Shown one piece after another: positions 1-64,000 of a DNA stretch of 64,000 nucleotides. The translations under genes were made by a program, and so were the position numbers. The stretch's first letter is position 1. Each line of letters opens with the position of its first letter. The DNA lies in contig CAVYVY010000011.1 of the NCBI GenBank assembly GCA_963772145.1, forward strand, positions 67,607-131,606. Reading direction: 5' to 3'. The DNA comes from an uncultured bacterium (GTDB lineage: Bacteria; Krumholzibacteriota; Krumholzibacteriia; LZORAL124-64-63). The notes under the pieces were generated by a model. That model saw nothing but the letters and a program-made list of their open reading frames with translations, searched no databases and was not told the origin of the DNA.

Positions 1-2379
1 TGGGCAGGGCGCGTTCTGCCGTGTCGCGGCCATCCCACGCCACTTCGTGGCGGCCGGGCGCCAGGTCGGCGTCCACGAGTCGTCGCACCAGCGTGCCGCG
101 CAGGTCATAGACTGCCAGACGGGCCCGGCCGGTCGACGCGAGGTCGAAGGCGACGGTCGTGCGCGGGTTGAACGGGTTGGGGCTGGCGCCGGCGAGGGCG
201 GTGACGGCGGGGAGGTCGCCGTCGTCCGGGACCGGGGTGCCGCCGGGGGACATGCTGAGCTGGTACTTCATGCTGCCAATGGAGTCGAAGTCCTGGATCC
301 AGACCGCGAGGCAGCACCAGCCGGGATTCACCACCTGCACCTGCAGCCAGAGGTCGCCGCCGCCGGAAGGGTAGACCGAGGCGTCGACGCGCTTGCCGGT
401 GTAGATCTCGTCGGCCTGGTGGAAGGTCATTCCGTATCTGTCGCTCAGGCTCAGGTTCTTCAGATGGATGATCCAGTAGCCGGCCGTGAAGTACCACTCG
501 CGCAACTGCATCATGTTGATGTCGGGGCTCGTGTACGGCGCGTAGGTGAGCGAGCCGGCGTTGCCGAGCGTGGTCGACTCGACGTACTCCGGATGGTAGC
601 TCTGGGTGCCGCCGTAGTTCAGCGTGCTGACGTCGAACGGGCGGCGCGCGGTCTGGTTGAGGTTGACCAGCACGTAGTCGGTCTGGTTCTGGCCCCAGTG
701 CGAGGCGGAGATGGCTTCGCCGAGCCCGTTCTTCGCGCCGCGCAGCGCCTCGTGCAGTTGCAGGTCGTAGTCGTCGCCGGGGAGCGGGGCGATGATGTAG
801 CCCTGCCACCAGACGGTGAGCGGGGCCGTCGTCAGCCGGCGGGCCTGGTTGTTGAACCAGAAGGTCTCGCCGCTGCCAACGACGACATCCTGCCAGCCGC
901 CCGACAGCGGCGGCGGCGACGGGTCCCAGCCCAGGTCGCCCAGCGGCGTCACCATTAACGGCGCCCAGCAGTACTGTTCGCCGTAGACGTTGTTGTCCAG
1001 CGTCGCCTCATGGATGGCGCGGTTGACGTTGGCGATCAGGGAGATCGTGTGGCGCCCGGCCCGCACCTCGCCCATGGTCGAGGTCGGGTTGCAGTTGTAG
1101 ACAGCGCCCGGATCCAGAGGCGGTGTCACGATGCCGTACCTCGACGCGCCGTCGAGGTACACTCCCGTTCCGCTGGCCCAGTAGGAGTCCGTTCCGCCGA
1201 TGTTGCGCACGGACCAGTTCGCGTAGGGGCCGGTGTTGAAGGCCGGCAGCGAGTCGGGCAGGGCGACCGAGGTCGGGGTGCCGTCGGCCGCGAGCCGCGG
1301 CACGATCGGCGAGTGCCAGCCGGCCGGCGCGTACGGGACCAGATCGGGCATCGCGGCGGCGACCTTCAGGCCGAAGGAGCGCGGGCCGGTGCCCCAGTCG
1401 GGATCGCGGAAGACGATGACGGCGTAGTTGCCGGCCGCGCCGGGCGTCACGTCCAGCCGCGCGCGCCCGGCCGCGTCGGTGGCGGTGTTGGCGGCGATGT
1501 CGGTCAGACCGCCGACCGTGAAGGCGCGGTCGACCCACATCAGGACGACGCTCGGATCGGTGGTCGCCGTCTGCAGCCAGACGCTCACGTCGTCGGACGT
1601 GGGCACGGCGACGTCGAACAGCTTGAACATCTCGTCCTGGCCGAAGGTGACGGTGATGGAGTCGTCCCACGCGAGCGCCTGGCTCGCCACATGATCGAAG
1701 CGGTAGTCTCCCGATCCGGCGTAGCGGACGATGCCGGCGTCGTACGAGTGCGTCCCGACGTTGTGGCCGTTGGCGATGACGGCCTCGAGCCCGCGCCGGT
1801 CGTGAACGTGATGCCGTCGCAGTTGTCGTACTTCGCCTCGCCGGCCGGAATCGCGGACCAGCCCCCCTGCGGATCGGGGGGGCCTTCCCGGTAGCCGTAC
1901 CCGCCGGCCGGGAGGAGGCCGGCCATCCAGGTCCACTGGTGGGCGATGTTGTTGTCGGTCTCGTCCGACTCGGCGACCACGCCGCCGGCGTCGACCCGCA
2001 GTTCGAGGGTGTGCCGGCCGCAGTGCAGGAGGAACGGACCGCCGTTGATGCCATAGGCGCTGGCGCCGGCCGCGAGCGAGACGCAGGTCCGGTCCACGAT
2101 GATCCACTCGCCGTCGAGCACGGTGTTGTTGTGGAAGCTGCCGCTCGCGACGGTGCCGGCGTTGCGCCAGGCGCTGTTGAGGTAGGTGGTGAGCTGTTCG
2201 CCGGAAAGCTGCGTGGGCGCGGGGACGTAACTGCTCGTGGCGTCGTTCGTCGGACGCGGCACGACGGGCCAGGCCCACCCGACCGGCAGATTGGGGGCAA
2301 GGTTCGGCTGCGCGGCGGCGATGGCGGCCAGCAACAGCGTCGCGGTGGCGATCGCCAGGAAGAGGCGTATGCGCTTCAT
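1..2379 (-). CDS. Large secreted protein cut at the window edge (C-terminus missing), with an NPFNPRT C-terminal (FlgD-Ig-like / Por-tail-like) domain; apparent 1-nt frameshift near 1791
   Basis: Track ORF 1585..2379 opens with the signal peptide MKRIRLFLAIATATLLLAAIAAA. After ...CDGITFT the sensible reading (GLEAVIANGHNVGTHSYD...) continues in the adjacent frame down to position 2 with no stop, so it is absent from the ORF track. My translation of 121..240 (-) gives LAGASPNPFNPRTTVAFDLASTGRA, and 2..58 (-) gives PGRHEVAWDGRDTAERALP. Confidence 0.6.
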
Positions 2380-2389
2380 GTCGCCCTCC

Positions 2390-2833
2390 TCAGCGCGCCG
2401 ACGGCGCGGTTGGAGGCAGGGGTCGCGTCTGCGGCTCGCCCGCCGGCGGATTCTTCATCCGCGCCAGCGCGCCCGCGATCTCGGCGATCTTCTCCGCGCG
2501 GCCGTCATGGCGCGCCCACTCGAGCTGGACCTCGAGCAGCCGCCGCTGCAGGTCCGTCTTCGCCTGCACGATGCCGGCCTGCGCCTCGAGCGCCGGCTGT
2601 TCGTCGCGCGCAGCTTTGACCTGGATCTCGAGCGCCGCGATCGCGGCCAGCCCCTCGTCCAGGGCGGCCTGGAGCGCGGCGGCTTCGGTGGCGGGAACGG
2701 GCGCCGGCGCGTCCGCCGCCAGGACGGCGATCGGCAACGCGGCCAGCAGCAACGCGGCGGCGAGCGGGGCGACGCAGGCGCGGGGCGATCCCCGGCGCGT
2801 CACCGACGGGATGGGAACGACAGCGGACGGCAT
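2390..2833 (-). CDS. Hypothetical secreted Ala/Glu/Gln-rich (coiled-coil-like) protein
   Basis: 147-aa ORF with a hydrophobic N-terminal segment (LAAALLLAALPIAVLAADAP). It lies 11 nt upstream of, and on the same strand as, the secreted protein at 1..2379. No family recognised. Confidence 0.4.
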   Translation of the reverse strand: MPSAVVPIPSVTRRGSPRACVAPLAAALLLAALPIAVLAADAPAPVPATEAAALQAALDEGLAAIAALEIQVKAARDEQPALEAQAGIVQAKTDLQRRLLEVQLEWARHDGRAEKIAEIAGALARMKNPPAGEPQTRPLPPTAPSAR

Positions 2834-3149
2834 GTCTGACGACCTCCGGCTCGGGAGCGACGGGTTGGGGCGAGTCCTGTGCGAGGCACTCGATTGCAGG
2901 GAGTCGAAGGAAAGGGGGAAATCACATCGGCCTGATGCCCTGGCCGTCGAGTGGGAGGGCCTATCGCGCGGACAGGAATGCTCCCGTTTTGGCAGTTCAC
3001 GCCAGCCTCATGAGGAGGTCCACCATGCGGCACGTGACGATGGATTCCGGGCGAAGGTCCCTGTACGTTATCCGAGGGCGTGAAGCCTTCCTGGTGTGGT
3101 CGCATCACCGGGATCGGCTGCGAGTTCGCGCGGGGACCGAGAGGCGGGC

Positions 3150-3296
3150 ATGCGGCAGGTTTTCGAAACCTATGCCAGCGACGAAAGAGTGTCATCGCTG
3201 GTGACACAATTGCCATGGACCCACAATCTGATCGTCCCTGGGCAGTCCAAACGCCCGGAGGAGCGCGAGTTCTACCTGCGCATGGCCATCAAAAGT
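3150..3296 (+). pseudogene. Remnant of a DUF1016/YhcG-type (PDDEXK nuclease family) gene
   Basis: Inside track ORF 3096..3434, the stretch MRQVFETYASDERVSSLVTQLPWTHNLIVPGQSKRPEEREFYLRMAIK matches the conserved central block of YhcG/DUF1016 proteins as I recall it. The flanking sequence loses similarity and the nuclease domain is absent. Confidence 0.45.
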
Positions 3297-3552
3297 TGCT
3301 CCGTGATTCGCGCATGGCGAGCCGGCCGAGGCTTCAGCTGTCAACTCCTGGTTGACAACTGGGGCGGACGGCAAGCGTTACCGGATGTCGCACTACAACC
3401 TGGACGCCATTCTGGCGGTGGGGCGGTACGATGAATTCCGGGGGGCGCTCACGGGCGTGCCGGGGTTGCAGGTGAGTCAGGAATTCGTGGCGACCCGCGC
3501 CGCCAGGGGTCGATGAGGCTTTGCCTTAGCCGCTTCGGCGGTAGGAGGATCC

Positions 3553-4641
3553 GTGTTTTCCGACCTGTCCGCACTCGAACGGATCGGGTATTCGCCGCGC
3601 TGGCAGACGCTTTTGGAGCCCCATGTCGCCGGGGGGCTGAGTCCCGGGCGGGTCATTCGCAACGATCGCGGCAGTATGCTGATCGCGACGACGGCCGGAG
3701 TCCTTCGTGCCAGGCTGTCCACCCGCCTTCAGAAGGCTGCTGGCGGCCCGGCGGATCTGCCGGCCGTGGGCGATTGGGTCGCCGTGCGGATGTCCGGGGA
3801 TTCCGCGGACCCGCTCATCGAAGTGGTGCTCGAACGCGCGAGCGCCATCACGCGCGGGGATCCGGGGAAGACGTCCAACGTCCAGGTGCTGGTCGCGAAC
3901 ATCGACGTCGTGTTTGTCGTGCAGCCGATCGCCGGGGCGCCGAATCTGCGCCGCATCGAGCGCGAGCTGTCCGTGGCGTGGGAGTCGGGGGCGCTGCCGG
4001 TGGTGCTGCTCACCAAGGCGGACCTGTCGGACGATCCGGAGGGGGCGCGGGCGGCGGTCGAGGCGATCGCGCCGGGGGCGGACGTGCACGCGCTGAATGC
4101 GCTGGCCGGAGAGGGCGTTGAGCCCCTGCTCGCCTATGTCTCGGGGCATCGCACCGCCGTTCTGATCGGGCCTTCGGGCGCGGGGAAGTCGACGCTGGTC
4201 AACGCGCTGCTCGGCGAGCAACGGCAGGCCACGCGCGAGGTGCGGCTGAGCGACGGGCGGGGACGCCACGCGACGGTGGCGCGCGAGCTGATCGAGCTGC
4301 CGGGGGGCGGCGTGCTCATCGACACGCCGGGACTTCGTGAGCTTGGGCTGACTGGGTCGGAAGAAGGAATCGCGGCGGCCTTTCCGGAGATCGAGCTCGC
4401 CGCGCAGGCGTGCCGGTTCCGCGACTGCGCGCATGGGGATGAGCCGGACTGTGCGGTCCGGGCCGCCGTCGAATCCGGTGCGCTGTCGGCCGAGCGACTG
4501 GCGAGCTACCACAAGCTCGTGCGGGAGGCGCAGCTCGCGGCGGCGAAGACGGACGTACGGCTGCGCTCGGAGGAGAAGCGCAAGTCGAAGATCTTCGGCC
4601 GGGTGGTCAAAGAGTTCCACAGGCGGGGCGGGCGGGGCTAG
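3553..4641 (+). CDS. rsgA: Ribosome small-subunit-dependent GTPase A
   Basis: 362 aa with circularly permuted GTPase motifs (VANIDVVFVV, LTKADL, GPSGAGKSTLVNALLG, IDTPG) and the C-terminal zinc knuckle CRFRDCAHGDEPDCAV. AGGAGG lies 4 nt before the GTG start. Confidence 0.9.
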   Translation: MFSDLSALERIGYSPRWQTLLEPHVAGGLSPGRVIRNDRGSMLIATTAGVLRARLSTRLQKAAGGPADLPAVGDWVAVRMSGDSADPLIEVVLERASAITRGDPGKTSNVQVLVANIDVVFVVQPIAGAPNLRRIERELSVAWESGALPVVLLTKADLSDDPEGARAAVEAIAPGADVHALNALAGEGVEPLLAYVSGHRTAVLIGPSGAGKSTLVNALLGEQRQATREVRLSDGRGRHATVARELIELPGGGVLIDTPGLRELGLTGSEEGIAAAFPEIELAAQACRFRDCAHGDEPDCAVRAAVESGALSAERLASYHKLVREAQLAAAKTDVRLRSEEKRKSKIFGRVVKEFHRRGGRG

Positions 4642-4687
4642 GCGATCCCCGTCGTCCGCTCCCCCACTCCCGCGCCTGAACCGGCGA

Positions 4688-5479
4688 TCACTCCGTGATC
4701 ATTCGGGGCAGCACGCCTCCGGGGCGACCGAAGTGCGGAGCGGTGTCGCCGACGTCCATCGGGTCCGGGGCCACGAACTCACGTTTCGAGGCCGAGAAGT
4801 ACAGGCACCCGGATTCGGTCGGTGGGCGACTCCGCACGAAGGCCTCGGCCTCCTGCAGCGCAGCGATCCAGGTCGCCTTGAGTTGGACGAGATCGATCGG
4901 GACCGCCAGATCGAGGTGCGCCAGATCCTCCGGCCGGACCCTGCCCCGCCGCCGGAGCATCTCCAGCAACGAGAGCGGCGCGTAGCCGGGGTCCTTGCCC
5001 ACGGCGGCCCACACCAGGGCTCCGAGCGGCAGGACGTTTTCGTGCAGATAGACGGTGTCGAGCAGGTCCCGCGGTTCGTCGCGCCCGGCGAGGGCCAGGA
5101 CCTTGTTGGTCGCCAGATCGATCGGGTGGAGCTGGTAACCGAACTCGTCACTGCGCATGACCGGCATGAAACGCCAGGCCGAGTCCTGGGCCCACTCGAT
5201 TTTCGTCGCGGTCTCGCCCTGGCGGACGATCGCCCGGATATGGCCCGGCTGGCTGATCTCCGTTTCCACATTGTAGCCGTTCGCCACGAGGGTGGCGTGA
5301 TCAGCCGCGAAGGCCGAGGCCACGCGGACGGCGCTGTCGTGGAAGTAGTCGAGGTCGTGGCTGAATCGGTGGGTGTTGGGGGCCACCAGAATGGCCGCCG
5401 CACCGGCGAGATAGCTGTGCTCACTGCGGTTCGTCGCGAGCAGGCGTCCCAGCCGGGCCTGGAAATCAGTCAGCGGCAC
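4688..5479 (-). CDS. Nucleotidyltransferase, AbiEii/AbiGii-like (DUF1814) toxin family
   Basis: 263 aa. The N-terminal block YLAGAAAILVAPNTHRFSHDLDYFH fits the G-x-A...S-x-D-x-D nucleotidyltransferase pattern of the AbiEii family. It overlaps the upstream small ORF by 10 nt. Confidence 0.65.
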   Translation of the reverse strand: MPLTDFQARLGRLLATNRSEHSYLAGAAAILVAPNTHRFSHDLDYFHDSAVRVASAFAADHATLVANGYNVETEISQPGHIRAIVRQGETATKIEWAQDSAWRFMPVMRSDEFGYQLHPIDLATNKVLALAGRDEPRDLLDTVYLHENVLPLGALVWAAVGKDPGYAPLSLLEMLRRRGRVRPEDLAHLDLAVPIDLVQLKATWIAALQEAEAFVRSRPPTESGCLYFSASKREFVAPDPMDVGDTAPHFGRPGGVLPRMITE

Positions 5480-5736
5480 AGTTGAGCCCCTTTCTCCCAG
5501 GCGTCGCGGCCGCCGTGCCGCATCAGTTGCTCGGCGACCCAGGCCACGTCGGCGGCGCCGATCTCGAGATCAGGCGGACAGGACCAGAAGCAACGGGCGT
5601 GATAGGTGCGATAGGCCCGACGAGCCTCACGCACCCGGACCATGGCCCGGGCTTGCGCCGGGGCAAGTTCACGGCGGCTCTTGCGGCCGCCCCGGCTGCC
5701 GATCTGAGCGAGGTACCTGCGGACTGGAGTCTTCAT
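5470..5736 (-). CDS. Small basic protein, putative cognate antitoxin/regulator of the AbiEii-like gene
   Basis: 88-aa Arg-rich ORF (GSRGGRKSRRELAPAQARAMVRVREARRA), translationally coupled to the downstream nucleotidyltransferase gene. It sits directly behind a palindrome-containing promoter. No family recognised. Confidence 0.45.
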   Translation of the reverse strand: MKTPVRRYLAQIGSRGGRKSRRELAPAQARAMVRVREARRAYRTYHARCFWSCPPDLEIGAADVAWVAEQLMRHGGRDAWEKGAQLCR

Positions 5737-5742
5737 GGAAAT

Positions 5743-5771
5743 ATCATAAGCGGCTTATGATCTAACGTCAA
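5743..5771 (-). promoter_or_regulatory. Sigma70-like promoter with an overlapping perfect 9-bp inverted repeat (putative operator); probably a leaderless transcript
   Basis: Read on the minus strand: TTGACG (5771..5766), a 17-nt spacer, TATGAT (5748..5743), then 6 nt to the ATG at 5736. The palindrome ATCATAAGC-g-GCTTATGAT (5743..5761) spans the spacer and the -10. It lies in a ~55-nt AT-rich islet. Confidence 0.45.
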
Positions 5772-5951
5772 TGTATGTATATTTATATATGTCTAGTATG
5801 GCTCATTTCATGAATCCGCCCGCCCCCGTGCGCCGAGGGGCCCACAAGTCCGCGGCTCACAGCGGATGGATCGCACAAAGCGTCTGGCGCTGGTCGATTC
5901 GGGGCTGGAGGCGTTAGAATCGGGGGACAACCCTCGCACCGGGAGGAAGCG

Positions 5952-6593
5952 ATGCAGGCCAGCGAGCACGAGGCGATGTGCCAGGCGGTGGTGGACGGCG
6001 ACACGGAGCGGGCCCGGACGCTCGCCCAGGGGATCGTGGAGTCGCGGGGGGATCTGCTGGCGGCGGTGGAGCACGGTTTCGCCGCCGGGATCCGCCGGGT
6101 CGGGGAGCTCTGGGAGGAGGGCGAGTACTTCCTGCCGGAACTGGTGCAGGGGGCCGAGGCGATGAAGGCCGCCATGGAGATCCTGAATCCGGCGCTGGTG
6201 GCGGGGCGCGGAGGCGCGCCGGCGCGGGCCGGGGTGGTCATCGGAACGGTGCGCGGGGACCTCCACGACATCGGCAAGGGGCTCGTCGCCACGCTCCTCT
6301 CGGCCCACGGATTCGAGGTTCACGACCTCGGGAGCGATGTCCCCATCGAGGCGTTCGTGGCCCGGGCGGGCGAGACCGGGGCCAGGATCGTGGCCGCCTC
6401 GGCGCTGCTCACGACGACGATGACGGCCCAGCGGGACCTCGTGCGCGCGATCGCGGAGGCCGGGCTGGCGCCCCGGGTGCGGGTGCTGGTGGGCGGAGCC
6501 CCGACCTCCGCGGCGTGGGCGGCCGAGATCGGCGCCGCGCACGCGGAGAACGCGCTGCGCGCGGTGGCGGTGGCGGAGGGGTTGGTCGCGTGA
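5952..6593 (+). CDS. Cobalamin-binding corrinoid protein (methyltransferase cognate)
   Basis: 213 aa with the B12-binding DxHxxG signature in GDLHDIGKG, a helical cap N-terminal to it and a Rossmann-like C-terminal half (RVLVGGAP). GGGAGGAAG lies 3 nt before the ATG. Confidence 0.85.
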   Translation: MQASEHEAMCQAVVDGDTERARTLAQGIVESRGDLLAAVEHGFAAGIRRVGELWEEGEYFLPELVQGAEAMKAAMEILNPALVAGRGGAPARAGVVIGTVRGDLHDIGKGLVATLLSAHGFEVHDLGSDVPIEAFVARAGETGARIVAASALLTTTMTAQRDLVRAIAEAGLAPRVRVLVGGAPTSAAWAAEIGAAHAENALRAVAVAEGLVA

Positions 6594-7510
6594 GCGGCCA
6601 TGCGGGTTCGATCGGCCTGGGCGCCCGCCTGCGGGCGGGGCCGGTGCTGCTTCTCGATGGCGGCCTCGGTTCGTCGCTCATCGAGCGGGGGCTGACCGCC
6701 GGGATGGCCCCCGACGCCTGGAACCTCGAGCGGCCGGCCGACGTCGCGGCGGTCCATCGCTCCTTCGTCGCGGCGGGGAGCGAGGCGATCCACGCCAACA
6801 CCTTCGGCGGCAACCGGATCAGGCTCGCGCGCGCCGGGCTGGCCGATCGGCTGGCGGAGGTCAACGCGGCGGCCGTGGCGCTGGCGCGCGGGGCGGGCGC
6901 GGCGTTCGTGATCGGCGACCTCGGTCCCACCGGCGAGTATCTGCCCCCGGTCGGCGCCGGGGATCCCGAGGCCTGGGCCGCGTCCTCCCTGGAGCAGGCG
7001 AAGGCGCTCGTCGCCGCCGGGGTGGACGGCATCCATCTCGAGACGATGAGCGATCTGCGCGAGGCGCGGATCGGCATCGCCGCGGTGCGCTCGCTCTCGG
7101 CCGACCTCCCGCTCCTGGCCTCGCTGACCTTCGAACGGAAGAAGCGGGGCTTCTTCACGGTCATGGGCGACCGGCTCGTGCCCGCCCTGCAGGCGCTGCG
7201 TGAAGCCGGGGCCGACGTGGTCGGGGCCAACTGCACGCTCGGGAGCGACGATTTCCGGGCGCTGGCGGCGGAGGCGCTCTCGGCCGGGTTGCCGCTCGTC
7301 CTCCAGCCGAACGCCGGGCAACCCGAGGTGGTGGCGGGGCGCGTGGTCTACCGACAGACGCCCGCGGCGTTCGCCGACGACCTGGCCGCGGTCCTGGCCC
7401 TGCCCGCGGACGGCGGCGGGCGGATCGCGGCGGTGGGCGGATGCTGCGGATGCGACGCCCGTTTCATCGCGGCGTTGCGTGGCCGGATTTCCGGGGCGCC
7501 GCCTCCATGA
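6590..7510 (+). CDS. Homocysteine S-methyltransferase-domain protein (MetH N-terminal module-like)
   Basis: From GTG 6590 (GTGA overlap with the previous stop) the translation reads LLLDGGLGSSLIERG...HANTFGGN...GANCTLG...AAVGGCCGCD. The three Cys match the zinc ligands of the S-methyl_trans family. The 5978..6589 part of the track ORF is an Arg/Gly-rich out-of-frame read of the corrinoid gene. Confidence 0.8.
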   Translation: MSGHAGSIGLGARLRAGPVLLLDGGLGSSLIERGLTAGMAPDAWNLERPADVAAVHRSFVAAGSEAIHANTFGGNRIRLARAGLADRLAEVNAAAVALARGAGAAFVIGDLGPTGEYLPPVGAGDPEAWAASSLEQAKALVAAGVDGIHLETMSDLREARIGIAAVRSLSADLPLLASLTFERKKRGFFTVMGDRLVPALQALREAGADVVGANCTLGSDDFRALAAEALSAGLPLVLQPNAGQPEVVAGRVVYRQTPAAFADDLAAVLALPADGGGRIAAVGGCCGCDARFIAALRGRISGAPPP

Positions 7511-8217
7511 TCGACGTCCTGTCCATCGAGACCCCGCTGGCGGAGGTGCATCGCCTGCTGGGATATCCCGCGGGACGCGTCGTTCCGGAGCGCGTGCAGT
7601 CGCGGCTGGAGGCGCTCCTGGCGGAGAGCCGGAGCCTGATCGAGGCGCGCGGGGCCCACGCGCGGTTTCCCGTGGCCGACGCCGCGGCCGTGCAGCTGAC
7701 CCGGCCGGGGCCCGCGCACGCCCTGGGGGGCTTCGCGCTCGGACTGGTCACGATCGGCCCGGGGGTCGAGACACGCGCCGCGGCCATGCTGAACGCGGGG
7801 GACGCGAGCGGCGCCCTGTTGCTCGACGCGATCGGATCGGCGGCCGCGGAGGCGGCGGCCGATGCGCTCGGGAGCCGCATCGCGGACGGGGCGGCGGCCG
7901 GCGAGAGGCTCGCCTCCCCGGACTCCGGCGCCGGCGGTGGCGGTGGCGCGGAGATGGCGCTCTCCCCCTGCCGCGTCAGCCCCGGCTACGGCGACTGGCC
8001 GCTGTCCGCGCAGGAGGCGATCTTCGCGCGTCTCCCCCACGGGGAACTCGGCGTGCGGCTCCTCCCCTCGCTGCTCATGGTGCCACGCAAATCGGTCACC
8101 TTCGCCCTCTGGTTCGACGCCGCCGGACACGCCCTCGGCGACCGGCGCGGCTGCTCGTGCTGCCCGCTGGATCACTGCCCGCGGCAGACGACACGGCAGG
8201 AAGGAAAACCGGCATGA
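7507..8217 (+). CDS. Methionine-synthase activation-domain-like protein (Met_synt_B12-like)
   Basis: From ATG 7507 (ATGA overlap), the block SPGYGDWPLSAQEAIFARL...LLPSLLMVPRKSVTFALW resembles the vitamin-B12-dependent methionine synthase activation/AdoMet-binding domain family. Confidence 0.55.
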   Translation: MIDVLSIETPLAEVHRLLGYPAGRVVPERVQSRLEALLAESRSLIEARGAHARFPVADAAAVQLTRPGPAHALGGFALGLVTIGPGVETRAAAMLNAGDASGALLLDAIGSAAAEAAADALGSRIADGAAAGERLASPDSGAGGGGGAEMALSPCRVSPGYGDWPLSAQEAIFARLPHGELGVRLLPSLLMVPRKSVTFALWFDAAGHALGDRRGCSCCPLDHCPRQTTRQEGKPA

Positions 8218-9680
8218 ACTCCGCGTATCGTCCCCTGGTCCGCGTTCTCGATCCGGCGGAGCCGTCGCGCATCGTCGACGAGGCGATCGCCGTGCTCGAA
8301 CACATCGGCGTGCGCGTCGACAGCGAGGCCGGGCGGACCCTGCTCCTCGACGCCGGGGCCACGGCCGGCGGCGACCGGCTGCGGATTCCCGAAGCGCTGG
8401 TGCGGCACGCGCTGGCCACGGTCCCGCACGCGATCCCCCTGTTCGACCGCGACGGGAGCCCGGCCGCCGATCTGTCCGGAGACCGGGTGCACTTCGACCC
8501 CGGTTCGGCGGCGATCCATGTGCTCGACCCGCGCACCGGGAAGCGACGCGCAGCCGTCACCGCCGACGTCGTGGACCTGGTGCGTCTCGTCGACGGCCTC
8601 CCCCACTACGCGATCCAGTCGACGGCCCTGCTCGCCGCCGACGTCCCACCGGAGGTGGCCGACCGCTACCGGCTCTACCTGGCCCTGCGGCACGGCCGCA
8701 AGCCGATCGTGACCGGCACCTTCCGCACCGACGGCTTCGCGCCGATGCGCGACCTGCTCGTGGCGGCGCGGGGTGGCGCGTCGGCGCTGGCCGAGCGCCC
8801 GCTGGCCATCTTCGACTGCTGCCCGAGCCCGCCCCTCGCCTGGAGCGATCTCACCTGCCAGGCGCTGCTCGACTGCGCCCGCGCGGGGATCCCGGCCAAC
8901 CTGATCTCGATGCCGCTGGCCGGCGCCACGGCGCCGGTGACCCTGCGCGAGTCGGTGGTGCAGCATGCGGCCGAGAGTCTCTCGGGAATCGTCCTCCACC
9001 AGCTGGCGGCGCCCGGCGCGCCGATCTCGTGGGGCGGCGCACCCGCGGCGTTCGACATGCGCCACGGGACGACCCCCATGGGGTCGATGGAAACGATGCT
9101 CCTGAACCTCGCCAACGCCCAGGTCGGCAAGCACCTCGGCCTGCCGGTCCACGGGTACCTCGCCCTCTCGGACGCCAAGACGCCCGACTACCAGGCCGGC
9201 ATGGAGACCGGCATGGGGGCGGTGCTGGCCGCGCTGGCCGGGATCAACCTCGTCTCGGGGCCGGGGATCCTCGACTACATCCTCACCCAGTCGCCGGAGA
9301 AGCTGCTGCTCGACCATGAGGCCTGCGGGATGGCGCTGCGGCTGGTGCGCGGCATCGCGACGACCCCGGCCGACACGCTGGCCCTCTTCGCCGACCTGGT
9401 GCGGACCGGGGAGTTCCTCTCGCATCCGCACACGCGGGCCAACTGGAAGTCGGAACTGACCGTGCCGTCGGCCCTGATCGACCGCGACACCTGGGCCGAC
9501 TGGGAAGCGAAAGGGGCCCTCGACGCGGCCGCGCGGGCGCGGGCGGAAGTGACGCGCCGGCTCGCGAAAGCGACCGGCTCCCCCGCGCCCGACCCGCTCG
9601 CGGCAGAGCTCGACCGCATCATGCTGGCGGAGGTCTCCCGCTATGGGATGACGCGGCTGCCGGGGGTGGGGCGGGGGTAG
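8214..9680 (+). CDS. MttB-superfamily (trimethylamine methyltransferase-like) non-pyrrolysine methyltransferase
   Basis: 488 aa from ATG 8214 (ATGA overlap). Blocks such as ISMPLAGATAPVTL, GGAPAAFDMRHG and SGPGILDY fit my recollection of the MttB family. There is no in-frame TAG. The 7200..8213 part of the track ORF is an overlapping-frame artefact. Confidence 0.8.
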   Translation: MNSAYRPLVRVLDPAEPSRIVDEAIAVLEHIGVRVDSEAGRTLLLDAGATAGGDRLRIPEALVRHALATVPHAIPLFDRDGSPAADLSGDRVHFDPGSAAIHVLDPRTGKRRAAVTADVVDLVRLVDGLPHYAIQSTALLAADVPPEVADRYRLYLALRHGRKPIVTGTFRTDGFAPMRDLLVAARGGASALAERPLAIFDCCPSPPLAWSDLTCQALLDCARAGIPANLISMPLAGATAPVTLRESVVQHAAESLSGIVLHQLAAPGAPISWGGAPAAFDMRHGTTPMGSMETMLLNLANAQVGKHLGLPVHGYLALSDAKTPDYQAGMETGMGAVLAALAGINLVSGPGILDYILTQSPEKLLLDHEACGMALRLVRGIATTPADTLALFADLVRTGEFLSHPHTRANWKSELTVPSALIDRDTWADWEAKGALDAAARARAEVTRRLAKATGSPAPDPLAAELDRIMLAEVSRYGMTRLPGVGRG

Positions 9681-9805
9681 CGCGGAGTCTGGTTGCGCGG
9701 CTGCGGGCCGGACTGAGTCGAAATCAGGGGCCGGATCTACGCCGTATTCGAACCCGAGCAGGACCCGGCAACGTCGACCGCGATCGTGCCCGATCCGGCC
9801 GGCGC

Positions 9806-10432
9806 TTGAAGCCCGGCTCATCTGGCGTTAGGCCTAGAAATGTAGATAGGGCAGCAATGAATGGCATAGATGTCCGCAGAACAGATGATCATCACGTCGC
9901 ATTCTTGAGCGGATGGGCCGACGCTTTTCCTGAGAACATCTGGATCGCGGGGGTTGATCTCCGAAATCACCCGCGCCCGCGCGAGTACCGGCTTAAAGCC
10001 GCCATGCCAACGTGGTCCGGTCCCGAGGGGAAGACTTCTTCCTGCATCGCAGCTTCCTTCGACCTACACATTGAATGCGTCGTTGATGACGCCGGCCAGC
10101 CAAAAGGCGCGCTGAAAGTTCATCTTGAGACTAATCCCTATGCACTCGAGAAAAAGAGCGGATGTACAAGCGGCCAGTGGGATCCAGGTTGCGAAGCCTG
10201 CCAGCGGAGACACGCGGCAAAACACCTATTGGCTCAAAGTGGCGCCATCGACTTTGGGACTTGGCAGATCGCGCCGAGTCGAAACAAGTTGACGTTGGCC
10301 AAGTTGCCCAAACGGTTGCTGAGCCAGCAAACGTCCACAGAACAAGTGTCGGCGTTCTTGAAGTCCGTCATGGGAGCAAGCGAGAAGTGGGCAAATGCAG
10401 CAATTCAGGGCTGGACGATGTGGCGCTCTTAA
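9806..10432 (+). CDS. Orphan hypothetical protein in a lower-GC segment
   Basis: 208-aa ORF (an alternative ATG at 9857 gives MNGIDVRR...). Codon usage is visibly less GC-biased than in neighbouring genes. No recognisable motifs. Confidence 0.35.
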   Translation: MKPGSSGVRPRNVDRAAMNGIDVRRTDDHHVAFLSGWADAFPENIWIAGVDLRNHPRPREYRLKAAMPTWSGPEGKTSSCIAASFDLHIECVVDDAGQPKGALKVHLETNPYALEKKSGCTSGQWDPGCEACQRRHAAKHLLAQSGAIDFGTWQIAPSRNKLTLAKLPKRLLSQQTSTEQVSAFLKSVMGASEKWANAAIQGWTMWRS

Positions 10433-10498
10433 TTGTCCTCCGGAGCACCCTGTCGGCCCCGCAATGGCCCGCGCTGACGCATGTCCGGTGGTAGGCGT

Positions 10499-10642
10499 GT
10501 CGAGTTCGCCACGCTCGACTGGATGGACTGGTTCAACAACCGGCGGCTGCTCGAGCCGATCGGATACATTCCCCCCGCCGAGTTCGAAGAGATGTACTTT
10601 CGGAGTCAGGAAGCCCCGGCCTTGATGGCCGGACTCACGTAA
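10499..10642 (+). mobile_element. C-terminal remnant of an IS3-family transposase (integrase-core tail)
   Basis: My translation gives VEFATLDWMDWFNNRRLLEPIGYIPPAEFEEMYFRSQEAPALMAGLT*, the typical extreme C-terminus of IS3-family OrfB. No upstream transposase body or inverted repeats were seen. It is too short to appear in the ORF track. Confidence 0.6.
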
Positions 10643-10971
10643 CGGAGGCTCCGGAGAACCCGGGGCGGTTCACGGCCTGACGAATTCTGCGCCGATCCTG
10701 ATTACCGTCAAGCGTGGGAGTCTGTTCGCAAGCGGCGTCATCGGTCCGCCACGGTCGTGTCCGCCATTGAATCCACCCACATACCGACCTATCATCGAAT
10801 CCGATCGGCCCCGCGGCCTCCGTTGAGTCGTCAGGATCTGCCCGCACAGGGACGGATGGGATTATTGGTAGGCAAGGGGAAACCCAGTCGGCAAGGAGAC
10901 TATGGCCAATCACATGGCCTGATGTGTCTCCTGGAGATACCAGGTCCTGCCCAAACCCAGGGGGGAACCAG

Positions 10972-13404
10972 ATGGGACGCATTCTTCAAGGTCTATTGTT
11001 GACGCTGGCTTTCGCCTGCTCCGCCATTCCTGCGGCAGCCCAGGCGGACTGGCTCCAGGATGGTTTGAATCTGACGAATGGCCTGGGTGATTTGATTGTG
11101 GAACGAGCGGTCACAGATGGTCACGGCGGCTGCATCGTTGCAATGCTCATCTGGGGCCAAGCCGGTGTTGATGTCCGGGCGCAGCATGTCGATGCCGCGG
11201 GGACGCGCTTATGGGGCACCGCTGGCACCCTGGTTTCAGCTGGAACAGCCAACAGCTACTGGATCGCGTGGCTTCATGTGGTGCCGGATGGAGCGGACGG
11301 CGCCATTGTTGTCTGGGCCGGCGGCGATCAACAGAGTGCCCTAATCGCGCAACGGCTGAATGCGACTGGCGAAAGGCTGTGGGCCACTGAGGGCGTTCCG
11401 CTATGCGCGCTGGCCGCAAGGCCGGGCAACTCTTCGGCTGCTGCGTCTGATGGCCTGGGTGGCGCCATCGTGGTCTGGGAAGACGGACGCGACCCGGCCG
11501 GGAGCGACATCTACGCACAACGAATCAGCAACAGTGGGCAGTGCCTGTGGGACCAGGACGGCGTTGCAGTGTGTCTGGCCGCGGGCGATCAGGTCAATCC
11601 ACACGCAGTTCCAGACGGCACAGGGGGAGGAATCTTTGCCTGGGAGGACCAGCGCAGTGATTACTCAGGCACGTGGACAGACATCTACGCGAGACGCGTG
11701 AATGCTGCGGGCCAGGCACTGTGGGCCACCGACGGCACTGCCGTTTCAACCGCAGCGGGCGAACAACACGACGTCGCCATGGCGATCGATGGAGCCGGCG
11801 GTGCTTATGTAAGCTGGGATGGGCCGTATCAAGATTCGCACGGCATCGCAGCGCAACGCCTGAATAGCGATGGCATGGCGCAATGGTCGGCGGGCGGAGT
11901 GCTGATCGGATATCGCGGAGGCCAATACGTCCTGACACCTGATGTCGCCGGCGGCCTGAGTGTTGTGTTCAAATATGACCCAACATCTGGGCCGCCATTC
12001 TACATTATGATGCAACACTTCGATGGCACTGGAACATCGACGTGGGATGGTCCGATGTCCGTGTGCAGAAGCACGGAATCGATCTACAGTATTCGCGCGG
12101 TGGCTGGTGCGAACGGAGACGTGATTGTCTCGTGGACTTCTGGCGAACGTCTTCGCGCCCAGCTCGTGAGTGAGCGAGGGGAGCAACTTTGGGCTGCTGC
12201 CGGGGTCCCCGTCTGCAACCTCCCGAATGTTGTTGAGCCTCAACTTGTGCCAGGCGCTGATGGATCAACGATCTTCGTCTGGCTGGACTGGCGGAGCCAG
12301 CAGTTCGAAATCTACGCACAGATCATTGACTCCCGGGGTGTCTGGGGGGCGCCTTCTCCGATCATCGGATGGCTGCGAGATGTGGCTGCCGATGAAGGAG
12401 GATGGCTCGACCTGCGCGTCATGTCGCCGACTCACGATCGGGAGGGAGTAACCGACGACCCCATCATCGGCTACAACGTATGGCGGAGATTGCCTGCTGC
12501 CCCGGGCGGCGGGAACGCGAGCCTCGACAGCGACAAGACGGGAATGGAGATCTTCTCTGCGATTGAGGCGCCACTCAACACCGATTGCGTACACCTGACG
12601 GTCGAGCAGGCGACAACAGCCGGGTTCCCTCCAGGTGAGTGGGCTTCCGTGGGATTCCATGCGGCGGTGCAGGCTGAAGAGTATCGATTTGTAGTTCCCA
12701 CAAGGCAGGACGCTATCGGAGACATGACTCCCTGGGAAATGTTCGCCGTAAGCGCCCACACCGCAAGGCCAGGAATCTACTTCATCTCCGGCCAGGACAG
12801 CGCCTTTTCCATAGACAATCTCGAGCCGGCCACGCCGGATGGCATCGCGGGTTTTGTCAGGGAGGATGCGAACGGGCTGGACTTGAGTTGGTCTGCCGCC
12901 AGGGAGAGCGATTTCGCACAGTATGTCGTCTCAAGGGGAGCGAACCCGGAATTCACGCCCGGACCGGATTCCTGGCTGGCCTATCCGACGCAGTCACACT
13001 ACTTCGATGCGGAATGGACTCCAGATAATCGCTACTACTACAAGGTGGTGGCCGTCGATCGGCATGGCAACCAGAGCGCACCCGCGCTTCTGGCGCCGGA
13101 CGACGCGCGCGGAGAAGACGTGCCATCCGCGCTGTTTCTGGCCCAGAATGCGCCCAATCCCTTCAATCCCCGAACCAGAATGGCCTTTGGTTTGGTCAAC
13201 TCCGGAGCGGTATCCTTGCGCATCTACGACGTGGCGGGGCGTCTCGTGAAGACTCTCGTGGAGGGTATGTTCCTGCCGGGATCTTACTCACGCGAATGGG
13301 ATGGTCGTGGCGATCACGGGGAGGCCATCGCCTCCGCGGTCTACGTGGTTCGGTTGGTAACGGAACAGGGAATTCGAACTAGTAAGCTCACGTTGGCCCG
13401 GTAG
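10972..13404 (+). CDS. Secreted tandem-repeat (beta-propeller-like) protein with an FN3-like module and NPFNPRT C-terminal domain
   Basis: ATG 10972 follows GGGGGAA. Signal peptide MGRILQGLLLTLAFACSAIPAAAQA. About 55-aa repeats of the form LW(A/G)T.G..V.......DG.GGAIVVW.D.R....DIYAQR. An FN3-like block (FAQYVVSRG...YYYKVVAVDRHGNQSAP). C-terminus NAPNPFNPRTRMAFGL...IYDVAGRLV...WDGRGDHG...KLTLAR. Confidence 0.75.
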   Translation: MGRILQGLLLTLAFACSAIPAAAQADWLQDGLNLTNGLGDLIVERAVTDGHGGCIVAMLIWGQAGVDVRAQHVDAAGTRLWGTAGTLVSAGTANSYWIAWLHVVPDGADGAIVVWAGGDQQSALIAQRLNATGERLWATEGVPLCALAARPGNSSAAASDGLGGAIVVWEDGRDPAGSDIYAQRISNSGQCLWDQDGVAVCLAAGDQVNPHAVPDGTGGGIFAWEDQRSDYSGTWTDIYARRVNAAGQALWATDGTAVSTAAGEQHDVAMAIDGAGGAYVSWDGPYQDSHGIAAQRLNSDGMAQWSAGGVLIGYRGGQYVLTPDVAGGLSVVFKYDPTSGPPFYIMMQHFDGTGTSTWDGPMSVCRSTESIYSIRAVAGANGDVIVSWTSGERLRAQLVSERGEQLWAAAGVPVCNLPNVVEPQLVPGADGSTIFVWLDWRSQQFEIYAQIIDSRGVWGAPSPIIGWLRDVAADEGGWLDLRVMSPTHDREGVTDDPIIGYNVWRRLPAAPGGGNASLDSDKTGMEIFSAIEAPLNTDCVHLTVEQATTAGFPPGEWASVGFHAAVQAEEYRFVVPTRQDAIGDMTPWEMFAVSAHTARPGIYFISGQDSAFSIDNLEPATPDGIAGFVREDANGLDLSWSAARESDFAQYVVSRGANPEFTPGPDSWLAYPTQSHYFDAEWTPDNRYYYKVVAVDRHGNQSAPALLAPDDARGEDVPSALFLAQNAPNPFNPRTRMAFGLVNSGAVSLRIYDVAGRLVKTLVEGMFLPGSYSREWDGRGDHGEAIASAVYVVRLVTEQGIRTSKLTLAR

Positions 13405-13653
13405 CACTGGTTCCTTTCCTTTTTCCGTCACGCGAAGAGTCCTTCCCGGGAAACCATGTCGGGCTTTCCGGCGAGGTTATCTGCGCACAGAATCGCCCCT
13501 CCACGATGACGAGGCCAACCGCCCCTCTCGGCCTTCGCGTGCCCTTCCCTCACTCCCGCGCTTGAACCTTGGTGCAATTGGCGTTAGGATGCCCTCAGTT
13601 GTCCGAGCGGATGTTCCGTCGCCCGTTTGCTGCTAATTGGAGAGGATCTTCCT

Positions 13654-13974
13654 ATGCCCCCCATGGGCCGTCTTGGCGACAAATCCCAGGCTCCGGCCGA
13701 CATGCACGGCTGTCCGGCCTGTCCGCATCCCGTCATCGGGCCGGCCATCGTCGGGTCGCCGAACGTGATGGTGAACAACCTGCCGGCGCTGCGGGTCGGG
13801 GACAAGGGGATCCACATGGTGTGCTGCGGACCGAACATGTGGACGGCGGTGAAGGGGAGCGCCACGGTGCTGATCAACAACCTGCCGGCGCATCGGATGG
13901 GTGATCAGGACCAGCATTGCGGCGGCCCCGGGACCCTCATCGAGGGCAGTCCGGACGTGATCGTCGGGGGCTGA
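13654..13974 (+). CDS. PAAR-domain spike-tip protein
   Basis: 106 aa from ATG 13654 (GGAGAGGA 7 nt upstream). Repeated P-A-x-R-x-GD motifs (LPALRVGD, LPAHRMGD) and the Cys/His pattern (HGCPACPHP, MVCCGP, HCGGPG) are typical of PAAR proteins. Confidence 0.85.
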   Translation: MPPMGRLGDKSQAPADMHGCPACPHPVIGPAIVGSPNVMVNNLPALRVGDKGIHMVCCGPNMWTAVKGSATVLINNLPAHRMGDQDQHCGGPGTLIEGSPDVIVGG

Positions 13975-13986
13975 GACGGGGGGGCC

Positions 13987-14817
13987 ATGCCGGCACCGAA
14001 TGCGCAGATGTTTTCCCAGCTCACCCGCACGAATTTCAGCGCGAAGGGCATTCGGATTCCGCTGGACTGGGCGCCGCCCGGCGAACAGTTCCCGGATGCG
14101 TTCGCGCCGTCGGAGCGGCAGGTCGCGCCGGGGTCGCCCACCGAGCTGTTCCATGCGGCCACCCTGAACCGGTACCACGTCGATGCGGCCGCCGGCATGA
14201 GCGACAGGCTCGGCACCTACATCGACGGGGTCTGCGGGGCGATCTGCGGCGCGATCGGCAACTGGATGCAGACCGCCATGGTCGCCGGGGCGCTCATCAA
14301 CGGGCCGGTCGGGACGCTGCTGCCGGGCGGGGTGGTGGGGCCTCCTCTGCTGCCGCTCATCCTGGGGCAGGCCCCGAAGACGACGCCGCTCGAGACGCAG
14401 TACTCGCTGGCGATCGCCAACGCGTTCAGCTCGGCCTGGCTGGCGTGGCAGACGGGGCTGACCGGGATGCTGACCTATCCCGCCTTCGCGGCGGTGCCGT
14501 CGCCGGTGGCGCCGCCGATGCCGAACGTGCCGATGCCGCTGGTGACCTTCCCGTCGGCCGGCGAGGCGATGCTCTCCCCCTCCACGCTGCAAAGCGCCAT
14601 GGTGGGGATGCTGGGCAATCCGACGGCGCAGCACGCGCCCGAGCTGTTCGACGCGCTGGCGCAGGCGTTCGGCATGGTGTTCCAGATGTTCAAGGCGACG
14701 ACCATCGTGCAGAATGTGCTCGGCACCGGGCCGGTGCCGACGTTTGCGCCGCCGTTCGTGCCGGTGGGGCCGGTGCTGGCCGGCACCGTCATCCCCACGC
14801 CCGGGGTGTTCGTGTGA
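13987..14817 (+). CDS. Hypothetical Gly/Pro/Ala-rich protein with a glycine-zipper-like hydrophobic core (possible PAAR-associated cargo)
   Basis: 276-aa ORF lying 12 nt after PAAR and 25 nt before the DUF2169 gene. It contains GVCGAICGAIGNWMQTAMVAGALINGPVGTLLPGGVVG. No family recognised. Confidence 0.5.
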   Translation: MPAPNAQMFSQLTRTNFSAKGIRIPLDWAPPGEQFPDAFAPSERQVAPGSPTELFHAATLNRYHVDAAAGMSDRLGTYIDGVCGAICGAIGNWMQTAMVAGALINGPVGTLLPGGVVGPPLLPLILGQAPKTTPLETQYSLAIANAFSSAWLAWQTGLTGMLTYPAFAAVPSPVAPPMPNVPMPLVTFPSAGEAMLSPSTLQSAMVGMLGNPTAQHAPELFDALAQAFGMVFQMFKATTIVQNVLGTGPVPTFAPPFVPVGPVLAGTVIPTPGVFV

Positions 14818-14842
14818 GCGACCGGCGGAGGGTCGCAGCGCC

Positions 14843-15964
14843 ATGAAGATCGTCAACGAGACGCCGTTCATCGCCGAGGCGCTGCCGTTTGTCTGGCCGG
14901 ACGGGCGGGCCGCGCTGACGGTCATCCTCAAGGGGACGTTCACGATCCGTCCGGATGAGCCGGCGGAGCCGGCGACCGAGCAGTTGCCGATCCTGTTCGC
15001 CGACGCGCCGCTCGACCCGGAGAACCCGGCGCTGGGCGCGCGGTTCGAGGCCGACGTCGTCCCGTTCAAGCCGCGCGCCGACATCGTGCTCGTGGGCCGG
15101 GCGCACGCGCCGCCGCACAAGCTGGCGCGGGCGCTCGACGCGTCGCTGCGCGTGGGCAAGGTGAAGAAGGTCGTGCGGGTGATCGGCGACCGGCACTGGA
15201 CCTGCGGCGGACGCCTGCTGCCGGCCGCGTTCTCGGCGGCGGAGCCGTTCAAGAGCATGGACCTGGTCTACGCGCGCGCCTTCGGCGGCATCGACCAGAA
15301 GGGGGGCGGCTACTGCCGCTACAACCCCATCGGCCGCGGCTACATGGCGAAGAAGAGCAAGAGCGCGGTCGACGGCACGCCGCTGCCGAACGTGGAAGAC
15401 CCGCGCCACCTGATCAAGGCGTGGAACAGCCGTCCGCGCCCGGTCGGCTTCGGCTTCTACGGCCGCGGCTGGCTGCCCCGCCTGCGCTACCTCGGCACCT
15501 ACGACGAGAAATGGCGCAAGGAGCGGGCGCCGGCGCCGCCGGAGGACTTCCGCTTCGAGTCGTACAACGGCGCGCATCCCGACCTGCAGGTGAAGGAATA
15601 CCTGCGCGGCGACGAGGACGTGGAGCTGGTCCACCTCACGCCGCAGCCGCGGCTGCGCTTTTTGCTGCCGGCCGTGACGCCGGTCTGCGCGGTGCTGCGG
15701 CACGGCGCGGCGGTCGAGCCGCCGCCCGCGCGCGCCGGGTCGTCCGGGGAGCCGCTCCCGCCCCCGGTCCCGCGCGAGGGCGAGGATCGGGTCGTCGACG
15801 AGCCGACGCCCGGTTCGACGGCCGGCGAGCGGGTCGCGCTGAATCTCGACACGCTCGTGTTCGTCCCCGAGGAGATGCGCTTCACCCAGGTCTGGCGGGG
15901 CGTCTTCCCGCTGGCCGACCCGTCGGCGCGCGAGGTGGCGGAGATCGGCGTCTGGCTGGCGTGA
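14843..15964 (+). CDS. DUF2169-family T6SS adaptor-like protein
   Basis: 373 aa from ATG 14843. The N-terminus MKIVNETPFIAEALPFVWPDGRAALTVILKGTF and later blocks (ARAFGGID, NPIGRGY, PVGFGFYGRGWLPR) match my recollection of DUF2169. The context (PAAR upstream, effector downstream) also fits. Confidence 0.7.
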   Translation: MKIVNETPFIAEALPFVWPDGRAALTVILKGTFTIRPDEPAEPATEQLPILFADAPLDPENPALGARFEADVVPFKPRADIVLVGRAHAPPHKLARALDASLRVGKVKKVVRVIGDRHWTCGGRLLPAAFSAAEPFKSMDLVYARAFGGIDQKGGGYCRYNPIGRGYMAKKSKSAVDGTPLPNVEDPRHLIKAWNSRPRPVGFGFYGRGWLPRLRYLGTYDEKWRKERAPAPPEDFRFESYNGAHPDLQVKEYLRGDEDVELVHLTPQPRLRFLLPAVTPVCAVLRHGAAVEPPPARAGSSGEPLPPPVPREGEDRVVDEPTPGSTAGERVALNLDTLVFVPEEMRFTQVWRGVFPLADPSAREVAEIGVWLA

Positions 15965-16000
15965 GCGCGCCGGCCCGTTCCCGCGACACGGAGCTGAGCG

Positions 16001-19000
16001 ATGGCGAACGAGGTCCACCTCATCGGTCAGAACGTCCTCAACCCGCCGCCCGCGGACCGCTGGTTCGTCGACTACCTGCCGCTCAACGGGGGCGACGAGC
16101 TCACCTACTACGTCGACGGCGAGAGCTACGCCACCGACCTGCACGCCGCCCTCACCGGCGCCACGCAGGAGATCTGCCTGACCGGCCTGCACTTCAGCGG
16201 CCACTTCCACCTCAAGCGGCCGGGCGGCTGCGACCCCCTGAAGCAGGACGACCCCGACACTCTGCAGGAGATCCTGGCGGCCCGCAGCAAGGCCGGCTGC
16301 GAGATCTATCTGCTGGTCAACCAGTTCTGGCCGGACGAAGGGGAGATCGCCGCCGACTACTGGCGCGCCTACCGGGACCTCGACAAGCTGCTCTGGAAGA
16401 TGCCGCACGCGATCGCGCGGCACGATCATGGCCTCGGGCGGGATTCCCGACTACCTGGAGAAGACGTTCGCCTTCTTCGAGTACCTCAGGCGACCACGGC
16501 AACGCGGCGAAGATCCACTGCTACACCGACATCCACCAGGGCTACATCTTCCACAGCAACCACCAGAAGACGATCATCGTGGACCGCAATATCGCCTTCT
16601 GGGGCGGCATCGACCTGACCGACATCGACGGCGACCGCTGGGACGCCGCCGCGCACGCGCCGGGCAACAAGCTGCGCAACTTCGACAAGCCGGAGCGCAA
16701 CTGGCACGACCTGCAGCATGCGGGCCGTCAAGCCGCAGGGCGCCAAGGTCGAGCGCCGTCGACTACGTCTACGCCAACTTCCTGGCGCGCTACAACCACG
16801 GCTACCTCTACACGCCGTGGCGCAACGGGCAGGGCGTGCTCGAGGCGAAGCGGGAGAGCAGCTTCCCCAAACTGTCGCCGCCCGGCGGCAAGACCGCGCG
16901 GGACTACGTGCCGAAGGAGTGCTGGTACTACCCGCGGCAGCGCGAGCGCTACCAGCAGCAGGGCGTGCTGGCCTGGCCGCTGGTGCAGGTGGTCCGCTCC
17001 ATGCCGGCCGGCGCCGGCGGCAACTACTCCCGCAACCAGCATCCGCTCTGGAACGAGCTGCGGGTCGAGGTGCAGCCCGACGCGGATTTCCCGCCGCAGT
17101 ACGTCAACCCTTCGTTCGAGCACTCCGCGCGCGACGCCTACCTCAAGGGGATCGCCGCCGCCGAGAAGTTCATCTACCTCGAGAACCAGTGGGTGGCCGA
17201 CGACAGGATCTGGGCCGCGCTGTTCGCCGCCGCCGAGAAGCACGGCGCCGAGGCCGACTTCCGGCTGCTCGTCGTCCTGCCCAAGAAATTCCTGGCGGCG
17301 GCCGGCTTCGGCAGCGAGCAGACGATCGACCTCAACCCGTACGTGGAGCGGCTGGCCCGCATCTTCAAGGACAAGGGACGGCCGGAGAACTTCGGCCTGT
17401 TCAGCATCCTGCAGCCGGCGGGGCACCAGGATCCGGTGCGCGAGCAGACGAAGGTGCCGGAGTGCGTCTGGGACTACACGTACGTGCACTCCAAGCTGCT
17501 GATCGTGGACGACTGCTGGGCGCTGCTCGGCTCGGCCAACGCCGGCGGCATCTCGCTGACCGGGCTGGGCACGACGAGCGAGCCGGACACGGAGCTGTCG
17601 GCCATCGTGCTCGACGAACGGGGCGACGGCTCCCTCGTCAAACAGCTGCGCAAGAAGCTCTGGGCCGAACACCTCGGACTCGCCGAGGCGGACGTGGCCG
17701 ACTACAAGACCGGCGCCGACCTGTTCCACACGCAGGCGAAGGGGCAGCCGTTCAACACGACGAGCGCGAAGCGCGTGCACTACAACCTGCTCTACTACCC
17801 CTCCTCCCCCAAGGCCGCGGCCGCGCCCAACAAGGGGGTGTGGCGGCACCTCAAGTGGGAGCAGATCCAGCACCAGGTGAAGGCGCGCGTGGCCGACCCC
17901 GACGCCATCCACCAGACCTACTACAACCTGAGCGGCCCGCTCACGGCCGTGCACATGCTGCTCGAGCGCGATCCGTCGCGGTACGAGAAGCTGGTGGACA
18001 ACCTCTACAAGACCGGCGTCGACAAGGCGTGCGACGTGCGGCTGCAGCTGCCCGACCCCCACCTGCACGACGTGCCGGTCCTGGTGCGGCCGCAGGAGCT
18101 GGTCGAGTTCGCCGTCGAGCCGGAGCACCCGATCCTCGAGGTCGACTGGATGGTCGGCGGCGCGCTCACCGACAGCGCCAACTGGGTGCTCGACTACCAG
18201 GGGGCGGTGTCCGAGACCACCGCCACGGTCTGCTCCAACGGCGACATGGTCCGCCACCTGAAGAAGATCGTCCCGTGCCAGGGCGGCGTGACGCATCTGA
18301 GCTGCGAGAGCTACGGCGAGCTGAAGGAGGCGCAGCGGGCGAGCGTGCTGTTCGGCACCGGCGCGCCGGCGAAACCGCACACGGTGTTCGGCGCGGTCAA
18401 GCTCGGCACGGCGCTGCTGCTGCAGCCGGACGAAGCTGCGGTCGAGCGCGACAAGGGCGTGGCCAACCGCGACCTGGGCGACCCGAAGTACTGGATCAGC
18501 CGCGTGACCGACAACCCGTGGCTGCAGCTCAGGCGCGACCGCGCCTACCCGCTCTACCCCGGCGTGCTGACCCCGTACGACGTGAAGCACATCCTGGGCG
18601 ACCGGATGTACGTGCGCCTGCTCCAGCCGCTCGAGTTCAAGTACGACGGCGACAAGATCACCGACGTGCGGATGAGCTTCTGGACCTGGGGCCGCCGCTC
18701 CACGCTCGAGGTGCCCGCCGCGCTGTTCGCCAAGCAGGTCTACGGCTTCTTCATCGGCTACTACACGAACGGCGCGCGGGCGAGTGCCGAGGAGAAGCTG
18801 ACGCTGCGCGCCAACCGGGTGCGGCTCAAGGCCGGCTGGCAGCGCGACTACGTGCACGACGATGTCGACGGCAGCAAGCTGACCGTGATCTGCCACGGCG
18901 GCGCGCTGCGGGTGGAGCTGGCGCGATGCGTCTGGTCGACGTGGGAGGTCGTGCAGACCGTCGACGTCGGCGCGGGGCAGTCGGTCACGCTGCAGATCGG

Positions 19001-19094
19001 CGAGGCGTCGAAGGTCAACGACCAGGACGACCGCGCGCGCATCACGGCGACGGCGGACGCAGAGTACTCGCTGGAGATGAAGAGCTGGACGTAG
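16001..19094 (+). CDS. Phospholipase D-superfamily T6SS effector (Tle5/PldA-like), dual HKD; reading frame broken by four +1 insertions at about 16427, 16488, 16717 and 16757
   Basis: HKD motif 1 is FHSNHQKTIIVDRNIAFWGGIDL (frame of track ORF 15421..17502). HKD motif 2 is YVHSKLLIVDDCWALLGSANAG (track ORF 16428..19094). The N-terminus MANEVHLIG... is in ORF 16001..16618. I joined the pieces by reading all three frames. The frame is continuous from about 16760 to the stop at 19094. Confidence 0.8.
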
Positions 19095-19146
19095 GCACGG
19101 GCCCGGCCCGGCCTGCGCCCGATCGCCCCGACGCCGGCGCCCCCGC

Positions 19147-19710
19147 CTACCGCATCCCCTCCAACGGCACCGCGGCCAGCGCCGCCTTCGCCGCCGCGTT
19201 CTCCGCGGCGAGCGAGCGGGCCAGCGCGTCGACGACCTTGCGGCATTGCGCTTCGGCGAGCAGCCACTCCAGGGCGCGTTCGCCGGTCGGCGCCGTCTGC
19301 ACGAGGACGAAGGCCCAGCGGTGCGGCAGCACGGACGTGTCCGGAAGTGCGCGCGCGAGGTTGTCCAGGATCGCCGTGCGCTCCTCGGACGAGATGGGCG
19401 CCCGGCGCAGGTTGCCAACCTCGTCATTCGCGTAATTGACGCCCCCGGACTGGTGCCGCTTGAACAGCGCGCCGTCGGGCGGCGCCGCCCCCTCGTACAG
19501 GACGACGCTCGCCACCGGCTTCTCCTGCGGACCCACATAGGTCAGCTTCGCCTGGATCGGCTCGCTGCGGGACCAGGCCCCCGGTTCGCGTTCCCCGCCC
19601 TCTCGCGTGCTCATCGTATCCCCTCCTCTGTGGCCGCAGCCGATCGCGAGTGCGGCCAGGATCGGCAGCGAGACCGCGATTCGCCAGGGTGTCATCCGAC
19701 GGTTTTCCAC
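19147..19710 (-). CDS. Lipoprotein, candidate periplasmic T6SS immunity protein
   Basis: The lipobox LAALAIGC follows a basic N-region (ENRRMTPWR). GGAG lies 6 nt before GTG 19710. It is the last gene of the vgrG-distal operon, immediately after the 256-aa unknown and convergent with the PLD gene. Confidence 0.55.
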   Translation of the reverse strand: MENRRMTPWRIAVSLPILAALAIGCGHRGGDTMSTREGGEREPGAWSRSEPIQAKLTYVGPQEKPVASVVLYEGAAPPDGALFKRHQSGGVNYANDEVGNLRRAPISSEERTAILDNLARALPDTSVLPHRWAFVLVQTAPTGERALEWLLAEAQCRKVVDALARSLAAENAAAKAALAAVPLEGMR

Positions 19711-19722
19711 AACTGGCTCCAA

Positions 19723-20493
19723 TCAGGGGACGAGGGCCGGCTTGACGAACCCGTCCGCGTCGTTGCGCGCCTTGTTGAAGAGCTTGAAGGCGTCGAGGAC
19801 GTTCTTGTCCGGCTCCGTCAGCTCCCCCACGTACTGCGAAATGCCCGGCCGCCCGTGCTTGTTGTCGTCATGGGTCTTCGTGAAGCGCCAGGCGATCCCC
19901 TCGTACCAGATCCCGTGGTCGAGACCCTTGCTGCAGAAGGCGAACACCTGGAAATCGAGCACGCAGGTCTTCCATCCATTCGGTTTGGCGGTCTTGTCGT
20001 AGAACCCCTTCACGCCGCCGTCGTTGTTCGGCTGATCCGTGATGCGACTGAGATGGACCGGCGCGTAGCGCAGCGTGTTGTGACTGCCTTCGTGATCGAC
20101 CGCCACGCTCGCGCGGCGTCCGTTGAGGTTCGCGAAGCTGATCTCGCCGACGGTCCAGCCCGGGCGGGCGGCATCGCCCGCCACCTCGGTCCCGTACGAG
20201 TCGTTGTACCAGGGGTGGGTCTCGTTCTTGAGGGCGTCGATGCTCATGCCCCGCGTCTTCGCGCCGGTGAGGCAGGTCGCGTCCTTCCAGTCGAACCCGG
20301 CCCCGGGGCCGTAGTATTCGGACGGCAGCAGCGGCGTGCCGTCGAGGAACCGGGCCACCGCCTGCACGAGCACGATCTTCTCGCCGAACGGCACGCGGGC
20401 CGAGCGCTGCGGGTCGTACTCGACCATGATCAGGTTGGGCGCACTGGTCGGGCTGATCGCGCGCCCGGACAGGACAGTGAAAGGCCCGCTCAT
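19723..20493 (-). CDS. Unknown 256-aa protein, candidate T6SS effector
   Basis: Its own ATG at 20493 is preceded by GGGGGAA and lies 11 nt after the stop of the upstream gene. The track merges it into ORF 19723..21180. No signal peptide (MSGPFTVLSGRAISP). No motif I can assign. Position: vgrG, LysM, LysM, this gene, lipoprotein. Confidence 0.55.
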   Translation of the reverse strand: MSGPFTVLSGRAISPTSAPNLIMVEYDPQRSARVPFGEKIVLVQAVARFLDGTPLLPSEYYGPGAGFDWKDATCLTGAKTRGMSIDALKNETHPWYNDSYGTEVAGDAARPGWTVGEISFANLNGRRASVAVDHEGSHNTLRYAPVHLSRITDQPNNDGGVKGFYDKTAKPNGWKTCVLDFQVFAFCSKGLDHGIWYEGIAWRFTKTHDDNKHGRPGISQYVGELTEPDKNVLDAFKLFNKARNDADGFVKPALVP

Positions 20494-20504
20494 GCCCGTT
20501 CCCC

Positions 20505-21180
20505 CTAGATCCCGTGCCGCTGCAGCAGGCGCGCGCGCAGGTCGTCCGTGATGGTGCCGGTTTCCGCGATGACCTCGAGCTTCTGGAACAGGACGATCGA
20601 GCGGGCCGTGCGCGGCCCGAGGACACCGTCCTCCCGGCCGGCCCGCAGGCCGAGGTTGTTCAGGCGGGCCTGGACCCCCGACACGCCGCGGTCCGGCGTG
20701 TCGTCGCCCATCGGGATTGAGGTGCCCGATGTCCAGCGCGACGAACACCTTGCCGACCTTGAGGGTCGCGGGATCGTGCAGCCGCGGCACCGGCGATTTC
20801 GTCTTGCCGTCGCCACCGCTCGAGCCGGAGCCGCGGGCCACGCCGGCGATCGTGTAGGCGTACGCCACGCCCGCGTTCGGCTTGCCCTTGTCGGCCTCGA
20901 TCACGATGGTCAGTTCGTCGCCCTTGCCCTTCGCCTTGAAGGCGTGCTTCGCGCCGTCGCCCGCCGTCACCGGGCGCTGCCGCACCGGCGGGATCCAGAC
21001 GAGGTCGCCGGCCTGCAGCAGGTTCGGTTTGCGCAGCTTGCGCAGGTCGGAATTCTTCGGATCGTTCCAGATCGTGCGCCAGTCCGCGAACCCGTAATCC
21101 TGGCACAGCTTGCGCAGCCACTCGCCCTGCGACGCCGGATGGTACCCGGGCGGGATGATCTTGCCACTCACCGGCACCAT
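20505..21180 (-). CDS. LysM-like plus PG_binding_1-like protein (paralog 2); +1 frameshift in a CCC run near 20714
   Basis: The N-terminus GEWLRKLCQDYGFADWRTIWNDPKNSDLRKLRKPNLLQAGDLVWIPP is LysM-like. After ...VALDIGHLN the reading continues in track ORF 20505..20816 as PMGDDTPDRGVSGVQARLNNLGLRAGREDGVLGPRTARSIVLFQ, the peptidoglycan-binding repeat pattern. Confidence 0.6.
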
Positions 21181-21214
21181 CCTCCTGTCGGCCGCCCGGT
21201 CCGGGCCCCGCCGC

Positions 21215-21880
21215 TCACGCGTCGTGCTCCGCGGCCAGCTTGTCGCACGTCTTCTGGTCCGGCTCGCCGGTCGCTTCGAGATCGCAGGCCCGCTGGAAAT
21301 CGGCGAGCGCGCTGCGCGTCGGCTCGTCCAGCTCGCCGGAGGCCGGGCAGGGATAGCCCAGGTTCTCGAGCCGCTGCTGGACGCCGGTGATCGAGGCGAC
21401 CGGGTCGAGCCCGCTCAGCCGCAGCTCGAATTTCTGCTGGTCTTTCTCGTCCTGCCCCACGGTCAGGGTGCCCCGCTGCGCGTTCGGCGGCACCGGCACT
21501 TCGACCACGCCGTCGCCATCGGTGCTGCCCTGGCTCAGCTTGCCGTCGATGTTGAGCGTGTACGGCTCGTTCTTGCGGGGCTCGCCGTCGCGCAAAATCC
21601 GCACCCGCAGCCGCGACGGCAGCCCCTTGCGGCGGAAGCGGTGCTTCTGCCCGTCGGCCGCCTGCTCCTGCCGGAGCCGCGGGTCGGGAACCTGCACGCG
21701 GTCGCCCGGCAGCAGCAGCGACGGGTCCTTGCGCTCCCGCTTGAGCTGCGCGTTGTCGGGGTGACTCCAGAGGGTGTCGGGCAGGAAGCCGTGCGCCAGC
21801 GCGATGCTCTCGATGCACTCGCCCCGCTTCACGACGTGATTTCCGCCGCCCACCGGTTTGGCCGCCGCCTGCTCCGCCAT
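21215..21880 (-). CDS. LysM-like plus PG_binding_1-like protein (paralog 1)
   Basis: 221 aa. HVVKRGECIESIALAHGFLPDTLWSHPDNAQLKRERKDPSLLLPGDRVQVP is LysM-like, and ITGVQQRLENLGYPCPASGELDEPTRSALADFQ is PG-binding-like. Its ATG directly abuts the vgrG stop (TAGATG). Confidence 0.65.
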   Translation of the reverse strand: MAEQAAAKPVGGGNHVVKRGECIESIALAHGFLPDTLWSHPDNAQLKRERKDPSLLLPGDRVQVPDPRLRQEQAADGQKHRFRRKGLPSRLRVRILRDGEPRKNEPYTLNIDGKLSQGSTDGDGVVEVPVPPNAQRGTLTVGQDEKDQQKFELRLSGLDPVASITGVQQRLENLGYPCPASGELDEPTRSALADFQRACDLEATGEPDQKTCDKLAAEHDA

Positions 21881-24200
21881 CTAGGCCTTCTCCCAGGTGT
21901 CCTGGTCCAGGTCCGGGAAGGTGACCTTGCAACTGCCCGGCTCGATCCCCTCCACCCGCGCCTGCCCCTTCTCGTCGAGCGTGCCCTCGGCCGTGGAGCC
22001 GTCGGACAGCTCGATCCGGTAGCGCTCGCCCGGCACCGGCTGGCCGTCGTCGTCCACCAGTTCGATCTCGATCCAGCTCGTCTTGCGCGCCTTCTCCTCG
22101 GGCGTCTGCGGCGGCTTGTGCGGCGTGACCTGCGTCATGGCGCCGGCCACCGCGTCGCCCGCGACGACGGCCGCGATCGGCACCGCCGGCGGCACCAGGC
22201 CGAGCGCGCTGATCGCGTCGGCCGCGGTGCCGGGGCCCGAGTTGATCTTGGTCATCCCGCCGTCGATGGTGACGAGCGAGCCGGTCAATGTCACGCCGGC
22301 CGGATCGATGACGACGCTGTTCCCGCCGCACTTCAGCGTGATCTTCGACATCCCCTCCACCACGATGCCCATCGCCTTCAGGTGCAGGCTCTGCCCCACC
22401 TCCTGGTAGTGGTTCGCGCTGTACCCCTCGCTCACGTCCCCCTTGACCTTGACCGAGCGGCTGCCGCCGATCTCGATCGCCTCCTTGCCGACGACCTTCC
22501 GGTGGCGGTCCTTGCCGATCTCCTCGATGTGGTCGGCGCCCACCTTCTCCTGCCGGTTGTTGTCGACCTGCTCGATCTGGTCCTTCTTGACGTACAGGTG
22601 GCGGTCGTTGCCGATCCACTCGCGGGCGTCGTTCTTCACCCGCACGTCCTGGTCCTTCTCGGCCTGTACGAACAGCTGCTCGGCGCCCTTCTTGTCCTCG
22701 AAGCGGATCTCGTTGAAACCGCCGCCGCCCTTGCTGGAGAGGCTCTTGAGCGTGGACATCGTGGCGTTGGCCGGCAGGTCGTACGGCGGCATGGCGGCGC
22801 TGTTGTAGACCCCGCCGGTGATGAGCGGGCGGTCGGGATCGCCCTCGAGGAACTCGACCACCACCTCGTGCCCGATGCGCGGGATGAACAGACCGCCCCA
22901 CTGCTTGCCGGCCCACGGCTGGGCCACGCGGATCCAGCAGGAGCTGGTCTCGTCGGCCTGGCTCAGCCGGTCCCAGTGGAACTGCACCTTCACGCGACCG
23001 TGCTGGTCGACGTGGATCTCCTCCCCTTTGGGACCGACCACGAAGGCGGTCTGCGGGCCGGGCACGCGCGGCCTGGGCGTCAGGCGGGCCGGCCGGAACG
23101 GCACCGCGTGGGGCATGCAGACGAAGCGGTTCTCGTACTTGCTCGTCCAGCGTTCCGCGGCGCCGGTGCTCTCGAACACCGCCTCCTGGGTCAGCTCGTG
23201 CCGCACCTCCGTCAGCAGGTAGCTCTGCGCGAAATCGGCGCGGGGGTGCCCCGTCAGATCGAAGCGGTGGCCGGCCAGGAAGCCGCGGCAATCGCTCTCG
23301 CCCCGCGCCACCACCGCCTGCTGGTCGCCCTCCTGGCGGCGCAGCTTCAGCCGGGCCTCCCCCTTGTCGAGCTTGCCGGCCTGCTCCCCTCCGAGCGACG
23401 CGTAGGCGCCGGGGTAGTCGTAGACCTCCAGGCGCCGGTCGCTCCCCTCGGGCACGGTGCTGTTGGCCGAGACGAGCAGGCTGGTGCCGGGATCCATGAA
23501 GTTGAAGTCGCACAGGCTGTAGGCGCCGGTCTGCAGCGCGTGCTCGACCGTCCACGCGTTCACGTTGTCCTTGTCCTCGTGCCGGTCGGATCCCGGGATC
23601 GAACTCCGCGGCCGGCTGGTCGGGACAGGCGGGGTTGCGGCCGGGCGCGTCGGCCAGCACCAGCTTGTGCATCGACGGGCCGTGCTCGAAGAAGTAGAAG
23701 ATCCCCTCCTCCTCGAGCAACCGCGACACGAAGTTGAAGTCCGACTCACGGTACTGCACGCAGTAGACCCACGGCTCGTAGGTCCCATCGAGCCGCAATT
23801 CGAAGTCGTTGAGCTTCAGCCCGGCGAAGACCTGTTTGACGATGTCCGGCACGGTCAGGTTCTGGAAAATGCGGCAGTCGACGCGCCGCGTCAGCAGCCA
23901 CAGCCACGGCACGATCTCGGCATGGTAGACCGTCAGCCGGCGGTCGGCCCCCCCCTGCGCGAAGCGCGAGATCAGGCCGTGGATGCGCCGCGAGCCGCCG
24001 TCGCCGAGCGCGATCTCGATGAGCGCCGGCTGTCCGATCAGCGCTTTGAAGTCGATGGCGTCGTCCTCGGACAGCAACTCGAGCTGGAACTGGAACGGAC
24101 GCGACACGCCCTCCCAGCCGGTCAGTCGTCGGACCATCAGCCGGTCCTCGCCCAGCGGCGTGCTGAGACGGCAGATCCGGCCCTCCTGCTGGAACAACAT
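21881..24200 (-). CDS. vgrG: T6SS spike protein VgrG; +1 frameshift near 23591
   Basis: The N-terminal part (MLFQQEGRICRLSTPLGEDRL...YCVQYRESDFNFVSRLLEEEGIFYFFEH) is at the start of track ORF 21168..24200. The remainder (GPQTAFVVGPKGEEIHVDQHGRVKVQFHWDR...RVAQPWAG..WG..FIPRIGHEVVVEFLEGDPDRPLITG, then the beta-helix repeats) is in ORF 21881..23788. Confidence 0.9.
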
Positions 24201-24222
24201 GGCGGCTCCTGTCGCTCGATCG

Positions 24223-26928
24223 TCAGGTCATCCGGTACTGGAACGTCCCCTGGTCCACGACCACCTCGACCCGCGAGAACGGCTCGCTCGCCGCGAGTCG
24301 TGTCAGGAACTCCACCGAGATCTGCGGCAGCAGCGTCTGCGTGAGGAGATGGTCGATGGCCCGGGCCCCGCTTTCCGCCTCGGTGCACCGCGCGGCGATC
24401 GTTTCGAGCAGATCTTCGCCGTAGACGAACTCGACGCGGTGGTTCTGCCGCACGCGGCGGGCGATCCGTTCGAGCTGCAGGCGGATGATGCGCCGCAGCG
24501 CCTCGCCGGCGATCGGGTAGTACGGCACGACAACCATGCCGCCCGAGCAGGGCGGCGGGGAACTGCCGCAGCAGCTCGGGGCGGATCGCCTCGGCCAGCC
24601 CCTCCGGCTCCGGGCAGGTCTCCGGGTCGGCGCACAGCTTCATGATCGTGTCCGATGCCGACGTTGGAGGTCAGCAGGATCACGGTGTTCTTGAAGTCGA
24701 TGTCGCGCCCTCGCCGTCCTCCAGCATGCCCTTGTCGAACACCTGGTAGAAGAGGTCCATGCACGTCGGGATGGGCCTTCTCCATCTCGTCCAGCAGGAC
24801 GACGCTGTAGGGCCGGCGGCGCACCGCCTCGGTCAGCACGCCGCCCTCGCCGTAGCCGACGTAGCCCGGCGGCGAGCCCATCAGGCTGGAGACCTTGTGC
24901 TCCTCCTGGAACTCGGACATGTTGATCGCGATCAGGTTGTGCTCGCCGCCGTAGAGCAGCTCGGCCAGCGCCAGGGCGGTCTCGGTCTTGCCCACGCCGC
25001 TGGGCCCGACCAGCAGGAACACGCCGATCGGCCTGCGCGGATCGGTCGAGGTTGGCGCGCGCGGTGCGGATCGCGCTGCGCGATCGCCTCCAGCGCGTGC
25101 GTCCTGGCCGATGACCCGCTGCTCGCAGGCGGTCCTGCGAGGTCGAGCACGGTCCGGATCTCGTCGGCCACCATGCGGCCGACCGGGATGCCGGTCCAGC
25201 CGGAGACCACCTCGGCGATGGCCTGGCGTCGACCTCGCAACCGGATCAGCGGCTGCTCGCCCTGGAGCTGCGCGCAGCTCGGCCGCGCAGCTTCGTCCAG
25301 CTCGGCGCGCAGCTTCGCCTGCTCGGCCTTGGTCGGCGGCTTCGGCGCCGTCGGCGCCCGCCTGGTCGGTCTCCCCGCTGCCAGCCGGGTGCGGCACGGC
25401 GCACGAGCCGGTCCGACCAGCTCCAGCTCCTGCTTCCAGCGCGCCTCCAGCGGCGACCAGGCGCGCCGCGGCTTCGGCCGCGCGTCCGCGGCGAGCTCGG
25501 CCAGCCGCTCCGCATGGTCGGCGCCCGGCGCGCTCTCGCGCTCGAGGATGCGCGTCTCGGTGTCGAGCGCGTCGATGCCGCCGGTGGCAGATCCTCGACC
25601 GGCGCCGGCGTGGCGCTGCTGGCCGATGGCCACCCGCGCGCAGGCCGTGTCGAGCACGCTGACCGCCTTGTCGGGCAGCTGGCGGGCCGGGATGTAGCGG
25701 TGCGACAGCCGCACCGCGCTCGACACCGCCTCGTCGAGGATGCGCACGCCGTGGTGCTTCTCCAGCGTCGGCGACAGGCCGCGCATCATCTCGACGGCCG
25801 CGCTTCTCGGTCGGCTCCTCGACCTTGACCACCTGGAAGCGCCGCGCCAGCGCGGCGTCCTTCTCGAAGTACTTCTTGTACTCCGCCCAGGTGGTGGCGG
25901 CGATGGTGCGCAGCTCGCCGCGCGCCAGGGCCGGCTTGAGCAGGTTGGCGGCGTCGCCCTGCCCCGCCTGGCCGCCGGCGCCGATCATGGTGTGCGCCTC
26001 GTCGATGAACAGGATGATCGGCTGCGGCGAGGCCTTCACTTCGTCGATCACCGGCTTGAGCCGGTTCTCGAACTCGCCCTTGACGCCGGCGCCGGCCTGC
26101 AGCAGGCCGAGGTCGAGCGTGCGCAGCGCCACGTCCTGCAGCGAGCGGCGGCACGTCGCCCGCCGCGATGCGCAGCGCGAACCCTTCGACGACCGCCGTC
26201 TTGCCCACGCCGGCCTCGCCGGTCAGGATCGGGTTGTTCTGGCGGCGGCGCGTGAGGATGTCGATGATCTGGCGGATTTCCGCGTCGCGCCCCAGCACCG
26301 GATCGACCCGGCCGGCCTGCGCTTCGGCCGTCAGGTCGATCGTGAACTGGTCGAGCGCCGGCGTGGCGGCGCCGGCGCCGGCGCCGCCCGCTCCGCCGCC
26401 CGGAGCGCCGCCGGCGACCGGCGCGCCCGCGCCGAGCGCGAACACCTCACGATCCTCGGGCGAACCGGCCACGATCATGGCCAGTTCGCGCTCGAGCACC
26501 TCCGTCTTGATGCGGCGCAGGTCGGGCGAGGCGTCCAGCAACCGGCGCTGCAGGTGGCGATCGTTGAGCGCCGCCAGCAGCAGGGCCCCCGAGCGCACCC
26601 TGGCCGTGCCGAGATTGATGGAGGAGAGCACCCACCCCTCCCGCATCACGTCTTCCAGGCTCGGCGCCAGCTGGGGCCGGCCGCCGTTGCCGGTCTTGTA
26701 CTGGTCGAGCGACTCGTCGAGGTCGCGCAGGAAGCGGTCGGGATCGATCTCGAAGCGCCGCAGGATCCGGTCGAAGTCGCCGCCGGTCCCCTCGCCCAGC
26801 TTCATGAACCAGTGCTCGAGCTCGACCTCGTAGTGGGTGCGGGACAGACAGAGCCCCGCCGCGCCCTCCAGCCCGCGCCGGGCGTTGTCCGTCAGCTTGC
26901 CGACCAGCGACTTCAGGTTCAGGCTCAC
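24223..26928 (-). CDS. clpV: T6SS AAA+ ATPase ClpV (TssH); reading frame changes at least ten times
   Basis: GTG 26928 lies after GAGGAGGAG. Conserved blocks are spread over all three frames. They are: [18 protein letters not shown] (Walker A1); [14 protein letters not shown] (Walker B1); [12 protein letters not shown]; WTGIPVGRM; RVIGQD / HALEAIAQR; [21 protein letters not shown] (Walker A2); [15 protein letters not shown] (Walker B2); [17 protein letters not shown]; and the C-terminal [14 protein letters not shown]... Confidence 0.85.
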
Positions 26929-26960
26929 GGGTCTCCTCCTCGCATCCGAATTCTTTGCGC

Positions 26961-28018
26961 TCAGGCCGCGGCGCCCTTCGGCGCCTGCGCGTCGATGAGG
27001 ACCTCCGCCGGCGCGTCCCGCGTCTGGGCCGTGAGCAGCCAGGTGGACCAGCCGAGCCACGGCGCGCCGTGCTCGTCGGCCACCCCCAGCCGCAGGCAGG
27101 GCACGGCCTCCGGGCGCAGCACGAGCTGCAGGTCGAAGTCGCAGCTCCGCGCCCGCGCCGAGCCGGACCATCTCGACCAGCGGCCGGAAGCCTCCGCCGG
27201 ACGGCAGGAGCTCCTGGAACGCCGGCCAGTCGAGCGGACCGAGCGCGCAGCCGGAAGCGCGCCTGCGCCACCTGGACCCGGCCGCCGAGCGTCAGGTCGC
27301 AGCCGAGCTGATGCGCGTGCCGGCCGAGCCGGCTCTGCTCCTCCTCCCCGATGACGTACCATTCGGGGACGAACTGTTCGACCGCGACCGGCACGCCGAA
27401 GTAGCCCTCCAGCAGATCCGTCAACGCCACGGCCGACACCCGGCCGCGCCGGAAGGCCGACGCCCGCGCCAGCAACAGGCGCGCGTCGAACGGCAGATCG
27501 CGCCACCGGGTCGGCGCGCCGAGCCCCAGCAGCGAGAGCAGGGCGCGCTCGAACACGCCCGGCCCGGCGTCGTCGCCCCGTTCGTAGGCGATCGGGAAGT
27601 GGTACTTGGCCCAGGCGCGGTAGAACAGCGAGATCAGGCGGTGGTTGAACAGATCGAGAAAGTCGCGCAGCGCCGTGTCGCGTTCCCGCAGACGGGAGAG
27701 CACGTACTCCGTATAGACCGTCGGCAGGCTGCCGAAACTGGCCGGGGTGGCCACGCCCATGAACGCCACGGTGAGCCGTGCCGGCCCTTCGGCGGTCGGG
27801 CGGGTCACCTCCCTGACGTCGCTGGGCGCAAACGCCAGCGAGACGTCGGAGGCGAAGCGGATCGCCTCGCGGCGCGGGTCGTCCCCTTCGCCGACCGGGA
27901 CGGACTCCGGAGCCGCCAGTTGCAGCAGTCGCACCGCCTGGAAGAACTCGAAGCGGTACCCGTGCGCGAACAGCAGTTCGCTCAGGTCAGCGTGATCTGT
28001 CCGGCGCGAGGCGGCCAC
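26961..28018 (-). CDS. tssG: T6SS baseplate protein TssG; two +1 insertions at about 27241 and 27141
   Basis: [10 protein letters not shown]...IRF....LAF and the later [16 protein letters not shown] are TssG hallmarks. By hand translation the reading RFRLRA|[33 protein letters not shown]|[19 protein letters not shown] crosses three frames. Confidence 0.8.
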
Positions 28019-29890
28019 CGCTTCATCACCCCTTCCTGCTGGCGCCCGACGGCCACCGTCTGGGTGAACGAGTTCACCGTCGTGTAGAGCCCGAAGAAAC
28101 GCTCCAGGACGGACGCGAAGAGGAACGCGCTGCTGCCGGCGTACCTGGTCTCGTCGAACTCCAGCGTGACCTCCAGGCCACGCACGAACAGGCGGCCGCC
28201 GCCGGTCGCCACGCGCCGCAGGGCGCGCTGCGCGCGCACGCCGACCAGGCCGGCGATGCGCTTGCGCGTCGCCTCGGAGTTGACGAAATCGAGCAGGGAG
28301 AGCAGTTCGCGCAGCGCGACCGGGTCGGCAGCGGGCGTCGCGGCCGGGGCGGCGTCCCCCTCCGCCGCCGCGTCCGCCATCGCCAGACCGGGCAGCGAGA
28401 GATGGTTCAGCTGCAGCAGCGACACCAGGCGCCAGTGCCCCTCGCGCTGCAGCGGCAGGCGCAGGGAGGGGGTCGGCTTGCGCAGCGCGCGGACGCGCGT
28501 CACGCCGGGCTGGCCCTCGATCTGGAAATCGCCCCGCGCGTCGCCCATCAGCAGGCCCGCCGGCACGTCGCGATTGCTGCAGACGGCGCGGACGAGCAGG
28601 GTCTCGGTCGGCAGCTCCTGCAGGGGACGCCCGTTGCGGTCCACCAGCATCAGGAAGAGGTCCGTGCCCGGATCGCCTTCCCGCGGCGACGGGCGCCGCG
28701 TGGCGGACCAGAAGGCCGGCTCACGACCGCGCGGATCACCGTGGCGAAGCGAGTAGAACGGCCGGTAGTTCTTGACCCCGCCGGTCCCGGGCTCCACGGA
28801 CTCCACCTCCCGCACGGCGATCACCTCGTAGGCGGCGGCAGCGTGCAGGTCGGGCAGGACCGCGTACTCCGACACGGCGTGCGTCAGACGGATCGGCTCG
28901 GCCTGATGGAGGAACAGGTTGACGGCGGGCGCGCAGCCGAGCCGCAGGCTCTCGGGGCCGAGCGCGCTGGCCAGGGCGAGCGGCGGCTGATCGAGCAGGA
29001 CCAGGAGCTCGAGGTCCGGCCCGCAGCCGGCGAGCACGTCCGGAGTGAGGCCGACCACGTCGACGAACAGGAATTTCTCGGGGAAGCAGAAGTAGTCCTG
29101 CAGCAGGCCGTAGCCGAGCTGCGAAGCGGGCGTGCTTTCCAGCAGCATCTCGTCCGGGCCGAAGCCGACCGGCTGCAACCGGTCGGGCGGCAGGAACCGG
29201 CCCGCCACGCGACGCCCGGCCGGCGTGGCCGGCGCGCCGGGCGCCTGGCCGTTCTGCACCAGCACACCCAGGGGGGAACGGAACAGCAGGCCGTAGAGCT
29301 GGTGTGCGATGTCGGACGGACCGTCCACGAAGAAGCGCAGGGAATCCAGCGGCAGCTGGGCGAAATTCTGCGCGCCGACCGTCCGCAACCGGATACGGAT
29401 CGCTCCCGCCGCCTCGGCAGGGGCGCCGGGATGACCGCGATCCAGGGCCAGAACGTCCACTCCGGCCACCTCGATCGGCCAGAGCGTGACCGGATAGCTC
29501 GTGCGGAACTTGCAGCGCACGCCGCCGACGGGACGGGTGTGCAGCAGGGAGTGGCGCGGCACCCGGATGCCGGTCGTCGCCTCGGCGCGGCTGGCGTCGG
29601 GCGTGAACTGCACGATGGTGAGCGACGGCACCGGGCGCCAGCAGCTGCGGGTAGAGCGCGCCGAGGAAGGCGTTGGTGATCTCGGGGAACTCGTCGTCCA
29701 GGCGCAGCTGCACGCGCGCCGTCAGCACCGCGAACGCCTCGATCAGGCGCTCGACGTGCGGATCCTCGCACCGGTCCGGCTCCAGGAGGAGCTGGCTGGC
29801 GATGCCGGGGTGCTTGGCGGCGAACTCCGCGGCCTGCCGCCGGATGAAGCGCAGTTCCCGTTCGTAGTACTGCAGCAGCTCGTCGGACAT
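27982..29890 (-). CDS. tssF: T6SS baseplate protein TssF; +1 frameshift near 29642
   Basis: The N-terminus MSDELLQYYERELRFIRRQAAEFAAKHPGIASQLLL...DPHVERLIEAFAVLTARVQLRLDDEFPEIT is classic TssF. After ...YPQLLAP it continues as VPSLTIVQFTP... in track ORF 27982..29631. Its ATG overlaps the tssE stop (ATGA). Confidence 0.85.
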
Positions 29891-30372
29891 CAATCCCCCG
29901 TCGTGACCTGGACCGCTCCGCTGGCCGTTTCGACGCTCGTGTCGAAGGAGATCGGCTCGCGCACCGGATCGACGTTGAGCAGTGCGTGGATGTTGAAGTG
30001 GAGACGCACGTGGGTGTCCTCGCGCGTGGTCACGTGCGCCACCTTGATGGAGCGCGGCAGCAGCCGGGGCTCGAACGTGCGCAGCGCCTCTTCGATCAGC
30101 GTGCAGATGCGCTGGCAATCCGTCGGGTTGCCGGAAAAGAGCGTCAGATCGGCCAGGCCGTAGGCGAGAATGGAGGTGCGCGCCTCGGGCAGGTCCGTCA
30201 GATCCAACAACGGCCGGCGCGAATTGAGCAGCCACTCGATGTCACGTCGCACCGACTGCTTCAGCTCCTCCACGCCGATGCGCAGATCGCGACGCCGACT
30301 GCCGCCCCCGATCGGCGCCAGCCGGTCGAGCACGGAGTGCCGCAAAATGTCTCCGGGTCGCGAATCCGACAT
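29890..30372 (-). CDS. tssE: T6SS baseplate protein TssE (gp25-like)
   Basis: 160 aa. SVRRDIEWLLNSRR...ILAYGL.D and FEPRL are GPW/gp25-family features. The position between tagJ and tssF also fits. Confidence 0.85.
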   Translation of the reverse strand: MSDSRPGDILRHSVLDRLAPIGGGSRRRDLRIGVEELKQSVRRDIEWLLNSRRPLLDLTDLPEARTSILAYGLADLTLFSGNPTDCQRICTLIEEALRTFEPRLLPRSIKVAHVTTREDTHVRLHFNIHALLNVDPVREPISFDTSVETASGAVQVTTGD

Positions 30373-30399
30373 CGCCGTCCCCCACGCCGTCGCCCGGCG

Positions 30400-31215
30400 C
30401 TAGGCGGCCGGGCCGAATTCCAGTGAGCGCACCGCGAGCAGGCCCGTTTCGCGCTCTTCCCCGTCACGACCCGCGCAGGCCAGCAGCCGCTGGCCCAGGC
30501 CGCGGTAGAACGGACCTTCGTCCTGCCAGTCGGTCTGCCGTCCCAGGCGGAGCTGTTCGTCGGGCGCCGCGGCCGACCCGGCGTAGAGCGCGGGCAGATG
30601 CACCGCGGCCGTCTCCCCGTCGCTCCCCTCCAGGCGGGCCGGCAGCCAGAGCAGGTCCAGCAGATGCCCCGGCTCATCGATCGTCAGCCGGCGGATCCGC
30701 TCGAACGGCAGCCAGAGGTAGCGACCGCCCGCGAAGACCTCGAGCACGGAGCCGAGCAGATCGTCCAGATCCCGCAGCCCCGCGAACTCGCGGCCGTCGA
30801 GCCGCCCGACCAGCGCGGGCTGCGCGGCGACCGCCGCCTCGAGGCGCCGGCCGGCCTCGACCGCGTCGCCGCCACGCCAGGCGATCAGAGCCGCCTGCCG
30901 CGCCACCGCGTGCGCCGGCGCGTCGGGGGGAAGCAGCGGCGCCTCCTCCCCGGCGAAGACCGCCACCCGGCGGCGTTCCGCCGCCAGCAGTCCGCCGTAG
31001 ACCCCCGCCGACGTGGTCAACTGGGGGTCCTGGTGGACCAGAACGTCAAGCTGGCGAGCGGCGCGGTCCCACTCGCCAGCGAAACAGAGCAGACCGAACA
31101 GCAGGTAACGGCCCCCCGCGTCGAGCGGCTGTGCCTTGACCATCGCCTGCTGCGCCGCGACCGCCTCGGCGAGGCGACCGGCCTGCAGCAGCGTCCGGGC
31201 GTCGGTCCCCGCCAT
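30400..31215 (-). CDS. tagJ: T6SS accessory protein TagJ (ImpE family)
   Basis: About 271 aa. It is collinear in pattern with P. aeruginosa TagJ1 as I recall it (LLQAGRLAEAV...; FAGGRYLWLPFERIRRLTIDEP..LLDLLWLPA; GLGQRLLA). It occupies the same slot between hcp and tssE. Confidence 0.7.
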   Translation of the reverse strand: MAGTDARTLLQAGRLAEAVAAQQAMVKAQPLDAGGRYLLFGLLCFAGEWDRAARQLDVLVHQDPQLTTSAGVYGGLLAAERRRVAVFAGEEAPLLPPDAPAHAVARQAALIAWRGGDAVEAGRRLEAAVAAQPALVGRLDGREFAGLRDLDDLLGSVLEVFAGGRYLWLPFERIRRLTIDEPGHLLDLLWLPARLEGSDGETAAVHLPALYAGSAAAPDEQLRLGRQTDWQDEGPFYRGLGQRLLACAGRDGEERETGLLAVRSLEFGPAA

Positions 31216-31238
31216 CACTCACCGCCTCGTTGCCGCCC

Positions 31239-31727
31239 CTACTTGGTGGCGTTGGTCTGCAGGTTCCAGGAGCCGGCCGTGTTGCCGCCGCCGCCGCCGC
31301 CCTCGCGCTTCTGGATCGTGTACTTCCACTCGATCTTGCCGTAGTTGAAGGCGACGGTCTCGATCGGCAGGCCCTGGCCCGACCCGCCCACGGCGACGCT
31401 CGAAATGATGGCGTTGGTCAGCTTGTACTCCATGTACTGCACCTGCCCGCCCCCGGTGGAGCGGCAGAGCGTGAGCAGGATCTCCTTCAGGTGCGTCCCC
31501 TCGCTGCACTTCTGGGCCAGGATGGGCGACGCCTTGTCGAGCTCCTTGCTGATCGTGAAATCGCCGTGCTCGCAGCGACCCACCGAGGCGCCGCCCGCGG
31601 TGCTGACCGCGGCGGCCGCCGGCTGGCTGACCCCGTGCGAGAACGACAGGACCTCGATCCAGTCCTTGAAATTGGTCGCGGTGCTCTCCCCAGGGATGCC
31701 GTCGATCTTCAGATACGCATCGGTCAT
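31239..31727 (-). CDS. hcp: T6SS tube protein Hcp (TssD)
   Basis: 162 aa from ATG 31727: MTDAYLKIDGIPGESTATNFKDWIEVLSFSHGVSQP...DFTISKELDKASPILAQKC..G...KEILLTLCR...QYMEYKLTNAIISSV. Confidence 0.9.
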   Translation of the reverse strand: MTDAYLKIDGIPGESTATNFKDWIEVLSFSHGVSQPAAAAVSTAGGASVGRCEHGDFTISKELDKASPILAQKCSEGTHLKEILLTLCRSTGGGQVQYMEYKLTNAIISSVAVGGSGQGLPIETVAFNYGKIEWKYTIQKREGGGGGGNTAGSWNLQTNATK

Positions 31728-31814
31728 GACGTTACGTCCTTTCGGCACGGCGGGCGCCCCTGTGACACCTCGCCCCCTCCATTACCGTGGACGGCGGGCC
31801 CGGCCCGCCGTCCC

Positions 31815-33311
31815 TTACTTCGCCGCCGCGGGCAGGTCCGCCACCAGCCGCAGCGAAACGTTCAGCTCCTCGAGCTGGAAATGCGGCCGCAGGTGCGCCA
31901 CGGCCCGGTAGCAGCCGGGCCGCGCCTTGTCCTCGACCACCTCGATGTTCGCCTCGCGCAGCGGGAACTTGGCCTTCTGCTCCTGCGTGGCGTCGTCCTG
32001 GTCGAGCACGTAGTGGCTGATCCAGTTGTTCAGGAACGTCTGCACCTGCGAACGCGACGCGAAGGCGCCGATCTTGTCCCGGCAGATCGCCTTCAGGTAG
32101 TGCGCGATGCGCGAGGTGGCCATCAGATACGGCAGGCGCCGCGACAGGTCCGAGTTGGCCGAGGCCGCCGCGTCCTGGTAGGTCTTGGGCCGCTGCGCGG
32201 TGTAGCCGCTGAAGAACGCCGCATAGTCGGTGTTCTTGCAGTTGACCAGGCCGATGAAGCCGAGGTCGGACAGCTCCTTGTCGCGCGTGTCGGGGATGAG
32301 CACCTCGGTCGGGCACTTGCTGCCGACGTCGCCCTCGCGCGTCTTGAAGACGTGGATCGGCAGCCCCTCGACCAGGCCGCCGCCCTCCGGTCCGCGGATC
32401 GCCACGCACCAGTGGTGACGGGAGAACGCCTCGGTCATGCGCCCCGCCATGGCGTAGGACGCATTGCTCCACAGGTACTTGTCATGCTCGGCCCCGTCCA
32501 CGTCCTCCTCGAAGTCGAAGGCGTCCACCGGCGTCGTGGCGCGCCCGTAGGGGAGGCGCGCGAGCGTGTGGGGCAGGGTCAGCGCCACGAAGCGGGCGTC
32601 CTCGGAGTCACGGAACGACAGCCACTTCGTGTTGTCGGGATTGCTCTTGTCGAAGATCTTGGCCAGGTCGCGCGGGTCGGGCAGCTGGGAGTAGCTCTCC
32701 AGGCCGAACATCTCCGCGCCGGCCGCCGAGATGAACGGCGCGTGCGCCGCGGCGGCGACGTGCGAGACGTTCTCCAGCAGCTCCATGTCCTGCGGACCCT
32801 TGCCGAACTCGTAGTCCCCCACGAGCAGGCCGTACGGGTCGCCGCCGTAGAGGCCGAACTCGTACTCGTAGACCTTCTTCCAGAGCGCGCTCTCGGTGAA
32901 TTCGGGCGCCGCCTGGAAGTCCCGCAGCAGGTCCTTCTTCGAGATGTTCAGCACCCGGATCTTGAGGGTCTCGCCGGTCTCGCTCTTGTGCACCATCTGG
33001 TGCAGCCCGCGCCACGACGCCTCGAGCTTCTGGAACGGCTCGGCGTGGATGATCTCGTTGAGCTGGCTGGAGATCAGCGCGTCGATGGCGGCGATGCGCT
33101 GGTTGACCGTCCGGCTGACCCCCTTGGCCACGACCGTGCCGGGATCGAGGAGCTGGCCGACGAGCGTCTTGATGAGCTGCTCGCCGTACTCCCGCGCGGT
33201 CTCGTCGCGCGGCTTGATGCCGGTGGCGAGGATCTCCTTCAGGACGTCCGCGCCGTCGAGCTGGACCAGCTCTTTGGTCGGAATCGGCTTCGATTTCCTG
33301 GACTCGGCCAT
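31815..33311 (-). CDS. tssC: T6SS contractile sheath large subunit TssC
   Basis: Intact 498-aa ORF. EASWRGLHQMV, PYGLLVGDYEF, APFISAAGAEMFG, LTLPHTLARLPYG and HWCVAIRGPEGGG are characteristic TssC/VipB blocks. Confidence 0.95.
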   Translation of the reverse strand: MAESRKSKPIPTKELVQLDGADVLKEILATGIKPRDETAREYGEQLIKTLVGQLLDPGTVVAKGVSRTVNQRIAAIDALISSQLNEIIHAEPFQKLEASWRGLHQMVHKSETGETLKIRVLNISKKDLLRDFQAAPEFTESALWKKVYEYEFGLYGGDPYGLLVGDYEFGKGPQDMELLENVSHVAAAAHAPFISAAGAEMFGLESYSQLPDPRDLAKIFDKSNPDNTKWLSFRDSEDARFVALTLPHTLARLPYGRATTPVDAFDFEEDVDGAEHDKYLWSNASYAMAGRMTEAFSRHHWCVAIRGPEGGGLVEGLPIHVFKTREGDVGSKCPTEVLIPDTRDKELSDLGFIGLVNCKNTDYAAFFSGYTAQRPKTYQDAAASANSDLSRRLPYLMATSRIAHYLKAICRDKIGAFASRSQVQTFLNNWISHYVLDQDDATQEQKAKFPLREANIEVVEDKARPGCYRAVAHLRPHFQLEELNVSLRLVADLPAAAK

Positions 33312-33312
33312 G

Positions 33313-33843
33313 TTACTTCGCCTCCCCGTCGCCGGCGTCGCCCGGCTGCCCGACGTCCAGCGCGCCCCGGAGCTTCTCGCGCAGTTCCTTGTTGTCCATG
33401 ATCGTCTCGAGCAGCTCCTCGAGCCGGTCGTTCCCCTCGGTCTTGCTCAACAGCGCCTTGAGCTGCGTGCGAATCTCGAGCAGATCGTTGAGCGGCTTCA
33501 CCTGCCGCACGACGTTCTCGGGCTGGAAGTCCGCCATCTTCTCGAAGTTCAGCTCCACCGACAGCTCACTGCCGTCGTCCGCCAGCTGATTCGGGACCTT
33601 GTAGGCGAGCCGCGGCTGCATGCTCTTGAGGACCGAATCGAAGTTGTCGGGATCGACATCGACGAACTTGCGATCCTTCGGCTTGGCCAGCGGGGTTTTC
33701 GGCTGCCCGGACAGGTCGGACATCACCCCCACGACGAAGGGCAGTTCCTTCATCGTCGGCACGCCGTTGAGCTCCACCTCGTAGGAGATGTGCACGCGCG
33801 GCGGCCGCACCCGCTCCTTCTTCTTGTAGATGCTCTCACCCAT
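33313..33843 (-). CDS. tssB: T6SS contractile sheath small subunit TssB
   Basis: Intact 176-aa ORF with GGGAGGAA upstream. RVHISYEVELNG..KELPFVVGVMSDLSG...FVDVDPDNFD is the TssB/VipA pattern. Confidence 0.95.
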   Translation of the reverse strand: MGESIYKKKERVRPPRVHISYEVELNGVPTMKELPFVVGVMSDLSGQPKTPLAKPKDRKFVDVDPDNFDSVLKSMQPRLAYKVPNQLADDGSELSVELNFEKMADFQPENVVRQVKPLNDLLEIRTQLKALLSKTEGNDRLEELLETIMDNKELREKLRGALDVGQPGDAGDGEAK

Positions 33844-33858
33844 CTTGGTTCCTCCCTC

Positions 33859-34932
33859 TCAGGCGTCTCCGGGTGGCTGCAGGCCCAGCAGGTCCTGCAC
33901 CTGACCCCGCACGTCCTCGTTCTTGACGAAATCCCTGAACAGCGACTCGAACGGCAGATCTCCCCACTTGACGGCGCGCTCGATCAGCAGCGCGACCGGG
34001 CTGTGCGGCTCGGTGCGACGCAGGAACTCGGCCACGACGCGCAACTGCCGGTAGGCCTGCTCGCGCGTGGCGATCGGGCCCGCGGCGCCCCCGCCCGCCG
34101 CCAGCGACGCCCCGGGCAACGCCCCGACCGTCGCCGCGGCCACGGCCCCGTCGTCCGGCTGCTCGCCGCCGCCGACCTGGTCCAGCTGCGCCTGGCACGC
34201 CTCGAGCAGATTGCGCAGGTCGAGCAGATGCGGCGCCTCGGGTCCGAACTTCGACTCGCAGGCATCGCCGAGAGCCGTCAGTTCGGCGGCGCAGGCCGCG
34301 ATCGCCTCACGCAGCGCCGCCAGCCGGGCGGGCGGCGTCCGGCCCAGCGCCGTGCGCCACTGCTCGCCGGTGATCAGGCCGGCGTCGATCAGCTCCTGGT
34401 ACTGCTGGCGGTCGGACCGCCGCCCCGCCTCTTCGACCCGGCGCGACTGCTCGAAGTCGAACAGGCTGCGCGGCGCGTCCCCCGGCGCTCCGGCCAGGGG
34501 GATCTGCCGGACCGCGGTCAGGAAGTCGCGCGAGGCGCCGAGCCAGGCCAGCGGCCGGGCCCGGATCGCCAGATCGATCCCCTCCTCATCGCACCCCGGA
34601 TAGAGGGCGTCCCAGTAGCGGTCGATCAGTTCGCGGATCAGCTTCAGGCCGGCGGCCAGCCCCGGAAACCCCTCCGTGCGCGCCAGCGCCAGGGTCAGCG
34701 TGGCGGCGAGCTCCAGGTCCTTGCTCCGCTCGCGCAGGGCGGCGCCGCACTCCCGCAGCACGGCCGGCCAGTCGGCGTTGCGGCCCTGCCCCTCGGGATC
34801 GGTCGTCGCGTCGACTTCCCGGCGCAGCTCCGCGAGGCGGCGGAAGGTGGTGTCGCCCGCGATCAGGCGCAGATCGACGCCGGTCGGACGCTCGGCAGAG
34901 ATGGGCTGAAGAAAACTCTCGATATCGACCAT
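33859..34932 (-). CDS. tssA: T6SS protein TssA (ImpA N-terminal domain family)
   Basis: From ATG 34932: MVDIESFLQPISAERPTGVDLRLIAGDTTFRRLAELRRE is the ImpA_N signature. It is the first gene of the structural operon. Confidence 0.8.
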   Translation of the reverse strand: MVDIESFLQPISAERPTGVDLRLIAGDTTFRRLAELRREVDATTDPEGQGRNADWPAVLRECGAALRERSKDLELAATLTLALARTEGFPGLAAGLKLIRELIDRYWDALYPGCDEEGIDLAIRARPLAWLGASRDFLTAVRQIPLAGAPGDAPRSLFDFEQSRRVEEAGRRSDRQQYQELIDAGLITGEQWRTALGRTPPARLAALREAIAACAAELTALGDACESKFGPEAPHLLDLRNLLEACQAQLDQVGGGEQPDDGAVAAATVGALPGASLAAGGGAAGPIATREQAYRQLRVVAEFLRRTEPHSPVALLIERAVKWGDLPFESLFRDFVKNEDVRGQVQDLLGLQPPGDA

Positions 34933-35155
34933 GGCGGAACGGCCGGACCCTGCCGTGCACCTTTTCCCTGACGCGGTCGGCGAAGCACAAACCGCGACGT
35001 GGCGCTCGGACAACCCGCCGGCACCCCCCTTGTGCCGCTGAGCTTAGCCGCCTCGATACCTCGAGTCAACACGCGGCTTGGGGCCGCAAGGGAGCCGCCG
35101 GATCACGCCGGGCGGCCTTGTGCAACCACCGCGTCTGCCCTATCCTCCCCCGTCC

Positions 35156-36640
35156 ATGTCCACCGCAACCGCACCTCCCGCCGGCCGCCCCACGGTACGG
35201 TCGCTCCTGACCGTCCACCACGGACGCGAGATCTCGCGTCTGGCGGGGCCGACCATTCTCACGATGCTCTCCCAGACCCTCATGTGGACGGTCGACACGG
35301 CGCTGCTCGGACGGGTGTCGAGCACGGCGCTGGCCGCCGCCGGCCTGGGCGGGATGATCACCTGGGCCGGCTACAGCCTCTGCAACCAGCTCAGCCGCAT
35401 CACCGGCACGTTCGTGGCGCAGGCCCACGGCAAGGGGGACGACGAGGCGGTCGGCGACTACGTCTGGCAGGGGATCTGGCTGGCGCTGGCCGGCGGCGTG
35501 GTGCTGCAGGCGATCGGCTACTTCAGCTACGTCTGGCTGCCGCTGACGCGCAACCCGGCCGAGGTGCAGGCCCTCTCCTACGACTACATCAAGTGGCGTT
35601 CGGCCAGCGCCGTCGGCACCCAGCTCACCTTCGCCCTCATGGGCTTCTTCCAGGGCCGGCGCGACGTGCACGTGCCGATGTGGGCCGGCGTCGCGGCCAA
35701 CCTGCTTAACCTCGTGCTCGCCATCTGGCTGATCTTCGGCTGGACCGGCGTCGAGCTGGCCGGCCACCGCTGGCTCGCCATGGCGCCGCACGGCGTGACG
35801 GGGGCCGCGATCGCCACGAGCATCAGCGTGACCGCCAACGCCGCGATCCTGGCGGCGTGGCTCATGCTGCCGCGGGTGCACCGCCTGCGCTACCGGATCC
35901 ACATCCCGCGCCGCCCCCGTCCCCGCGAGATCCGCGACCTGGTGCGCGTGGGCAGCCCCTCGGCCGGCGAAAACTTCATCGACATGGCGTCGTTCGTGGT
36001 CTTCAGCGCCCTGATCGGCCGGGCCGGCGCCACCCAGCTCGCCGCCAGCCAGATCACCATCAACCTGCTGTCGTTCTCGTTCATGCCGATCTGGGGCCTG
36101 ACGATCGCCGGCTCCGTGCTGGTCGGCAACTGGATCGGCGCCGGCCGCCCCGACCTGGCCGAGCAGTACGGACGGCAGGTGTACAAGCTGGGGATCTACT
36201 TCTCCCTGGCGATCGCCGCCCTGCTCGTCCTGCTGCGCACCCACCTGTTCCGGGTCTTCACCCCCGATCCCGCCGTGATCGCCCTGGGCACCGGCCTCGC
36301 CCTCGTGGCCGCCGCCTTCCAGTTCGGCGACGGCCTGCGCATGATCGGCGGCGGCCTCCTCAACGGCGCCGGCGACACCCGCTTCCCCATGGTGCAGAGC
36401 CTGTTCGTGCTGTGGGGCATTTTCCTGCCCCTGTCCTGGTGGATCATCGTGCAACGCGGCGGCGACGTGCGCGCCGCCTGGCTCGGAGGAGCCGCGATCT
36501 ATCTGCTGCAGGCGGTGGGGCTGTGGTGGCGGGTGAGGTCGGGGAAATGGAAGCGGGTGCGGATCTTTACGGCAACCCATACCAGGTCGAGCGCCCGCCG
36601 CCATGGCGAGCCAGGAGCTTCTTCTCGACCAGGCGGCTGA
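35156..36640 (+). CDS. MATE-family efflux transporter
   Basis: From ATG 35156: REISRLAGPTILTMLSQTLMWTVDTALLGRV..TALAAAGLGG, with about 12 hydrophobic segments. The 3' end overlaps the convergent Fic gene by about 74 nt, so the stop is uncertain. Confidence 0.8.
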   Translation: MSTATAPPAGRPTVRSLLTVHHGREISRLAGPTILTMLSQTLMWTVDTALLGRVSSTALAAAGLGGMITWAGYSLCNQLSRITGTFVAQAHGKGDDEAVGDYVWQGIWLALAGGVVLQAIGYFSYVWLPLTRNPAEVQALSYDYIKWRSASAVGTQLTFALMGFFQGRRDVHVPMWAGVAANLLNLVLAIWLIFGWTGVELAGHRWLAMAPHGVTGAAIATSISVTANAAILAAWLMLPRVHRLRYRIHIPRRPRPREIRDLVRVGSPSAGENFIDMASFVVFSALIGRAGATQLAASQITINLLSFSFMPIWGLTIAGSVLVGNWIGAGRPDLAEQYGRQVYKLGIYFSLAIAALLVLLRTHLFRVFTPDPAVIALGTGLALVAAAFQFGDGLRMIGGGLLNGAGDTRFPMVQSLFVLWGIFLPLSWWIIVQRGGDVRAAWLGGAAIYLLQAVGLWWRVRSGKWKRVRIFTATHTRSSARRHGEPGASSRPGG

Positions 36641-37616
36641 ACGTTGCCTTCAACGTGTTGGGACTGGCGCCCGTCTCGCGGACCATGTCGCGCGTCGTGA
36701 CGCGGCCGTGGTCGCGGACGTAGTCCAGAATCCCGACCGCCAGCACGGGCAGCGCCGCGAGCACGTTCTTCTCACGCTCGACCTTGACGGCCAGCCGGCG
36801 CTTCTGCTGCTGCAGGGCGCGCATGAAGAACATGAGCCAGGGCTGCCAGTTCGGCGCCTCGCTGCGGATTGTGACCTGCGTCTGCCGAAGCGCGAGGTAG
36901 TAGCCGTCCTTGCTGTTCTCGATGACGCTTTCGAGCGAGCTGTAGGGCACATGGGCATAGCCGGCCTGCAACAGCAGCAGGGTGGTGAGGATGCGGCTCA
37001 AGCGGCCATTGCCATCCTGGAAGGGGTGGATTTCCAGGAACGCGACGATGAACACCGCGACGATCAGCAGGGGATGAATCCGACCCAACTCGCGCGCGTC
37101 TTTCAGCCAGGCGATCAGCTCGGTCATGCGGCGGGGCGTGTCGAACGGCGAGGCGGTCTCGAACACGATGCCGATCATCCTGCCGTCATCGTCGAAGGCG
37201 CCGACGTTGTTCGGCAGCGTCTTGTACCCGCCCCGGTGCCATTCGTCCTTGTCGCTGTGGCGCAGCAGGTCGCGGTGAAGCTGCCTGATGTGGTTTTCGG
37301 TGATCGGGATGTCGGTGAAGGCACGGAAGACGGTTTCCATGACCTCGGCATAGCCGGCGACTGCCTGCTCGTCGCGACTGTCGAACCTCCTGATCTCCAG
37401 CCTGGCAAGCAGATGCTCGACCTCGCGGTCGGTCAACTGGCTGCCCTCGATTCGGGTTGAAGAACCGATGCTCTCGACCGTGGCGATGCGGCGCAGCGCC
37501 AGCAGACGCTCCGGCGCAAGGTTGCCCAGAGCGCGCCAGACACCCTTGAATTCGTCGATTTCGGACAGCAGCGCCAACAATTCCGGCGTGATCTGGATGG
37601 ATTCGGTGTTCATCAT
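36567..37616 (-). CDS. Fic-domain protein (class II, with an intramolecular inhibitory motif) and a C-terminal winged-helix region
   Basis: 349 aa. The Fic core motif is HPFQDGNGRLSR. The N-terminal STRIEG fits the (S/T)xxxE(G/N) inhibitory-helix motif. The C-terminal part LDYVRDHGRVTTRDMVRETGASPNTLKATFSRLVEKKLL is wHTH-like. Confidence 0.85.
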   Translation of the reverse strand: MMNTESIQITPELLALLSEIDEFKGVWRALGNLAPERLLALRRIATVESIGSSTRIEGSQLTDREVEHLLARLEIRRFDSRDEQAVAGYAEVMETVFRAFTDIPITENHIRQLHRDLLRHSDKDEWHRGGYKTLPNNVGAFDDDGRMIGIVFETASPFDTPRRMTELIAWLKDARELGRIHPLLIVAVFIVAFLEIHPFQDGNGRLSRILTTLLLLQAGYAHVPYSSLESVIENSKDGYYLALRQTQVTIRSEAPNWQPWLMFFMRALQQQKRRLAVKVEREKNVLAALPVLAVGILDYVRDHGRVTTRDMVRETGASPNTLKATFSRLVEKKLLARHGGGRSTWYGLP

Positions 37617-37809
37617 ACCTGGATATATACCTGATTATGCCCGATTGTCCACCCAAATAATCACCGGATTGTACCTGAATGCGCGATTTTCACCCAAGCC
37701 ACCCGCTGGATGCTGGTGGGCGCCCGCAACGTCGCGAGGTGCGTCGTTCACTGGCCGGACTCGATACCGTAACGGCGGCAGGCTTCGTCCAGTTTGATCT
37801 GATGAGTCG

Positions 37810-40653
37810 TCAGGATCTCGCCATCAACATCTCTTCGGCATCCGCGATCACCGTCGCGACCTGCGCCTCGGGAGCCGGCAGTGCGATATCGGTGTACGCC
37901 GCGGCCAATTCCCCGGCGCGGGAAATGAGCGCCACCTGTTCCAGACGCAGGTCACCACGCGGCACCAGGATCTCGTACAGCAGGCGTGGCGTGGCGAGTG
38001 AGGCCTCACTGTCGGTGGTGGCCAGGGACCGCGCGACCGCGAGCATGCAGGCGTGGGCGTGCGCCATGGCTTCCGCCCCGGCTCCTGCAGCCTGCAGGGC
38101 GCGCGCGGCGGCGAGCTTGCGCCGCGCGACGACGAGATGCTCGTCCCTGTGCACTCCGTCGTGCGTCGCTCCGCTCGCTCCGTGATCGAGCAGCACCTGT
38201 GCCGGGGCCGGCGGCGAGTCCTCCCCGAAGGACTTCTCCGATCGGGCTTCGCCATCCGCGCCGCTGTCATCCATCCCGGTCGCCGCACGGAATGCCCACA
38301 GGCAGCTGGTCGGCGCGTCAACGGTCGCGGCTGTCGACTTGTGGTCCAGCGCCGCGTCGAAGAGTGCGCGCTTGGCGCCGAGCGTGCTCTTGAGACCGCT
38401 CTCGAAGGAGTCTTCCGCCACAAGGAAGAACACCTGCACGGGCTCGGTCTGGCCGTGGCGATGGACGCGGCCGATCCGTTGCTCGATGGTGGCGGGATTC
38501 CAGGGCAGCTCCAGATTGATGACGGCGCTGGCGAACTGCAGGTTGAGCCCGACGCCACCGGCGTCGGTGGCGAAGAACACTCGACACGCGGGATCGTCGC
38601 GGAACCGCTCGATCACGGCGCCGCGCCGGGACGTCGGGACGCCGCCGTGGAAGCGAACGAACCCCAGGTCCAGCTTCTGCGCCTGTTCGGCGGCCATACG
38701 GCCGAAATTTTCCCACTCGCTGAAGACGACGACCTTGCGTTCGGAGTCGACGCACAGCTCTTCCAGGAGGCGGGCAAACTCGTCCAGCTTGGGCGAGCCG
38801 TGCGTCTCCTTGTCCACCAGTCCGGCGGCGTTGCAGGCGAGGCGCGCCATCTGCATGGCGCGGAAGAGCCGCTCCATCTCCTCGGGGCGCAACGGACGCT
38901 TCTCGGCCAAAGCCGCGTAGCGGGCGGCGGTCTGCACGCCCTCATTCATGTAGACGCGCTGGGCCGACGTCATCGCGACGTGAAACCATGCGTCAATGCG
39001 CTCGGGCAGCTGCAGTTTCACCTCGTCCTTGGCGCGGCGCAGCACCACGGGCGCCAGCCGGCGGCGCAGCTCGTCGAGATTGCGGTATCCGGCGATCCTG
39101 CTGCGTCCTTCCTCGCGAACAACGAACCGTCGGTTGAACGCCCACAGCGGCCCGAGCACGCGCCGGTCGACGATCTGCAAAATGCTGTAGAGATCATCCA
39201 GCCGGTTCTGCAGCGCGGTGCCGGTCAGGACAAAGACGAAACGTGTCTCGATGCGCTTGATGGCCTCGGCGGTCAGGGTGTGCCAGTTACGGATGCGCTG
39301 CGCCTCGTCCAGGATCAGCAGATCCGGATCGAGAGTCGGTACGGCGAACTTGTCCCGCATCAGCAGTTCGTAATTGGCGATGGTATAGGCGCGCCGTTCG
39401 CGGTACCGGGACAGGCGTTCGCGGGGCGGGCCCTGCACGACCTGCGCCTCCAGACCGGTGAAGCGCCGGATCTCGTCGGCCCACTGGGATTTGAGCGACG
39501 CGGGACAGACGACGAGCGTCCGGTGCACCTCGCCGCGATCGTGCAGGATCCGCTCGGCGGCGATGGCCTGCACCGTCTTGCCCAGCCCCATCTCGTCGCC
39601 CAGCAGAGCGCGCCCGGCGGCCGCCAGAAAGGCCGTGCCCTCGAGCTGAAAGGGGTAGAGGGCGCTGGCGAACCCCGGAACCTGCACTCCGTTTTCCAGC
39701 ACGGCGCGATGCACTTCATCGCGGCGCCGCCGGCGTTGCCGATCCGCGGCGAGGAGCCGGGACAGATCCACCGCATCGTCGCACACGACGATCTTGCGCA
39801 GCCGGCGGGCCTGGACAAGGAAGCGCGCGAAGTCGTCGACGGGGTCGCCGCTGAAATTACCGCCGCGGTCGAAGAATTCGGCCGCCAGTCTGGTCACCGC
39901 AGGTGTGGGCTGCTCGGGCAGGAGCAGGCGGATGCGGGGCGCGTCGCGCCGGTCGGCGACGACCTGGGCGATTCCCGGGCCGGCAATCGCCAGGCTCTCG
40001 AACCTGCGTGGCGCGCGTTTCTTCAACTGAGCCAGCGCCGCCTCGATGTGTTTGCAGGTTCCGATCATCGAGGTGGCCTGGTCCGGACAGGTGCAACCGT
40101 TCACCCGGTCGCTCAACGAGCGGATTTCCACGACGTACTCGCGGCCTGATGGCGAGGCGACCCCGAAGGAGCCAAAGTAACGGTCGCCCGCGAGGTGGCG
40201 GATCGTGAACTCGCCCTGCCGGCCGCGATAGCGGCGGACTTCCAGTTCCTGGGAATCGAGGTCGGCGAGCGATTCCGGCGCGGGCAAGGCTGCGTCATCA
40301 TCCGCGGACCCGGCGTCGTCCACTGTGACGGCGGCTCGGCTAACGGCGGCGAAGCCGTTGTGCGCAGCCAGCACCGCGACGGCATGTTTGCAGAACGGCT
40401 CCCAGTCGAAGGCGCAATTGCAGGTACAGCGGAGTTCCTTGCCGTCGTGCTTCAACTCGACCAGATACGGCTCGGGGCCTGATCCCGCCACTCTCGCCTG
40501 CAACCGACCGGACGTCGCGACGAGATGTGTGACGCGCCCCGTGCGGGCATAGTCAAGACCGCGCCGGACGATCCGGTCACTGGCGAGATCGTCGAGGCGG
40601 ATGCCGGCAAAAGGATCGGCGGCGGCCCCGGTGCTGGCGGGACTTCTGCGCAT
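37810..40653 (-). CDS. SNF2-family helicase with two N-terminal SWIM zinc fingers and an uncharacterised ~230-aa C-terminal tail
   Basis: ATG 40653 follows GGTGGAG. SWIM fingers: CTCNCAFDWEPFCKH and CTCPDQATSMIGTCKH. SNF2_N: LYPFQLEGTAFL...LGDEMGLGKTVQAIA and ILDEAQRIRN. Helicase_C: ATDAGGVGLNLQFASAVINLELPWNPATIEQRIGRVHRHGQ. Confidence 0.85.
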   Translation of the reverse strand: MRRSPASTGAAADPFAGIRLDDLASDRIVRRGLDYARTGRVTHLVATSGRLQARVAGSGPEPYLVELKHDGKELRCTCNCAFDWEPFCKHAVAVLAAHNGFAAVSRAAVTVDDAGSADDDAALPAPESLADLDSQELEVRRYRGRQGEFTIRHLAGDRYFGSFGVASPSGREYVVEIRSLSDRVNGCTCPDQATSMIGTCKHIEAALAQLKKRAPRRFESLAIAGPGIAQVVADRRDAPRIRLLLPEQPTPAVTRLAAEFFDRGGNFSGDPVDDFARFLVQARRLRKIVVCDDAVDLSRLLAADRQRRRRRDEVHRAVLENGVQVPGFASALYPFQLEGTAFLAAAGRALLGDEMGLGKTVQAIAAERILHDRGEVHRTLVVCPASLKSQWADEIRRFTGLEAQVVQGPPRERLSRYRERRAYTIANYELLMRDKFAVPTLDPDLLILDEAQRIRNWHTLTAEAIKRIETRFVFVLTGTALQNRLDDLYSILQIVDRRVLGPLWAFNRRFVVREEGRSRIAGYRNLDELRRRLAPVVLRRAKDEVKLQLPERIDAWFHVAMTSAQRVYMNEGVQTAARYAALAEKRPLRPEEMERLFRAMQMARLACNAAGLVDKETHGSPKLDEFARLLEELCVDSERKVVVFSEWENFGRMAAEQAQKLDLGFVRFHGGVPTSRRGAVIERFRDDPACRVFFATDAGGVGLNLQFASAVINLELPWNPATIEQRIGRVHRHGQTEPVQVFFLVAEDSFESGLKSTLGAKRALFDAALDHKSTAATVDAPTSCLWAFRAATGMDDSGADGEARSEKSFGEDSPPAPAQVLLDHGASGATHDGVHRDEHLVVARRKLAAARALQAAGAGAEAMAHAHACMLAVARSLATTDSEASLATPRLLYEILVPRGDLRLEQVALISRAGELAAAYTDIALPAPEAQVATVIADAEEMLMARS

Positions 40654-40852
40654 AATCACTCCACCGAGAGGTCGGCACCATACCCCGGCAGTCTTCGGCT
40701 CCGGCCGGTCGGCTGATCGCGTTTCTGAGCGCGTTCTCTCGTGCCCGGGTCGGACGGTCGGGGTCTTTTTCATGTGCGGGGACTTGCGCGCAAATCCAAG
40801 CGCAAGGCCAAAGAGGTGCGCGCCCACGCCGCACGCCGCTCCGTACAGGCTA

Positions 40853-42077
40853 TCAGCTCAGCGACGGCAGCCGCCCTGCGACCTCCATGATGGTCTTTCT
40901 CGTGACACCGGTCGCCTCGGCGTGGACGGGCCAGCGGTCGATGGCTGCCCTGACTTCCTCCAGGATCCTGACGGCTTCGGGTCTGGAAAGACCAGCCTGC
41001 TCGCCGACCTGCAGCAGGTGAGGACGTCCCGGGTGCCTTCCTTCGCCGGCCACGGTCATGGTGTGCTCGCCGCCGGGTCCCGGGAAAAAACCAGGTCGTA
41101 CGCCGGCGACAAGGACCATTCGCCGGAATGCTCGTCCAGAAGGAAGGCGAAATTCTTCACGTGGTCGTCGCGATTGTGGGCCGCCACATTGAACACCATG
41201 CGCCGGAACGCTCGGGAAACCTGCCGCTGATCACGCGTGAGCAGGCTGGCAACCTTCATCAGGTCGGCATAGTCCGCCGACGGAATGCGAAAGTTCGAGT
41301 GGATGAGGTTGCCGAAGGTATGCACGTGGATCCGTCGGTGACCCTCGCGGTCGAATCGCCGGACGCCAAAGAACCGTGCACCTCCGGCGGTCGCGAACAG
41401 TCGGGTCGGAGGAAGGTCGATCCCCGCCTCGGCGGCCATGAGAGCGTACGCGTACTCCAGCGGACCGGCATCACCGCGGTCGGCCGGGCCGGCGAACTTG
41501 ACGATCCAGGCTCGTAGCCGGGGGGCGGTTCGTCGGCGCCGGAGATGACCTCGTCACGGTCGAGTCGCAGGCCCACCAGGACCTTGGGGCGGGCGCCTCC
41601 TGGCGATCCGCCCGCGCGCAGCAGGCGAGGCAGGACATCCTGCGTGGTGCCGGCAAGGATCGCTGTGGCCTCGTGGGCCATGTCGCGCAGATCGAGGCGA
41701 CGGTTGTCGACGCCAGCCTCATCCGATGACGGATGATAGGTCAATGCCCCCATGGTGCGCTGGCCGAGCCACGCCAGGCGATCGAGCGGGGTGATCGCGC
41801 CCGACTGCAGGCCGCGGGCACGGAAGTGCCGGTCCATCAACAGGAGCCCCCAACCGTCGGGCAGCGAGTCGTCGAAGAGGCCAGGCAGAGGCCCGAACTC
41901 ACGGTCCCGATGTTCGATCAATCCAGGCTGGAGCGGCAGCCGGAAGGGGGACAGTTCCAGCCTGCGGTCCAGGAACGACGCGTCGTACTGGAAGTAGATC
42001 CGACCGCGGTCCTCGGCCAGGGCCCCCACCGACACGTCGTCTTCGCGGCATCCAAGGCAGACGTCGAGCTTCCTCAT
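40853..42077 (-). CDS. hipA: HipA-family serine/threonine kinase toxin; two -1 frameshifts (about 41520, and the A6/T6 run at 41085..41090)
   Basis: Three track ORFs join into one HipA. The pieces are MRKLDVCLG...LFDDSLPDGWGLLLMDR...GGSPGGARPKVLVGL...PPPGYEP | WIVKFAGPADRGDAGPLEYAYALMAAEAGIDLP...VAAHNRDDHVKNFAFLL...WSLSPAYDLV | FFPGPGGEHTMTVAG... Confidence 0.8.
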
Positions 42078-42385
42078 CGGCGACCTCTCCTGCGCACGGG
42101 CTGTGCCGTCAGCCGTTCGAGTTCATCGAGGCTCCGGGCGGGCGGCGGCTGCCACAGTGGCGCGAGTTCGTCGAGACGGCCCAACGCGTGGGCGACTTTC
42201 AGCACCAGTTCCAGCGAGCTCTTTCCCGTGGTCTCGAATCGTTTGAGCGACGCCGGGGTGACGCCCGCACGAGCGGCCAGGGTGACACGGGTCCATCCCA
42301 CGTTCAGTCGCAGACCGCGAAGACGACCCGCCAGCAGGCTGGCCATCTCCGGGGCAGATTGCGCGGAAAGGAGCTGGCTGATCAT
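42074..42385 (-). CDS. hipB: XRE-family HTH antitoxin (HipB-like)
   Basis: 103 aa. GRLRGLRLNVGWTRVTLAARAGVTPASLKRFETTGKSSLELVLKVAHALG is an HTH_XRE pattern. A 4-nt overlap with hipA gives the canonical hipBA order. Confidence 0.7.
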   Translation of the reverse strand: MISQLLSAQSAPEMASLLAGRLRGLRLNVGWTRVTLAARAGVTPASLKRFETTGKSSLELVLKVAHALGRLDELAPLWQPPPARSLDELERLTAQPVRRRGRR

Positions 42386-42392
42386 GGGATAC

Positions 42393-42456
42393 AGTATAGT
42401 TCATGCTTGGTTATTGGGCAATCTATTATCTTTATATGTCATAAGCAATATAATAG
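42393..42456 (-). promoter_or_regulatory. Sigma70-like promoter of hipBA in an AT-rich islet, with an upstream 7-bp inverted repeat; near-leaderless
   Basis: Minus strand: TTGCCC (42421..42416), a 17-nt spacer, TATACT (42398..42393), then 7 nt to ATG 42385. The inverted repeat CTATTAT/ATAATAG lies at 42423..42429 and 42450..42456. Confidence 0.4.
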
Positions 42457-42741
42457 ATAATATGTAGTCCCTTATAAATGAGTTGCGTGAGTAAGTTTTC
42501 GGCCGTGATTTTAGGCTCGAGCAGGTCGGGCCGCTAGGCCATGACCGCTCCTCCGGGCCACCGTGCTCCGCGGCGCCGCTAAGCCCAGTGGGCATAAGAC
42601 CGGTCAGGATCCCTGTGCAGAATGCCGGAAGCGTTCGATCCCGTTCATTGACCACCACCCCCTTCCCACTAGATTACCCCCCATACCCCGACGCCGCGAC
42701 GCACACCCGTTCCCGGGTGCCTGCCAAGGGAGAAGTCTGCC

Positions 42742-44703
42742 ATGTCCATGCATTCGCTTCGTGCCGGGCCGCGCGCCACGCGTGCGGTCGCCGGCCTCGC
42801 ACTGTCCCTGACTGTTCTGCGCCGCGCTCGTCGGCGCGTCGTCCGCCGGCGACCTGCCCGCCTACACGCCCGACGCCACGGTGCCGCGCAGCGCGGTGCC
42901 CGACGTCTACAAGTGGGACCTGGCGCCGCTGTTCCCGTCGGACGGGGCGTGGGAGCAGGGGCGCGTGAAGCTGCTGGCGGATATCCCGGCGCTGGCCAGG
43001 TACCAGGGCAAGCTCGGCGATCCGAAGGTGCTCGCGGACTGCCTCGACCACTACTTCCGGCTCCACGGCGACGCCAACTGCCTGACGCTGTACGCCAACA
43101 TGCAGCTGACCACGGCGCAGTCCGACGACAAGGCGGGCGGCATGCGGCAGCAGGCGCAGGACGCGATGAACGAGCTGATGATGGCCGCCTCGTTCATCCG
43201 CCGCGAGGTGCTCGCGCTGCCGGCCGACAAGGTGTCGAAGGTCTACGCCGCGGAGCCGCGCCTCGCCCCGTACCGGGCGTACCTCGACAACCTGCGCCGT
43301 CGCGCAGTCGCGCGTGCTGAGCCCCGACGCCGAGCGCGCGCTGGCGCTGCTGGGCGACAATCTCTGGGCGGAGATCGACCTGAACGAGATCCCGTCGCCG
43401 CTCGAGGACGCCTTCAACGGCATCCTCAACGACATCCCCTGGCCGATGGTGAAGGACGAGCAGGGGCGCGACGTCCAGCTCACCCTGGCCAACTACAGCC
43501 GCTTCCGGCAGTCGCCCGACCGCGCCGTGCGCGAGGGGGCCGTGACCGCCTTCCTGGGCACGCTGCGCCAGTACCAGCACGCGCTGGCGGCGACGCTCGG
43601 CGGGCAGTACAAGCTCGACGTCGCCTACGCGCGCGCCCGCGGCTACGACACCGCGCTGGCGGCCTACATCGACAAGGACGACGTCTCGACGGCGGTGTAC
43701 GACAACCTGCTCGCCACCGTCGAGGCCAACCTGCCGCTGCTGCACCGCTACGTCGCGCTGCGCAAGAAGGCGCTCGGACTGCCCGACGTGCACCTCTACG
43801 ACCTCTACATCCCGCTCGCGGCGGGGGTCGAGGCCGACATCCCGTTCCCGCAGGCGCGGCAGACCATCATCGAGGCGCTCAAGCCGCTCGGCCCGGCGTA
43901 CGGCAAGGTGCTCGCCGAGGGGCTCGACCCGCGCAACGGCTGGCTCGACCTCTACCCGCACATGGACAAGGAGAGCGGCGCCTATCTCGTCGAGCGTCTA
44001 CGGGAAGCATCCGTACGTGAAGATGAACTACCAGAACTCGCTCGACGACATGTCGACCCTGGCGCACGAGTACGGCCACGCGCTGCACAGCGACCTGGCG
44101 ATGAAGGCGCAGTCGTACCCGGACTACCGCTACACGACGTTCCTGGCCGAGATCGCCTCGACCTGCAACGAGGCGCTGCTGAACGACTACCTGGTGGCCC
44201 GCGCGCCGGACGACGCGCAGAAGGCGTACCTGCTGGTGGGCCGCCTCGAGGACATCCGCACGACCATCTTCCGGCAGACGATGTTCGCGGAGTTCGAGCG
44301 CACGGTGCACGGCTTCGTGGAGCAGGGCATGCCGGTCACGGCCACGCTGCTCGAGTCCACCTACACCGACCTGGTGCGCCGCTACTACGGCCCGGCCTAC
44401 ACCATCGACGCCAACGACGGCATGGAGTGGGCCTACATCCCGCACTTCTACTACAAGTACTACGTCTACGTCTACGCGACCGGGCTGTGCAGCGGCATCG
44501 CCATCGCCGACCGGGTGCGCGAGCTCGGCCCGCCGGCGGTCGACGCCTACCTCGGCATGCTCAAGGGGGGCTGCGCCGAGGCGCCGCTCACGCTGCTGCA
44601 GAAGGCGGGGGTCGACCTGACGAAGCCCGACGCCATCGCCGCGGCGATGCGCACCTTCGAGCGGACCCTGGCCGAGGTGGAGAAGCTGGTCGCGAAGAAG
44701 TAG
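42742..44703 (+). CDS. pepF: M3B oligoendopeptidase F-like metallopeptidase with signal peptide; three +1 insertions (about 42817, 43307, 43986)
   Basis: Four track ORFs join. The pieces are MSMHSLRAG...LALSLTV | CAALVGASSAG...VPDVYKWDL...YLDNLRRRA | SRVLSPDAERALALLG...LYPHMDKESGAY | SSSVYGKHPYVKMNYQNSLDDMSTLAHEYGHALH (HExxH zinc site)... Confidence 0.8.
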
Positions 44704-44730
44704 CCGGTCCGGTCATCCGGTGGGACAGGC

Positions 44731-44759
44731 GAGGGCGCCCGCGCATGGCGGGCGCCCTC
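44731..44759. terminator. Perfect 12-bp GC-rich hairpin between convergent pepF and the MFS gene (bidirectional terminator candidate)
   Basis: GAGGGCGCCCGC (44731..44742), loop GCATG, then GCGGGCGCCCTC (44748..44759). There is no obvious U-tract on either side. Confidence 0.5.
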
Positions 44760-44786
44760 GTCGTTCGCCGCCCCCGCGGACGACGC

Positions 44787-46182
44787 CTAGTGCGCCCCTC
44801 CCCGCCGCGGCTTGACGTTCCACAGTCTGGCCATGACCAGCGCGCCGATGATGGCGAAGGGGATCGGCCACAGCTTCCACACCTGCCAGCCGTACTTCGT
44901 GGTGATCTGCCCGACGAGCAGGCCGGTGAACGGGGCGGCGAAGAAGTACTGCATGCCGTCGAAGAGGCCGGCCGCGGTGGCGGCGCCGCGCTTGCCGCCG
45001 AAGTCCATCGAGGCGGCGCCGCCGATCAGGCCGTGCGCGCCGTTGACGAAGAACGACAGCAGCGAGATCGCGGCGAAGGCGCCCCAGCCGCCGAGCCCCA
45101 TGCGCGTCCGACAGGTAGAAGAGGCCGAGGCAGACGGCCATGCCCGCGAAGCCGATCACCACGACCGGCGCGCGCCGCGCGTCGAACACCCGATCGGACA
45201 TCGGCCCGAGCACGAAGCCGCCGAGGATGCCGAACACCGCGATGCCCCAGGCGGTGAACTGGTAGATCAGGTCGGTCCGGCCGACGTGGTGGACCTCCAT
45301 GAAGTAGATCGGCCACCAGGCGTCGACGATGCTGCGGCGCACGAAGCCGATCATCACCGAGGCGATGGCGATCATCCACATCACGCGGCTGGTGAAGATC
45401 TTCCGGGCCACCTCGCCCACGGTGACCTTGCGGTCCGGCTCGCCGCTGCCGGCGTCGCCGGTGTCGAAGGCCGCGTAGCCCGCCTCCTCCGGCTTGTCGA
45501 CCACGAACAGCAGCGTCAGCACGGCGAACACCGCCACCATGATGGCCGGCATCCAGAAGGCCCACTACCAGGGCAGCACCGAGGCGATGAACGGCACGCC
45601 GGAGAAGGCGAAGATCAGGCCGAGGCGGATCAGCACGCCGAAGATGGCGCCGAAGGTGCCGCGCTCGCTGATGTGGAACCACTGGGCGTTGATCTTGACG
45701 ATCGACAGCGCGCCGAACGACTGGAAGTAGGCGTTGATCGCCCAGACGCCCGACATGACGTAGGCCATCTGCCGCGCGGTGAGCCCGCCCGCGAACACCG
45801 CCGGCGTCGTGATGACGCGCGCGGCCCCCTCGCCGGCGATGACCGGCGCCTGCAGGATCAGGCGATGGCTCGCGCCGAAGACCACGTTCATCACGACCAC
45901 GCCGCAGGCGCCGATCAGGAACGCCTTGCGCCCGCCGATCCGGTCGGCGATCGCCGCGTTGACCAGCACCGAGATGCCGTAGAGGAACGGCATCGCCGTC
46001 TCGAGGAACGACAGGTCGACCTTCGTCCAGCCGAAGACATTCATCAGCTGCGGCGACAGCGCGGTGAAGTTGTACCGGGACATGTAGAAGAACGAGTAGA
46101 GCAGGCCGATGATCATCCAGTTCTGCGTGCGGCGGGCCGGGTAACCGGCGGGCATCGCCGGCGCGATCGCGGTTGCGGCCAT
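44787..46182 (-). CDS. MFS transporter (organophosphate:Pi antiporter-like), disrupted by an in-frame TAG (45565..45567) and a +1 insertion near 45102
   Basis: The pieces are MAATAIAPA...WMIIGLLYSFFYMSRYNFTAL...SVLPW * WAFWMPAIMVAVFAV...GLFYLSDA | MGLGGWGAFAAISLLSFFVNGAHGLIGGAASMDFGGKRGAATAAG... It has 12-TM-like hydrophobicity. Confidence 0.65.
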
Positions 46183-46311
46183 CGGAGCCTCCGGGGCTGG
46201 GGTCGGGCGGCGCCGCAGGACGCGGCAAGGGAAGCGGGATTGTAGCGCATTGGCGACACGCGGGCCAGCGCGGCGTGCGGTCGACGCCCCTGAATGGCGG
46301 ACCCGGAGGGC

Positions 46312-47022
46312 CTACTCTCCCACCGCCACCCGCAGCGCCACGCGGATCATGCCGTCGAAGCTGGTGCGCCGCTCCTCGGGCGAGAGGTGCTCGTCGCGGC
46401 GGATGTGGTCGGAGACGGTGAGGATGGCGAGAGCGCGGACCCCCTCGCCGGCCGCCACGCCGTAGAGGCCGGCCGCCTCCATCTCGACGCCGAGGATGCC
46501 GTACGCCTCGAGCAGATCGAAGAGCGAGGCGTCCGGCGGATAGAAGAAGTCCGACGAGAAGACGTTGCCCACCCGCACCGGCACGCCCGCGGTCCGGGCC
46601 GCGGCGACGGCCCGCTCGACCAGGCCGAAGTCGGCGATCGCGGCGAGGTCGAGGTCGCGGAAACGCAGGCGGTTGACGCGGGAGTCGGTCGAGGCCCCCA
46701 GGGCGATGATCACGTCGCCGAGCTTCACGCCGGGCGCCAGCGCGCCGCAGCTGCCCACGCGCACCAGCGTCTTCACGCCGTACTCGCGCACGAGCTCCGT
46801 GGCGTAGATCGAGCACGAGGGGATGCCCATGCCGTGCGCCATCACCGAGACGGGGCGGCCCGCGAAATTCCCGGTGTAACCCCAGACGTTGCGCACGTCC
46901 GTCACCCGGCGCGCGTCCTCGAGGTAGGTCGCGGCGATGTGCTCGGCGCGCTGCGGGTCGCCCGGCATCAGAACGGACTCGGCGAAGTCGCCCGGCCGGG
47001 CGTTGATGTGCGGGGTCGGCAT
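46312..47022 (-). CDS. deoD: Purine nucleoside phosphorylase (DeoD type)
   Basis: Intact 236 aa: [24 protein letters not shown]...L........VRN..GYTG...G..VSVM.HGMGIPS.SIY..EL...YGVK..IRVGSCG and GVEMEAA.LY. Confidence 0.9.
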
Positions 47023-47078
47023 GATGGCGACAGCCTAGCACACCGTCCGCGGCCTGGCGACCACCGTCCGGCGGCCGC

Positions 47079-49660
47079 TCAGCCGAGCCGCCTCACGACC
47101 ACCAGCGTGATGTCGTCGGACGGCGGCACGCCGGCGGCGTGCCGCGCCACCGCGTCGAGGATGGCGGCGCGGATCTCCCCGGCGCCCCGCCCCGCCGTGG
47201 CCCGCAGCACCGCGTGCAGCCGCTCGTCGCCGAACAGGTTGATCCGGTCCTCGTCGTCGAGGTCCTCGTCATCGTCATCATCGTCGTCGTCCCGGTCGGC
47301 GCCGCCGACCGGCTCCCGCCCGTCCCAGGTGGCGTCGCCCCGCCTGCCGCGCGGCGCCGCGTCCGGTCTCGCCCGGCGGCAGCGGCGGCCCCTCGGCCTC
47401 GGTGATGCCGTCGGTGAACAGCACCAGCAGGTCGCCCGGCTCGAGCGTGACGGTCTGCTGGCGGTAGGTCTGGCCCTCCAGCATGCCGATCAGCAGCCCC
47501 CCCTCCTTCAGCTCCTCGAGGCGTCCGTCGGCCCGGAGCAGCAGCGGCGGGTTGTGCCCCGCGTTGGTGGCGGTGAAGGCGCCGGTGGCGCTGTCGAGCG
47601 CGCCGTAGAAGAACGTGGCGAAGCGTCCGATGTCGGTGGAGCGGGTCAGCAGATCGTTCATGTGCGCGACGACAGACGACACCTCCGCGAGGTGGATGAC
47701 CTGCCCCTGCAACAGCGCCTGCAGGTTGGCCATCAGGAGCGCCGCCGGGATCCCCTTGCCGGAGACGTCGGCGATCGCCACGCCGAGCCGTCCGTCGGGC
47801 AGGTCGAGGAAGTCGAAGTAGTCGCCCCCGACCTGGAGACTCGGCACGCTGACGCCGGTGATCTCCCAGCCCGGCAGCTCCGGCATGTCGTGCGGCAGCA
47901 GGCGCTCCTGGATCTCGCGCGCGGTGCGCAGTTCGCGCTCGAGCCGCTCCCGCGCGACGGCCTGCTCCCGACCCGAGCTTGACCGCCTCGGTCATCTCGT
48001 TGAACGAGTCGGCCAGGTCGCCGAATTCGTCCTCGTTGGGCACCTCGATGCGGGTGTCGAGATCGCCGCGCGCGAGGCGCTGCGTGCCGTCGTGCAGCGT
48101 CCGCACCGCCGAGGTGATGCCGGTCGTGATGCGCACGCCCAGGAAGACGGCGAACGCCGACGATCAGCAGCAGCAGGATCGCCAGCGTGAAGCATGCGCG
48201 ACGAGAATCACCCGGTTGAACTCGTTGTCGCGCGAGCCGAACTCGCGCGCCAGGTCGGCCGGCGCCGCCTTGACGTGCAGCAGCGCGTTGTCGCGCACCA
48301 GGCCCGCGGGCGCGAGGCGGACGAGGTCCAGCACCGCGCCGCCGAAATTCAGCGGCCGGCGCCAGGAAGCCGCCGTCGAGTCGGGCGCGGGCCGGGGCGG
48401 TCGAGCACCCCGTTCAGGCCGCAGCGGGCGTGCGCGTGGAATCGGCGGCCAGCACGTTCCGCGTGCCCCCGCGGCTCGCTCGCTGATGATCAGCCCGCCG
48501 TCGCTGTAGATGCCGACGTCGGACGCGCGGCACCGCCGCCAGGCGATCGAGCACGCCATCGTCCACGCGGTATCCGGCCGCGGCGTCCAGACCGGCGGCG
48601 GCCGCCTCGCGGCGCAGCCTCAGCACCCAGACCTCGCGCGCCGCTGCGCAGGAAGAGACGTGCTGTCGACCGGCGCCCAGCGCTACCCGGCGTCCGGCTC
48701 GCGCCGGACATCGTCGCCGTCGACGTTCCAGGAGACATGAGGCCGCCGGCGCGCGATCGCGCGCGATCCGCGAGCGCCAGCGCGCTGTCGCCCGCGGCCG
48801 ACCCCGTGTCCGGCGTCTGCGCCGGCGTCGGCCGGCGCGCGCAGGGCGATCCAGAGCGCCGGCAGCCAGGCCGGCGCCGCCCGGCCGACGGCGACCCTCC
48901 TCGCGCGCGGCGAAGGACGTGGTGAAGAGCGCCCGCCCCGCGGCCGGGTCGCGCGCCGCCAGCTCCGCCCAGTCCCGCAGCAGGTCGCGGCCGCCGTTGA
49001 CGCGGGCGGCGCCGAGCAGGCTGAGCAGCGATCGACGATCCAGAGCACGATGACGAGCAGCAGCGGCACCAGCGCGATGAAGATGCCGCTCGTGACGAGC
49101 TTCGGCCGCAGCCGCAGGAAGTGCAGCCGCATGCCGACCACCAGGCGCGCGATGGTCAGGGGCCAGAAGAAGAGCAGGGCGCCGCGCGCGTAGCTCAGCG
49201 CCGACTGGCCGAGCGCGGCGAACCCGACCGAGCTCGCGCGGCGGGACGGAAGTTCCAGCCGGCGCCGTCGTCAGGAGGCGCCGGCAGCGCGAGGCGAACA
49301 GCGCGGCGCGCCGGCGCGAGGTGAGGTGGCGGTACGGACGGTAGCGGCGCAGGAACAGGAAGATCGCCGCCAGCGACGACGCGACGCCTGCCACCCCTGG
49401 CCCGCGGACTCCCGAACAGCGGCACGAACAGCGCGCTCGCCCGCCACCCAGATGAGCCAGAAGCGGCGCCACCTGGTGTCGAGCAGCAGCAGCCGGACCG
49501 CCGCCACCCAGGCGGCGAGCGCCGGCAGCGGCGGCCAGCCAGACGCCGACGGCAGTGCTCGGTGCCGACCGTGCGCGCGACCAGCAGAAACGCCAGCGCC
49601 GCAGCCGCCGCGCCGCCGCAGGGCGAGCCGCCAGACCGGATCGTTCAGCGGGGAGACGCA
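47079..49660 (-). CDS. Membrane-bound HAMP plus PP2C/SpoIIE-type phosphatase; heavily fragmented, 5' end uncertain
   Basis: PP2C core in track ORF 47278..47886 (VGGDYFDF...GVAIADVSGKGIPAALLMA...TFFYG...NAGHNPPLL...LVLFTDGITEA). HAMP in ORF 47093..48136 (ITSAVRTLHDGTQRLARGDLDTRIEVPNEDEFGDLADSFNEMTEAV). C-terminus ...PPSDDITLVVVRRLG* by hand translation, with the stop at 47079. TM-like pieces (KLVTSGIFIALVPLLLVIVLWIV; WPPLPALAAWVAAVRLLLL) lie in different frames upstream. Confidence 0.5.
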
Positions 49661-49743
49661 CGGACCCGCGCCGGTGCCGCCGGCGACGGCCGGAACCGGG
49701 GCGCGCCGGCGCCGGGCGGCGGCAGCCTGCGCAGCGGCAGACC

Positions 49744-50433
49744 TCACCGGACCCCGTGCTCCCGCTTGTACCGCACCCAGTTCGCCTTCAGGTCGTTGAA
49801 CGCGTCCAGATCGGCGCAGAGCAGGAACGGATTGTGCGCGCGCTCGTACCCGAGCGTGGAGAACGGCCGCTCCCCCTCGCCCCCCCAGTAGTCGTGTCCC
49901 GGCAGGACGATCGTGTCGTCCGGCAGTGTCAGCAGGCGCTGCAGCGAGGTCCACTCGGCTGCGGCCGACGAGCCCGGAAACGCCTTCCCGGTGCCACCCA
50001 CCTTGCCACAGAACAGCAGGTCGCCCGTGAACAGTCGGCCGTCGCCGAGAAAGCAGAAATGTCCCGGCGTATGGCCCGGCGTGTGGAAGGCGAGCAGGCG
50101 TTGCGCGCCGAGCGCGAACACCTCGCCTTCCTCCACCGGCTGCGCCCCGGCCACCCGCTCCTGCGGGCCGGCGTGGACGGGCGCCCCGGTCGCCGCCGCC
50201 AGCGCCGCCGCCCCGCCCACGTGGTCGCCGTGGCCATGCGTGACCAGCAGGTGCCGCAGCCGGATCCCCCGCTCCATGGCGATCGCCGCCAGACGCTCCG
50301 GGGCAAAACCGGGATCTATGGCCACCCCCTCGCCGCTGGTCCGATCGGCGAACAGGTAGCAGAAATTGCGATCGCCCCCGAGGTGGATCTGCAGGCAGTG
50401 CAGTCCGGCGTCGGAGTGGTCGTGGACGATCAT
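49744..50433 (-). CDS. MBL-fold metallo-hydrolase (glyoxalase II-like)
   Basis: From ATG 50433: NFCYLF...AIDPG, the HxHxDH motif in LLVTHGHGDHVGG, then TPGHTPGH and VLPGHDY. Confidence 0.8.
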   Translation of the reverse strand: MIVHDHSDAGLHCLQIHLGGDRNFCYLFADRTSGEGVAIDPGFAPERLAAIAMERGIRLRHLLVTHGHGDHVGGAAALAAATGAPVHAGPQERVAGAQPVEEGEVFALGAQRLLAFHTPGHTPGHFCFLGDGRLFTGDLLFCGKVGGTGKAFPGSSAAAEWTSLQRLLTLPDDTIVLPGHDYWGGEGERPFSTLGYERAHNPFLLCADLDAFNDLKANWVRYKREHGVR

Positions 50434-50459
50434 CGCCGCTCCTTGCGTCGTGACGGGAG

Positions 50460-51659
50460 CTACAGCCCCGTGAGCAGGCTCACCGAGAGGGCGATCCACC
50501 GGTCCCGCCCCACCGCTTTGAAATCGCTGTCGGCGCCGAACGGCTCGAAGCTCGAGCGGGCATACTCCTCCAGGCGCAGCTGGAAGTCGAGCAACCGCTC
50601 CTTCTTCTCCTTGCCGGAGGCCGGCAGGGCGAGCTGCAGCCCCACTCTCGCCGAGCCTCCCCAGTCCTGCAATTCGAGCACGATCGTGCCGCCGTACAGG
50701 TAGCCGTCGGAGCCGAGAAACTGCTCGCCCCCCCAGCGCAGCGACCGCATGTAGTACCCGCCGCCGAGACCGAAGTAGGCGTGGGCCCGACGCGACACCG
50801 GCGCGCGCGCGAGCAGCCCCATCTCCAGGGCGTAGAGGGCGCTGCGTCCGTTCTCCGACACCGCCTCGAAGTCATCCTGGATGTCGCCGAACCCATACAC
50901 GAACGCGGCGTACGGCTGGAACGTGCGCCCGATCCGGTGCGTCACCGCGACCTCGATCTGCCCCATGTCGGTGAAGAACCGGTTGAAATCGGACCCGCAG
51001 TGGCGATAGCCAAGCCCGGCCGTCACCAGCCAGCGCGCTACGACCGGCGCCGTCGCGCCGGGCGGGACGATCCCCAGCCCCGGGGGTGAGGGACGCGACG
51101 CCGGCAACGGCACCTCCGGCCAGACCCGCGGACGCGCAAACAGGGCGGGCGCGGGCGCCGGCGCGGCAAGCGAGTCGGCGGCCACCGTCAGACTGTCGCC
51201 ACCGGCGGGCGCCGCGCCGGCCGGCGGGACGGCTGTCGTGTCGACCACAGCGACCGCCACGGCCGGAGTCGCCGTTGCCGCCGGAGCCTCGAGCAGCCGC
51301 GTCACCCGCTCCCGCCACTCACGCAGCATGGCGGTCGGCACGTTGCGCTCGCGGGTGACCGGTCCCGCGGGAGTGTCGAGGGTGAGCCGGGCCAGATAGC
51401 CGCCCCACAGCGCCGGCAGCAGCACCGCCGTCCGCAGCCCCGGTTCGTCTGCGAACAGGCCGAAGCGGGCCGCCTCCCGGGCGTCGAGCGTGTCGCCGAT
51501 GGCCGAATGGATCGCGATCGGCGCGTCGCTCTCCGCCCGGCCGACCGCCGCGCCAACCGCCAGCGCGGCGAACAGCGCCGCGACACCGGCCACAACGGCG
51601 CCCGGACCCGAAACGGCCCGGCGGCGGACTGGGCGACTGCGTGCTCCAGAGCGACTCAT
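50460..51659 (-). CDS. Hypothetical secreted protein with a beta-barrel-like C-terminal half
   Basis: The N-terminus has a basic region and then AVVAGVAALFAALAVGAAVGRA. The C-terminal ~190 aa show an alternating pattern with aromatic-rich strands, ending ...WIALSVSLLTGL. No family recognised. Confidence 0.4.
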   Translation of the reverse strand: MSRSGARSRPVRRRAVSGPGAVVAGVAALFAALAVGAAVGRAESDAPIAIHSAIGDTLDAREAARFGLFADEPGLRTAVLLPALWGGYLARLTLDTPAGPVTRERNVPTAMLREWRERVTRLLEAPAATATPAVAVAVVDTTAVPPAGAAPAGGDSLTVAADSLAAPAPAPALFARPRVWPEVPLPASRPSPPGLGIVPPGATAPVVARWLVTAGLGYRHCGSDFNRFFTDMGQIEVAVTHRIGRTFQPYAAFVYGFGDIQDDFEAVSENGRSALYALEMGLLARAPVSRRAHAYFGLGGGYYMRSLRWGGEQFLGSDGYLYGGTIVLELQDWGGSARVGLQLALPASGKEKKERLLDFQLRLEEYARSSFEPFGADSDFKAVGRDRWIALSVSLLTGL

Positions 51660-51743
51660 GCCGGCAATATAAGGCACCTCGCGCGCGGGGTCACCCGGCG
51701 AACTGCGTCGTTCCCGGCGCCAGGCGCCGCGCCCGCCCCGTCG

Positions 51744-54038
51744 CTAGCGCGCCAGCGTCAGCTTGATCGAGCGCACGCCGGCTGCGGTTTCGATCCTGGC
51801 CACGTACACCCCGGACGGAACCTCCCCGCCCCGGTCGTTGCGCCCGTTCCAGTCCACGGTCTGTTCGCCTGCCGGCAGATCCGCGTCCACGAGCGTCGCC
51901 ACGCGCGCGCCCCGCAGATCGTAGATCGCCAGATTCACCCGGCCCGCCTGCGTCAGGCCGTAAGCGATCGTCGTGTGCGGATTGAACGGGTTGGGGTGGT
52001 TCTGCGACAGCGACAGCGCCGTCGGGATCTTCGCCGCGGCCAGTTGCGCCGGACCGTACCAGCTTTCCGTCCCGTCGGTCGCCAGCTCCTGCAGCCAGTA
52101 CTCGACCTGCCCGGCCGGAGGCGCGGGGTCGGTGAAAGCGTAGGCGCTCCGGCCGCTCAGGAGCGCCGCGCTGACGCGCACCCGGGCGCGCGCCGGTTCC
52201 TGCCGCCAGAGTTGGAACCCGAGGTGCGCGAGAGGCTCGGAAACGGCCCAGCGGATGACGGCCGTCTGCCCGCGCCGCTCGGCAGAGAACTGCGCCAGCC
52301 GGACCGCCAGCGGACCGCTCCGCCGGATGCCGAGGCTTTGGCCGTAGTCCGCCGCCACGGCCACGAATTCCGCGTTCGGGGCCGGCACCACGCTCTGGCC
52401 GAATTCGTTGCGGCCCCAGGCCACGATCGAGCCGTCGCCCTTCAGGCCCACGCTGTGGCTGCGACCGGCCGCCACGGCCACGAAGCCGGCGTTGGGGACC
52501 GGCACGTCGCATTCGCCGTAGTCGTTCTGCCCCCAGGCCACGATCGTGCCGTCGGATTGCAGCCCCAGATTGTGGTACCAGCCTGTGGCCACGGCCACGT
52601 AGCCGCCGTTGGGCTCCGGCACATCGCACTCGCCGTGGGCATTGTCACCCCACGCCACGATCGTACTGTCGGCCCTGAGTCCGACGCTGTGGCTGATGCC
52701 CCCGGCCACGGCCACGAAGCCGCTGTTCGGGGCCGGCACCAGGCACTGCCCGTCCGCATTGCTGCCCCAGGCGACCACGACTCCGGCTTCCTTCACGCCG
52801 AGGCTGTGATTCACTCCCGCCGCCACGCTCACGAAGCCGCTGTTGGGCAGCGGCACGTTGCACTGTCCCGAGATGTTCTCTCCCCAGGCCAGCACCGAGC
52901 TGTCGCTCCTGAGGCAAAGACTGTGGGCGTAGCCCGCCGCCACGGCGACGAAGCCCGCGTTCGGCTGCGGCACCGTGGCCTGGCCGTAGTTGCTATAGCC
53001 CCAGGCCACCAGCGAGCCGTCCCGCTTGAGGGCCAGGGCGAACTGGTACCCGCCCGCCAGGGCCGCGAACCGCGGGTCCGACGACGGCGTCACGCGCTGC
53101 GCGTGGTAGTTGTCGCCCCAGCCGACGAGCGTGCCATCGGCCTTCAGGCCGAGACTCTGGAGGTCACCCGCGGCCAGCGCCGTGAAGCCGGCGTTCGGCG
53201 CCGGCACCGCGTTCTCGCCCTCGAAGTTCCTGCCCCAGCCAACGATCGAGCCGTCCGACTTCAGCCCCAGGCTGTGATCGCCGCCCGCCGCCACGGCCGA
53301 GAACCCGGCGTTGGGGGCCGGCACGGTGCACTGGCCGTTGGCGTTGAACCCCCACGCCACGACCGTGCCGTCGGCCTTCAGGCCGAGAGAGTGGTTGTTG
53401 CCGCCGGCCAGGGCCGTGAAGTCGGCGTTCGGCGCCGGCACCGTGCACTGGCCGTAGTAGTTGAAGCCCCAGGCCACGATGGTGCCGTCGCTCTTCAGGC
53501 CGAGACTGTGGTTCCGCCCGGCCGCCACGGCCACGAAGCCGCTGTTCGGCGCCGGCACGGTGCACTGTCCGGAGTCGTTGTTGCCCCACGCGGCGATCGA
53601 GCCGTCGCTCCGCAGGCCGAGGCCGTGGTACCAGCCCGCGGCCACGGCGGTGAAACCGCTGTTCGGCGCCGACACGCTGCACTGGCCGTAGCTGTTGTCG
53701 CCCCACCCCACGATGGCGCCGCCGGTCCCGAGGCCGAGGCTGAACCGGTAGCCCGCCGCCGTCGCCGTGAAACCGGCGTTCGGCTCCGGCACCGTGCACT
53801 GGCCGTAGAAATTCCCGCCCCACGCCACGATGGCGCCGTCCGTCCCCACCCCCAGGCTGTGGTAGGTGCCGCCGGCCACTGCGGTCAGCGGCGGGATCAC
53901 GGCGGGCACGATCACGTTCGGAACGCCCCAGCCGACGATGACGTCGCCGGCGCGGGCGATGCCGCCGGTCAGCGGAGCGATGATCAGTGTGAACGAGGCC
54001 AGGACAAAGCAGGCGAAGGTGCGGACGGCGTGCAACAA
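51744..54038 (-). CDS. Secreted RCC1-like repeat protein (14 repeats) with NPFNPHT C-terminal domain
   Basis: Intact 764-aa ORF (TTG start). Repeat unit AWG.N.YGQC.VP.PN.GF.AVAAG..HSLGL..DG.IV. C-terminus LSQNHPNPFNPHTTIAYGL...IYDLRGARVATLV...WNGRNDRGGEVPSGVYVARI...IKLTLAR. Confidence 0.85.
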   Translation of the reverse strand: MLHAVRTFACFVLASFTLIIAPLTGGIARAGDVIVGWGVPNVIVPAVIPPLTAVAGGTYHSLGVGTDGAIVAWGGNFYGQCTVPEPNAGFTATAAGYRFSLGLGTGGAIVGWGDNSYGQCSVSAPNSGFTAVAAGWYHGLGLRSDGSIAAWGNNDSGQCTVPAPNSGFVAVAAGRNHSLGLKSDGTIVAWGFNYYGQCTVPAPNADFTALAGGNNHSLGLKADGTVVAWGFNANGQCTVPAPNAGFSAVAAGGDHSLGLKSDGSIVGWGRNFEGENAVPAPNAGFTALAAGDLQSLGLKADGTLVGWGDNYHAQRVTPSSDPRFAALAGGYQFALALKRDGSLVAWGYSNYGQATVPQPNAGFVAVAAGYAHSLCLRSDSSVLAWGENISGQCNVPLPNSGFVSVAAGVNHSLGVKEAGVVVAWGSNADGQCLVPAPNSGFVAVAGGISHSVGLRADSTIVAWGDNAHGECDVPEPNGGYVAVATGWYHNLGLQSDGTIVAWGQNDYGECDVPVPNAGFVAVAAGRSHSVGLKGDGSIVAWGRNEFGQSVVPAPNAEFVAVAADYGQSLGIRRSGPLAVRLAQFSAERRGQTAVIRWAVSEPLAHLGFQLWRQEPARARVRVSAALLSGRSAYAFTDPAPPAGQVEYWLQELATDGTESWYGPAQLAAAKIPTALSLSQNHPNPFNPHTTIAYGLTQAGRVNLAIYDLRGARVATLVDADLPAGEQTVDWNGRNDRGGEVPSGVYVARIETAAGVRSIKLTLAR
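52374..53936 (-). repeat. Fourteen tandem ~111-nt (37-aa) RCC1-like coding repeats
   Basis: I counted 14 occurrences of the (A/G)WG.N motif at regular ~37-aa spacing in the translation of 51744..54038. The boundaries are approximate. Confidence 0.7.
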
Positions 54039-54240
54039 GGCGGACCCTCCCCAATGATGAAGACGATGGCGAGCTTCAGCATCGGCGAGGTGCGCGCACC
54101 GTAGCAGAGCCGTGACGCGCCGACAACACCCGGCCTCGCCGCGGATGCCGCGCGGCGGCCGCGCGCCCCGCCTTGCCCCCGGCCCCGCCGTCGGCTACCC
54201 TCCCGGGGCGCCGGGCCGCGGTGGCCGGCGGGGAGGCGAC

Positions 54241-54843
54241 ATGACGACAGCGGGCGGCGGACTGACGGACATCTGGCCGGACGGGGCGGAACTGGCGGCG
54301 CTCTGCGACACAATCGTGGCGACGTGGCTGGCGCGCGCGGCGACCCTGCCCGCCTGGGAGGCGACCGAACACGCCTTCCCACCGACGGGCGCCGGCTGGC
54401 GTCCGCACGCGGCCCGCCTCCAGGTCATCAACGCGTTCCAGTGGCGGGAAGAGGACCTCAGCCGCGATCCGGCGGCCGACGACGCGGCGCTGGCGGCGGT
54501 CAAGCGCTCGATCGACGCCTCCAACGGGCGGCGGGTGCGCGCCGTGGAAGCGCTCGACGTTCAGGTAATCGACGGGCTGGAGCGGGCCGGGCTGCTTGAT
54601 CCGGCCGCGCCGCTCGCCAGCGAGTCGCCCGGCAGCATCGTCGACCGCCTCACCGTGCTCGCGCTCAAGCGCCGCCACGCGCGGGACCGCGACCGCCTCG
54701 CCCTGCTCGACGAGCAATGGCACGACCTGCTCGGCTGCCTCGACCGGCTCGGCGCCGATGTCGCGGCCGGCCGCGCCCGCGTGAAGCTCTACCGTCAGGT
54801 CAAGCTGTACGGCGCGCCGGAGGTCACTCCTCCAGCGTGCTGA
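54241..54843 (+). CDS. DUF4254-like protein
   Basis: From ATG 54241: LQVINAFQWREEDLSRDPAADDAALAAVKRSIDASNGRRVRAVEALD matches the conserved core of DUF4254 as I recall it. Confidence 0.5.
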   Translation: MTTAGGGLTDIWPDGAELAALCDTIVATWLARAATLPAWEATEHAFPPTGAGWRPHAARLQVINAFQWREEDLSRDPAADDAALAAVKRSIDASNGRRVRAVEALDVQVIDGLERAGLLDPAAPLASESPGSIVDRLTVLALKRRHARDRDRLALLDEQWHDLLGCLDRLGADVAAGRARVKLYRQVKLYGAPEVTPPAC

Positions 54844-54993
54844 CGTTGCCGCATAGTTCGTCCGGCACGCCCCCCGCCCCGCCCCCTTTCGTCGCGCAAC
54901 CCGGCCCTGGCGCTTGTTGCGAACCACCGTTGGGGGCATACTGGCCCGGCCCGGCCGAACCGCCCCGTCCTCTTCACGGTGGAGGCATCGATC

Positions 54994-56729
54994 ATGCGGC
55001 ACCTTCCCCCTGCGGCCCGCGCGCTCACGTGCGCCGTGCTCCTGGGCGCGCTCTTGCCCGGCCCCTCCCGCGGCGCCGCCGCTCCGTCCGACAGCACCCG
55101 CTACTATGTCGAGGAGGACGGCCGCGGCACCGGCTGGTTCGCGGTGGGCCGCACCACGAATCCCCAGGGGCAGCTGGTCTACCGCGGCAGCGGCGAGAAA
55201 TCGGACACCTACAAGATCAGGCGCTTCGAGGTCGTGGTCGGGCCCGATTTCGTCCCCGTCAGTTCTTTCGTGAAGATGAGCGCGCAGGGCCAGCCGATCG
55301 AGTTCACCTCCACGTACGCCGGGGGCAGGGCGGTCACGTCGGCGAAAATCAGCGGCCAGAAGATGCCGGTCCCCGAGGCGCGCCTCGAAGGAATCACCTT
55401 CGTGTTGCCGGGACAGGTGGCGAGCGCCTTCGCCGTCCTCTCGGACTGGCTCGCGAAACGCGACGCCGCCACCTTCAAGGGCGCCGTGAAGGCCTACATG
55501 CCGCCGCTCGTGGCCGACCTCGAGGTGACCGGACTGGGCCGCCAGACGGTGCAGTCGGGCGGCGGGTCAACCGAGGTGCGCGCGTTCCGCCTGACGGTGA
55601 AAATCCCGGCCAGCAGTCAGCTGCCGCGGGGCACCACCCAGGAAGTCGTCCTCTGGCAGTACCCCGACGGCCGCTTCTTCGGCCTCGAGGTCGCCGCCCA
55701 GAAAATGCGGGCCTACCCCTTCCCTTCGGACGCGAAGCTGGAAGTGGCGCCCAGGGTCTTCCCGGAGGTCGCCGTGCGCTTCGTGTCGGGGACGACACGC
55801 TGGCCGGCACGCTCATGCTGCCGGTGGCCGATCCGGCGCGGACGGCGAAGCCGCCGGCGCTCGTGTTCGTCTCCGGCTCGGGTCCCTCCCTGCGCGACGA
55901 GTACGTGGCCGGCTTCCCCGTCTTCCGGGTGCTCGCCGAGAAACTCGCCGCCGCGGGCTGCGCCTCGCTTCGCTACGACGACCGCGGCATAGAGGAGAGC
56001 GGCGGCGATTACGGGCTGGTGACGATGGACATCCTCGCGGCCGACGCCGCCGCGGCCACCGCCGCGCTGCGGAGCCGCCCGGAGATCGACGCCGCGCGCG
56101 TGGGACTGCTCGGCCACAGCGAAGGGGCCCTGCTGGCGGCACAGATCGCGGCGCTGACGGAACAGCAGTCGGGACAGGTGCTCTGGTGCGCGATCCTGCT
56201 GGCCGGCTCCACGGCGAACGGTCATCAGATCATCATGGAGCAGTTCGAGCACGCGCTCGCGCTGCAGGAGACCACGCCCGAGAAGGCAACCGCCCGGCGC
56301 GCCCTGCAGGAGCAGGTGCTGGCCTGGGTCGAAGGCAAAGCCGCCTGGGAATCGATCGCCGCGCTGGCTGACAGCGAGGATGCGCAGAACCTCGAGCTGC
56401 AGAAGGCGACGCTCGAGGCGCCGTGGCTGCGCTCCTTCCTGGCCTATGAGCCCCGGCCCTGGCTGGAGAAGCTCAAGGTGCCGACACTCGTTTTGCACGG
56501 CGAGCTCGACACGCAGCTCCCGATCGCCCACGGCACGGCGGTGCGCGACCTGCTCAAGGCGAGCGGCAATCCGACCGTGTCGTTCGTGCCGGCGCGCGGC
56601 GTGAACCACCTGTTCCAGCTGGCGAAAACCGGCGAGGCGGACGAGTACGCCACGCTCAAGCCGGAGTTCGCCCCCGGCGTGGCCGAGCGGATCACGGCGT
56701 TCGTGGCGATGCGGGAGAGGATGAAGTAG
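54994..56729 (+). CDS. Secreted alpha/beta-hydrolase with an N-terminal accessory domain; -1 frameshift in the G4 run near 55790
   Basis: Signal peptide MRHLPPAARALTCAVLLGALLPGPSRGAAA. After ...VAVRFVSG it continues DDTLAGTLMLPV...PPALVFVSGSGP...LLGHSEGA (nucleophile elbow)...LVLHGELDTQ in track ORF 54717..56729. Confidence 0.75.
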
Positions 56730-58337
56730 CCCCGGGCGACCGACGTCCGCTCGCTCCGGGTCCGCCGGCGGCGCGGCCCCCGGCGCGCGCCGCAGCGCGT
56801 CGAGGAACTCGGCCGGCATCTCCCCGCCGAGACGCTGGCACGCCGCGGCATCCTCCCGCGCCCCCGCGTAGCGGCCCAGGGCGAAGCGGGCGAAGGCGCG
56901 GATCCGATGGGTATCGGGCTGGCCGGGGTCGAGTTCGAGCGCCCGGTCGAACTGCGCGAGCGCACCGGCCGCGTCGCGCCGCAGGGCCAGTTCCCGTCCG
57001 AGGTTGTAGTGCGCCCGGGCGATGCCCGGCCGTTTCTCCACCGTGTCGGACCAGATCGCCACGCCGCTGCGGTAGTCGTGGTTGCGCCGGACGGTCAGGC
57101 CGCCGAGCACCGCGATCGCCAGCGCCGCCGCCACGAGCGACGCCCGGCGCGGCCACCCTGCCCCGCGGCCGGAACCCGGGCGCCTCCAGGCCGCGCGCCC
57201 CCCCAGGACAATCAGCGTCAACACCGCGGCGAGCGGCAGGTACATCCGCTTCTCGGCCGTGGTCTGGGTGGCCAGCGGCAGAATGGTCGTCGTGGGAGCG
57301 AGGACGAGAAAGAAGGCGGCCCCGAGGAATCCGACCCGCGGCGCGCGGCGCAACGCCCCCACCGTCGCGCCCAGCAGCACCGCCACCGCGAGCGCGGCCG
57401 GCAGAACCGTCACGACCGGCCCGGGCGACTCCATCCCATAGTCGAGCACCAGCGGGTGCGGCCAGAAACTCAACCCGAGGTAGCGCAGGACATTGCGGGG
57501 CTGCAGCAGCAGGTACTGCCATGGCCCGAGCCGCTGCGCCATTCCTCCGGTGCCGCCCGGCTCGTAGAAGCCGCTCACAAGCAGGGCCAGCAGCGCCCAG
57601 CTCGCCAGCAGGCCCGCGTACAGCCACCGGCGACGACGCGCGATCTCGCGCCACGACGAGGCGAGAAAGACCCGGTCGTAGAGCAGCACCACCAGCGGCG
57701 CCGTGACGATGACCTCCTTGCACCCCGCTCCCGTCGCGCACGCGACGACGGCCGCCGCGTGCCAGCGCCCCGGGTGCGCCGACGTCACGGAGCGGACCAC
57801 CGCGTAGAGCGTGCCGAGGTAGCACAGCGCCATCAGCCCCTCGCCGCGGTGGACGATGACGTTGACCGTTTCCGTCTGCAGCGGGTGGACCGCCCAGAGG
57901 ATCGCCACGACGGCGGCGAGCCCCGTGGCGGAGTCGCCGAACCGCGCCGCGGTCGCCGGCAGCAGCAGCGTGCGGCGCACGAGACCGAACAGGGCCAGCG
58001 CCGTCAACGCGTGCAGCGCGACGTTGAACAGGTGATACCCAGGAACCGCCTCGCGTCCCAGGGCCCAGTTGACGGCAAGACTCAGGTTGACGACGGGGCG
58101 CCCCTCGACGGCGAGCATCCCGCCCGGAGGCGAGAGGACCGTGCCGAGCCGGCGCAGGTCGCGGATCGTGGGGTTGTCGACGATCGAGGCGGGATCATCG
58201 AAAACGAACGGACCGCGCAGGCTGCCGGCGTAGACGGCGAGCGTCGCGAGCACGATCAGGGCCGCGGCGAGGGCGCACTCCCGGCGCCGCCGCGACGCCG
58301 GCAGGCCCGCGGCGCTGTCGTCGCCGCGCCCCGTCAC
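56692..58337 (-). CDS. Polytopic membrane protein with C-terminal TPR repeats (PMT/TMTC-like glycosyltransferase family candidate); 3' end unresolved
   Basis: GTG 58337 overlaps the ispD stop (GTGA). The translation runs LIVLATLAVYAGSLRGPFVFDDP..I..NP.I......... with about 10 TM segments, then TPR-like AHYNLGRELALRRDAAGALAQFDRALELDP. The track ORF has no stop until 55713, reading antisense through the hydrolase gene. Confidence 0.55.
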
Positions 58338-59079
58338 TCCCGCCCGCCCCGCGCGCGCAGGAGCGCTTCGGCCCGCGCGAGATCCGCGTCGGTGGTGACT
58401 TTCCAGTTCTCCGGCTCCCCACTGACGACGACCGGCGCGCACCCCCTCGCCGCCAGCAGCCCGCCGTCGTCGGTGAAATCGAGGCCCCGTTCGCGCGCCC
58501 AACGATGCGCGGCGAGGAGGAGCCCCCCCCGGAAGACCTGCGGCGTCTGCAGGGCGCGCAGCGCGCCGCGTTCGAGGTAGCGCGCGACCGGCTGCGCGTC
58601 GGCGGACGGGACGATCTCCACGATCGTGTCCGCCACCGCCACGCCCGGCACCGCGGCGCCGTGCTCCCCCGCCGCGGCCGCCACCCGCGTGAGCAGATGG
58701 CGCGAGGCGAACGGGCGCGCCGCGTCGTGCACCGCGATCAGGTCGCGTCGCCGACGGGACGGCCCGCGAGCAGCGCCTCGAGCGCGCACCAGGTCGAGCC
58801 GGTGCGCGTCTCGCCGCCCGGGGTCACCTGCCAGGCGCACGGAAGCAGCGCCGCCGCCAGCTCGCCGCGGACGATCGCCAGCCACGACCCGGGCACGGCC
58901 ACCGTCACGGTCACCACGCCGGGCGCCTCGACCAGTTCGCGGATTCCCCACAGCATGAGCGAGGCCCCGTTCACCTGCCGGAACTGTTTGGGCGGCTCGG
59001 CGTCGGCGCGGCGGGCGCGCGCGCCGAGGCCGCCGGCCATCACCAGCAGGTGCAGCGGACGCACGTGGGGCGCGACCAT
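58334..59079 (-). CDS. ispD: 2-C-methyl-D-erythritol 4-phosphate cytidylyltransferase; -1 frameshift near 58747
   Basis: N-terminus LHLLVMAGGLGARA....PKQF (track ORF 58738..59079), then DLIAVHDAARPF...LQTPQVFR...FTDDGGL....G..VVVSGEPENWKVTTDADL (ORF 58334..58951). Confidence 0.8.
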
Positions 59080-59083
59080 CGGC

Positions 59084-60622
59084 TCATCCCTCCCGCGGGG
59101 CGGCGGGCTTGACCGGCGTCGGCGCCGGCGCCGCGCGCGTCGGCGCCAGGGCCAGGACCACCGCCTCCTCCACGCTGACCGCCGCGTCGATGGTCAGCCC
59201 CTCTTCCCGGTTGCGGTGCCGCTTGGCCCGCGCCGTCACCACGCGGGTGAACCCGTGCCGCGACGCCTCGCGCAGGCGGCTGGCGCGGTCCGACACGTCG
59301 CGCAGTTCGCCGGTCAGTCCCACCTCGCCAAGCACGAGCGTGTCGACCGGGACCGGCACCTCGCGCAGCGACGAGGCGAGCGCCGCCAGGATCGCCAGAT
59401 CGGCGGCCGGGTCGTCGAGCCGCGCGCCGCCCGCCACCTTCACGAAGATGTCGCAGCCGGCGATATCCATACCGGCCCGCTTCTCGAGGATGGCGGCCAG
59501 CAGAGCGACCCGCTTCGAGTCCACCCCCTGCACCACCCGCTGCGGGGTGCCGTAACGCGTGGGCGACACCAGCGCCTGCACCTCGACCAGGAAGATGCGC
59601 GATCCGTTGCGCACGGCGCACACCGCCGCGCCCGGCTCCACGCCGCGCCGCCCGCTCAGGAACAGCGCCCCGGCCTCGTCGACCGGCTGCAGGCCGTCGC
59701 CGCGCATCTCGAGGATGGCCAGCTCGCCGGTGGCGCCGAAGCGGTTCTTGAACGCGCGCACCATGCGCACGGCGCCCCCCTCCGACCCTTCGAAATAGAG
59801 CACGGTGTCGACCATGTGTTCGAGCAGCTTCGGCCCCGCCAGCTCGCCCGACTTGGTCACGTGCCCGAGCAGGAACACCGGACAGCCGGTCTGCCGCGCG
59901 AAATCGGCCAGCACGCCGCCGCAATAGCGGATCTGGCTGACGCTGCCGGGCCAGCCGTCGATCGCCTCGCTGTGCAGCGTCTGCACCGAATCGGCGATCA
60001 CCACGCACGGCGTGTCGGGGTGGGCGGCACGATCGTCGTAGAGGGCGTACAACAGACGTTCGAGCTGCACGTCGTCAAGAATGAGGAATCCCGGCTCGCG
60101 TTTGCTGTCGAACCCGAGCCGCTCCCCCCGCATGCGGATCTGCGCCGGCGACTCCTCGCCGGCGATGTACAGGACCCGCACGCCGGCGCGCACCCAGCGC
60201 AGGGCGAGCCCGGTCAGCAGCGTCGACTTGCCCACGCCCGGCTCCCCGCCCAGCAACACCACCGACCCCTCGACCAGCCCGCCGCCAAGTACCCGGGAAA
60301 CCTCCTCCGGCTCGACCGCCAGGCGCTTCGCCTGCGCCGACGAAATCTCGGCCAGCGGCACCGCGCGCAACGGCCCCTCGCCGCGGCTCGGCGCGAAACC
60401 GGGCTGGCCGACCCCCTCGCCGGCGGCGCCCTGGGCGGGACGGCCGGCGGCGCGGTGCGAGCCATAGCCGCGCGCTCCTTTCCCTTCGCCCCCCCCCGCG
60501 GCGCCGGGGATCTTGACCTCGGTGAACGAATTCCATTCTCCGCACCCGGGGCAGCGCCCCATCCAGCGGACCTCCTCGTGGCCACAGCTCTGACAGAGGA
60601 ATTTCGTCGAATCGCGCGCCAT
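59084..60622 (-). CDS. radA: DNA repair protein RadA (Sms)
   Basis: From ATG 60622: zinc finger FLCQSCGHEEVRWMGRCPGCGEWNSF, Walker A LLGGEPGVGKSTLL, the KNRFG motif (AFKNRFGATGE) and a Lon-like C-terminal domain. Confidence 0.9.
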   Translation of the reverse strand: MARDSTKFLCQSCGHEEVRWMGRCPGCGEWNSFTEVKIPGAAGGGEGKGARGYGSHRAAGRPAQGAAGEGVGQPGFAPSRGEGPLRAVPLAEISSAQAKRLAVEPEEVSRVLGGGLVEGSVVLLGGEPGVGKSTLLTGLALRWVRAGVRVLYIAGEESPAQIRMRGERLGFDSKREPGFLILDDVQLERLLYALYDDRAAHPDTPCVVIADSVQTLHSEAIDGWPGSVSQIRYCGGVLADFARQTGCPVFLLGHVTKSGELAGPKLLEHMVDTVLYFEGSEGGAVRMVRAFKNRFGATGELAILEMRGDGLQPVDEAGALFLSGRRGVEPGAAVCAVRNGSRIFLVEVQALVSPTRYGTPQRVVQGVDSKRVALLAAILEKRAGMDIAGCDIFVKVAGGARLDDPAADLAILAALASSLREVPVPVDTLVLGEVGLTGELRDVSDRASRLREASRHGFTRVVTARAKRHRNREEGLTIDAAVSVEEAVVLALAPTRAAPAPTPVKPAAPREG

Positions 60623-60867
60623 GCAGCGCTCGCTTTCCGGGAGGGAGATCGCCGCGTCGGGCCGGCCGCCGGCCGAGCAGCCGACGTGCCACGCCAGCTT
60701 ACGCGTTGAGGGCCGCGGGGTCAAAGGGCGGGGCGGCAGCGCCCGCGGCGTGTTGCCACCCAGGGTCATTTCTTGTTATGCTTGGTAATCGCGATGCTTG
60801 ATCCTCCTGTTTCCATGCTGCCGCGGTCGGCCTCTTGTATGCCATAAGATCAAAAAGGCGGGCTCAG

Positions 60868-63800
60868 ATGAGAAAACACAATTTCGGCGGCACAGGGCGC
60901 ATCCTGCCCCGCGTCCTGATCGTGGCCTGTTTCGGGCTGCTGGCGCTGCAGCTCCCCCGCCTGGTCGGCCTCGGCAGCGACGCCACGGCCGACCCCGGCG
61001 CCCGCGATCTGGCCCGCCTCGAACGCTGGCGCGAGCATGCCCGGCCCGGCAGCGCGGAGCGTTTCAAGATTGAGCGCCGGATCGACCGGCTCGAGCGCCA
61101 GCGCGCCGGAAAGCCGGCCTTCGACGAGCCGGACCAGTTCGCCCGCCTGCTGAACGAGATGCGGATCCCGGCCGACCGCCTGGAGTCGGAGTATGACGCC
61201 GGCTACCGGGTGCGCGAGCTGCGCGTGGCGCGCCAGGCGCAGAAGGCGCTCGGCACGCCGCTGGCCTGGGAGAGCCGCGGACCGGGCAACGTGGCCGGCC
61301 GCGCCCGCGCGATCGTTGTCGATCCCGACGACCCGACGAACCGCACCTGGTACATCGGCACCGCGGGCGGCGGCGTCTGGAAGACCGACGACGCCGGCGC
61401 CACCTGGGCGCCGCTCACCGACGGATTCCCGGTCCTGTCGTGCCAGTCGCTGGCCATGGCCGCGAGCAACCACGACGTGATGTACGTCGGCACGGGCGAG
61501 AGTTTCTTCAATATCGACACCATCAACGGCAACGGGATCCTCAAGACCACTGACCGCGGCCTGACCTGGACCCACCTGGCGGCGACCGTCGACGACCCGG
61601 CCTTCAACAATGTCGCGCGCCTGGTGATCGACCCCGCCAACGCGGACATCGTGCTGGCCGCGACGACCGTGGGCCGCTACAAGGCCTCGGTCCTCCAGCG
61701 CTCGAGCATCTACAAATCGACCGACGGCGGCGCCAGCTGGACTGGAGGTGTACGCGGTCACCGACCTCGGCACTTCCGGGACGGCGAAGAAAATCCTGCA
61801 GATCGTGGCCGACCCGACCGACTTCAACGTACTCTACGCCACCGTCGATGAAGCAGGCATTCTCAAGTCCACCAACGCCGGCGCCACCTGGGCCTGGGCC
61901 AACACCGGCATCGTCAGCTTCACGGGCCGGTTCGAGCTGGCGATCTCGCCGATCGACCACAACCGCCTGTACGCCTCGGCGGAGGGAGCCAGCCACGCCG
62001 AGCTCTGGATCTCGACCAACGGCGGCGCCACCTGGTCGGAAACCTTCGAGAGCGGGACCGAGCCGAACTGGCTCGGCGCCCAGGGCTGGTACGACAACAC
62101 GATTGTCTGCCACCCGACGAACACCAGCATCGTCTATGTGGGCGGGATCCAGCTCTGGCAGATCACCCTCAGCGGCACCAGCCGCACGTCGAGCCTGCTC
62201 ACCACCGGACCCGTGCACGTGGATCACCACGGCCTCGTGGTCCTGCAGGACGGCGACGGCGCCTGGCGTCTGCTCAACACGAACGACGGCGGCGTTGGCC
62301 TGTCGTCTGCCTCCGCCTCCGGCTGGAGCGCGCCGATCGACGGTATGACCACCACGCAGTTCTACGGGATCGACAAGCGCCCCGGCGCCAGCGCCTATTT
62401 CGGCGGCATGCAGGACAACGGCACCTGGTTCTCGCCGCCCGGATCCGACGCGCTGACGCCATGGACCTTTGCCATCGGCGGCGACGGTTACGAAACGTCG
62501 TGGCACTTCGACGACCCGCTGAAGATGATCGGCGGCTACCAGTACAACGGGCTGCAGCGCTCGCTCGACGGCGGCGCCACCTGGAACGGCGCCACGAGCG
62601 GCCTGCTCGACCTCGGTTCGGCCCGCGCGCCGTTCGTCACCAAGATCGCCAAGAGCCGTCTGGCTCCCGAGCTGCTCTGCGCCGTCGGCCGCGACGGCGT
62701 CTGGCGCTCGACGGACTTCGGCGGCAGCTGGGTCCTCTCCGCCATCTCGTCGACCACCTGGGGCGCGGTCAGCAGCTTCCACGACGTGAAAATCTCCCGC
62801 GCCGACCCCACCATCGTCTGGGGCGGTTCGCGCATGGACGCCACCGTCAAGATCCACCTCTCGACCAACGGCGGCGTCACTTTCGCCCCCGTCCCCAGCT
62901 ACAGCGCCGTGACCATGGGCGGCATCTCCGGCCTGGCCACCCATCCCACCGACCCCGCCACCGCCTACGTGCTGTTCAGCTTCGCCGGCCGCCCCAAGAT
63001 CCTGCGGACCACCGACGCCGGCGCCACCTGGACCGACCTCACCGGCTTCGCCGGCGGCAGCCCGAGCACCAACGGCTTCCCCGACGTCGCCGTCTACGAC
63101 CTGCTCGTGTTCTCGGACAACCCGAACCACCTGTGGGCCGGCACCGAGATCGGCCTGGTCGAATCTCTCGATGGCGGCGCCTCCTGGGCACTCGCCGACA
63201 ACGGACTGCCCGCGGTGGGGATCTGGGACCTGACCGAGGTCGAAGACGAAGTGATCGTCGGCACGCACGGCCGCGGCATCTGGAGCGTGAAGATGCCGTC
63301 GCTGGTGGCGGGCCAGACCTTCCGGCCGCTGATCGACAACCTCTACCAGGGCCCTGACGGCCAGCTGAGCATCGACCTCAACCTGCGCTCGGAATACGAC
63401 TCGACGACGGTCTTCGTGGACGGCGCCCCACTGACCGTCCTGCCGGCCAACACCTTCCAGCAGGACGCTTTCGTGCAGGCGCCCGTGCTCGCGGCCGGCA
63501 CGAAGAGCGTGTTCGCGCGCGGTCACCGGGGCGGCATTGCGTACGATTCGGTCACCCGCACGCTCGCCGTCTACGCGCTGCAGACGCCCGTATTCGCCTA
63601 CGCGAACGACTTCGAAACGCCCACCGCCGACTTCGCGGGCAGCGGCTTCACGATCGAAGGAACCGCCAGGTTCACCGGCAGCGCGATCAACTCCGCCCAC
63701 GACTATCCCGACAACGTCACGTCCACCTGTCTGCTCACGGTCCCGATCCGGGTGGCGCAGAGCAACGCTTACGTTTCGTTCGACGAGGTCGCGCTGGTCG

Positions 63801-64000
63801 AGCCGGGCGACCCGGGCACGGTGTTCGGCGACACCAGCTTCTGGGACTACGTCATCCTGGAGGGAAGCCGCGACGGCGTGACCTGGCTGCCGATCGAGCC
63901 GGGCTACGACTGCCGGCGCGATCCGGCCTGGGAAAGCGCCTGGTACAGCAACACCCCCGGCAGCACCGCCCTGCTGCGCCCTCACGTGTTCGACCTGCAA
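60868..64000 (+). CDS. Secreted BNR/Asp-box (sortilin/VPS10-like, GH74-like) repeat protein, runs off the right edge; +1 frameshift near 61741
   Basis: ATG 60868. The hydrophobic segment ILPRVLIVACFGLLALQL. Repeated S/T-x-D-x-G-x-T/S-W boxes (KTDDAGATW, STDGGASW, STNAGATW, STNGGATW, SLDGGATW, STDFGGSW, TTDAGATW, SLDGGASW). After 61741 the reading LEVYAVTDLGTSGTAKK... continues to 64000 without a stop, so it is not in the ORF track. Confidence 0.75.

Follow-up and report, generated by a model that had tools for sequence, protein, structure and literature searches.

The gene cluster closest to the operon described here was reported by Williams et al. (2022, Environ Microbiol, PMC9324843) from Electryoneota and "diverse bacteria", together with the hypothesis that it makes methionine without folate. 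It contains the same four gene types, canonical MetH is present in the same genomes, and its MttB homologue belongs to a clade apart from MtgB and MttB and nearer to MttB, with which our PDB scores agree. The article leaves the methyl donor unnamed and reports no biochemical test, and its main text does not analyse residues of the donor site or the activation protein.

A second relative is the MtgBCDE system of Ruegeria pomeroyi and Phaeobacter inhibens, which links methylated-amine demethylation to methionine synthesis. Its separate MtgC, MtgB and MtgE are arranged around one corrinoid protein, and Ruegeria genetics have shown that one such protein can serve an MttB-family enzyme and a homocysteine module alike (Mausz et al. 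2025, PMC12478193, which also cites the split MetH described by Price et al. 2018). MtgBCDE uses glycine betaine as its donor, needs the pterin-binding MtgD, is reactivated via RamA/DUF1638 and is encoded by mostly scattered genes. In Desulfitobacterium hafniense, MtgB, MtgC and MtgA (2QNE, 9YCE; Picking et al. 2026, PMC13080624) combine a non-pyrrolysine (non-Pyl) MttB TIM barrel and a methylamine-type corrinoid protein with an acceptor module that is the pterin-binding MtgA. Thermotoga maritima has a short MetH and a stand-alone reactivation protein, TM0268/TM0269 (Huang et al. 2007, cited in PMC7857596).

The window analysed here is a 64,000-nt stretch of DNA from Candidatus Eisenbacteria. 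Its operon resembles MtgBCDE in grouping separate enzymes around one corrinoid protein, but it has no pterin module and no RamA, carries a TM0269-like protein, forms one overlapping operon and lacks the glycine-betaine residues. It shares with D. hafniense the non-Pyl MttB homologue and the methylamine-type corrinoid protein, whereas its acceptor module is a homocysteine domain. From the cluster of Williams et al. it shows no essential difference and is another instance of it; the sequence-only reading of this DNA, which had arrived at the same cluster and the same hypothesis, is thus not new. What we add is the absence of the glycine-betaine-binding MtgB residues from the MttB homologue, a cysteine motif in the reactivation protein, the absence of pterin and RamA genes in Eisenbacteria relatives, and the absence of MetH and MetE in some Krumholzibacteriota.

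Four overlapping genes and their protein families

Four translationally coupled genes (g1 to g4) lie side by side on the + strand at positions 5952-9680. A Shine-Dalgarno-like GGGAGG, read from the sequence (5941-5946, + strand), stands 5 nt upstream of the g1 ATG, and the successive junctions overlap as GTGA (g1/g2), ATGA (g2/g3) and ATGA (g3/g4). Simple scans of the + strand found no sigma-70-like promoter or terminator, and an Rfam search found no riboswitch upstream of the operon. The flanking genes, for an RsgA GTPase, an AbiEii toxin, DUF2169 and a secreted FlgD_ig protein, are unrelated. Next to the operon there is no gene for RamA, a pterin-binding protein or a transporter, and no linked transporter or downstream catabolic gene was found within the window.

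The first gene (5952-6593, + strand, 213 aa) encodes a cobalamin-binding corrinoid protein of the methylamine/MtgC type, with Pfam matches to B12-binding_2 (73 bits) and B12-binding (85 bits). Among NCBIfam models it scored 198 bits for MtgC and 180 bits for pyl_corrinoid, each below its equivalog cut-off, and 117 bits for the MetH B12 region. The DxHxxG (here DxHDIGK), SALLTTTM and GG motifs are invariant in 44 orthologues and comprise the DxHxxG, SxL and GG elements of a MetH-type B12 module. The second gene (6590-7510, + strand, 306 aa) opens with a GTG start that overlaps the g1 stop and encodes a stand-alone homocysteine S-methyltransferase domain (S-methyl_trans, PF02574, 177 bits), in which the Pfam profile search detected no pterin domain. 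Its zinc cysteines C215, C285 and C286, the three that characterise the homocysteine barrel of MetH, are invariant in 43 orthologues. Structure prediction gave weak support to a g1-g2 complex. The predicted pair scored 0.57 (best of 3 controls, 0.00). Of 80 solved complexes 58 reached this mark, as did 2 of 110 mismatched pairs, although at scores up to 0.60 it was reached by just 7 of those 80 complexes and by both mismatches. Prediction runs shared at least 75% of contacts and partner pLDDT was at least 88; because MetH structures containing both domains are solved, the pass may reflect likeness only.

The third gene (7507-8217, + strand, 236 aa) encodes a stand-alone, TM0269-like MetH reactivation protein of the AdoMet-binding type. 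Because its match to PF02965 (Met_synt_B12) is marginal, at 25.8 bits against a cut-off of 25, this assignment rests on fold and motif. The best PDB sequence match is 1j6r (TM0269), and Foldseek with the AF2 model (pLDDT 86.5) again returned 1j6r first (E 3e-10, TMt 0.70) and MetH reactivation domains next. The AdoMet motif RxxxGY is present as R156-x-S-P-G-Y161 and is invariant in 44 orthologues, so that g3 has the fold and RxSPGY motif of the MetH reactivation module as well as the size (about 200-240 aa) and RxxxGY motif of TM0269-type proteins. Two features separate it from TM0269. The partner of the Thermotoga protein is a MetH with fused homocysteine, pterin and B12 modules, whereas g3 would serve a free corrinoid protein; and TM0269 has 214 aa without a Cys tail, whereas the g3 family has a C-terminal motif, C216-x2-C219-x4-C224 (CxxCx4C), nearly invariant in the same 44 orthologues. 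This motif may bind a metal or Fe-S centre, and the family could activate free corrinoid proteins in general in an AdoMet-dependent way.

The fourth gene (8214-9680, + strand, 488 aa) encodes a non-Pyl member of the MttB superfamily (MTTB, PF06253, 264 bits), presumably the methyl-donor:corrinoid methyltransferase. With no pterin/methyl-THF module (PF00809) found by Pfam in any of the four proteins, the operon contains the homocysteine, B12 and reactivation modules of MetH. These results agree with the sequence-only reading on the coupled overlaps, on the lack of an adjacent reductive activase or substrate transporter, and on all four protein types: a B12-binding corrinoid protein, a homocysteine S-methyltransferase with its three zinc cysteines rather than a pterin-binding enzyme, a MetH activation-domain-like protein and a non-Pyl MttB-superfamily enzyme.

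Inheritance of the cassette and of the folate module

The four genes are one conserved, co-inherited unit. Among 79 related loci from species-representative genomes (Eisenbacteria, Acidobacteriota, Krumholzibacteriota, Myxococcota, Planctomycetota, Latescibacterota and others), about 50 have the order 1-2-3-4, with labels spanning at least 8 phyla, and many of these share the 4-nt overlaps. A second arrangement (RamA, g2, a divergent g3 (3'), g4, g1) occurs in L073 and L077. Linkage tracks the MttB tree, because the "cassette" label changes only 4 times on that tree, whereas shuffled labels average 23 changes and none of 500 shuffles was as low. Clustering of neighbouring genes revealed no further gene conserved beside the four across lineages, apart from lineage-specific neighbours, and so no pterin, RamA or transporter gene is tied to the cassette.

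Members of the same MttB clade also occur in other company. In two loci (L082 and L088) the MttB gene is followed by a Pterin_bind (MtgA-type) methyltransferase, and in two more (L078 and L100) RamA lies upstream of it. The adjoining pterin methyltransferase of L082 and L088 supports the earlier proposal that a homocysteine module has taken the slot of the folate module, and the co-inheritance, together with the domain content, upholds an architecture of three MetH modules with MttB in place of the fourth.

An APC/LAT-type amino-acid permease lies directly upstream of the cassette in at least 5 Acidobacteriota loci, an arrangement paralleled by the mmuP-mmuM pair of E. coli. It is consistent with g2 being a corrinoid-independent homocysteine methyltransferase of the MmuM/BHMT type, which would use S-methylmethionine, AdoMet or betaine directly and merely sit beside an MttB/corrinoid pair serving another acceptor. 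PF02574 does take in corrinoid-independent enzymes, and the nearest NCBIfam models to g2, which outscore MetH, are the N-terminal half of YitJ (205 bits) and the rhizobial "betaine-homocysteine MT" PRK07534 (167 bits), both below cut-off. However, g2 lies between the corrinoid and reactivation genes with 4-nt overlaps and is co-inherited with both in two gene orders across phyla, no enzyme for an alternative methyl acceptor is conserved nearby, and the rhizobial "BHMT" is now read as MtgE, a corrinoid-dependent module. We consider a corrinoid-independent g2 improbable.

The genomes themselves bear on where the methyl group goes. The MtgBCDE precedent, established by genetics (Mausz et al. 2025, PMC12478193), suggests that g1 to g3 might form a split-MetH core fed with methyl-THF by a pterin protein encoded elsewhere, with MttB as a second input whose methyl groups pass mostly to folate in catabolism. 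Five cassette-bearing Krumholzibacteriota genomes fit this pattern, in that they have neither full-length MetH nor MetE but encode an unlinked 269-aa MetH/MtgA-like pterin protein that shares 40% identity with the MttB-linked pterin methyltransferase in L088; in some lineages, therefore, methyl groups could also pass between the corrinoid protein and folate. Against such a shared hub, no pterin gene occurs inside the cassette in any of the 50 loci of order 1-2-3-4, and reactivation in the cassette would fall to a biosynthetic-type AdoMet protein and not to the RamA of high-flux catabolic systems. In the window's own genome (G000) and three relatives (G008, G001 and G002), pterin domains are limited to FolP and the one fused within MetH, and neither a stand-alone pterin methyltransferase nor RamA (PF14574) was found, absences that carry little weight for G000 itself because it is 63% complete. 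A hub of this kind appears unlikely to us as the explanation of the cassette.

Canonical metH is also present in the organism, and the cassette is thus dispensable for methionine by the standard route. Replacement of a metH pseudogene by the cassette was considered and not adopted, as metH is intact in the 95% relative G008. Since the system works beside canonical MetH in its own lineage, the cassette is most likely an alternative, folate-sparing methionine route there.

The MttB homologue and its methyl donor

In phmmer searches of PDB sequences, g4 scored 185 bits with MttB (7xcl), 167 bits with MtgB (2qne/9yce) and 120 bits with 4yyc. By these scores and residue mapping, it falls outside both MtgB and MttB and nearer to MttB. 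We rejected g4 as a Pyl-containing trimethylamine methyltransferase. It has no in-frame TAG, the equivalent of Pyl334 is codon 318 CTC (Leu318), Ser348 and Ser98-Ala99 stand in place of MttB Tyr364 and Gly110-Thr111, and TIGR02369 gave 327 bits against a cut-off of 525. An Rfam match to PYLIS_3 that begins exactly at codon 318 (20.6 bits, gathering score 38) reflects coding homology and is not a Pyl insertion signal.

The residues with which D. hafniense MtgB binds glycine betaine are also missing. Y97, R312, H348 and F356 of MtgB correspond in g4 to S98, H313, gap/S348 and I356, and the clade consensus at these columns is S, H/Q, S and then F355/E356. These columns are valid because distant paralogues bear MtgB-type residues there: both L105 and L106 show Arg in the R312 column, and in L106 the Y97 and H348 columns hold Tyr and His as well. 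R312 is common to all characterised non-Pyl members. The absence of the betaine-binding residues, including this shared Arg, makes glycine betaine, or any other acidic betaine, an improbable methyl donor. The sequence-only reading had put forward glycine betaine, proline betaine and carnitine as candidates, and all three are now disfavoured. That interpretation as a whole is partly supported: the modular architecture without a pterin module stood, the named donors are doubtful, and the concept had been published before.

The clade has a signature of its own, H93, S98, D201, C202, C203, M233, H/Q313 and S348. It lacks MtgB's Arg and aromatic pair and instead keeps Asp201-Cys202-Cys203, His313 and Ser348. 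We considered Asp201-Cys202-Cys203 with His313 as a possible zinc site, with a thiol or an alcohol as the leaving group, and the permease neighbour in Acidobacteriota hints at an amino-acid-like cationic compound as donor. A joint proposal, that the donor of this clade belongs to a class new to the family (distinct from acidic betaines and from trimethylamine handled through pyrrolysine) and that the g3 family is a large unannotated metal- or Fe-S-binding group, is tentative and rather unlikely in its entirety.

Proposed reaction cycle and its meaning

We favour, with moderate confidence, the reading of the operon as a cobalamin-dependent methionine synthase of four components that works without methyl-tetrahydrofolate. 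In this cycle g4 would move a methyl group from a small methylated compound onto the Co(I) form of the corrinoid protein g1, and the zinc-dependent g2 would transfer it from methyl-Co(III) to homocysteine, giving methionine. After oxidation to Co(II), g3 would restore the cofactor by reductive methylation with S-adenosylmethionine, and the electron for this step would come from a donor encoded elsewhere or possibly from the metal site bound by g3's own C-terminal cysteines. The data establish the domain identities, the catalytic motifs, g3's fold and the joint inheritance of the four genes. We infer both the direction of methyl flow and homocysteine as the acceptor, and g3's role as the cassette's reactivation protein is assigned on the same footing.

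The flow might in principle run otherwise, as g3 could load a methyl group from AdoMet. A methyl-corrinoid primed by AdoMet or derived from methionine would then be used by the MttB homologue for amine N-methylation, or the acceptor thiol would be something other than homocysteine. Every characterised MttB-family enzyme, however, passes a methyl group from its substrate to Co(I), g2 orthologues do not vary at the homocysteine and zinc residues, and an AdoMet-driven cycle would spend one AdoMet per turnover, which makes such products very improbable.

If the four-component methionine synthase is correct, it would be a third way to feed a corrinoid-dependent methionine synthase and would widen the substrate range of the MttB superfamily. 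The cassette is directly testable by reconstitution because the gene set is small and self-contained, although the concept is already in the literature. A methylated compound from the environment would then supply B12-dependent methionine synthesis in many uncultured bacteria of soil, peat and sediment, sparing methyl-folate, and those Krumholzibacteriota without MetH and MetE may rely on these modules for their methionine.

Modules of the four-gene cassette

Four ORFs lie head to tail on the plus strand (window 5952-9680) and encode a corrinoid protein (g1, 5952-6593), a homocysteine S-methyltransferase (g2, 6590-7510), a reactivation protein (g3, 7507-8217) and an MttB homologue (g4, 8214-9680). 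Their start and stop codons overlap as GTGA, ATGA and ATGA, in agreement with the translational coupling claimed in a sequence-only reading of this DNA, and a GGGAGG sits 5 nt upstream of the first ATG, that of g1. The neighboring genes, which encode an RsgA GTPase, an AbiEii toxin, a secreted FlgD_ig protein and a DUF2169 protein, are unrelated to g1-g4. A lower-GC stretch of about 4 kb lies 3' of the operon (9685-13643), and its counterpart in a close relative (L038, 7473-8807) is about 1.3 kb. Since both flanks align with L038 at 93-95%, extra DNA was either inserted in the window or lost in L038.

The 213-aa g1 protein contains B12-binding_2 and B12-binding domains, and its best profile scores are to methylamine-type corrinoid proteins (MtgC, 198 bits; pyl_corrinoid, 180 bits), each under the equivalog cut-off. 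The 306-aa g2 protein is a stand-alone homocysteine S-methyltransferase domain (PF02574, 177 bits). The sequence-only reading had proposed a profile search for a pterin-binding domain, and none was found in g2 with Pfam profiles. In alignments of 43-44 orthologues, the DxHDIGK, SALLTTTM and GG motifs of g1 are kept, as are all three zinc ligands that had been recognized in g2 (Cys215, Cys285 and Cys286). Complex prediction for g1 with g2 scored 0.57, compared to 0.00 for the best of three controls, with contact agreement between runs of at least 75% and partner pLDDT of at least 88. Of 80 solved complexes, 58 attained the benchmark mark for a complex, as did 2 of 110 mismatched pairs; those attaining it with a score of 0.60 or lower were just 7 of the 80 solved complexes but both mismatches. 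The prediction weakly supports pairing of g1 and g2, and it may reflect mere likeness to MetH because MetH structures have already been solved.

The 236-aa g3 protein barely passes PF02965 (25.8 vs 25 bits). R156-x-S-P-G-Y161, which corresponds to the AdoMet motif RxxxGY known from MetH activation domains, is invariant among the 43-44 aligned orthologues. The closest sequence match in the PDB is TM0269 of Thermotoga maritima (1J6R), a stand-alone reactivation protein. Structure search with an AlphaFold2 model of g3 (pLDDT 86.5, with low confidence in the Cys tail) placed 1J6R at the top (E 3e-10, TMt 0.70) and MetH reactivation domains next. Because the AdoMet motif, the sequence match and the model match agree, g3 is, as modeled, a genuine MetH-type reactivation module, consistent with the activation-domain likeness noted earlier for the third gene.

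The C-terminus of g3 also carries C216-x2-C219-x4-C224 (window 8152-8178), which is nearly invariant (40/44 orthologues) and is absent from TM0269 itself. The g3 family is large (818 clusters at 50% identity, E <= 1e-30), with nearly all clusters annotated as 'hypothetical', and RxSPGY occurs together with the C-terminal Cys motif in 240 of about 260 full-length members retrieved. CxxCx4C may bind a metal or an Fe-S centre. One family member (L111:5001-5702) has the Cys motif without RxSPGY and belongs to a different corrinoid cluster, which comprises MTHFR, a URO-D-type methyltransferase, a corrinoid protein, an MFS transporter, the g3-like gene, Pterin_bind and also CobW. The g3 family is thus not confined to MttB cassettes and serves other corrinoid systems too.

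The MttB homologue and its methyl donor

The 488-aa g4 protein belongs to the MTTB family (264 bits), and its PDB sequence scores with Pyl-MttB (185 bits) and MtgB (167 bits) put it at a roughly similar distance from both. Reading through the ORF revealed no in-frame TAG, and the Pyl334 position is taken by Leu318, which is variable within the clade; trimethylamine via the pyrrolysine mechanism is therefore ruled out as a donor route. Ser348 occupies the position of Tyr364. A sub-threshold match to Rfam PYLIS_3 (window 9165-9264; 20.6 bits, E 0.48) starts exactly at g4 codon 318 (CTC, Leu), the pyrrolysine-equivalent codon, and most likely stems from homology of the coding sequence and not from a Pyl insertion signal.

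Glycine betaine, proline betaine and carnitine had been put forward as candidate donors. The glycine-betaine site of MtgB consists of Y97, R312, H348 and F356, and R312 is kept in all characterised members, whose substrates are all acidic quaternary amines (Picking et al. 2026, PMC13080624). In contrast, g4 has S98, H313, gap/S348 and I356 at these positions, and the consensus of its clade is S98, H/Q313, S348, F355 and E356. The alignment columns are valid, since Arg aligns with R312 in two distant paralogues (L105 and L106), in one of which Tyr and His also align with Y97 and H348. With the MtgB site residues replaced, acidic betaines are unlikely, and glycine betaine, proline betaine, carnitine and compounds like them are improbable as donors for g4. 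Among cassette members of the g4 clade, D201-C202-C203 is invariant. At least five Acidobacteriota loci have, immediately 5' of the cassette or its RamA variant and in the same orientation, an APC/LAT-type amino-acid permease gene (L034:2267-3709, L052:2143-3540, L075:2272-3699, L101:2192-3577 and L078:2102-3547); no permease of this kind is present in the window. The position of the permease hints, weakly, at the kind of donor imported.

Conservation and variant operons

The sequence-only reading had also called for a survey of the cassette in other genomes. A scan of species-representative genomes for g4 relatives returned 79 loci. The full gene set occurs on one strand as 1-2-3-4 in 50 of these, and 48 of the 50 have each of the four ORFs complete, often with identical 4-nt overlaps. 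The cassette loci are labeled Eisenbacteria, Acidobacteriota/Thermoanaerobaculia, Krumholzibacteriota, Myxococcota, Planctomycetota, Latescibacterota and others, labels that may be unreliable for MAGs; the nearest public relatives by g4 are Candidatus Eisenbacteria MAGs (82-95% identity). On the tree of MttB homologues, the cassette label changes 4 times, compared to a mean of 23 in shuffles. Neighbor comparison revealed no fifth gene conserved across lineages beside the cassette; pterin-binding, RamA and transporter genes, specifically, are not conserved there. A thioredoxin-reductase-like Pyr_redox_2 gene (~307 aa) lies ~0.6 kb 3' of the MttB gene on the same strand in about 14 Krumholzibacteriota/Latescibacterota loci (L051, L055, L057, L059-L063, L068, L069, L080, L085, L091 and L097). 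This gene may encode a ferredoxin/flavodoxin reductase that serves reactivation, or its position may be plain lineage synteny.

Two Acidobacteriota loci (L073:2582-8150 and L077:2652-8153) present a second gene order built from the same parts, namely RamA (Fer2 + RACo), g2, a divergent g3 that has lost RxxxGY and kept CxxCx5C, g4 and g1. Another two loci (L078 and L100) have RamA, corrinoid protein and MttB. In Chloroflexia (L082) and Symbiobacterium (L088), the corrinoid protein and MttB are followed by a Pterin_bind methyltransferase, whereas the cassette has the homocysteine module, so that one MttB clade is coupled to either a folate or a homocysteine module. This pattern supports the exchange of modules in this slot that was first read from the window.

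Beyond the observed domain identity, motifs, fold and co-inheritance of g1-g4, we infer the methyl flow, its acceptor and the repair role of g3. Through g4, the methyl group of a methylated compound would pass to Co(I)-g1; g2 would transfer it from g1 to homocysteine, yielding methionine; and Co(II)-g1 would be repaired with AdoMet through g3.

Prior descriptions and the genomic complement of methionine synthases

Williams et al. 2022 (PMC9324843) describe exactly this cluster in Ca. Electryoneota and 'diverse bacteria', assign its MttB homologue to an uncharacterised clade that is closer to MttB, report that canonical MetH co-exists with the cluster, and hypothesize corrinoid-dependent methionine synthesis with the donor left unspecified there. 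In Ruegeria genetics, a single corrinoid protein serves MtgB, the pterin protein MtgD and the homocysteine module MtgE (Mausz et al. 2025, PMC12478193). The g1-g4 cassette adds one more clean case to a system whose function is predicted, and does not represent a new kind.

The assembly that carries the cassette (3.2 Mb, 63% complete; window on contig C11) has one MTTB gene, and neither RamA nor MetE was found in this incomplete genome. Its sole stand-alone pterin protein is FolP, encoded between ftsH and cdaA. Its metH lies outside the window (L015, C23:1338-4962) and is full-length by homology and broken by at least seven frame changes; in a 95% relative (G008), metH is intact. Aligned with each other, the two metH regions show 92% identity and 48 gap positions over 5 kb, compared to 17 gap positions over 6.2 kb around the cassette; the breaks may stem from assembly indels or from decay of the gene. 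In G008, two other Eisenbacteria relatives (G001 and G002) and the acidobacterial G005, pterin domains occur only in FolP and within MetH, and RamA was not found. G001 (C73, C52) and G002 (C30, C7) each encode two full-length MetH paralogues, and at least 16 of 33 cassette-bearing genomes have a full-length MetH. In five cassette-bearing Krumholzibacteriota (G016, G018, G021, G022 and G024), no full-length MetH and no MetE were seen; these genomes have an unlinked 269-aa MetH/MtgA-like pterin protein (L109:6625-7434) together with a YitJ-like Hcy-MT/MTHFR gene. These five Krumholzibacteriota may have no methionine synthase other than the cassette modules.

Follow-up and report, generated by a model that had tools for sequence, protein, structure and literature searches.

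The right-hand operon of the Pseudomonas aeruginosa H1-T6SS (PA0082-PA0091) has the gene order tssA1-tssB1-tssC1-hcp1-tagJ1-tssE1-tssF1-tssG1-clpV1-vgrG1. TssJ is part of the envelope complex in most, though not all, T6SS-i systems, and ClpV, TssA and TagJ distinguish a cell-anchored T6SS that can reload from a free injection particle. In the T6SS-iii of Bacteroidota, TssN, TssO, TssP, TssQ and TssR replace TssJLM and TssA is absent. Afp/PVC-like systems have a phage-type sheath, a tape measure, tail fibres and an Afp15-type ATPase, and they lack ClpV and TssA. By full-text search we found no paper on type VI secretion in Krumholzibacteriota, and nothing relevant on T6SS in either Krumholzibacteriota or Gemmatimonadota.

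Here, we analysed a 64,000-nucleotide stretch of DNA (hereafter the window) from an uncultured bacterium assigned to Krumholzibacteriota. Its T6SS region most likely represents the contractile half of an ordinary split H1-like T6SS-i, with the anchor module located outside the 64 kb and with frameshifts that are sequencing or assembly insertions.

The contractile operon and the adjacent effector genes

Because the GC content of the window is approximately 70%, genes were called by third-position GC (GC3). Pfam matches on the resulting ORFs gave the minus-strand order tssA-tssB-tssC-hcp-tagJ-tssE-tssF-tssG-clpV-vgrG between 35 and 21.9 kb, consistent with the right-hand H1-T6SS gene order proposed in the preliminary description. 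The first six genes are intact. tssA (33859-34932) encodes a short TssA1-like protein of 357 aa with ImpA_N as its sole domain (E 1.5e-31); its product resembles the TssA structures 6hs5 and 6h8f in the PDB, and both its ATG at 34932 and its stop codon were confirmed. The sheath subunits are encoded by tssB (33313-33843; 176 aa; T6SS_VipA 3.5e-56), which is 98% identical to that of the relative L001, and tssC (31815-33311; 498 aa; VipB 2e-126 and VipB_2 2.5e-43), whose product is 98% identical to P0001. Among solved structures, TssC was closest to PDB 9n4v (582 bits), followed by P. aeruginosa TssC1 (5n8n; 472 bits). They are followed by hcp for the tube protein (31239-31727; 162 aa; T6SS_HCP 6.6e-46), tagJ for an ImpE/HsiE1-like accessory protein (30400-31215; 271 aa; ImpE 4e-36), which lies between hcp and tssE and matches P. 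aeruginosa HsiE1 (PDB 4uqy) at 2.4e-40, and tssE for a gp25-like baseplate protein (29890-30372; 160 aa; GPW_gp25 4e-20).

The remaining four genes are interrupted. In tssF (27982-29893; T6SS_TssF, E 6e-154), a single 1-nt insertion found only in the window, at ~29636, divides the profile match between two frames (positions 1-86 and positions 84-607) and separates an 86-residue N-terminal piece. The T6SS_TssG match in tssG (26930-28018) is likewise divided between two frames, with window-only 1-nt insertions at ~27244 and ~27141. clpV (tssH; 24223-26928) carries many such 1-nt insertions, and its AAA_lid_9, AAA_2 and ClpB_D2-small matches are distributed over at least four frame pieces. For vgrG (tssI; 21881-24200), Phage_GPD, Phage_base_V and Gp5_trimer_C were matched over two frames, with a window-only insertion at ~23591.

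Upstream, tssA is divergent from a MATE efflux transporter gene on the plus strand (35156-36640; MatE 2.8e-53), a neighbour outside the T6SS. The intergenic gap (34933-35155) is exactly 223 nt, as had been described, both start codons (ATGs at 34932 and 35156) having been checked, and it presumably serves as a promoter region. The same MATE-tssA arrangement recurs in L001 and L134. No Rfam family matched the window at gathering thresholds.

Convergent with the T6SS operon, a PAAR-DUF2169-phospholipase D effector operon begins at 13654 on the plus strand. Its first gene (13654-13974, with an ATG at 13654) encodes a PAAR spike-tip protein of 106 aa (PAAR_motif 2.6e-19). It is separated by a gene for a 276-aa protein (13987-14817; GC3 0.94), which had no Pfam matches, from a gene for a DUF2169 protein (14843-15964; DUF2169 1.5e-89). 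Members of the DUF2169 family are T6SS effector adaptors or chaperones, and the window protein is 35% identical to a DUF2169 gene product encoded in the vgrG island of L157. The fourth gene (16001-19094) has PLDc matches in two frame pieces, with frameshifts at ~16426-16490 and ~16719. Two HKD motifs (HxKxxxxD) can be read in its product, which may be a Tle5-like effector.

Between this operon and vgrG lie four minus-strand genes. A 182-aa lipoprotein (19147-19695), whose signal peptide and AIGC lipobox were read from the sequence and which had no Pfam matches, is a possible immunity protein. For the 260-aa protein encoded next (19723-20505; coding-type GC3; no Pfam matches), an effector role would be a guess from position. 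The other two genes are paralogues. One encodes a 221-aa protein directly after vgrG (21215-21880) with a C-terminal PG_binding_1 domain (2e-11) and an N-terminus that appears LysM-like by eye only, Pfam giving no LysM match; a counterpart also follows vgrG in L001, and the protein is a putative cargo or accessory protein. The second PG_binding_1 gene (20505-21216; 7.9e-07 in the piece 20508-20900) contains one frameshift between ~20717 and ~20900 according to its GC3 frame path. Neither of the two peptidoglycan-binding proteins has a signal peptide or transmembrane segment when read by eye.

The anchor module in the window and in relatives

VipA/VipB-type TssB/TssC sheath proteins, Hcp, VgrG, PAAR, TssE, TssF, TssG, TssA and ClpV, all features of T6SS-i, are encoded in the window, together with two features of the H1-like subgroup, namely the position of tagJ between hcp and tssE and the short form of TssA. 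The TssK connector and the envelope complex of TssL (DotU), TssM (IcmF) and TssJ are absent from the 64 kb, and the divergent fha-tssJ-tssK-tssL-tssM operon with PpkA/PppA that is found beside tssA in H1-like systems is absent too. Neither TssJ, TssK, TssL or TssM nor Fha or TagF was found by Pfam in any ORF with coding-type GC3 across the window. In a six-frame tblastn search of the window using those TssJ/K/L/M, Fha and TagF genes that occur in L007, L153, L154, L155 and the clade-specific L158 (including six TssK sequences), nothing scored better than E 0.03. The earlier statement that these components are missing from the 64 kb is thus upheld, and the window extends 21 kb beyond vgrG and 29 kb beyond tssA. 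No module genes were found in the ~8 kb upstream of tssA in ~14 distinct clade loci either.

In a neighbour-joining tree of TssC, the window falls within a monophyletic clade (L001-L020 and L074-L080) that spans Krumholzibacteriota, Gemmatimonadota and Myxococcota. In its sister cluster (L019/L155), fha-tssJ-tssK-tssL-tssM-tagF stands beside tssA-tssB-tssC-hcp-tagJ. The references in this tree include none from T6SS-iii or T6SS-iv. The grouping with T6SS-i rather than T6SS-ii or T6SS-iii is suggested by similarity and gene content only, the window TssC being 45-57% identical to TssC of proteobacterial and acidobacterial T6SS-i and scoring 472 bits against P. aeruginosa TssC1 and 240 bits against Francisella IglB. 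Plasmid-borne TssC proteins of Granulicella, Azospirillum and Gemmatirosa were rejected as clade members, even the best of these matches being only 56-58% identical.

Relatives of the window do possess the module. In L018, which is nested in the window's TssC clade, tssJ (with a SciN Pfam match) and the beginning of tssK are oriented divergently from genes for a PpkA-like kinase, a lipoprotein and TssA. An exhaustive search by phmmer, for which P0342 was the query as the closest TssK to the L018 fragment, revealed a distinct TssK clade with 41-83% identity within it and not more than 33% to all other TssK. TssK is present in L018 and L156-L159, and on three contigs with this TssK clade (L157-L159) tssJKLM lies 0-8 kb downstream of vgrG. 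The vgrG genes of these contigs have the window-clade vgrG as best or near-best matches (at 43-50% identity for the vgrG of the window, of L001 and of L008); the link between the two clades consists of this similarity and one short contig (L018), no single contig containing both halves complete. PpkA-like kinase genes occur in L018 and L157, and FHA and PP2C genes in L158. Searches with proteins of the sister cluster were less informative. TssM retrieved mostly Planctomycetota sequences at ~30% identity and nothing on known clade contigs. Two of the TssM matches sit in ordinary complete clusters. TssK also gave no match on known clade contigs, a negative that carries little weight because the search uses a word prefilter and clade TssK is only ~27% identical to the query.

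In the T6SS clade of the window, the tssJKLM/tssK module is a separate unit of varying position. Since cognate modules with fha, PP2C or PpkA-like kinase genes occur at variable positions in same-clade relatives, the split locus, one of three options offered in the preliminary description, is favoured for the window. Most likely its own genome holds the module elsewhere, which in this lineage would be either on a different contig or at a distance of over 21 kb from vgrG and over 29 kb from tssA, and the T6SS would be functional. The window operon would then supply TssA, TagJ and the sheath (TssBC), tube (Hcp), baseplate wedge (TssEFG), recycling ATPase (ClpV) and spike (VgrG), while TssK, TssJLM and probably also the products of the Fha, PP2C phosphatase and PpkA-like kinase genes would come from the separate module. 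By analogy with established T6SS-i biology, TssEFG and TssK would build the baseplate around an effector-loaded VgrG-PAAR, and this baseplate would dock onto the TssJLM envelope complex. TssBC would polymerise around Hcp and then contract, firing the spike into a neighbouring cell, and ClpV, aided by TagJ, would recycle the sheath.

Frameshifts and alternative explanations

The frameshifts in tssF, tssG, clpV and vgrG are, as had been noted, real features of the window sequence. In a three-way alignment covering 23591-29636, there were 30 window-only insertions (28 of them of 1-2 nt) and two window-only deletions, and the two references were gap-free against each other at every one of these positions. 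Approximately 20 single-base insertions and one deletion fall within 580 nt of clpV (25045-25620), and the second deletion lies just outside this hot spot, at 24714. Alignment noise was ruled out for the gaps in clpV 25034-25620, the references being mutually gap-free and the extra bases all being in the window. The very high insertion density between 25045 and 25620 is a weak point of the explanation favoured here. Once the insertions were removed, no premature stop codons were found, and dN/dS was 0.04-0.33 across all ten genes, with values for the broken genes (0.20-0.26) no different from those of the intact ones. The orthologues in L001, which is related to the window at 98% in TssC and ~90% in DNA, are intact (tssF 632 aa, tssG 351 aa, clpV 887 aa with Clp_N, and vgrG 772 aa), and L008 aligns as single unbroken matches, so that the operon is intact in two relatives at ~90% DNA identity.

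Frame splits of a similar kind were observed outside the T6SS in ispD, pepF, a HAMP-SpoIIE gene and an MFS gene, as well as in the PLD gene. The frame changes among the corrinoid protein, methyltransferase and MttB genes at 5.8-9.7 kb were not counted, as they are probably ordinary gene boundaries. In L157, another long-read MAG, tssK, tssL and tssM were called only as short fragments, and we interpret this fragmentation as the same type of break as in the window. Insertions made during sequencing or assembly, and not gene decay, account for the frameshifts in tssF, tssG, clpV, vgrG and the PLD gene.

It has to be considered whether the frameshifts are real and specific to this strain, which would then be a recent T6SS-null variant of a lineage that still has a working split system. 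At least 12 frame changes are grouped in tssF-vgrG and none occurs in tssA-tssE, as might be expected in such a case. However, a cluster of ~20 insertions of one base each, with just a single deletion, within so short a part of clpV is not a plausible mutational pattern, and the similar breaks in ispD, pepF and the SpoIIE gene, as well as the fragmented tssK, tssL and tssM of the L157 MAG, also make this explanation very unlikely.

It is very unlikely that the genus has lost the tssJKLM/tssK module and that its tssA-vgrG operon is an orphan, non-firing and heading for decay. The lack of the module in 64 kb and the frameshifted genes would agree with such a loss, but the operon is intact in the two close relatives, its ten genes have low dN/dS values and no premature stops after removal of the insertions, and the essential gene ispD is broken as well. 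Bacterial gene decay is usually described as deletion-biased, and the 30:2 excess of insertions over deletions is the reverse of that. The decaying remnant that had been suggested for this locus is therefore unsupported, given the window-only insertion bias, the breaks in ispD and pepF and the clean frames, under purifying selection, that remain once the insertions are removed.

The remaining suggestion, that TssJ/K/L/M are truly absent genome-wide and that a different, unrecognised envelope anchor (membrane-complex-free or T6SS-iii-like) takes their place, has the least probability of all: neither the window nor the ~8 kb upstream of tssA in the ~14 clade loci contains the module, and two peptidoglycan-binding-domain proteins are encoded after vgrG, but these proteins have no visible signal peptide or transmembrane segment, no gene is conserved beside the operon across the clade, the clade member L018 has tssJ-tssK near tssA, a clade-specific TssK/L/M/J set adjoins clade-type vgrG genes and the sister cluster is complete. 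No positive evidence for different anchoring was obtained, and the clade-specific TssJ/K/L/M in relatives weaken the idea. It would be highly improbable for the genus to lack TssK/J/L/M throughout its genomes and yet to retain a tssA-vgrG operon that is intact and subject to purifying selection. If this were so, a T6SS-i sheath and baseplate would be held by an unknown envelope structure, in which the two PG-binding proteins conserved after vgrG (with LysM-like N-termini by eye) could take part.

Implications and comparison with known systems

The window locus and its relatives reveal an H1-like T6SS-i clade distributed over MAGs of Krumholzibacteriota, Gemmatimonadota and Myxococcota. Systems of this type would be overlooked or wrongly scored by detection schemes that look for a single locus with every core gene, and the divergence of the clade TssK (at most 33% identity to other TssK clusters) would further hamper detection. 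Insertion-rich stretches in long-read MAG assemblies mimic pseudogenisation. The accepted picture of how T6SSs work is unchanged by the window locus and its relatives.

Like the Bacteroidota T6SS-iii and extracellular contractile injection systems, the window does not encode TssJ, TssL and TssM beside its sheath genes. In contrast to them, it has a VipA/VipB sheath, TssA, TagJ and ClpV, and its relatives have canonical TssJ/K/L/M. With regard to T6SS-iii, TssA is present and the operon has no flanking gene of unknown function that is conserved in the clade; with regard to Afp/PVC-type systems, Pfam detected none of their families in the window and recovered the VipA/VipB sheath, ClpV and TssA instead.

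The plasmid pACIX901 of Granulicella tundricola (NC_015057.1; L007) offers another T6SS-i with tagJ outside Proteobacteria, its TssC being 56% identical to that of the window. It differs in carrying two copies of tssK, together with tssL, tssM and a gene for PP2C, beside tssB and in having tssA after tagJ. The Planctomycetota MAG contig JBCCGH010000007.1 (L019/L155) shares the order tssB-tssC-hcp-tagJ-tssE-tssF-tssG-clpV-vgrG with the window (59% identity for TssC and 64% for ClpV), whereas its fha-tssJ-tssK-tssL-tssM-tagF genes directly precede the others and its tssA has the opposite orientation.

Compared with the P. aeruginosa H1-T6SS, the window comes from a Krumholzibacteriota-like host of 70% GC, and its tssA faces a MATE gene instead of a divergent fha-tssJ-tssK-tssL-tssM operon. 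In its relatives, the module lies downstream of vgrG (L157-L159) or, in L018, points away from a kinase gene and tssA. On the other hand, both systems have ten genes in common, arranged identically, a short TssA with only ImpA_N, a TagJ similar to HsiE1 and a TssC similar to TssC1, and the window's relatives carry the Fha, PP2C and PpkA-like genes of the H1 phosphorylation pathway.

Gene content of the window and search for the membrane-anchor genes

Because the window has a GC content of ~70%, most of its long ORFs are spurious, and genes were therefore called by running a frame-aware Viterbi path over third-position GC, all supported frames being scanned against Pfam. The minus-strand T6SS operon runs from 34932 down to 21881 in the order tssA (ImpA_N; starting at 34932), tssB (T6SS_VipA), tssC (VipB and VipB_2), hcp, tagJ (ImpE), tssE (GPW_gp25), tssF, tssG, clpV and vgrG, each with Pfam support; start and stop codons were checked for the six genes from tssA to tssE, all of which are intact. 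Opposite the tssA start, a plus-strand MATE transporter gene begins at 35156, leaving a gap of exactly 223 nt. At the other border, a plus-strand operon is headed by a PAAR gene (Pfam; ATG at 13654), followed by genes for an unknown 276-aa protein (coding call), a DUF2169 protein (Pfam E-value 1.5e-89) and a phospholipase D (PLD)-like protein of ~1030 aa with two HxKxxxxD motifs. The gene order, the MATE gap and the border at 13654 had all been given in the preliminary description, and Pfam and codon checks found them correct in every detail.

Four minus-strand genes lie between the PAAR operon and vgrG. Directly after vgrG is a gene for a protein with a PG_binding_1 C-terminus (Pfam; 21215-21880), followed by a paralogue (20505-21216) with the same kind of C-terminus, both having an N-terminus that is LysM-like by eye; the others encode an unknown 260-aa protein (coding call) and a lipoprotein (19147-19695, read from the sequence). 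By eye, the tandem paralogues have no signal peptide, and the first is kept in L001, the MAG contig with the closest TssC; they may serve as cargo, as adaptors or as accessories that bind the cell wall.

Several other genes were noted in the window. Three large proteins with a FlgD_ig-like C-terminal domain are encoded at 2-2389, 10771-13401 and 51747-54194; CARDB repeats occur in one of them, 13 RCC1 repeats occur in another, and one falls within 9.7-14 kb, where GC is lower (0.61) and the GC3 model called the sequence non-coding. The domain, also found on a trypsin-like protein in L001, may be specific to the lineage and serve in sorting or at the cell surface. On either side of the T6SS (36570-42122 and 4691-5569) are genes of the toxin-antitoxin or defence type: a Fic/DOC gene that also encodes an HTH domain, and genes for a 1015-aa SNF2 helicase, a HipA N-terminal-domain protein and an AbiEii-like nucleotidyltransferase. 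A corrinoid-dependent methyltransferase cluster (5814-9677) comprises a B12-binding protein, a homocysteine S-methyltransferase domain, a Met_synt_B12-like piece and an MttB-family methyltransferase, and its frame changes look like gene boundaries.

No Pfam match to T6SS_VasE, DotU, IcmF-related, T6SS-SciN, T6SS Fha or TagF was found among all coding-type ORFs of the 64 kb, which extend 21 kb past vgrG on one side and 29 kb past tssA on the other. Six-frame tblastn of the window with module proteins from five loci gave nothing better than an E-value of 0.03, and this best match falls within an SNF2 helicase gene. The queries were TssK, TssL and TssM of a Granulicella plasmid (L007), Fha, TssJ, TssK, TssL, TssM and TagF of each of L153, L154 and L155, and TssK, TssL, TssM, TssJ and two FHA-domain proteins of the clade-specific locus L158. 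Both approaches uphold the initial view that TssJ, TssK, TssL and TssM are not encoded in the 64 kb.

The tssJKLM module in related genomes

Relatives of the window TssC (66-98% identity) are carried by MAGs labelled Krumholzibacteriota/Krumholzibacteriia, Gemmatimonadota, Myxococcota, "Spirochaetales", "Fibrobacteraceae" and unclassified bacteria, and all of them have the order tssA-B-C-hcp-tagJ-E-F-G-clpV-vgrG. In a neighbour-joining tree of TssC they form one clade, with a Planctomycetota cluster (L019/L155) as its sister. Some labels are inconsistent: L008, L011 and L012 are 'uncultured Fibrobacteraceae' in GTDB/ENA, and NCBI calls near-identical proteins Krumholzibacteriia/Krumholzibacteriota.

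Across ~14 distinct clade loci, tssK, tssL and tssM were not seen in the ~8 kb upstream of tssA, in agreement with the early impression that no module stands beside this gene; the upstream neighbours vary from genome to genome, and the loci end a few hundred bases past vgrG. Searches with TssM and TssK of the sister cluster as queries also gave no match on a known clade contig, a weak negative because the clade TssK shares only ~27% identity with its query and candidates were prefiltered on shared words.

Nested within the clade in the TssC tree, L018 contains a tssJ lipoprotein gene (SciN Pfam match) and a tssK cut off by the contig end after its first 68 codons; the two genes point away from a PpkA-like kinase gene, a lipoprotein gene and tssA. 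The TssK closest to this fragment among the listed matches, with 51% identity over 68 residues, is P0342. When P0342 was run with phmmer in an exhaustive search of 1.84 billion cluster representatives, it fell in a distinct TssK clade with P0374 (83%), P0375-P0379 (41-48%) and the fragment P0384 (45%), all other TssK proteins being at most 33% identical. Three loci carrying this TssK clade showed the module next to vgrG or beyond an effector region: vgrG-tssK-tssL-tssM-tssJ-x-FHA-VWA/FHA-PP2C in L158, vgrG-(VipA/VipB fusion)-tssJ-tssK-tssL-tssM in L159, and vgrG-DUF6484-DUF2169-Tox-PAAR-immunity genes-HEAT-tssJ-tssK-tssL-tssM, with a kinase gene further on, in L157 (a 736-kb MAG contig of 71% GC). 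Among all loci compared, these three vgrG genes are most closely related to one another and to the vgrG genes of the window clade; those of L158 and L159 are 43-50% identical to vgrG of the window, L001 and L008. The kinases of L157 and L018 share 36% identity.

Because of L018, the P0342-type TssK clade, and the gene orders and vgrG kinship of L157-L159, this T6SS clade appears, on sequence grounds, to own a canonical TssJ/K/L/M module that comes together with phosphorylation-pathway genes and is labile in position; no single contig carries the two halves in full, and this TssK clade is tied to the window clade through L018 and vgrG similarity. The module can be located directly after vgrG, after an effector island or divergently from tssA. 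A split locus is the probable explanation for the window, whose lineage probably has the module on another contig or at a distance of more than 20 kb. Module loss in the window's genus, a different anchor (an option raised in the preliminary description) and real strain-specific frameshifts together take up the much smaller remaining probability.

Other features of these loci were also observed. Extra VipA/VipB-like genes, separate from the main tssBC, lie beside tssJKLM in L159 (1056-2459), L153 (1173-3947) and L154 (750-3880), one of them being a 467-aa VipA-VipB fusion. TssJ of L158 (7093-7974) has 293 aa, about twice the usual size, with the SciN domain confined to residues 175-263 and an N-terminal half resembling another L157 gene (15058-15417). 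An opposite-strand HEAT-repeat gene follows vgrG in L002/L010 (21456-21497), from the 4.7-Mb Krumholzibacteriota-like genome JADJQR01. Since a similar HEAT gene directly precedes tssJKLM in L157 (6707-7918), the JADJQR01 module may lie ~2-3 kb beyond the examined stretch.

Origin of the frameshifts

The frameshifts in clpV, tssF, tssG and vgrG had raised the option of a decaying remnant. The closest public TssC (P0001, 98%) is encoded on the 433,921-bp MAG contig CAVSZB010000005.1 (L001/L009), which has the same MATE gene opposite tssA and intact tssF (632 aa), tssG (351 aa), clpV (887 aa) and vgrG (772 aa); its DNA identity to the window is ~90%, and it therefore represents a related species. 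Uninterrupted matches were also found in a second relative, L008 (TssC 96%). A three-way alignment with these references revealed 30 window-only insertions (28 of 1-2 nt) versus 2 window-only deletions at 23591-29636, and the references align gap-free to each other at each of these positions. About 20 window-only single-base insertions are packed into 580 nt of clpV (25045-25620), far more densely than in the rest of the aligned 15 kb, and this part looks like unpolished long-read sequence. Once the extra bases are taken out, all ten genes are free of premature stops and dN/dS is 0.04-0.33; the values for the frame-broken genes (tssF 0.20, tssG 0.25, clpV 0.26, vgrG 0.25) are comparable to those of intact ones (tssA 0.20, hcp 0.33, tagJ 0.27, tssE 0.32).

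Genes outside the T6SS operon are broken as well: ispD is split over two frames (Pfam profile positions 2-88 and 93-220), pepF and a HAMP-SpoIIE gene are each spread over three, and an MFS transporter gene and the PLD gene are likewise frame-split. In the minus-strand MFS gene, an in-frame stop at 45565-45567 parts same-frame MFS_1 halves (profile positions 2-150 and 152-290), and a further frame change lies near 45100. On L157, another MAG contig, tssK, tssL and tssM were called as short fragments only.

Bacterial gene decay is usually described as deletion-biased. The indels here are insertion-dominated, partly clustered and also hit an essential gene, a pattern typical of a poorly polished long-read assembly and not of gene decay, and the decaying-remnant reading was rejected, given also the clean frames and low dN/dS after removal and the breaks in ispD and pepF.

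Proposed function and relationship to known systems

A full-text literature search found no paper describing type VI secretion in Krumholzibacteriota. The locus is of interest chiefly for its mobile, divergent tssJKLM module and as a warning about assembly-derived frameshifts. From established T6SS-i biology we infer that the DUF2169 adaptor would load VgrG-PAAR with the PLD-like lipase, and possibly also with the peptidoglycan-binding proteins, and that VgrG-PAAR would then nucleate a baseplate of TssEFG and TssK on an envelope complex of TssJLM. TssA would prime polymerisation of Hcp and TssBC, contraction would drive effectors into neighbouring cells, and ClpV and TagJ would then take the sheath apart. 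The lipoprotein encoded at 19147-19695 is a candidate immunity protein.

In comparisons with solved structures, the window TssC matched 9n4v best (582 bits) and P. aeruginosa TssC1 next (472 bits), with lower scores for Myxococcus and Vibrio sheaths and just 240 bits for Francisella IglB; TagJ matches HsiE1 of P. aeruginosa with an E-value of 2.4e-40. Because of these scores and this match, the system is assigned, by sequence similarity, to the TagJ-containing, H1-like kind of T6SS-i. The sister cluster L019/L155 is complete and H1-like, with fha-tssJ-tssK-tssL-tssM-tagF, an inverted tssA, then tssB-tssC-hcp-tagJ and onward. By analogy, the FHA, PP2C and PpkA-like genes of the relatives suggest post-translational control as in the H1-T6SS.

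Follow-up and report, generated by a model that had tools for sequence, protein, structure and literature searches.

A candidate cargo effector and its conserved exported lipoprotein partner at the end of a vgrG operon

The window, the whole stretch of 64,000 nucleotides of DNA that was analysed, contains a vgrG operon that ends in two genes of no recognisable family, which raises the question of whether they encode a T6SS effector and the protein that protects its producer. The first-pass annotation had proposed a candidate cargo effector (gene X) followed by a periplasm-facing immunity lipoprotein, a proposal that is supported as far as sequence analysis goes. The features of the locus are as follows:

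19147..19695, minus strand: 182-aa lipoprotein, candidate immunity protein, with a predicted signal peptide and lipobox; conserved partner of X
19723..20493, minus strand: gene X, 256-aa candidate cargo effector, with ATG and GGGGGAA, homologues of the same length and signs of purifying selection
20505..21180, minus strand: LysM and PG_binding_1 protein no. 2, the X-cognate adaptor type, frame broken by 1 nt at about 20713
21215..21880, minus strand: LysM and PG_binding_1 protein no. 1, 221 aa (PG_binding_1, E = 2.1e-11)
21881..24200, minus strand: vgrG (TssI) with a C-terminal transthyretin-like extension (TIGR03361, E = 1.6e-124)
14840-15961 and then 16001-19094, plus strand: convergent neighbour outside the pair, made up of a DUF2169 adaptor gene and then a PLD-type candidate effector gene

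The reading frame of X contains 256 codons on the minus strand, from the ATG at 20493 to the TGA at 19725-19723. The preceding gene stops at TAG 20507-20505 and the 11 nt between this stop and X (GGGGGAACGGG-C) contain GGGGGAA, which confirmed the start site proposed earlier; the peptides DHEGSHNTLRYAPVHL and CSKGLDHGIWYEGIAWRF were both found in the translation. X had also been described as hidden within a 485-aa ORF, and this ORF (19723..21180, minus strand) is present and mechanically open. A tblastn search with a homologous LysM/PG_binding_1 protein placed residues 19-168 in frame -2 (21162-20713) and residues 168-236 in frame -3 (20714-20508), giving a join at a 1-nt frame change. The 485-aa ORF is an artefact, in which the upstream LysM/PG_binding_1 gene is joined to X because one extra base in AATCC(C)GATGGG shifts the N-terminal part of the upstream gene into the frame of X. 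Full-length homologues of X are 253-260 aa long and share its start methionine, and the identity of the same-length homologues to X is 54-90%, with a clade-specific insertion at about residues 100-145. Comparison with the 90%-identical relative on contig L013 gave 44 synonymous and 25 non-synonymous codon changes, with differences distributed 13/13/50 over the three codon positions, indicating that X is under purifying selection. Inspection of the translation revealed no hydrophobic N-terminus, consistent with the earlier statement that X has no signal peptide, and a promoter and terminator scan of positions 18800-24600 gave no match.

The lipobox protein reported to follow X was recovered in an ORF that ends at 19147, lies in the same frame as X and has possible starts at TTG 19722, GTG 19711 and ATG 19695. 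From the ATG the protein begins MTPWRIAVSLPILAALAIGC, a predicted signal peptide (MTPWRIAVSLPILAALAIG) followed by a lipobox with the cysteine at position 20. The window's own gene call (P0134) is a 155-aa protein that starts at M27 and has lost the signal peptide; the 182-aa form is preferred because the signal peptide is conserved, L013 having kept both signal peptide and lipobox. When the homologues were inspected by eye for the pattern [LVI][ASTVI][GAS]C, LAIGC was found in the window and L013, LSAGC in L005 and LLIGC in the second copy in L008, while atypical boxes were seen in L001 (AWAC) and L009 (ASDC) and the first L008 copy had a signal peptide with no box. Predicted export of the partner is conserved on the T6SS-linked copies, and lipidation is probable in only some lineages. 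The lipoprotein evolves faster than X, with 22 synonymous and 35 non-synonymous codon changes relative to L013. It gave no match in Pfam, NCBIfam or PHROGs, and nothing below E = 0.9 was obtained when PDB sequences were searched by phmmer or profile. The possibility that the single in-frame TGA separating X from the lipoprotein ORF is read through was rejected, since other loci have the two genes in different frames.

The LysM/PG_binding_1 protein adjacent to X (no. 2) has 49-81% identity to L001:9278-9985, which precedes X in L001. All X-linked copies have the signatures PPGYH and GHLNPMxxDTPDxGVSGVQARLNNLGLRAG in common, and their architecture consists of LysM, a middle beta-rich region and a C-terminal PG_binding_1 domain. 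Protein no. 1 is of a type that precedes other cargoes elsewhere and has no cargo gene of its own in the window. It is 49% identical to L011:595 and 45% identical to L011:3289, each heading its own cargo cassette, the first with a 206-aa ORF and a PLC-like gene and the second with a 537-aa unknown. Within the alignment of these proteins (A3) PG_binding_1 was detected in 11/11 sequences and Pfam LysM in 6/11 (best E = 2.7e-4), the window copies falling below the Pfam LysM cut-off (E = 0.12). The A3 profile matched the LysM domains of SafA (E = 1e-3) and of a phage tail-tube initiator (E = 4e-3) in the PDB. The vgrG product contains Phage_GPD, Phage_base_V and Gp5_trimer_C domains, with a weak CarboxypepD_reg-like match at residues 577-624, and X and the lipoprotein form the end of its operon. 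In the convergent neighbour the DUF2169 adaptor was identified with E = 7.6e-90, and the PLD-type candidate effector lies in three frames with sub-threshold PLDc motifs (E = 1e-3).

The gene order vgrG, LysM/PG_binding_1, X and an exported protein of approximately 150-180 aa was the same in L001-L004, L005-L007 and L008, where X is 70, 55 and 61% identical to that of the window. In L009-L010 (69% identity) the unit of LysM/PG_binding_1 gene, X and exported protein belongs to a T6SS locus in which vgrG is located about 6 kb further downstream, behind a PAAR protein, and in L013-L015 it is found on short contigs without vgrG. The order of these three genes was observed in all close homologues with enough context, and an HMM of the lipoprotein family matched the gene directly after X in L001-L010 and L013-L015. 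Linkage to the T6SS was conserved among the homologues, with vgrG or T6SS core genes in L001-L003, L005, L007-L009 and L011-L012, which is every contig long enough to judge; in L005 the unit adjoins tssB/C, hcp, tssE/F/G and clpV. In L001 and L011/L012 no two LysM/PG_binding_1 paralogues precede the same cargo, and those linked to X group together as a distinct sequence type. The cargoes behind these paralogues in related loci are an M23 peptidase, a PLC-like protein, an Amidohydro_2 protein and X. The earlier suggestion that the two peptidoglycan-binding genes upstream of X hint at a cell-wall target was sustained in part. Both do encode LysM and PG_binding_1 domains; however, because each precedes a different cargo elsewhere, they are better read, by analogy with described loci (PMC10673891), as cognate VgrG-loading adaptors or co-effectors, and therefore give weak evidence for a cell-wall target. 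Two patterns from alignment A1 found no relative of X among 185,579 GTDB species representatives, so that with the patterns used there is no cultured host. Among the matches listed in a scan of genome contigs with RadA, made for taxonomic placement, identities were 39-46% and were spread over many phyla.

X and the lipoprotein gene are a real, conserved two-gene module behind vgrG, with a LysM protein of its own, and the module has the appearance of a bacterial toxin domain not described before, together with an immunity protein dedicated to it. The arrangement of the genes suggests that X is probably a T6SS cargo effector, which its cognate LysM adaptor recruits for loading onto VgrG, and that the exported lipoprotein neutralises it. 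In this mechanism X, having no signal peptide, would be synthesised in the cytoplasm and docked onto the VgrG spike by the LysM/PG_binding_1 protein of the gene just before it, which represents a paralogue type seen with X alone; the docking step is modelled on the demonstrated role of LysM proteins in other vgrG loci. The spike would then carry X into neighbouring bacteria, where it would act in or from the periplasm on a component of the envelope, and the exported lipid-anchored protein would bind and block X, sparing sister cells. Secretion of X, its toxicity, its neutralisation by binding and the compartment in which it acts are what we infer for the pair.

The family extends well beyond the close relatives. 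A profile search revealed that X is not a local oddity: its superfamily, which Rhs and eCIS systems use as well, numbers about 120 clusters at 50% identity, nearly all of them from uncultured bacteria. A profile word-index search with alignment A2 gave no further members. The X domain occupies the toxin position in fusion proteins of three kinds. The Rhs core (TIGR03696) lies directly N-terminal of X in six representatives (P0021, P0041, P0053, P0063, P0067 and P0069), P0049 consists of eCIS_core and X and is encoded within an eCIS locus, with an immunity-like gene behind it, and P0015 is a LysM/PG_binding_1 protein fused to X. The lipoprotein family is co-inherited with X across the superfamily, following the X domain even in the distant contigs L096 (motif KLTYVGPQEKPV) and L097 (E = 2.5e-11). 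For the eCIS-linked X the partner lacks a signal peptide, so that a strictly periplasmic target is not the general case.

The superfamily also provides the grounds for an alternative in which X and the lipoprotein-family domain are cooperating parts of one secreted machine rather than toxin and antidote, perhaps an enzyme plus a pro-domain, activator or chaperone, with the T6SS, Rhs and eCIS devices simply exporting the enzyme. X-like and immunity-like domains are found within one polypeptide in both orders, immunity-like then X in P0073 (two assemblies) and X then immunity-like in P0126, an arrangement unusual for toxin-immunity pairs that could mean a cooperating pair and was counted against the proposed one. 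The partner without a signal peptide in the eCIS locus points in the same direction, as do the many family members that are plain Sec-type proteins; a Sec-like N-terminus precedes the X domain in about 35/119 representatives by a heuristic, and this resemblance to ordinary Sec-exported proteins was likewise counted against the pair. Cooperation is nevertheless unlikely, because effector-immunity pairs are classically laid out in this way, with an effector gene and then that of a small exported protein closing a vgrG operon, the pair is present as a second, tandem copy in L008 and the partner diverges faster than X. Moreover, X in the window has no export signal and its partner, predicted to be lipid-anchored, would be in the periplasm of the producer, so the two would meet only after injection.

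The chemistry of X was examined in sequence and in a predicted structure. Scans of X and 62 family members against Pfam, NCBIfam and PHROGs gave no match, and searches of PDB sequences with X (phmmer) and the A2 profile gave nothing below E = 0.9, in agreement with the first-pass annotation, in which no motif could be placed. An AlphaFold model built from a 62-sequence alignment was confident (pLDDT 81.5) and was used for the analysis, while a 12-sequence alignment gave an unusable model (pLDDT 50). The structural check proposed earlier, a Foldseek search of the PDB and BFVD with this model, found no neighbour (best E = 0.18, TM <= 0.2); the matches were scattered noise, with NTF2-like, TRPML-linker and RNA-triphosphatase folds at probability <= 0.1, and no fold was read from them. 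Neither Pfam, NCBIfam, the PDB nor Foldseek connected X to a housekeeping or structural family. The lack of a known toxin fold or catalytic motif was counted against the effector-immunity pair.

Residues Q44, P94 and W202 (100%), D153 (99%) and D86 (98%) are invariant or nearly so across the superfamily, C187 is 85% conserved, E198 is variable and no histidine is conserved. Three known chemistries were considered and rejected. There was no sequence or fold similarity to peptidoglycan amidases or muramidases (Tae, Tge, NlpC/P60, M23, lysozyme-like) and no conserved catalytic set of Cys/His, Glu or metal-binding His; a Cys/His hydrolase or amidase was discarded because H136 varies, no histidine is conserved and no cysteine is invariant; and an ExE or R-S-E ADP-ribosyltransferase was discarded because E198 and the arginine residues are variable. 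The acidic cluster of D71, D86 and D153 with Q44 and W202 suggests an enzyme directed at the envelope. Tentatively, X may use the nearly invariant D71, D86, D153, Q44 and Y96 beside W202 on a glycan- or lipid-linked envelope substrate. A wider and more doubtful possibility is that X founds a toxin superfamily with a fold that has no neighbour among solved or predicted viral structures and with a new biochemical activity on the bacterial envelope, shared by T6SS (through LysM adaptors), Rhs and eCIS, in which the partner family would provide immunity when separate and a built-in inhibitor when fused.

The condition of the locus was considered separately. At least 7 frame changes were found over about 9 kb of T6SS genes in the window, affecting vgrG (one change, near 23630), clpV, tssF and the cognate LysM/PG_binding_1 gene, and those in the T6SS genes and the adaptor gene were counted against the pair. 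If these changes were real rather than errors of assembly the system would be defunct here, the locus being a decaying remnant from which X is no longer delivered; alternatively X might be made as the 485-aa LysM-X fusion. P0012 of a close relative is a deleted X/lipoprotein chimera and L011/L012 hold an X remnant with no exported protein after it, as might be expected of decay. The changes in the window fall at short C/G runs, however, as is typical of indel-prone assemblies, and contig L008 is similarly fragmented, while X and the lipoprotein are intact, of the same length as in L013 and apparently under purifying selection, making decay or fusion quite improbable. A third alternative, that X is a non-toxic spike accessory (a cap, sharpening factor or second adaptor) beside an unrelated envelope lipoprotein, would account for the missing catalytic motif or toxin fold and for the constant LysM/PG_binding_1 protein and frequent PAAR gene nearby, but is very improbable given that the X domain is found on the C-terminal side of eCIS_core and of the cleavage motif in the Rhs core, positions reserved for toxins, that Sec-type versions are found without any T6SS, and that the lipoprotein family accompanies X outside the T6SS.

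If the effector-immunity reading is confirmed, X and its partner would represent an effector-immunity family that is named in no current database and comprises about 120 clusters at 50% identity, with a predicted fold for X that has no PDB neighbour and conserved residues that match no known toxin chemistry. Its occurrence behind three delivery devices makes the domain well suited to studies of how a single toxin domain comes to be re-packaged, and with the one-adaptor-per-cargo arrays of related loci the recently described LysM loading route would reach far outside Proteobacteria. There is also a consequence for annotation, as gene callers lose X inside a longer ORF and truncate the putative immunity protein so that its signal peptide is missing.

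Among known systems, Tae/Tai, Tge/Tgi and Tle/Tli are periplasm-acting T6SS effectors with lipoprotein immunity. The present pair resembles them in its vgrG-linked candidate effector without a signal peptide, followed by a Sec/lipobox protein; X differs in that neither its sequence nor its predicted fold resembles those of amidase, muramidase or lipase effectors, and in that no Cys/His or Ser/Asp/His set is conserved. LysM and PG_binding_1 domains, stand-alone or fused, have been shown experimentally to mediate the interaction of VgrG with effectors in vgrG loci, where the LysM cargoes are mainly lysozyme-like, NlpD and NlpC/P60 proteins (PMC10673891). The order of vgrG, LysM gene, effector and immunity gene is that of Ketobacter alkanivorans (Kalk_10465 VgrG, Kalk_10460 LysM, Kalk_10455 effector, Kalk_10450 immunity) and of Burkholderia BRPE67_05220 (PMC10673891), and here as there the LysM module occurs in stand-alone and in fused form (here in P0015), with each paralogue tied to its own cargo. 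Unlike in those systems, the adaptor in the window also has a beta-rich middle region and ends in a PG_binding_1 domain, and its cargo, X, is of no described family. TsxE of Myxococcus xanthus is a vgrG2-linked T6SS effector with LysM and amidohydrolase-2 domains and TsxI is its immunity protein (PMC5801462). The orphan-vgrG operon, the LysM-bearing effector and the downstream immunity gene of no known family all have counterparts here, and L011 holds a split version, a LysM/PG_binding_1 gene and then an Amidohydro_2 gene, in an array with an X remnant; X itself has no amidohydrolase or other recognisable catalytic domain, and the window encodes the LysM module as a protein on its own. DUF4157/eCIS_core marks eCIS toxins (PMC8213781). 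Compared with Rhs-CT polymorphic and eCIS toxins (PMC3482391, PMC8213781), the X domain is not represented in the PDB or in any Pfam family, Ntox and Tox among them, one third of its family looks Sec-exported and two members fuse toxin-like and immunity-like domains, whereas the likeness lies in an X domain placed after the Rhs core (6) or eCIS_core (P0049) and in a dedicated partner family encoded just downstream of X.

The gene under study, X, which encodes a 256-aa candidate T6SS cargo effector, was located on the minus strand in an operon ordered vgrG, two LysM/PG_binding_1 genes (LysM-PGB no. 1 and no. 2), X and a lipoprotein gene, the candidate immunity partner:

24200 to 21881, minus strand: vgrG (TIGR03361, E = 1.6e-124; Phage_GPD, Phage_base_V and Gp5_trimer_C domains; C-terminal transthyretin-like extension)
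21880 to 21215, minus strand: LysM-PGB no. 1, 221 aa, with a C-terminal PG_binding_1 domain
21180 to 20505, minus strand: LysM-PGB no. 2, a paralogue of no. 1
20493 to 19723, minus strand: X, 256 aa, starting at the ATG at 20493
19695 to 19147, minus strand: lipoprotein, 182 aa, with signal peptide and lipobox

The details read by the first-pass annotation, namely the ATG at 20493, the GGGGGAA site, the 11-nt gap behind the preceding TAG, the two quoted X peptides and the lipobox LAALAIGC, were all recovered from the sequence. The 485-aa ORF said to hide X is also present, and exists because the N-terminal half of LysM-PGB no. 2 falls in frame with X through a frame shift at about 20713, where AATCC(C)GATGGG contains a single additional base. 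Further frame changes were found in clpV (at least four), tssF and vgrG (one each) and the PLD-type gene (spread over three frames), the broken frames lying at 20713, about 23630, 24286-26913, about 29635 and 16001-19094. Since the breaks sit at short C/G runs they are probably indels of an indel-prone assembly; if real, they would mean that the T6SS is decaying in this genome. X and the lipoprotein ORF share a frame and are separated by a single TGA and nine codons (19696-19725; 932-961 in contig L013), and as other loci use different frames for the two genes the shared frame is probably without meaning.

A second candidate effector module on the plus strand (13987-19094) converges on the X operon. 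It encodes a 276-aa Pro/Ala/Gly-rich protein of no known family, an adaptor of the DUF2169 type (E = 7.6e-90) and a PLD-type protein of about 1000 aa, whose two HKD motifs are weak and whose long C-terminal region matches no known family. The stop of the PLD-type gene lies 52 nt from the end of the X operon. Two further observations come from 51744-54038 and 59084-60769, both on the minus strand: an RCC1-repeat protein ends in a FlgD_ig/Por_Secre_tail-like domain, and RadA, among the GTDB-representative matches listed, reached at best only 39-46% identity, spread across many phyla. The lineage of the source organism may therefore be one that has been sampled poorly.

Sequence comparison indicates that X is a real gene. 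A search of 5.8 billion proteins gave 13 relatives, all metagenomic, ten of them full length (253-260 aa, 54-90% identity) with the same start methionine. Alignment with the 90%-identical L013 homologue gave 44 synonymous and 25 non-synonymous codon changes, distributed 13/13/50 over the codon positions; the lipoprotein showed 22 and 35 respectively, making it the faster-evolving member of the pair. The lipoprotein is recorded for this contig in a 155-aa form; the 182-aa form is favoured because its signal peptide and lipobox are kept in L013. Starts of the immunity gene were repeatedly called at an internal ATG, with loss of the signal peptide (19147-19722 in the window; L001 10878; L005 3365; L096 1406), and the true starts, often GTG or TTG, appear to lie upstream. 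One close relative (P0012, 88% identity, from a 1997-nt Logan contig) is a 219-aa chimera of X residues 1-86 and the lipoprotein with an internal deletion; it is either what a deletion has left of the pair or a product of misassembly.

Every contig with enough flanking sequence contained the same unit of a LysM/PG_binding_1 protein (about 221-236 aa), X and a small lipoprotein homologue, with 12-75 nt between the first two genes. Wherever a contig reached far enough the unit stood in a T6SS or vgrG locus: in L005 it lies directly behind vgrG and adjoins clpV, tssG, tssF, tssE, hcp and tssC, and in L009 it is flanked by a PAAR protein on one side and a further T6SS cluster on the other. In all of the small partner proteins an N-terminal export signal precedes the called start, with lipobox sequences read by eye in the window and L013 (LAIGC), L005 (LSAGC) and the second L008 copy (LLIGC) and less canonical boxes in L001 (AWAC) and L009 (ASDC). 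This second L008 copy (11462-12923) is a tandem downstream of the first pair; its X is split over three frames, and its lipoprotein has the box LLLIGC.

No match to X was found in Pfam, NCBIfam, PHROGs or PDB sequences. A close-family profile run against 1.84 billion cluster representatives retrieved 122 proteins at E <= 1e-3, of which 63 reached E <= 1e-10. The majority are 200-310 aa long and align in two stretches; the clade of the window's X is set apart by additional residues inserted at about 100-145. The architectures of the longer members place the X domain in the toxin position of three delivery contexts. P0015 is a fusion of LysM-like/PG_binding_1 to X, six members carry an Rhs-associated core (TIGR03696) directly N-terminal of X, and in P0049 X comes after eCIS_core. 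Under its former name, DUF4157, this domain is known to mark eCIS toxins (PMC8213781). The P0049 gene is situated inside an eCIS locus (L097), after Pvc16-like and AAA genes and upstream of tube, spike and baseplate genes. Between two eCIS_core genes of this locus lies a gene whose product has a prolipoprotein diacylglyceryl transferase (LGT) domain (4152-5234), an unusual passenger for an eCIS locus. Several superfamily members have Cys-rich or 'IGNQ' leaders of the kind typical for such delivered cargo.

Seven homologues of the lipoprotein were used to make an HMM, which within the window matched only the expected gene. Outside it, the HMM matched the gene directly behind P0049 (E = 2.5e-11, there with no signal peptide), the gene behind the P0015 fusion (a signal peptide, then the motif KLTYVGPQEKPV) and, in L008, the second copy, behind the fragmented X. 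The comparative evidence, all of it computational, supports the earlier proposal of a new effector-immunity pair behind vgrG, as a candidate, and these sequences quite probably represent a new family of this type, loaded on VgrG via the cognate LysM/PG_binding_1 protein. The main rival is that X and its partner cooperate and are not toxin and antidote. The HMM also matched inside two X-superfamily proteins: P0073 (L098 2324-5101, in two assemblies), in which a signal peptide, a partner-like domain and an X-like domain form one ORF together with about 500 C-terminal residues of no known family, and P0126, in which the two domains occur in the opposite order. These fusions indicate that the X and partner domains work together. 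Covalent linkage of a toxin to its antidote would be unusual, and the fusions therefore also keep alive a reading of the partner as cofactor or pro-domain, which we regard as improbable beside the effector-immunity interpretation.

The confident AlphaFold2 model of X (62 sequences; pLDDT 81.5, pTM 0.81) predicted an antiparallel sheet, in which the strands 37-50, 176-190 and 196-207 are long (three in all), and a C-terminal helix (230-246), low confidence being confined to the clade-specific insertion and the C-terminal tail. Foldseek gave no neighbours in the two libraries searched, PDB (best E = 0.18, TM <= 0.2) and BFVD. Over about 125 sequences the most conserved residues were Q44, P94 and W202 (100%), D153 (99%), D86 and P155 (98%), D71 (88%), C187 (85%), D51 and Y96 (83%) and Y197 (79%). 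No His was conserved in this set, which with C187 at 85% argues against a Cys/His amidase; E198 was not conserved either, which argues against the usual ADP-ribosyltransferase signatures. The pattern would fit an enzyme with acid- or metal-dependent catalysis, or else a site for sugar binding. Four cysteines are conserved in most relatives, some being lost in the window's clade, and about 35 of 119 members have Sec-like N-termini by a heuristic call, some with Ig-like domains; the cysteines and Sec-type relatives suggest a domain built for the extracytoplasmic space. We lean towards an envelope-directed enzyme using the Asp/Gln/Trp cluster.

Alignment of 11 of the LysM/PG_binding_1 proteins resolved an N-terminal LysM-like domain (Pfam LysM match in 6/11, best E = 2.7e-4) and, at the C-terminus, a PG_binding_1 domain (11/11), with a beta-rich region between the two; its profile matched the LysM domains of SafA and a phage tail-tube initiator in the PDB. 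Each paralogue heads a different cargo in related loci, and the copies preceding X form their own sequence type. The cargoes in L001 are an M23 peptidase and X. The array after vgrG in L011 (1-10900) and L012, which looks like a polymorphic cargo island, is made of cassettes each opened by a paralogue: a 206-aa ORF with a PLC-like protein (Zn_dep_PLPC), a 537-aa unknown, an Amidohydro_2 protein with a 363-aa ORF, and a remnant adaptor with an X remnant, then PAAR. No cargo gene belongs to LysM-PGB no. 1 (21215-21880), which no. 2 follows directly. The L011 proteins closest to it each precede a cargo, and it is either an orphan or a shared adaptor. By analogy we interpret the LysM/PG_binding_1 genes as encoding co-effectors or adaptors for loading. 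The peptidoglycan-binding genes had been taken as a hint of a cell-wall target; the PG_binding_1 domains are present, but given the one-adaptor-per-cargo pattern they are at most weak evidence for that target.

In known vgrG loci LysM and PG_binding_1 domains occur stand-alone or fused to VgrG or toxins, and a downstream effector needs a LysM protein to bind its VgrG (PMC10673891), with which the one-adaptor-per-cargo pattern agrees. Myxococcus TsxE is a fused LysM-amidohydrolase (PMC5801462), and the Amidohydro_2 cassette of L011 and L012 corresponds to a split TsxE-like gene. X and its lipoprotein would be a new member of an already known kind of system.
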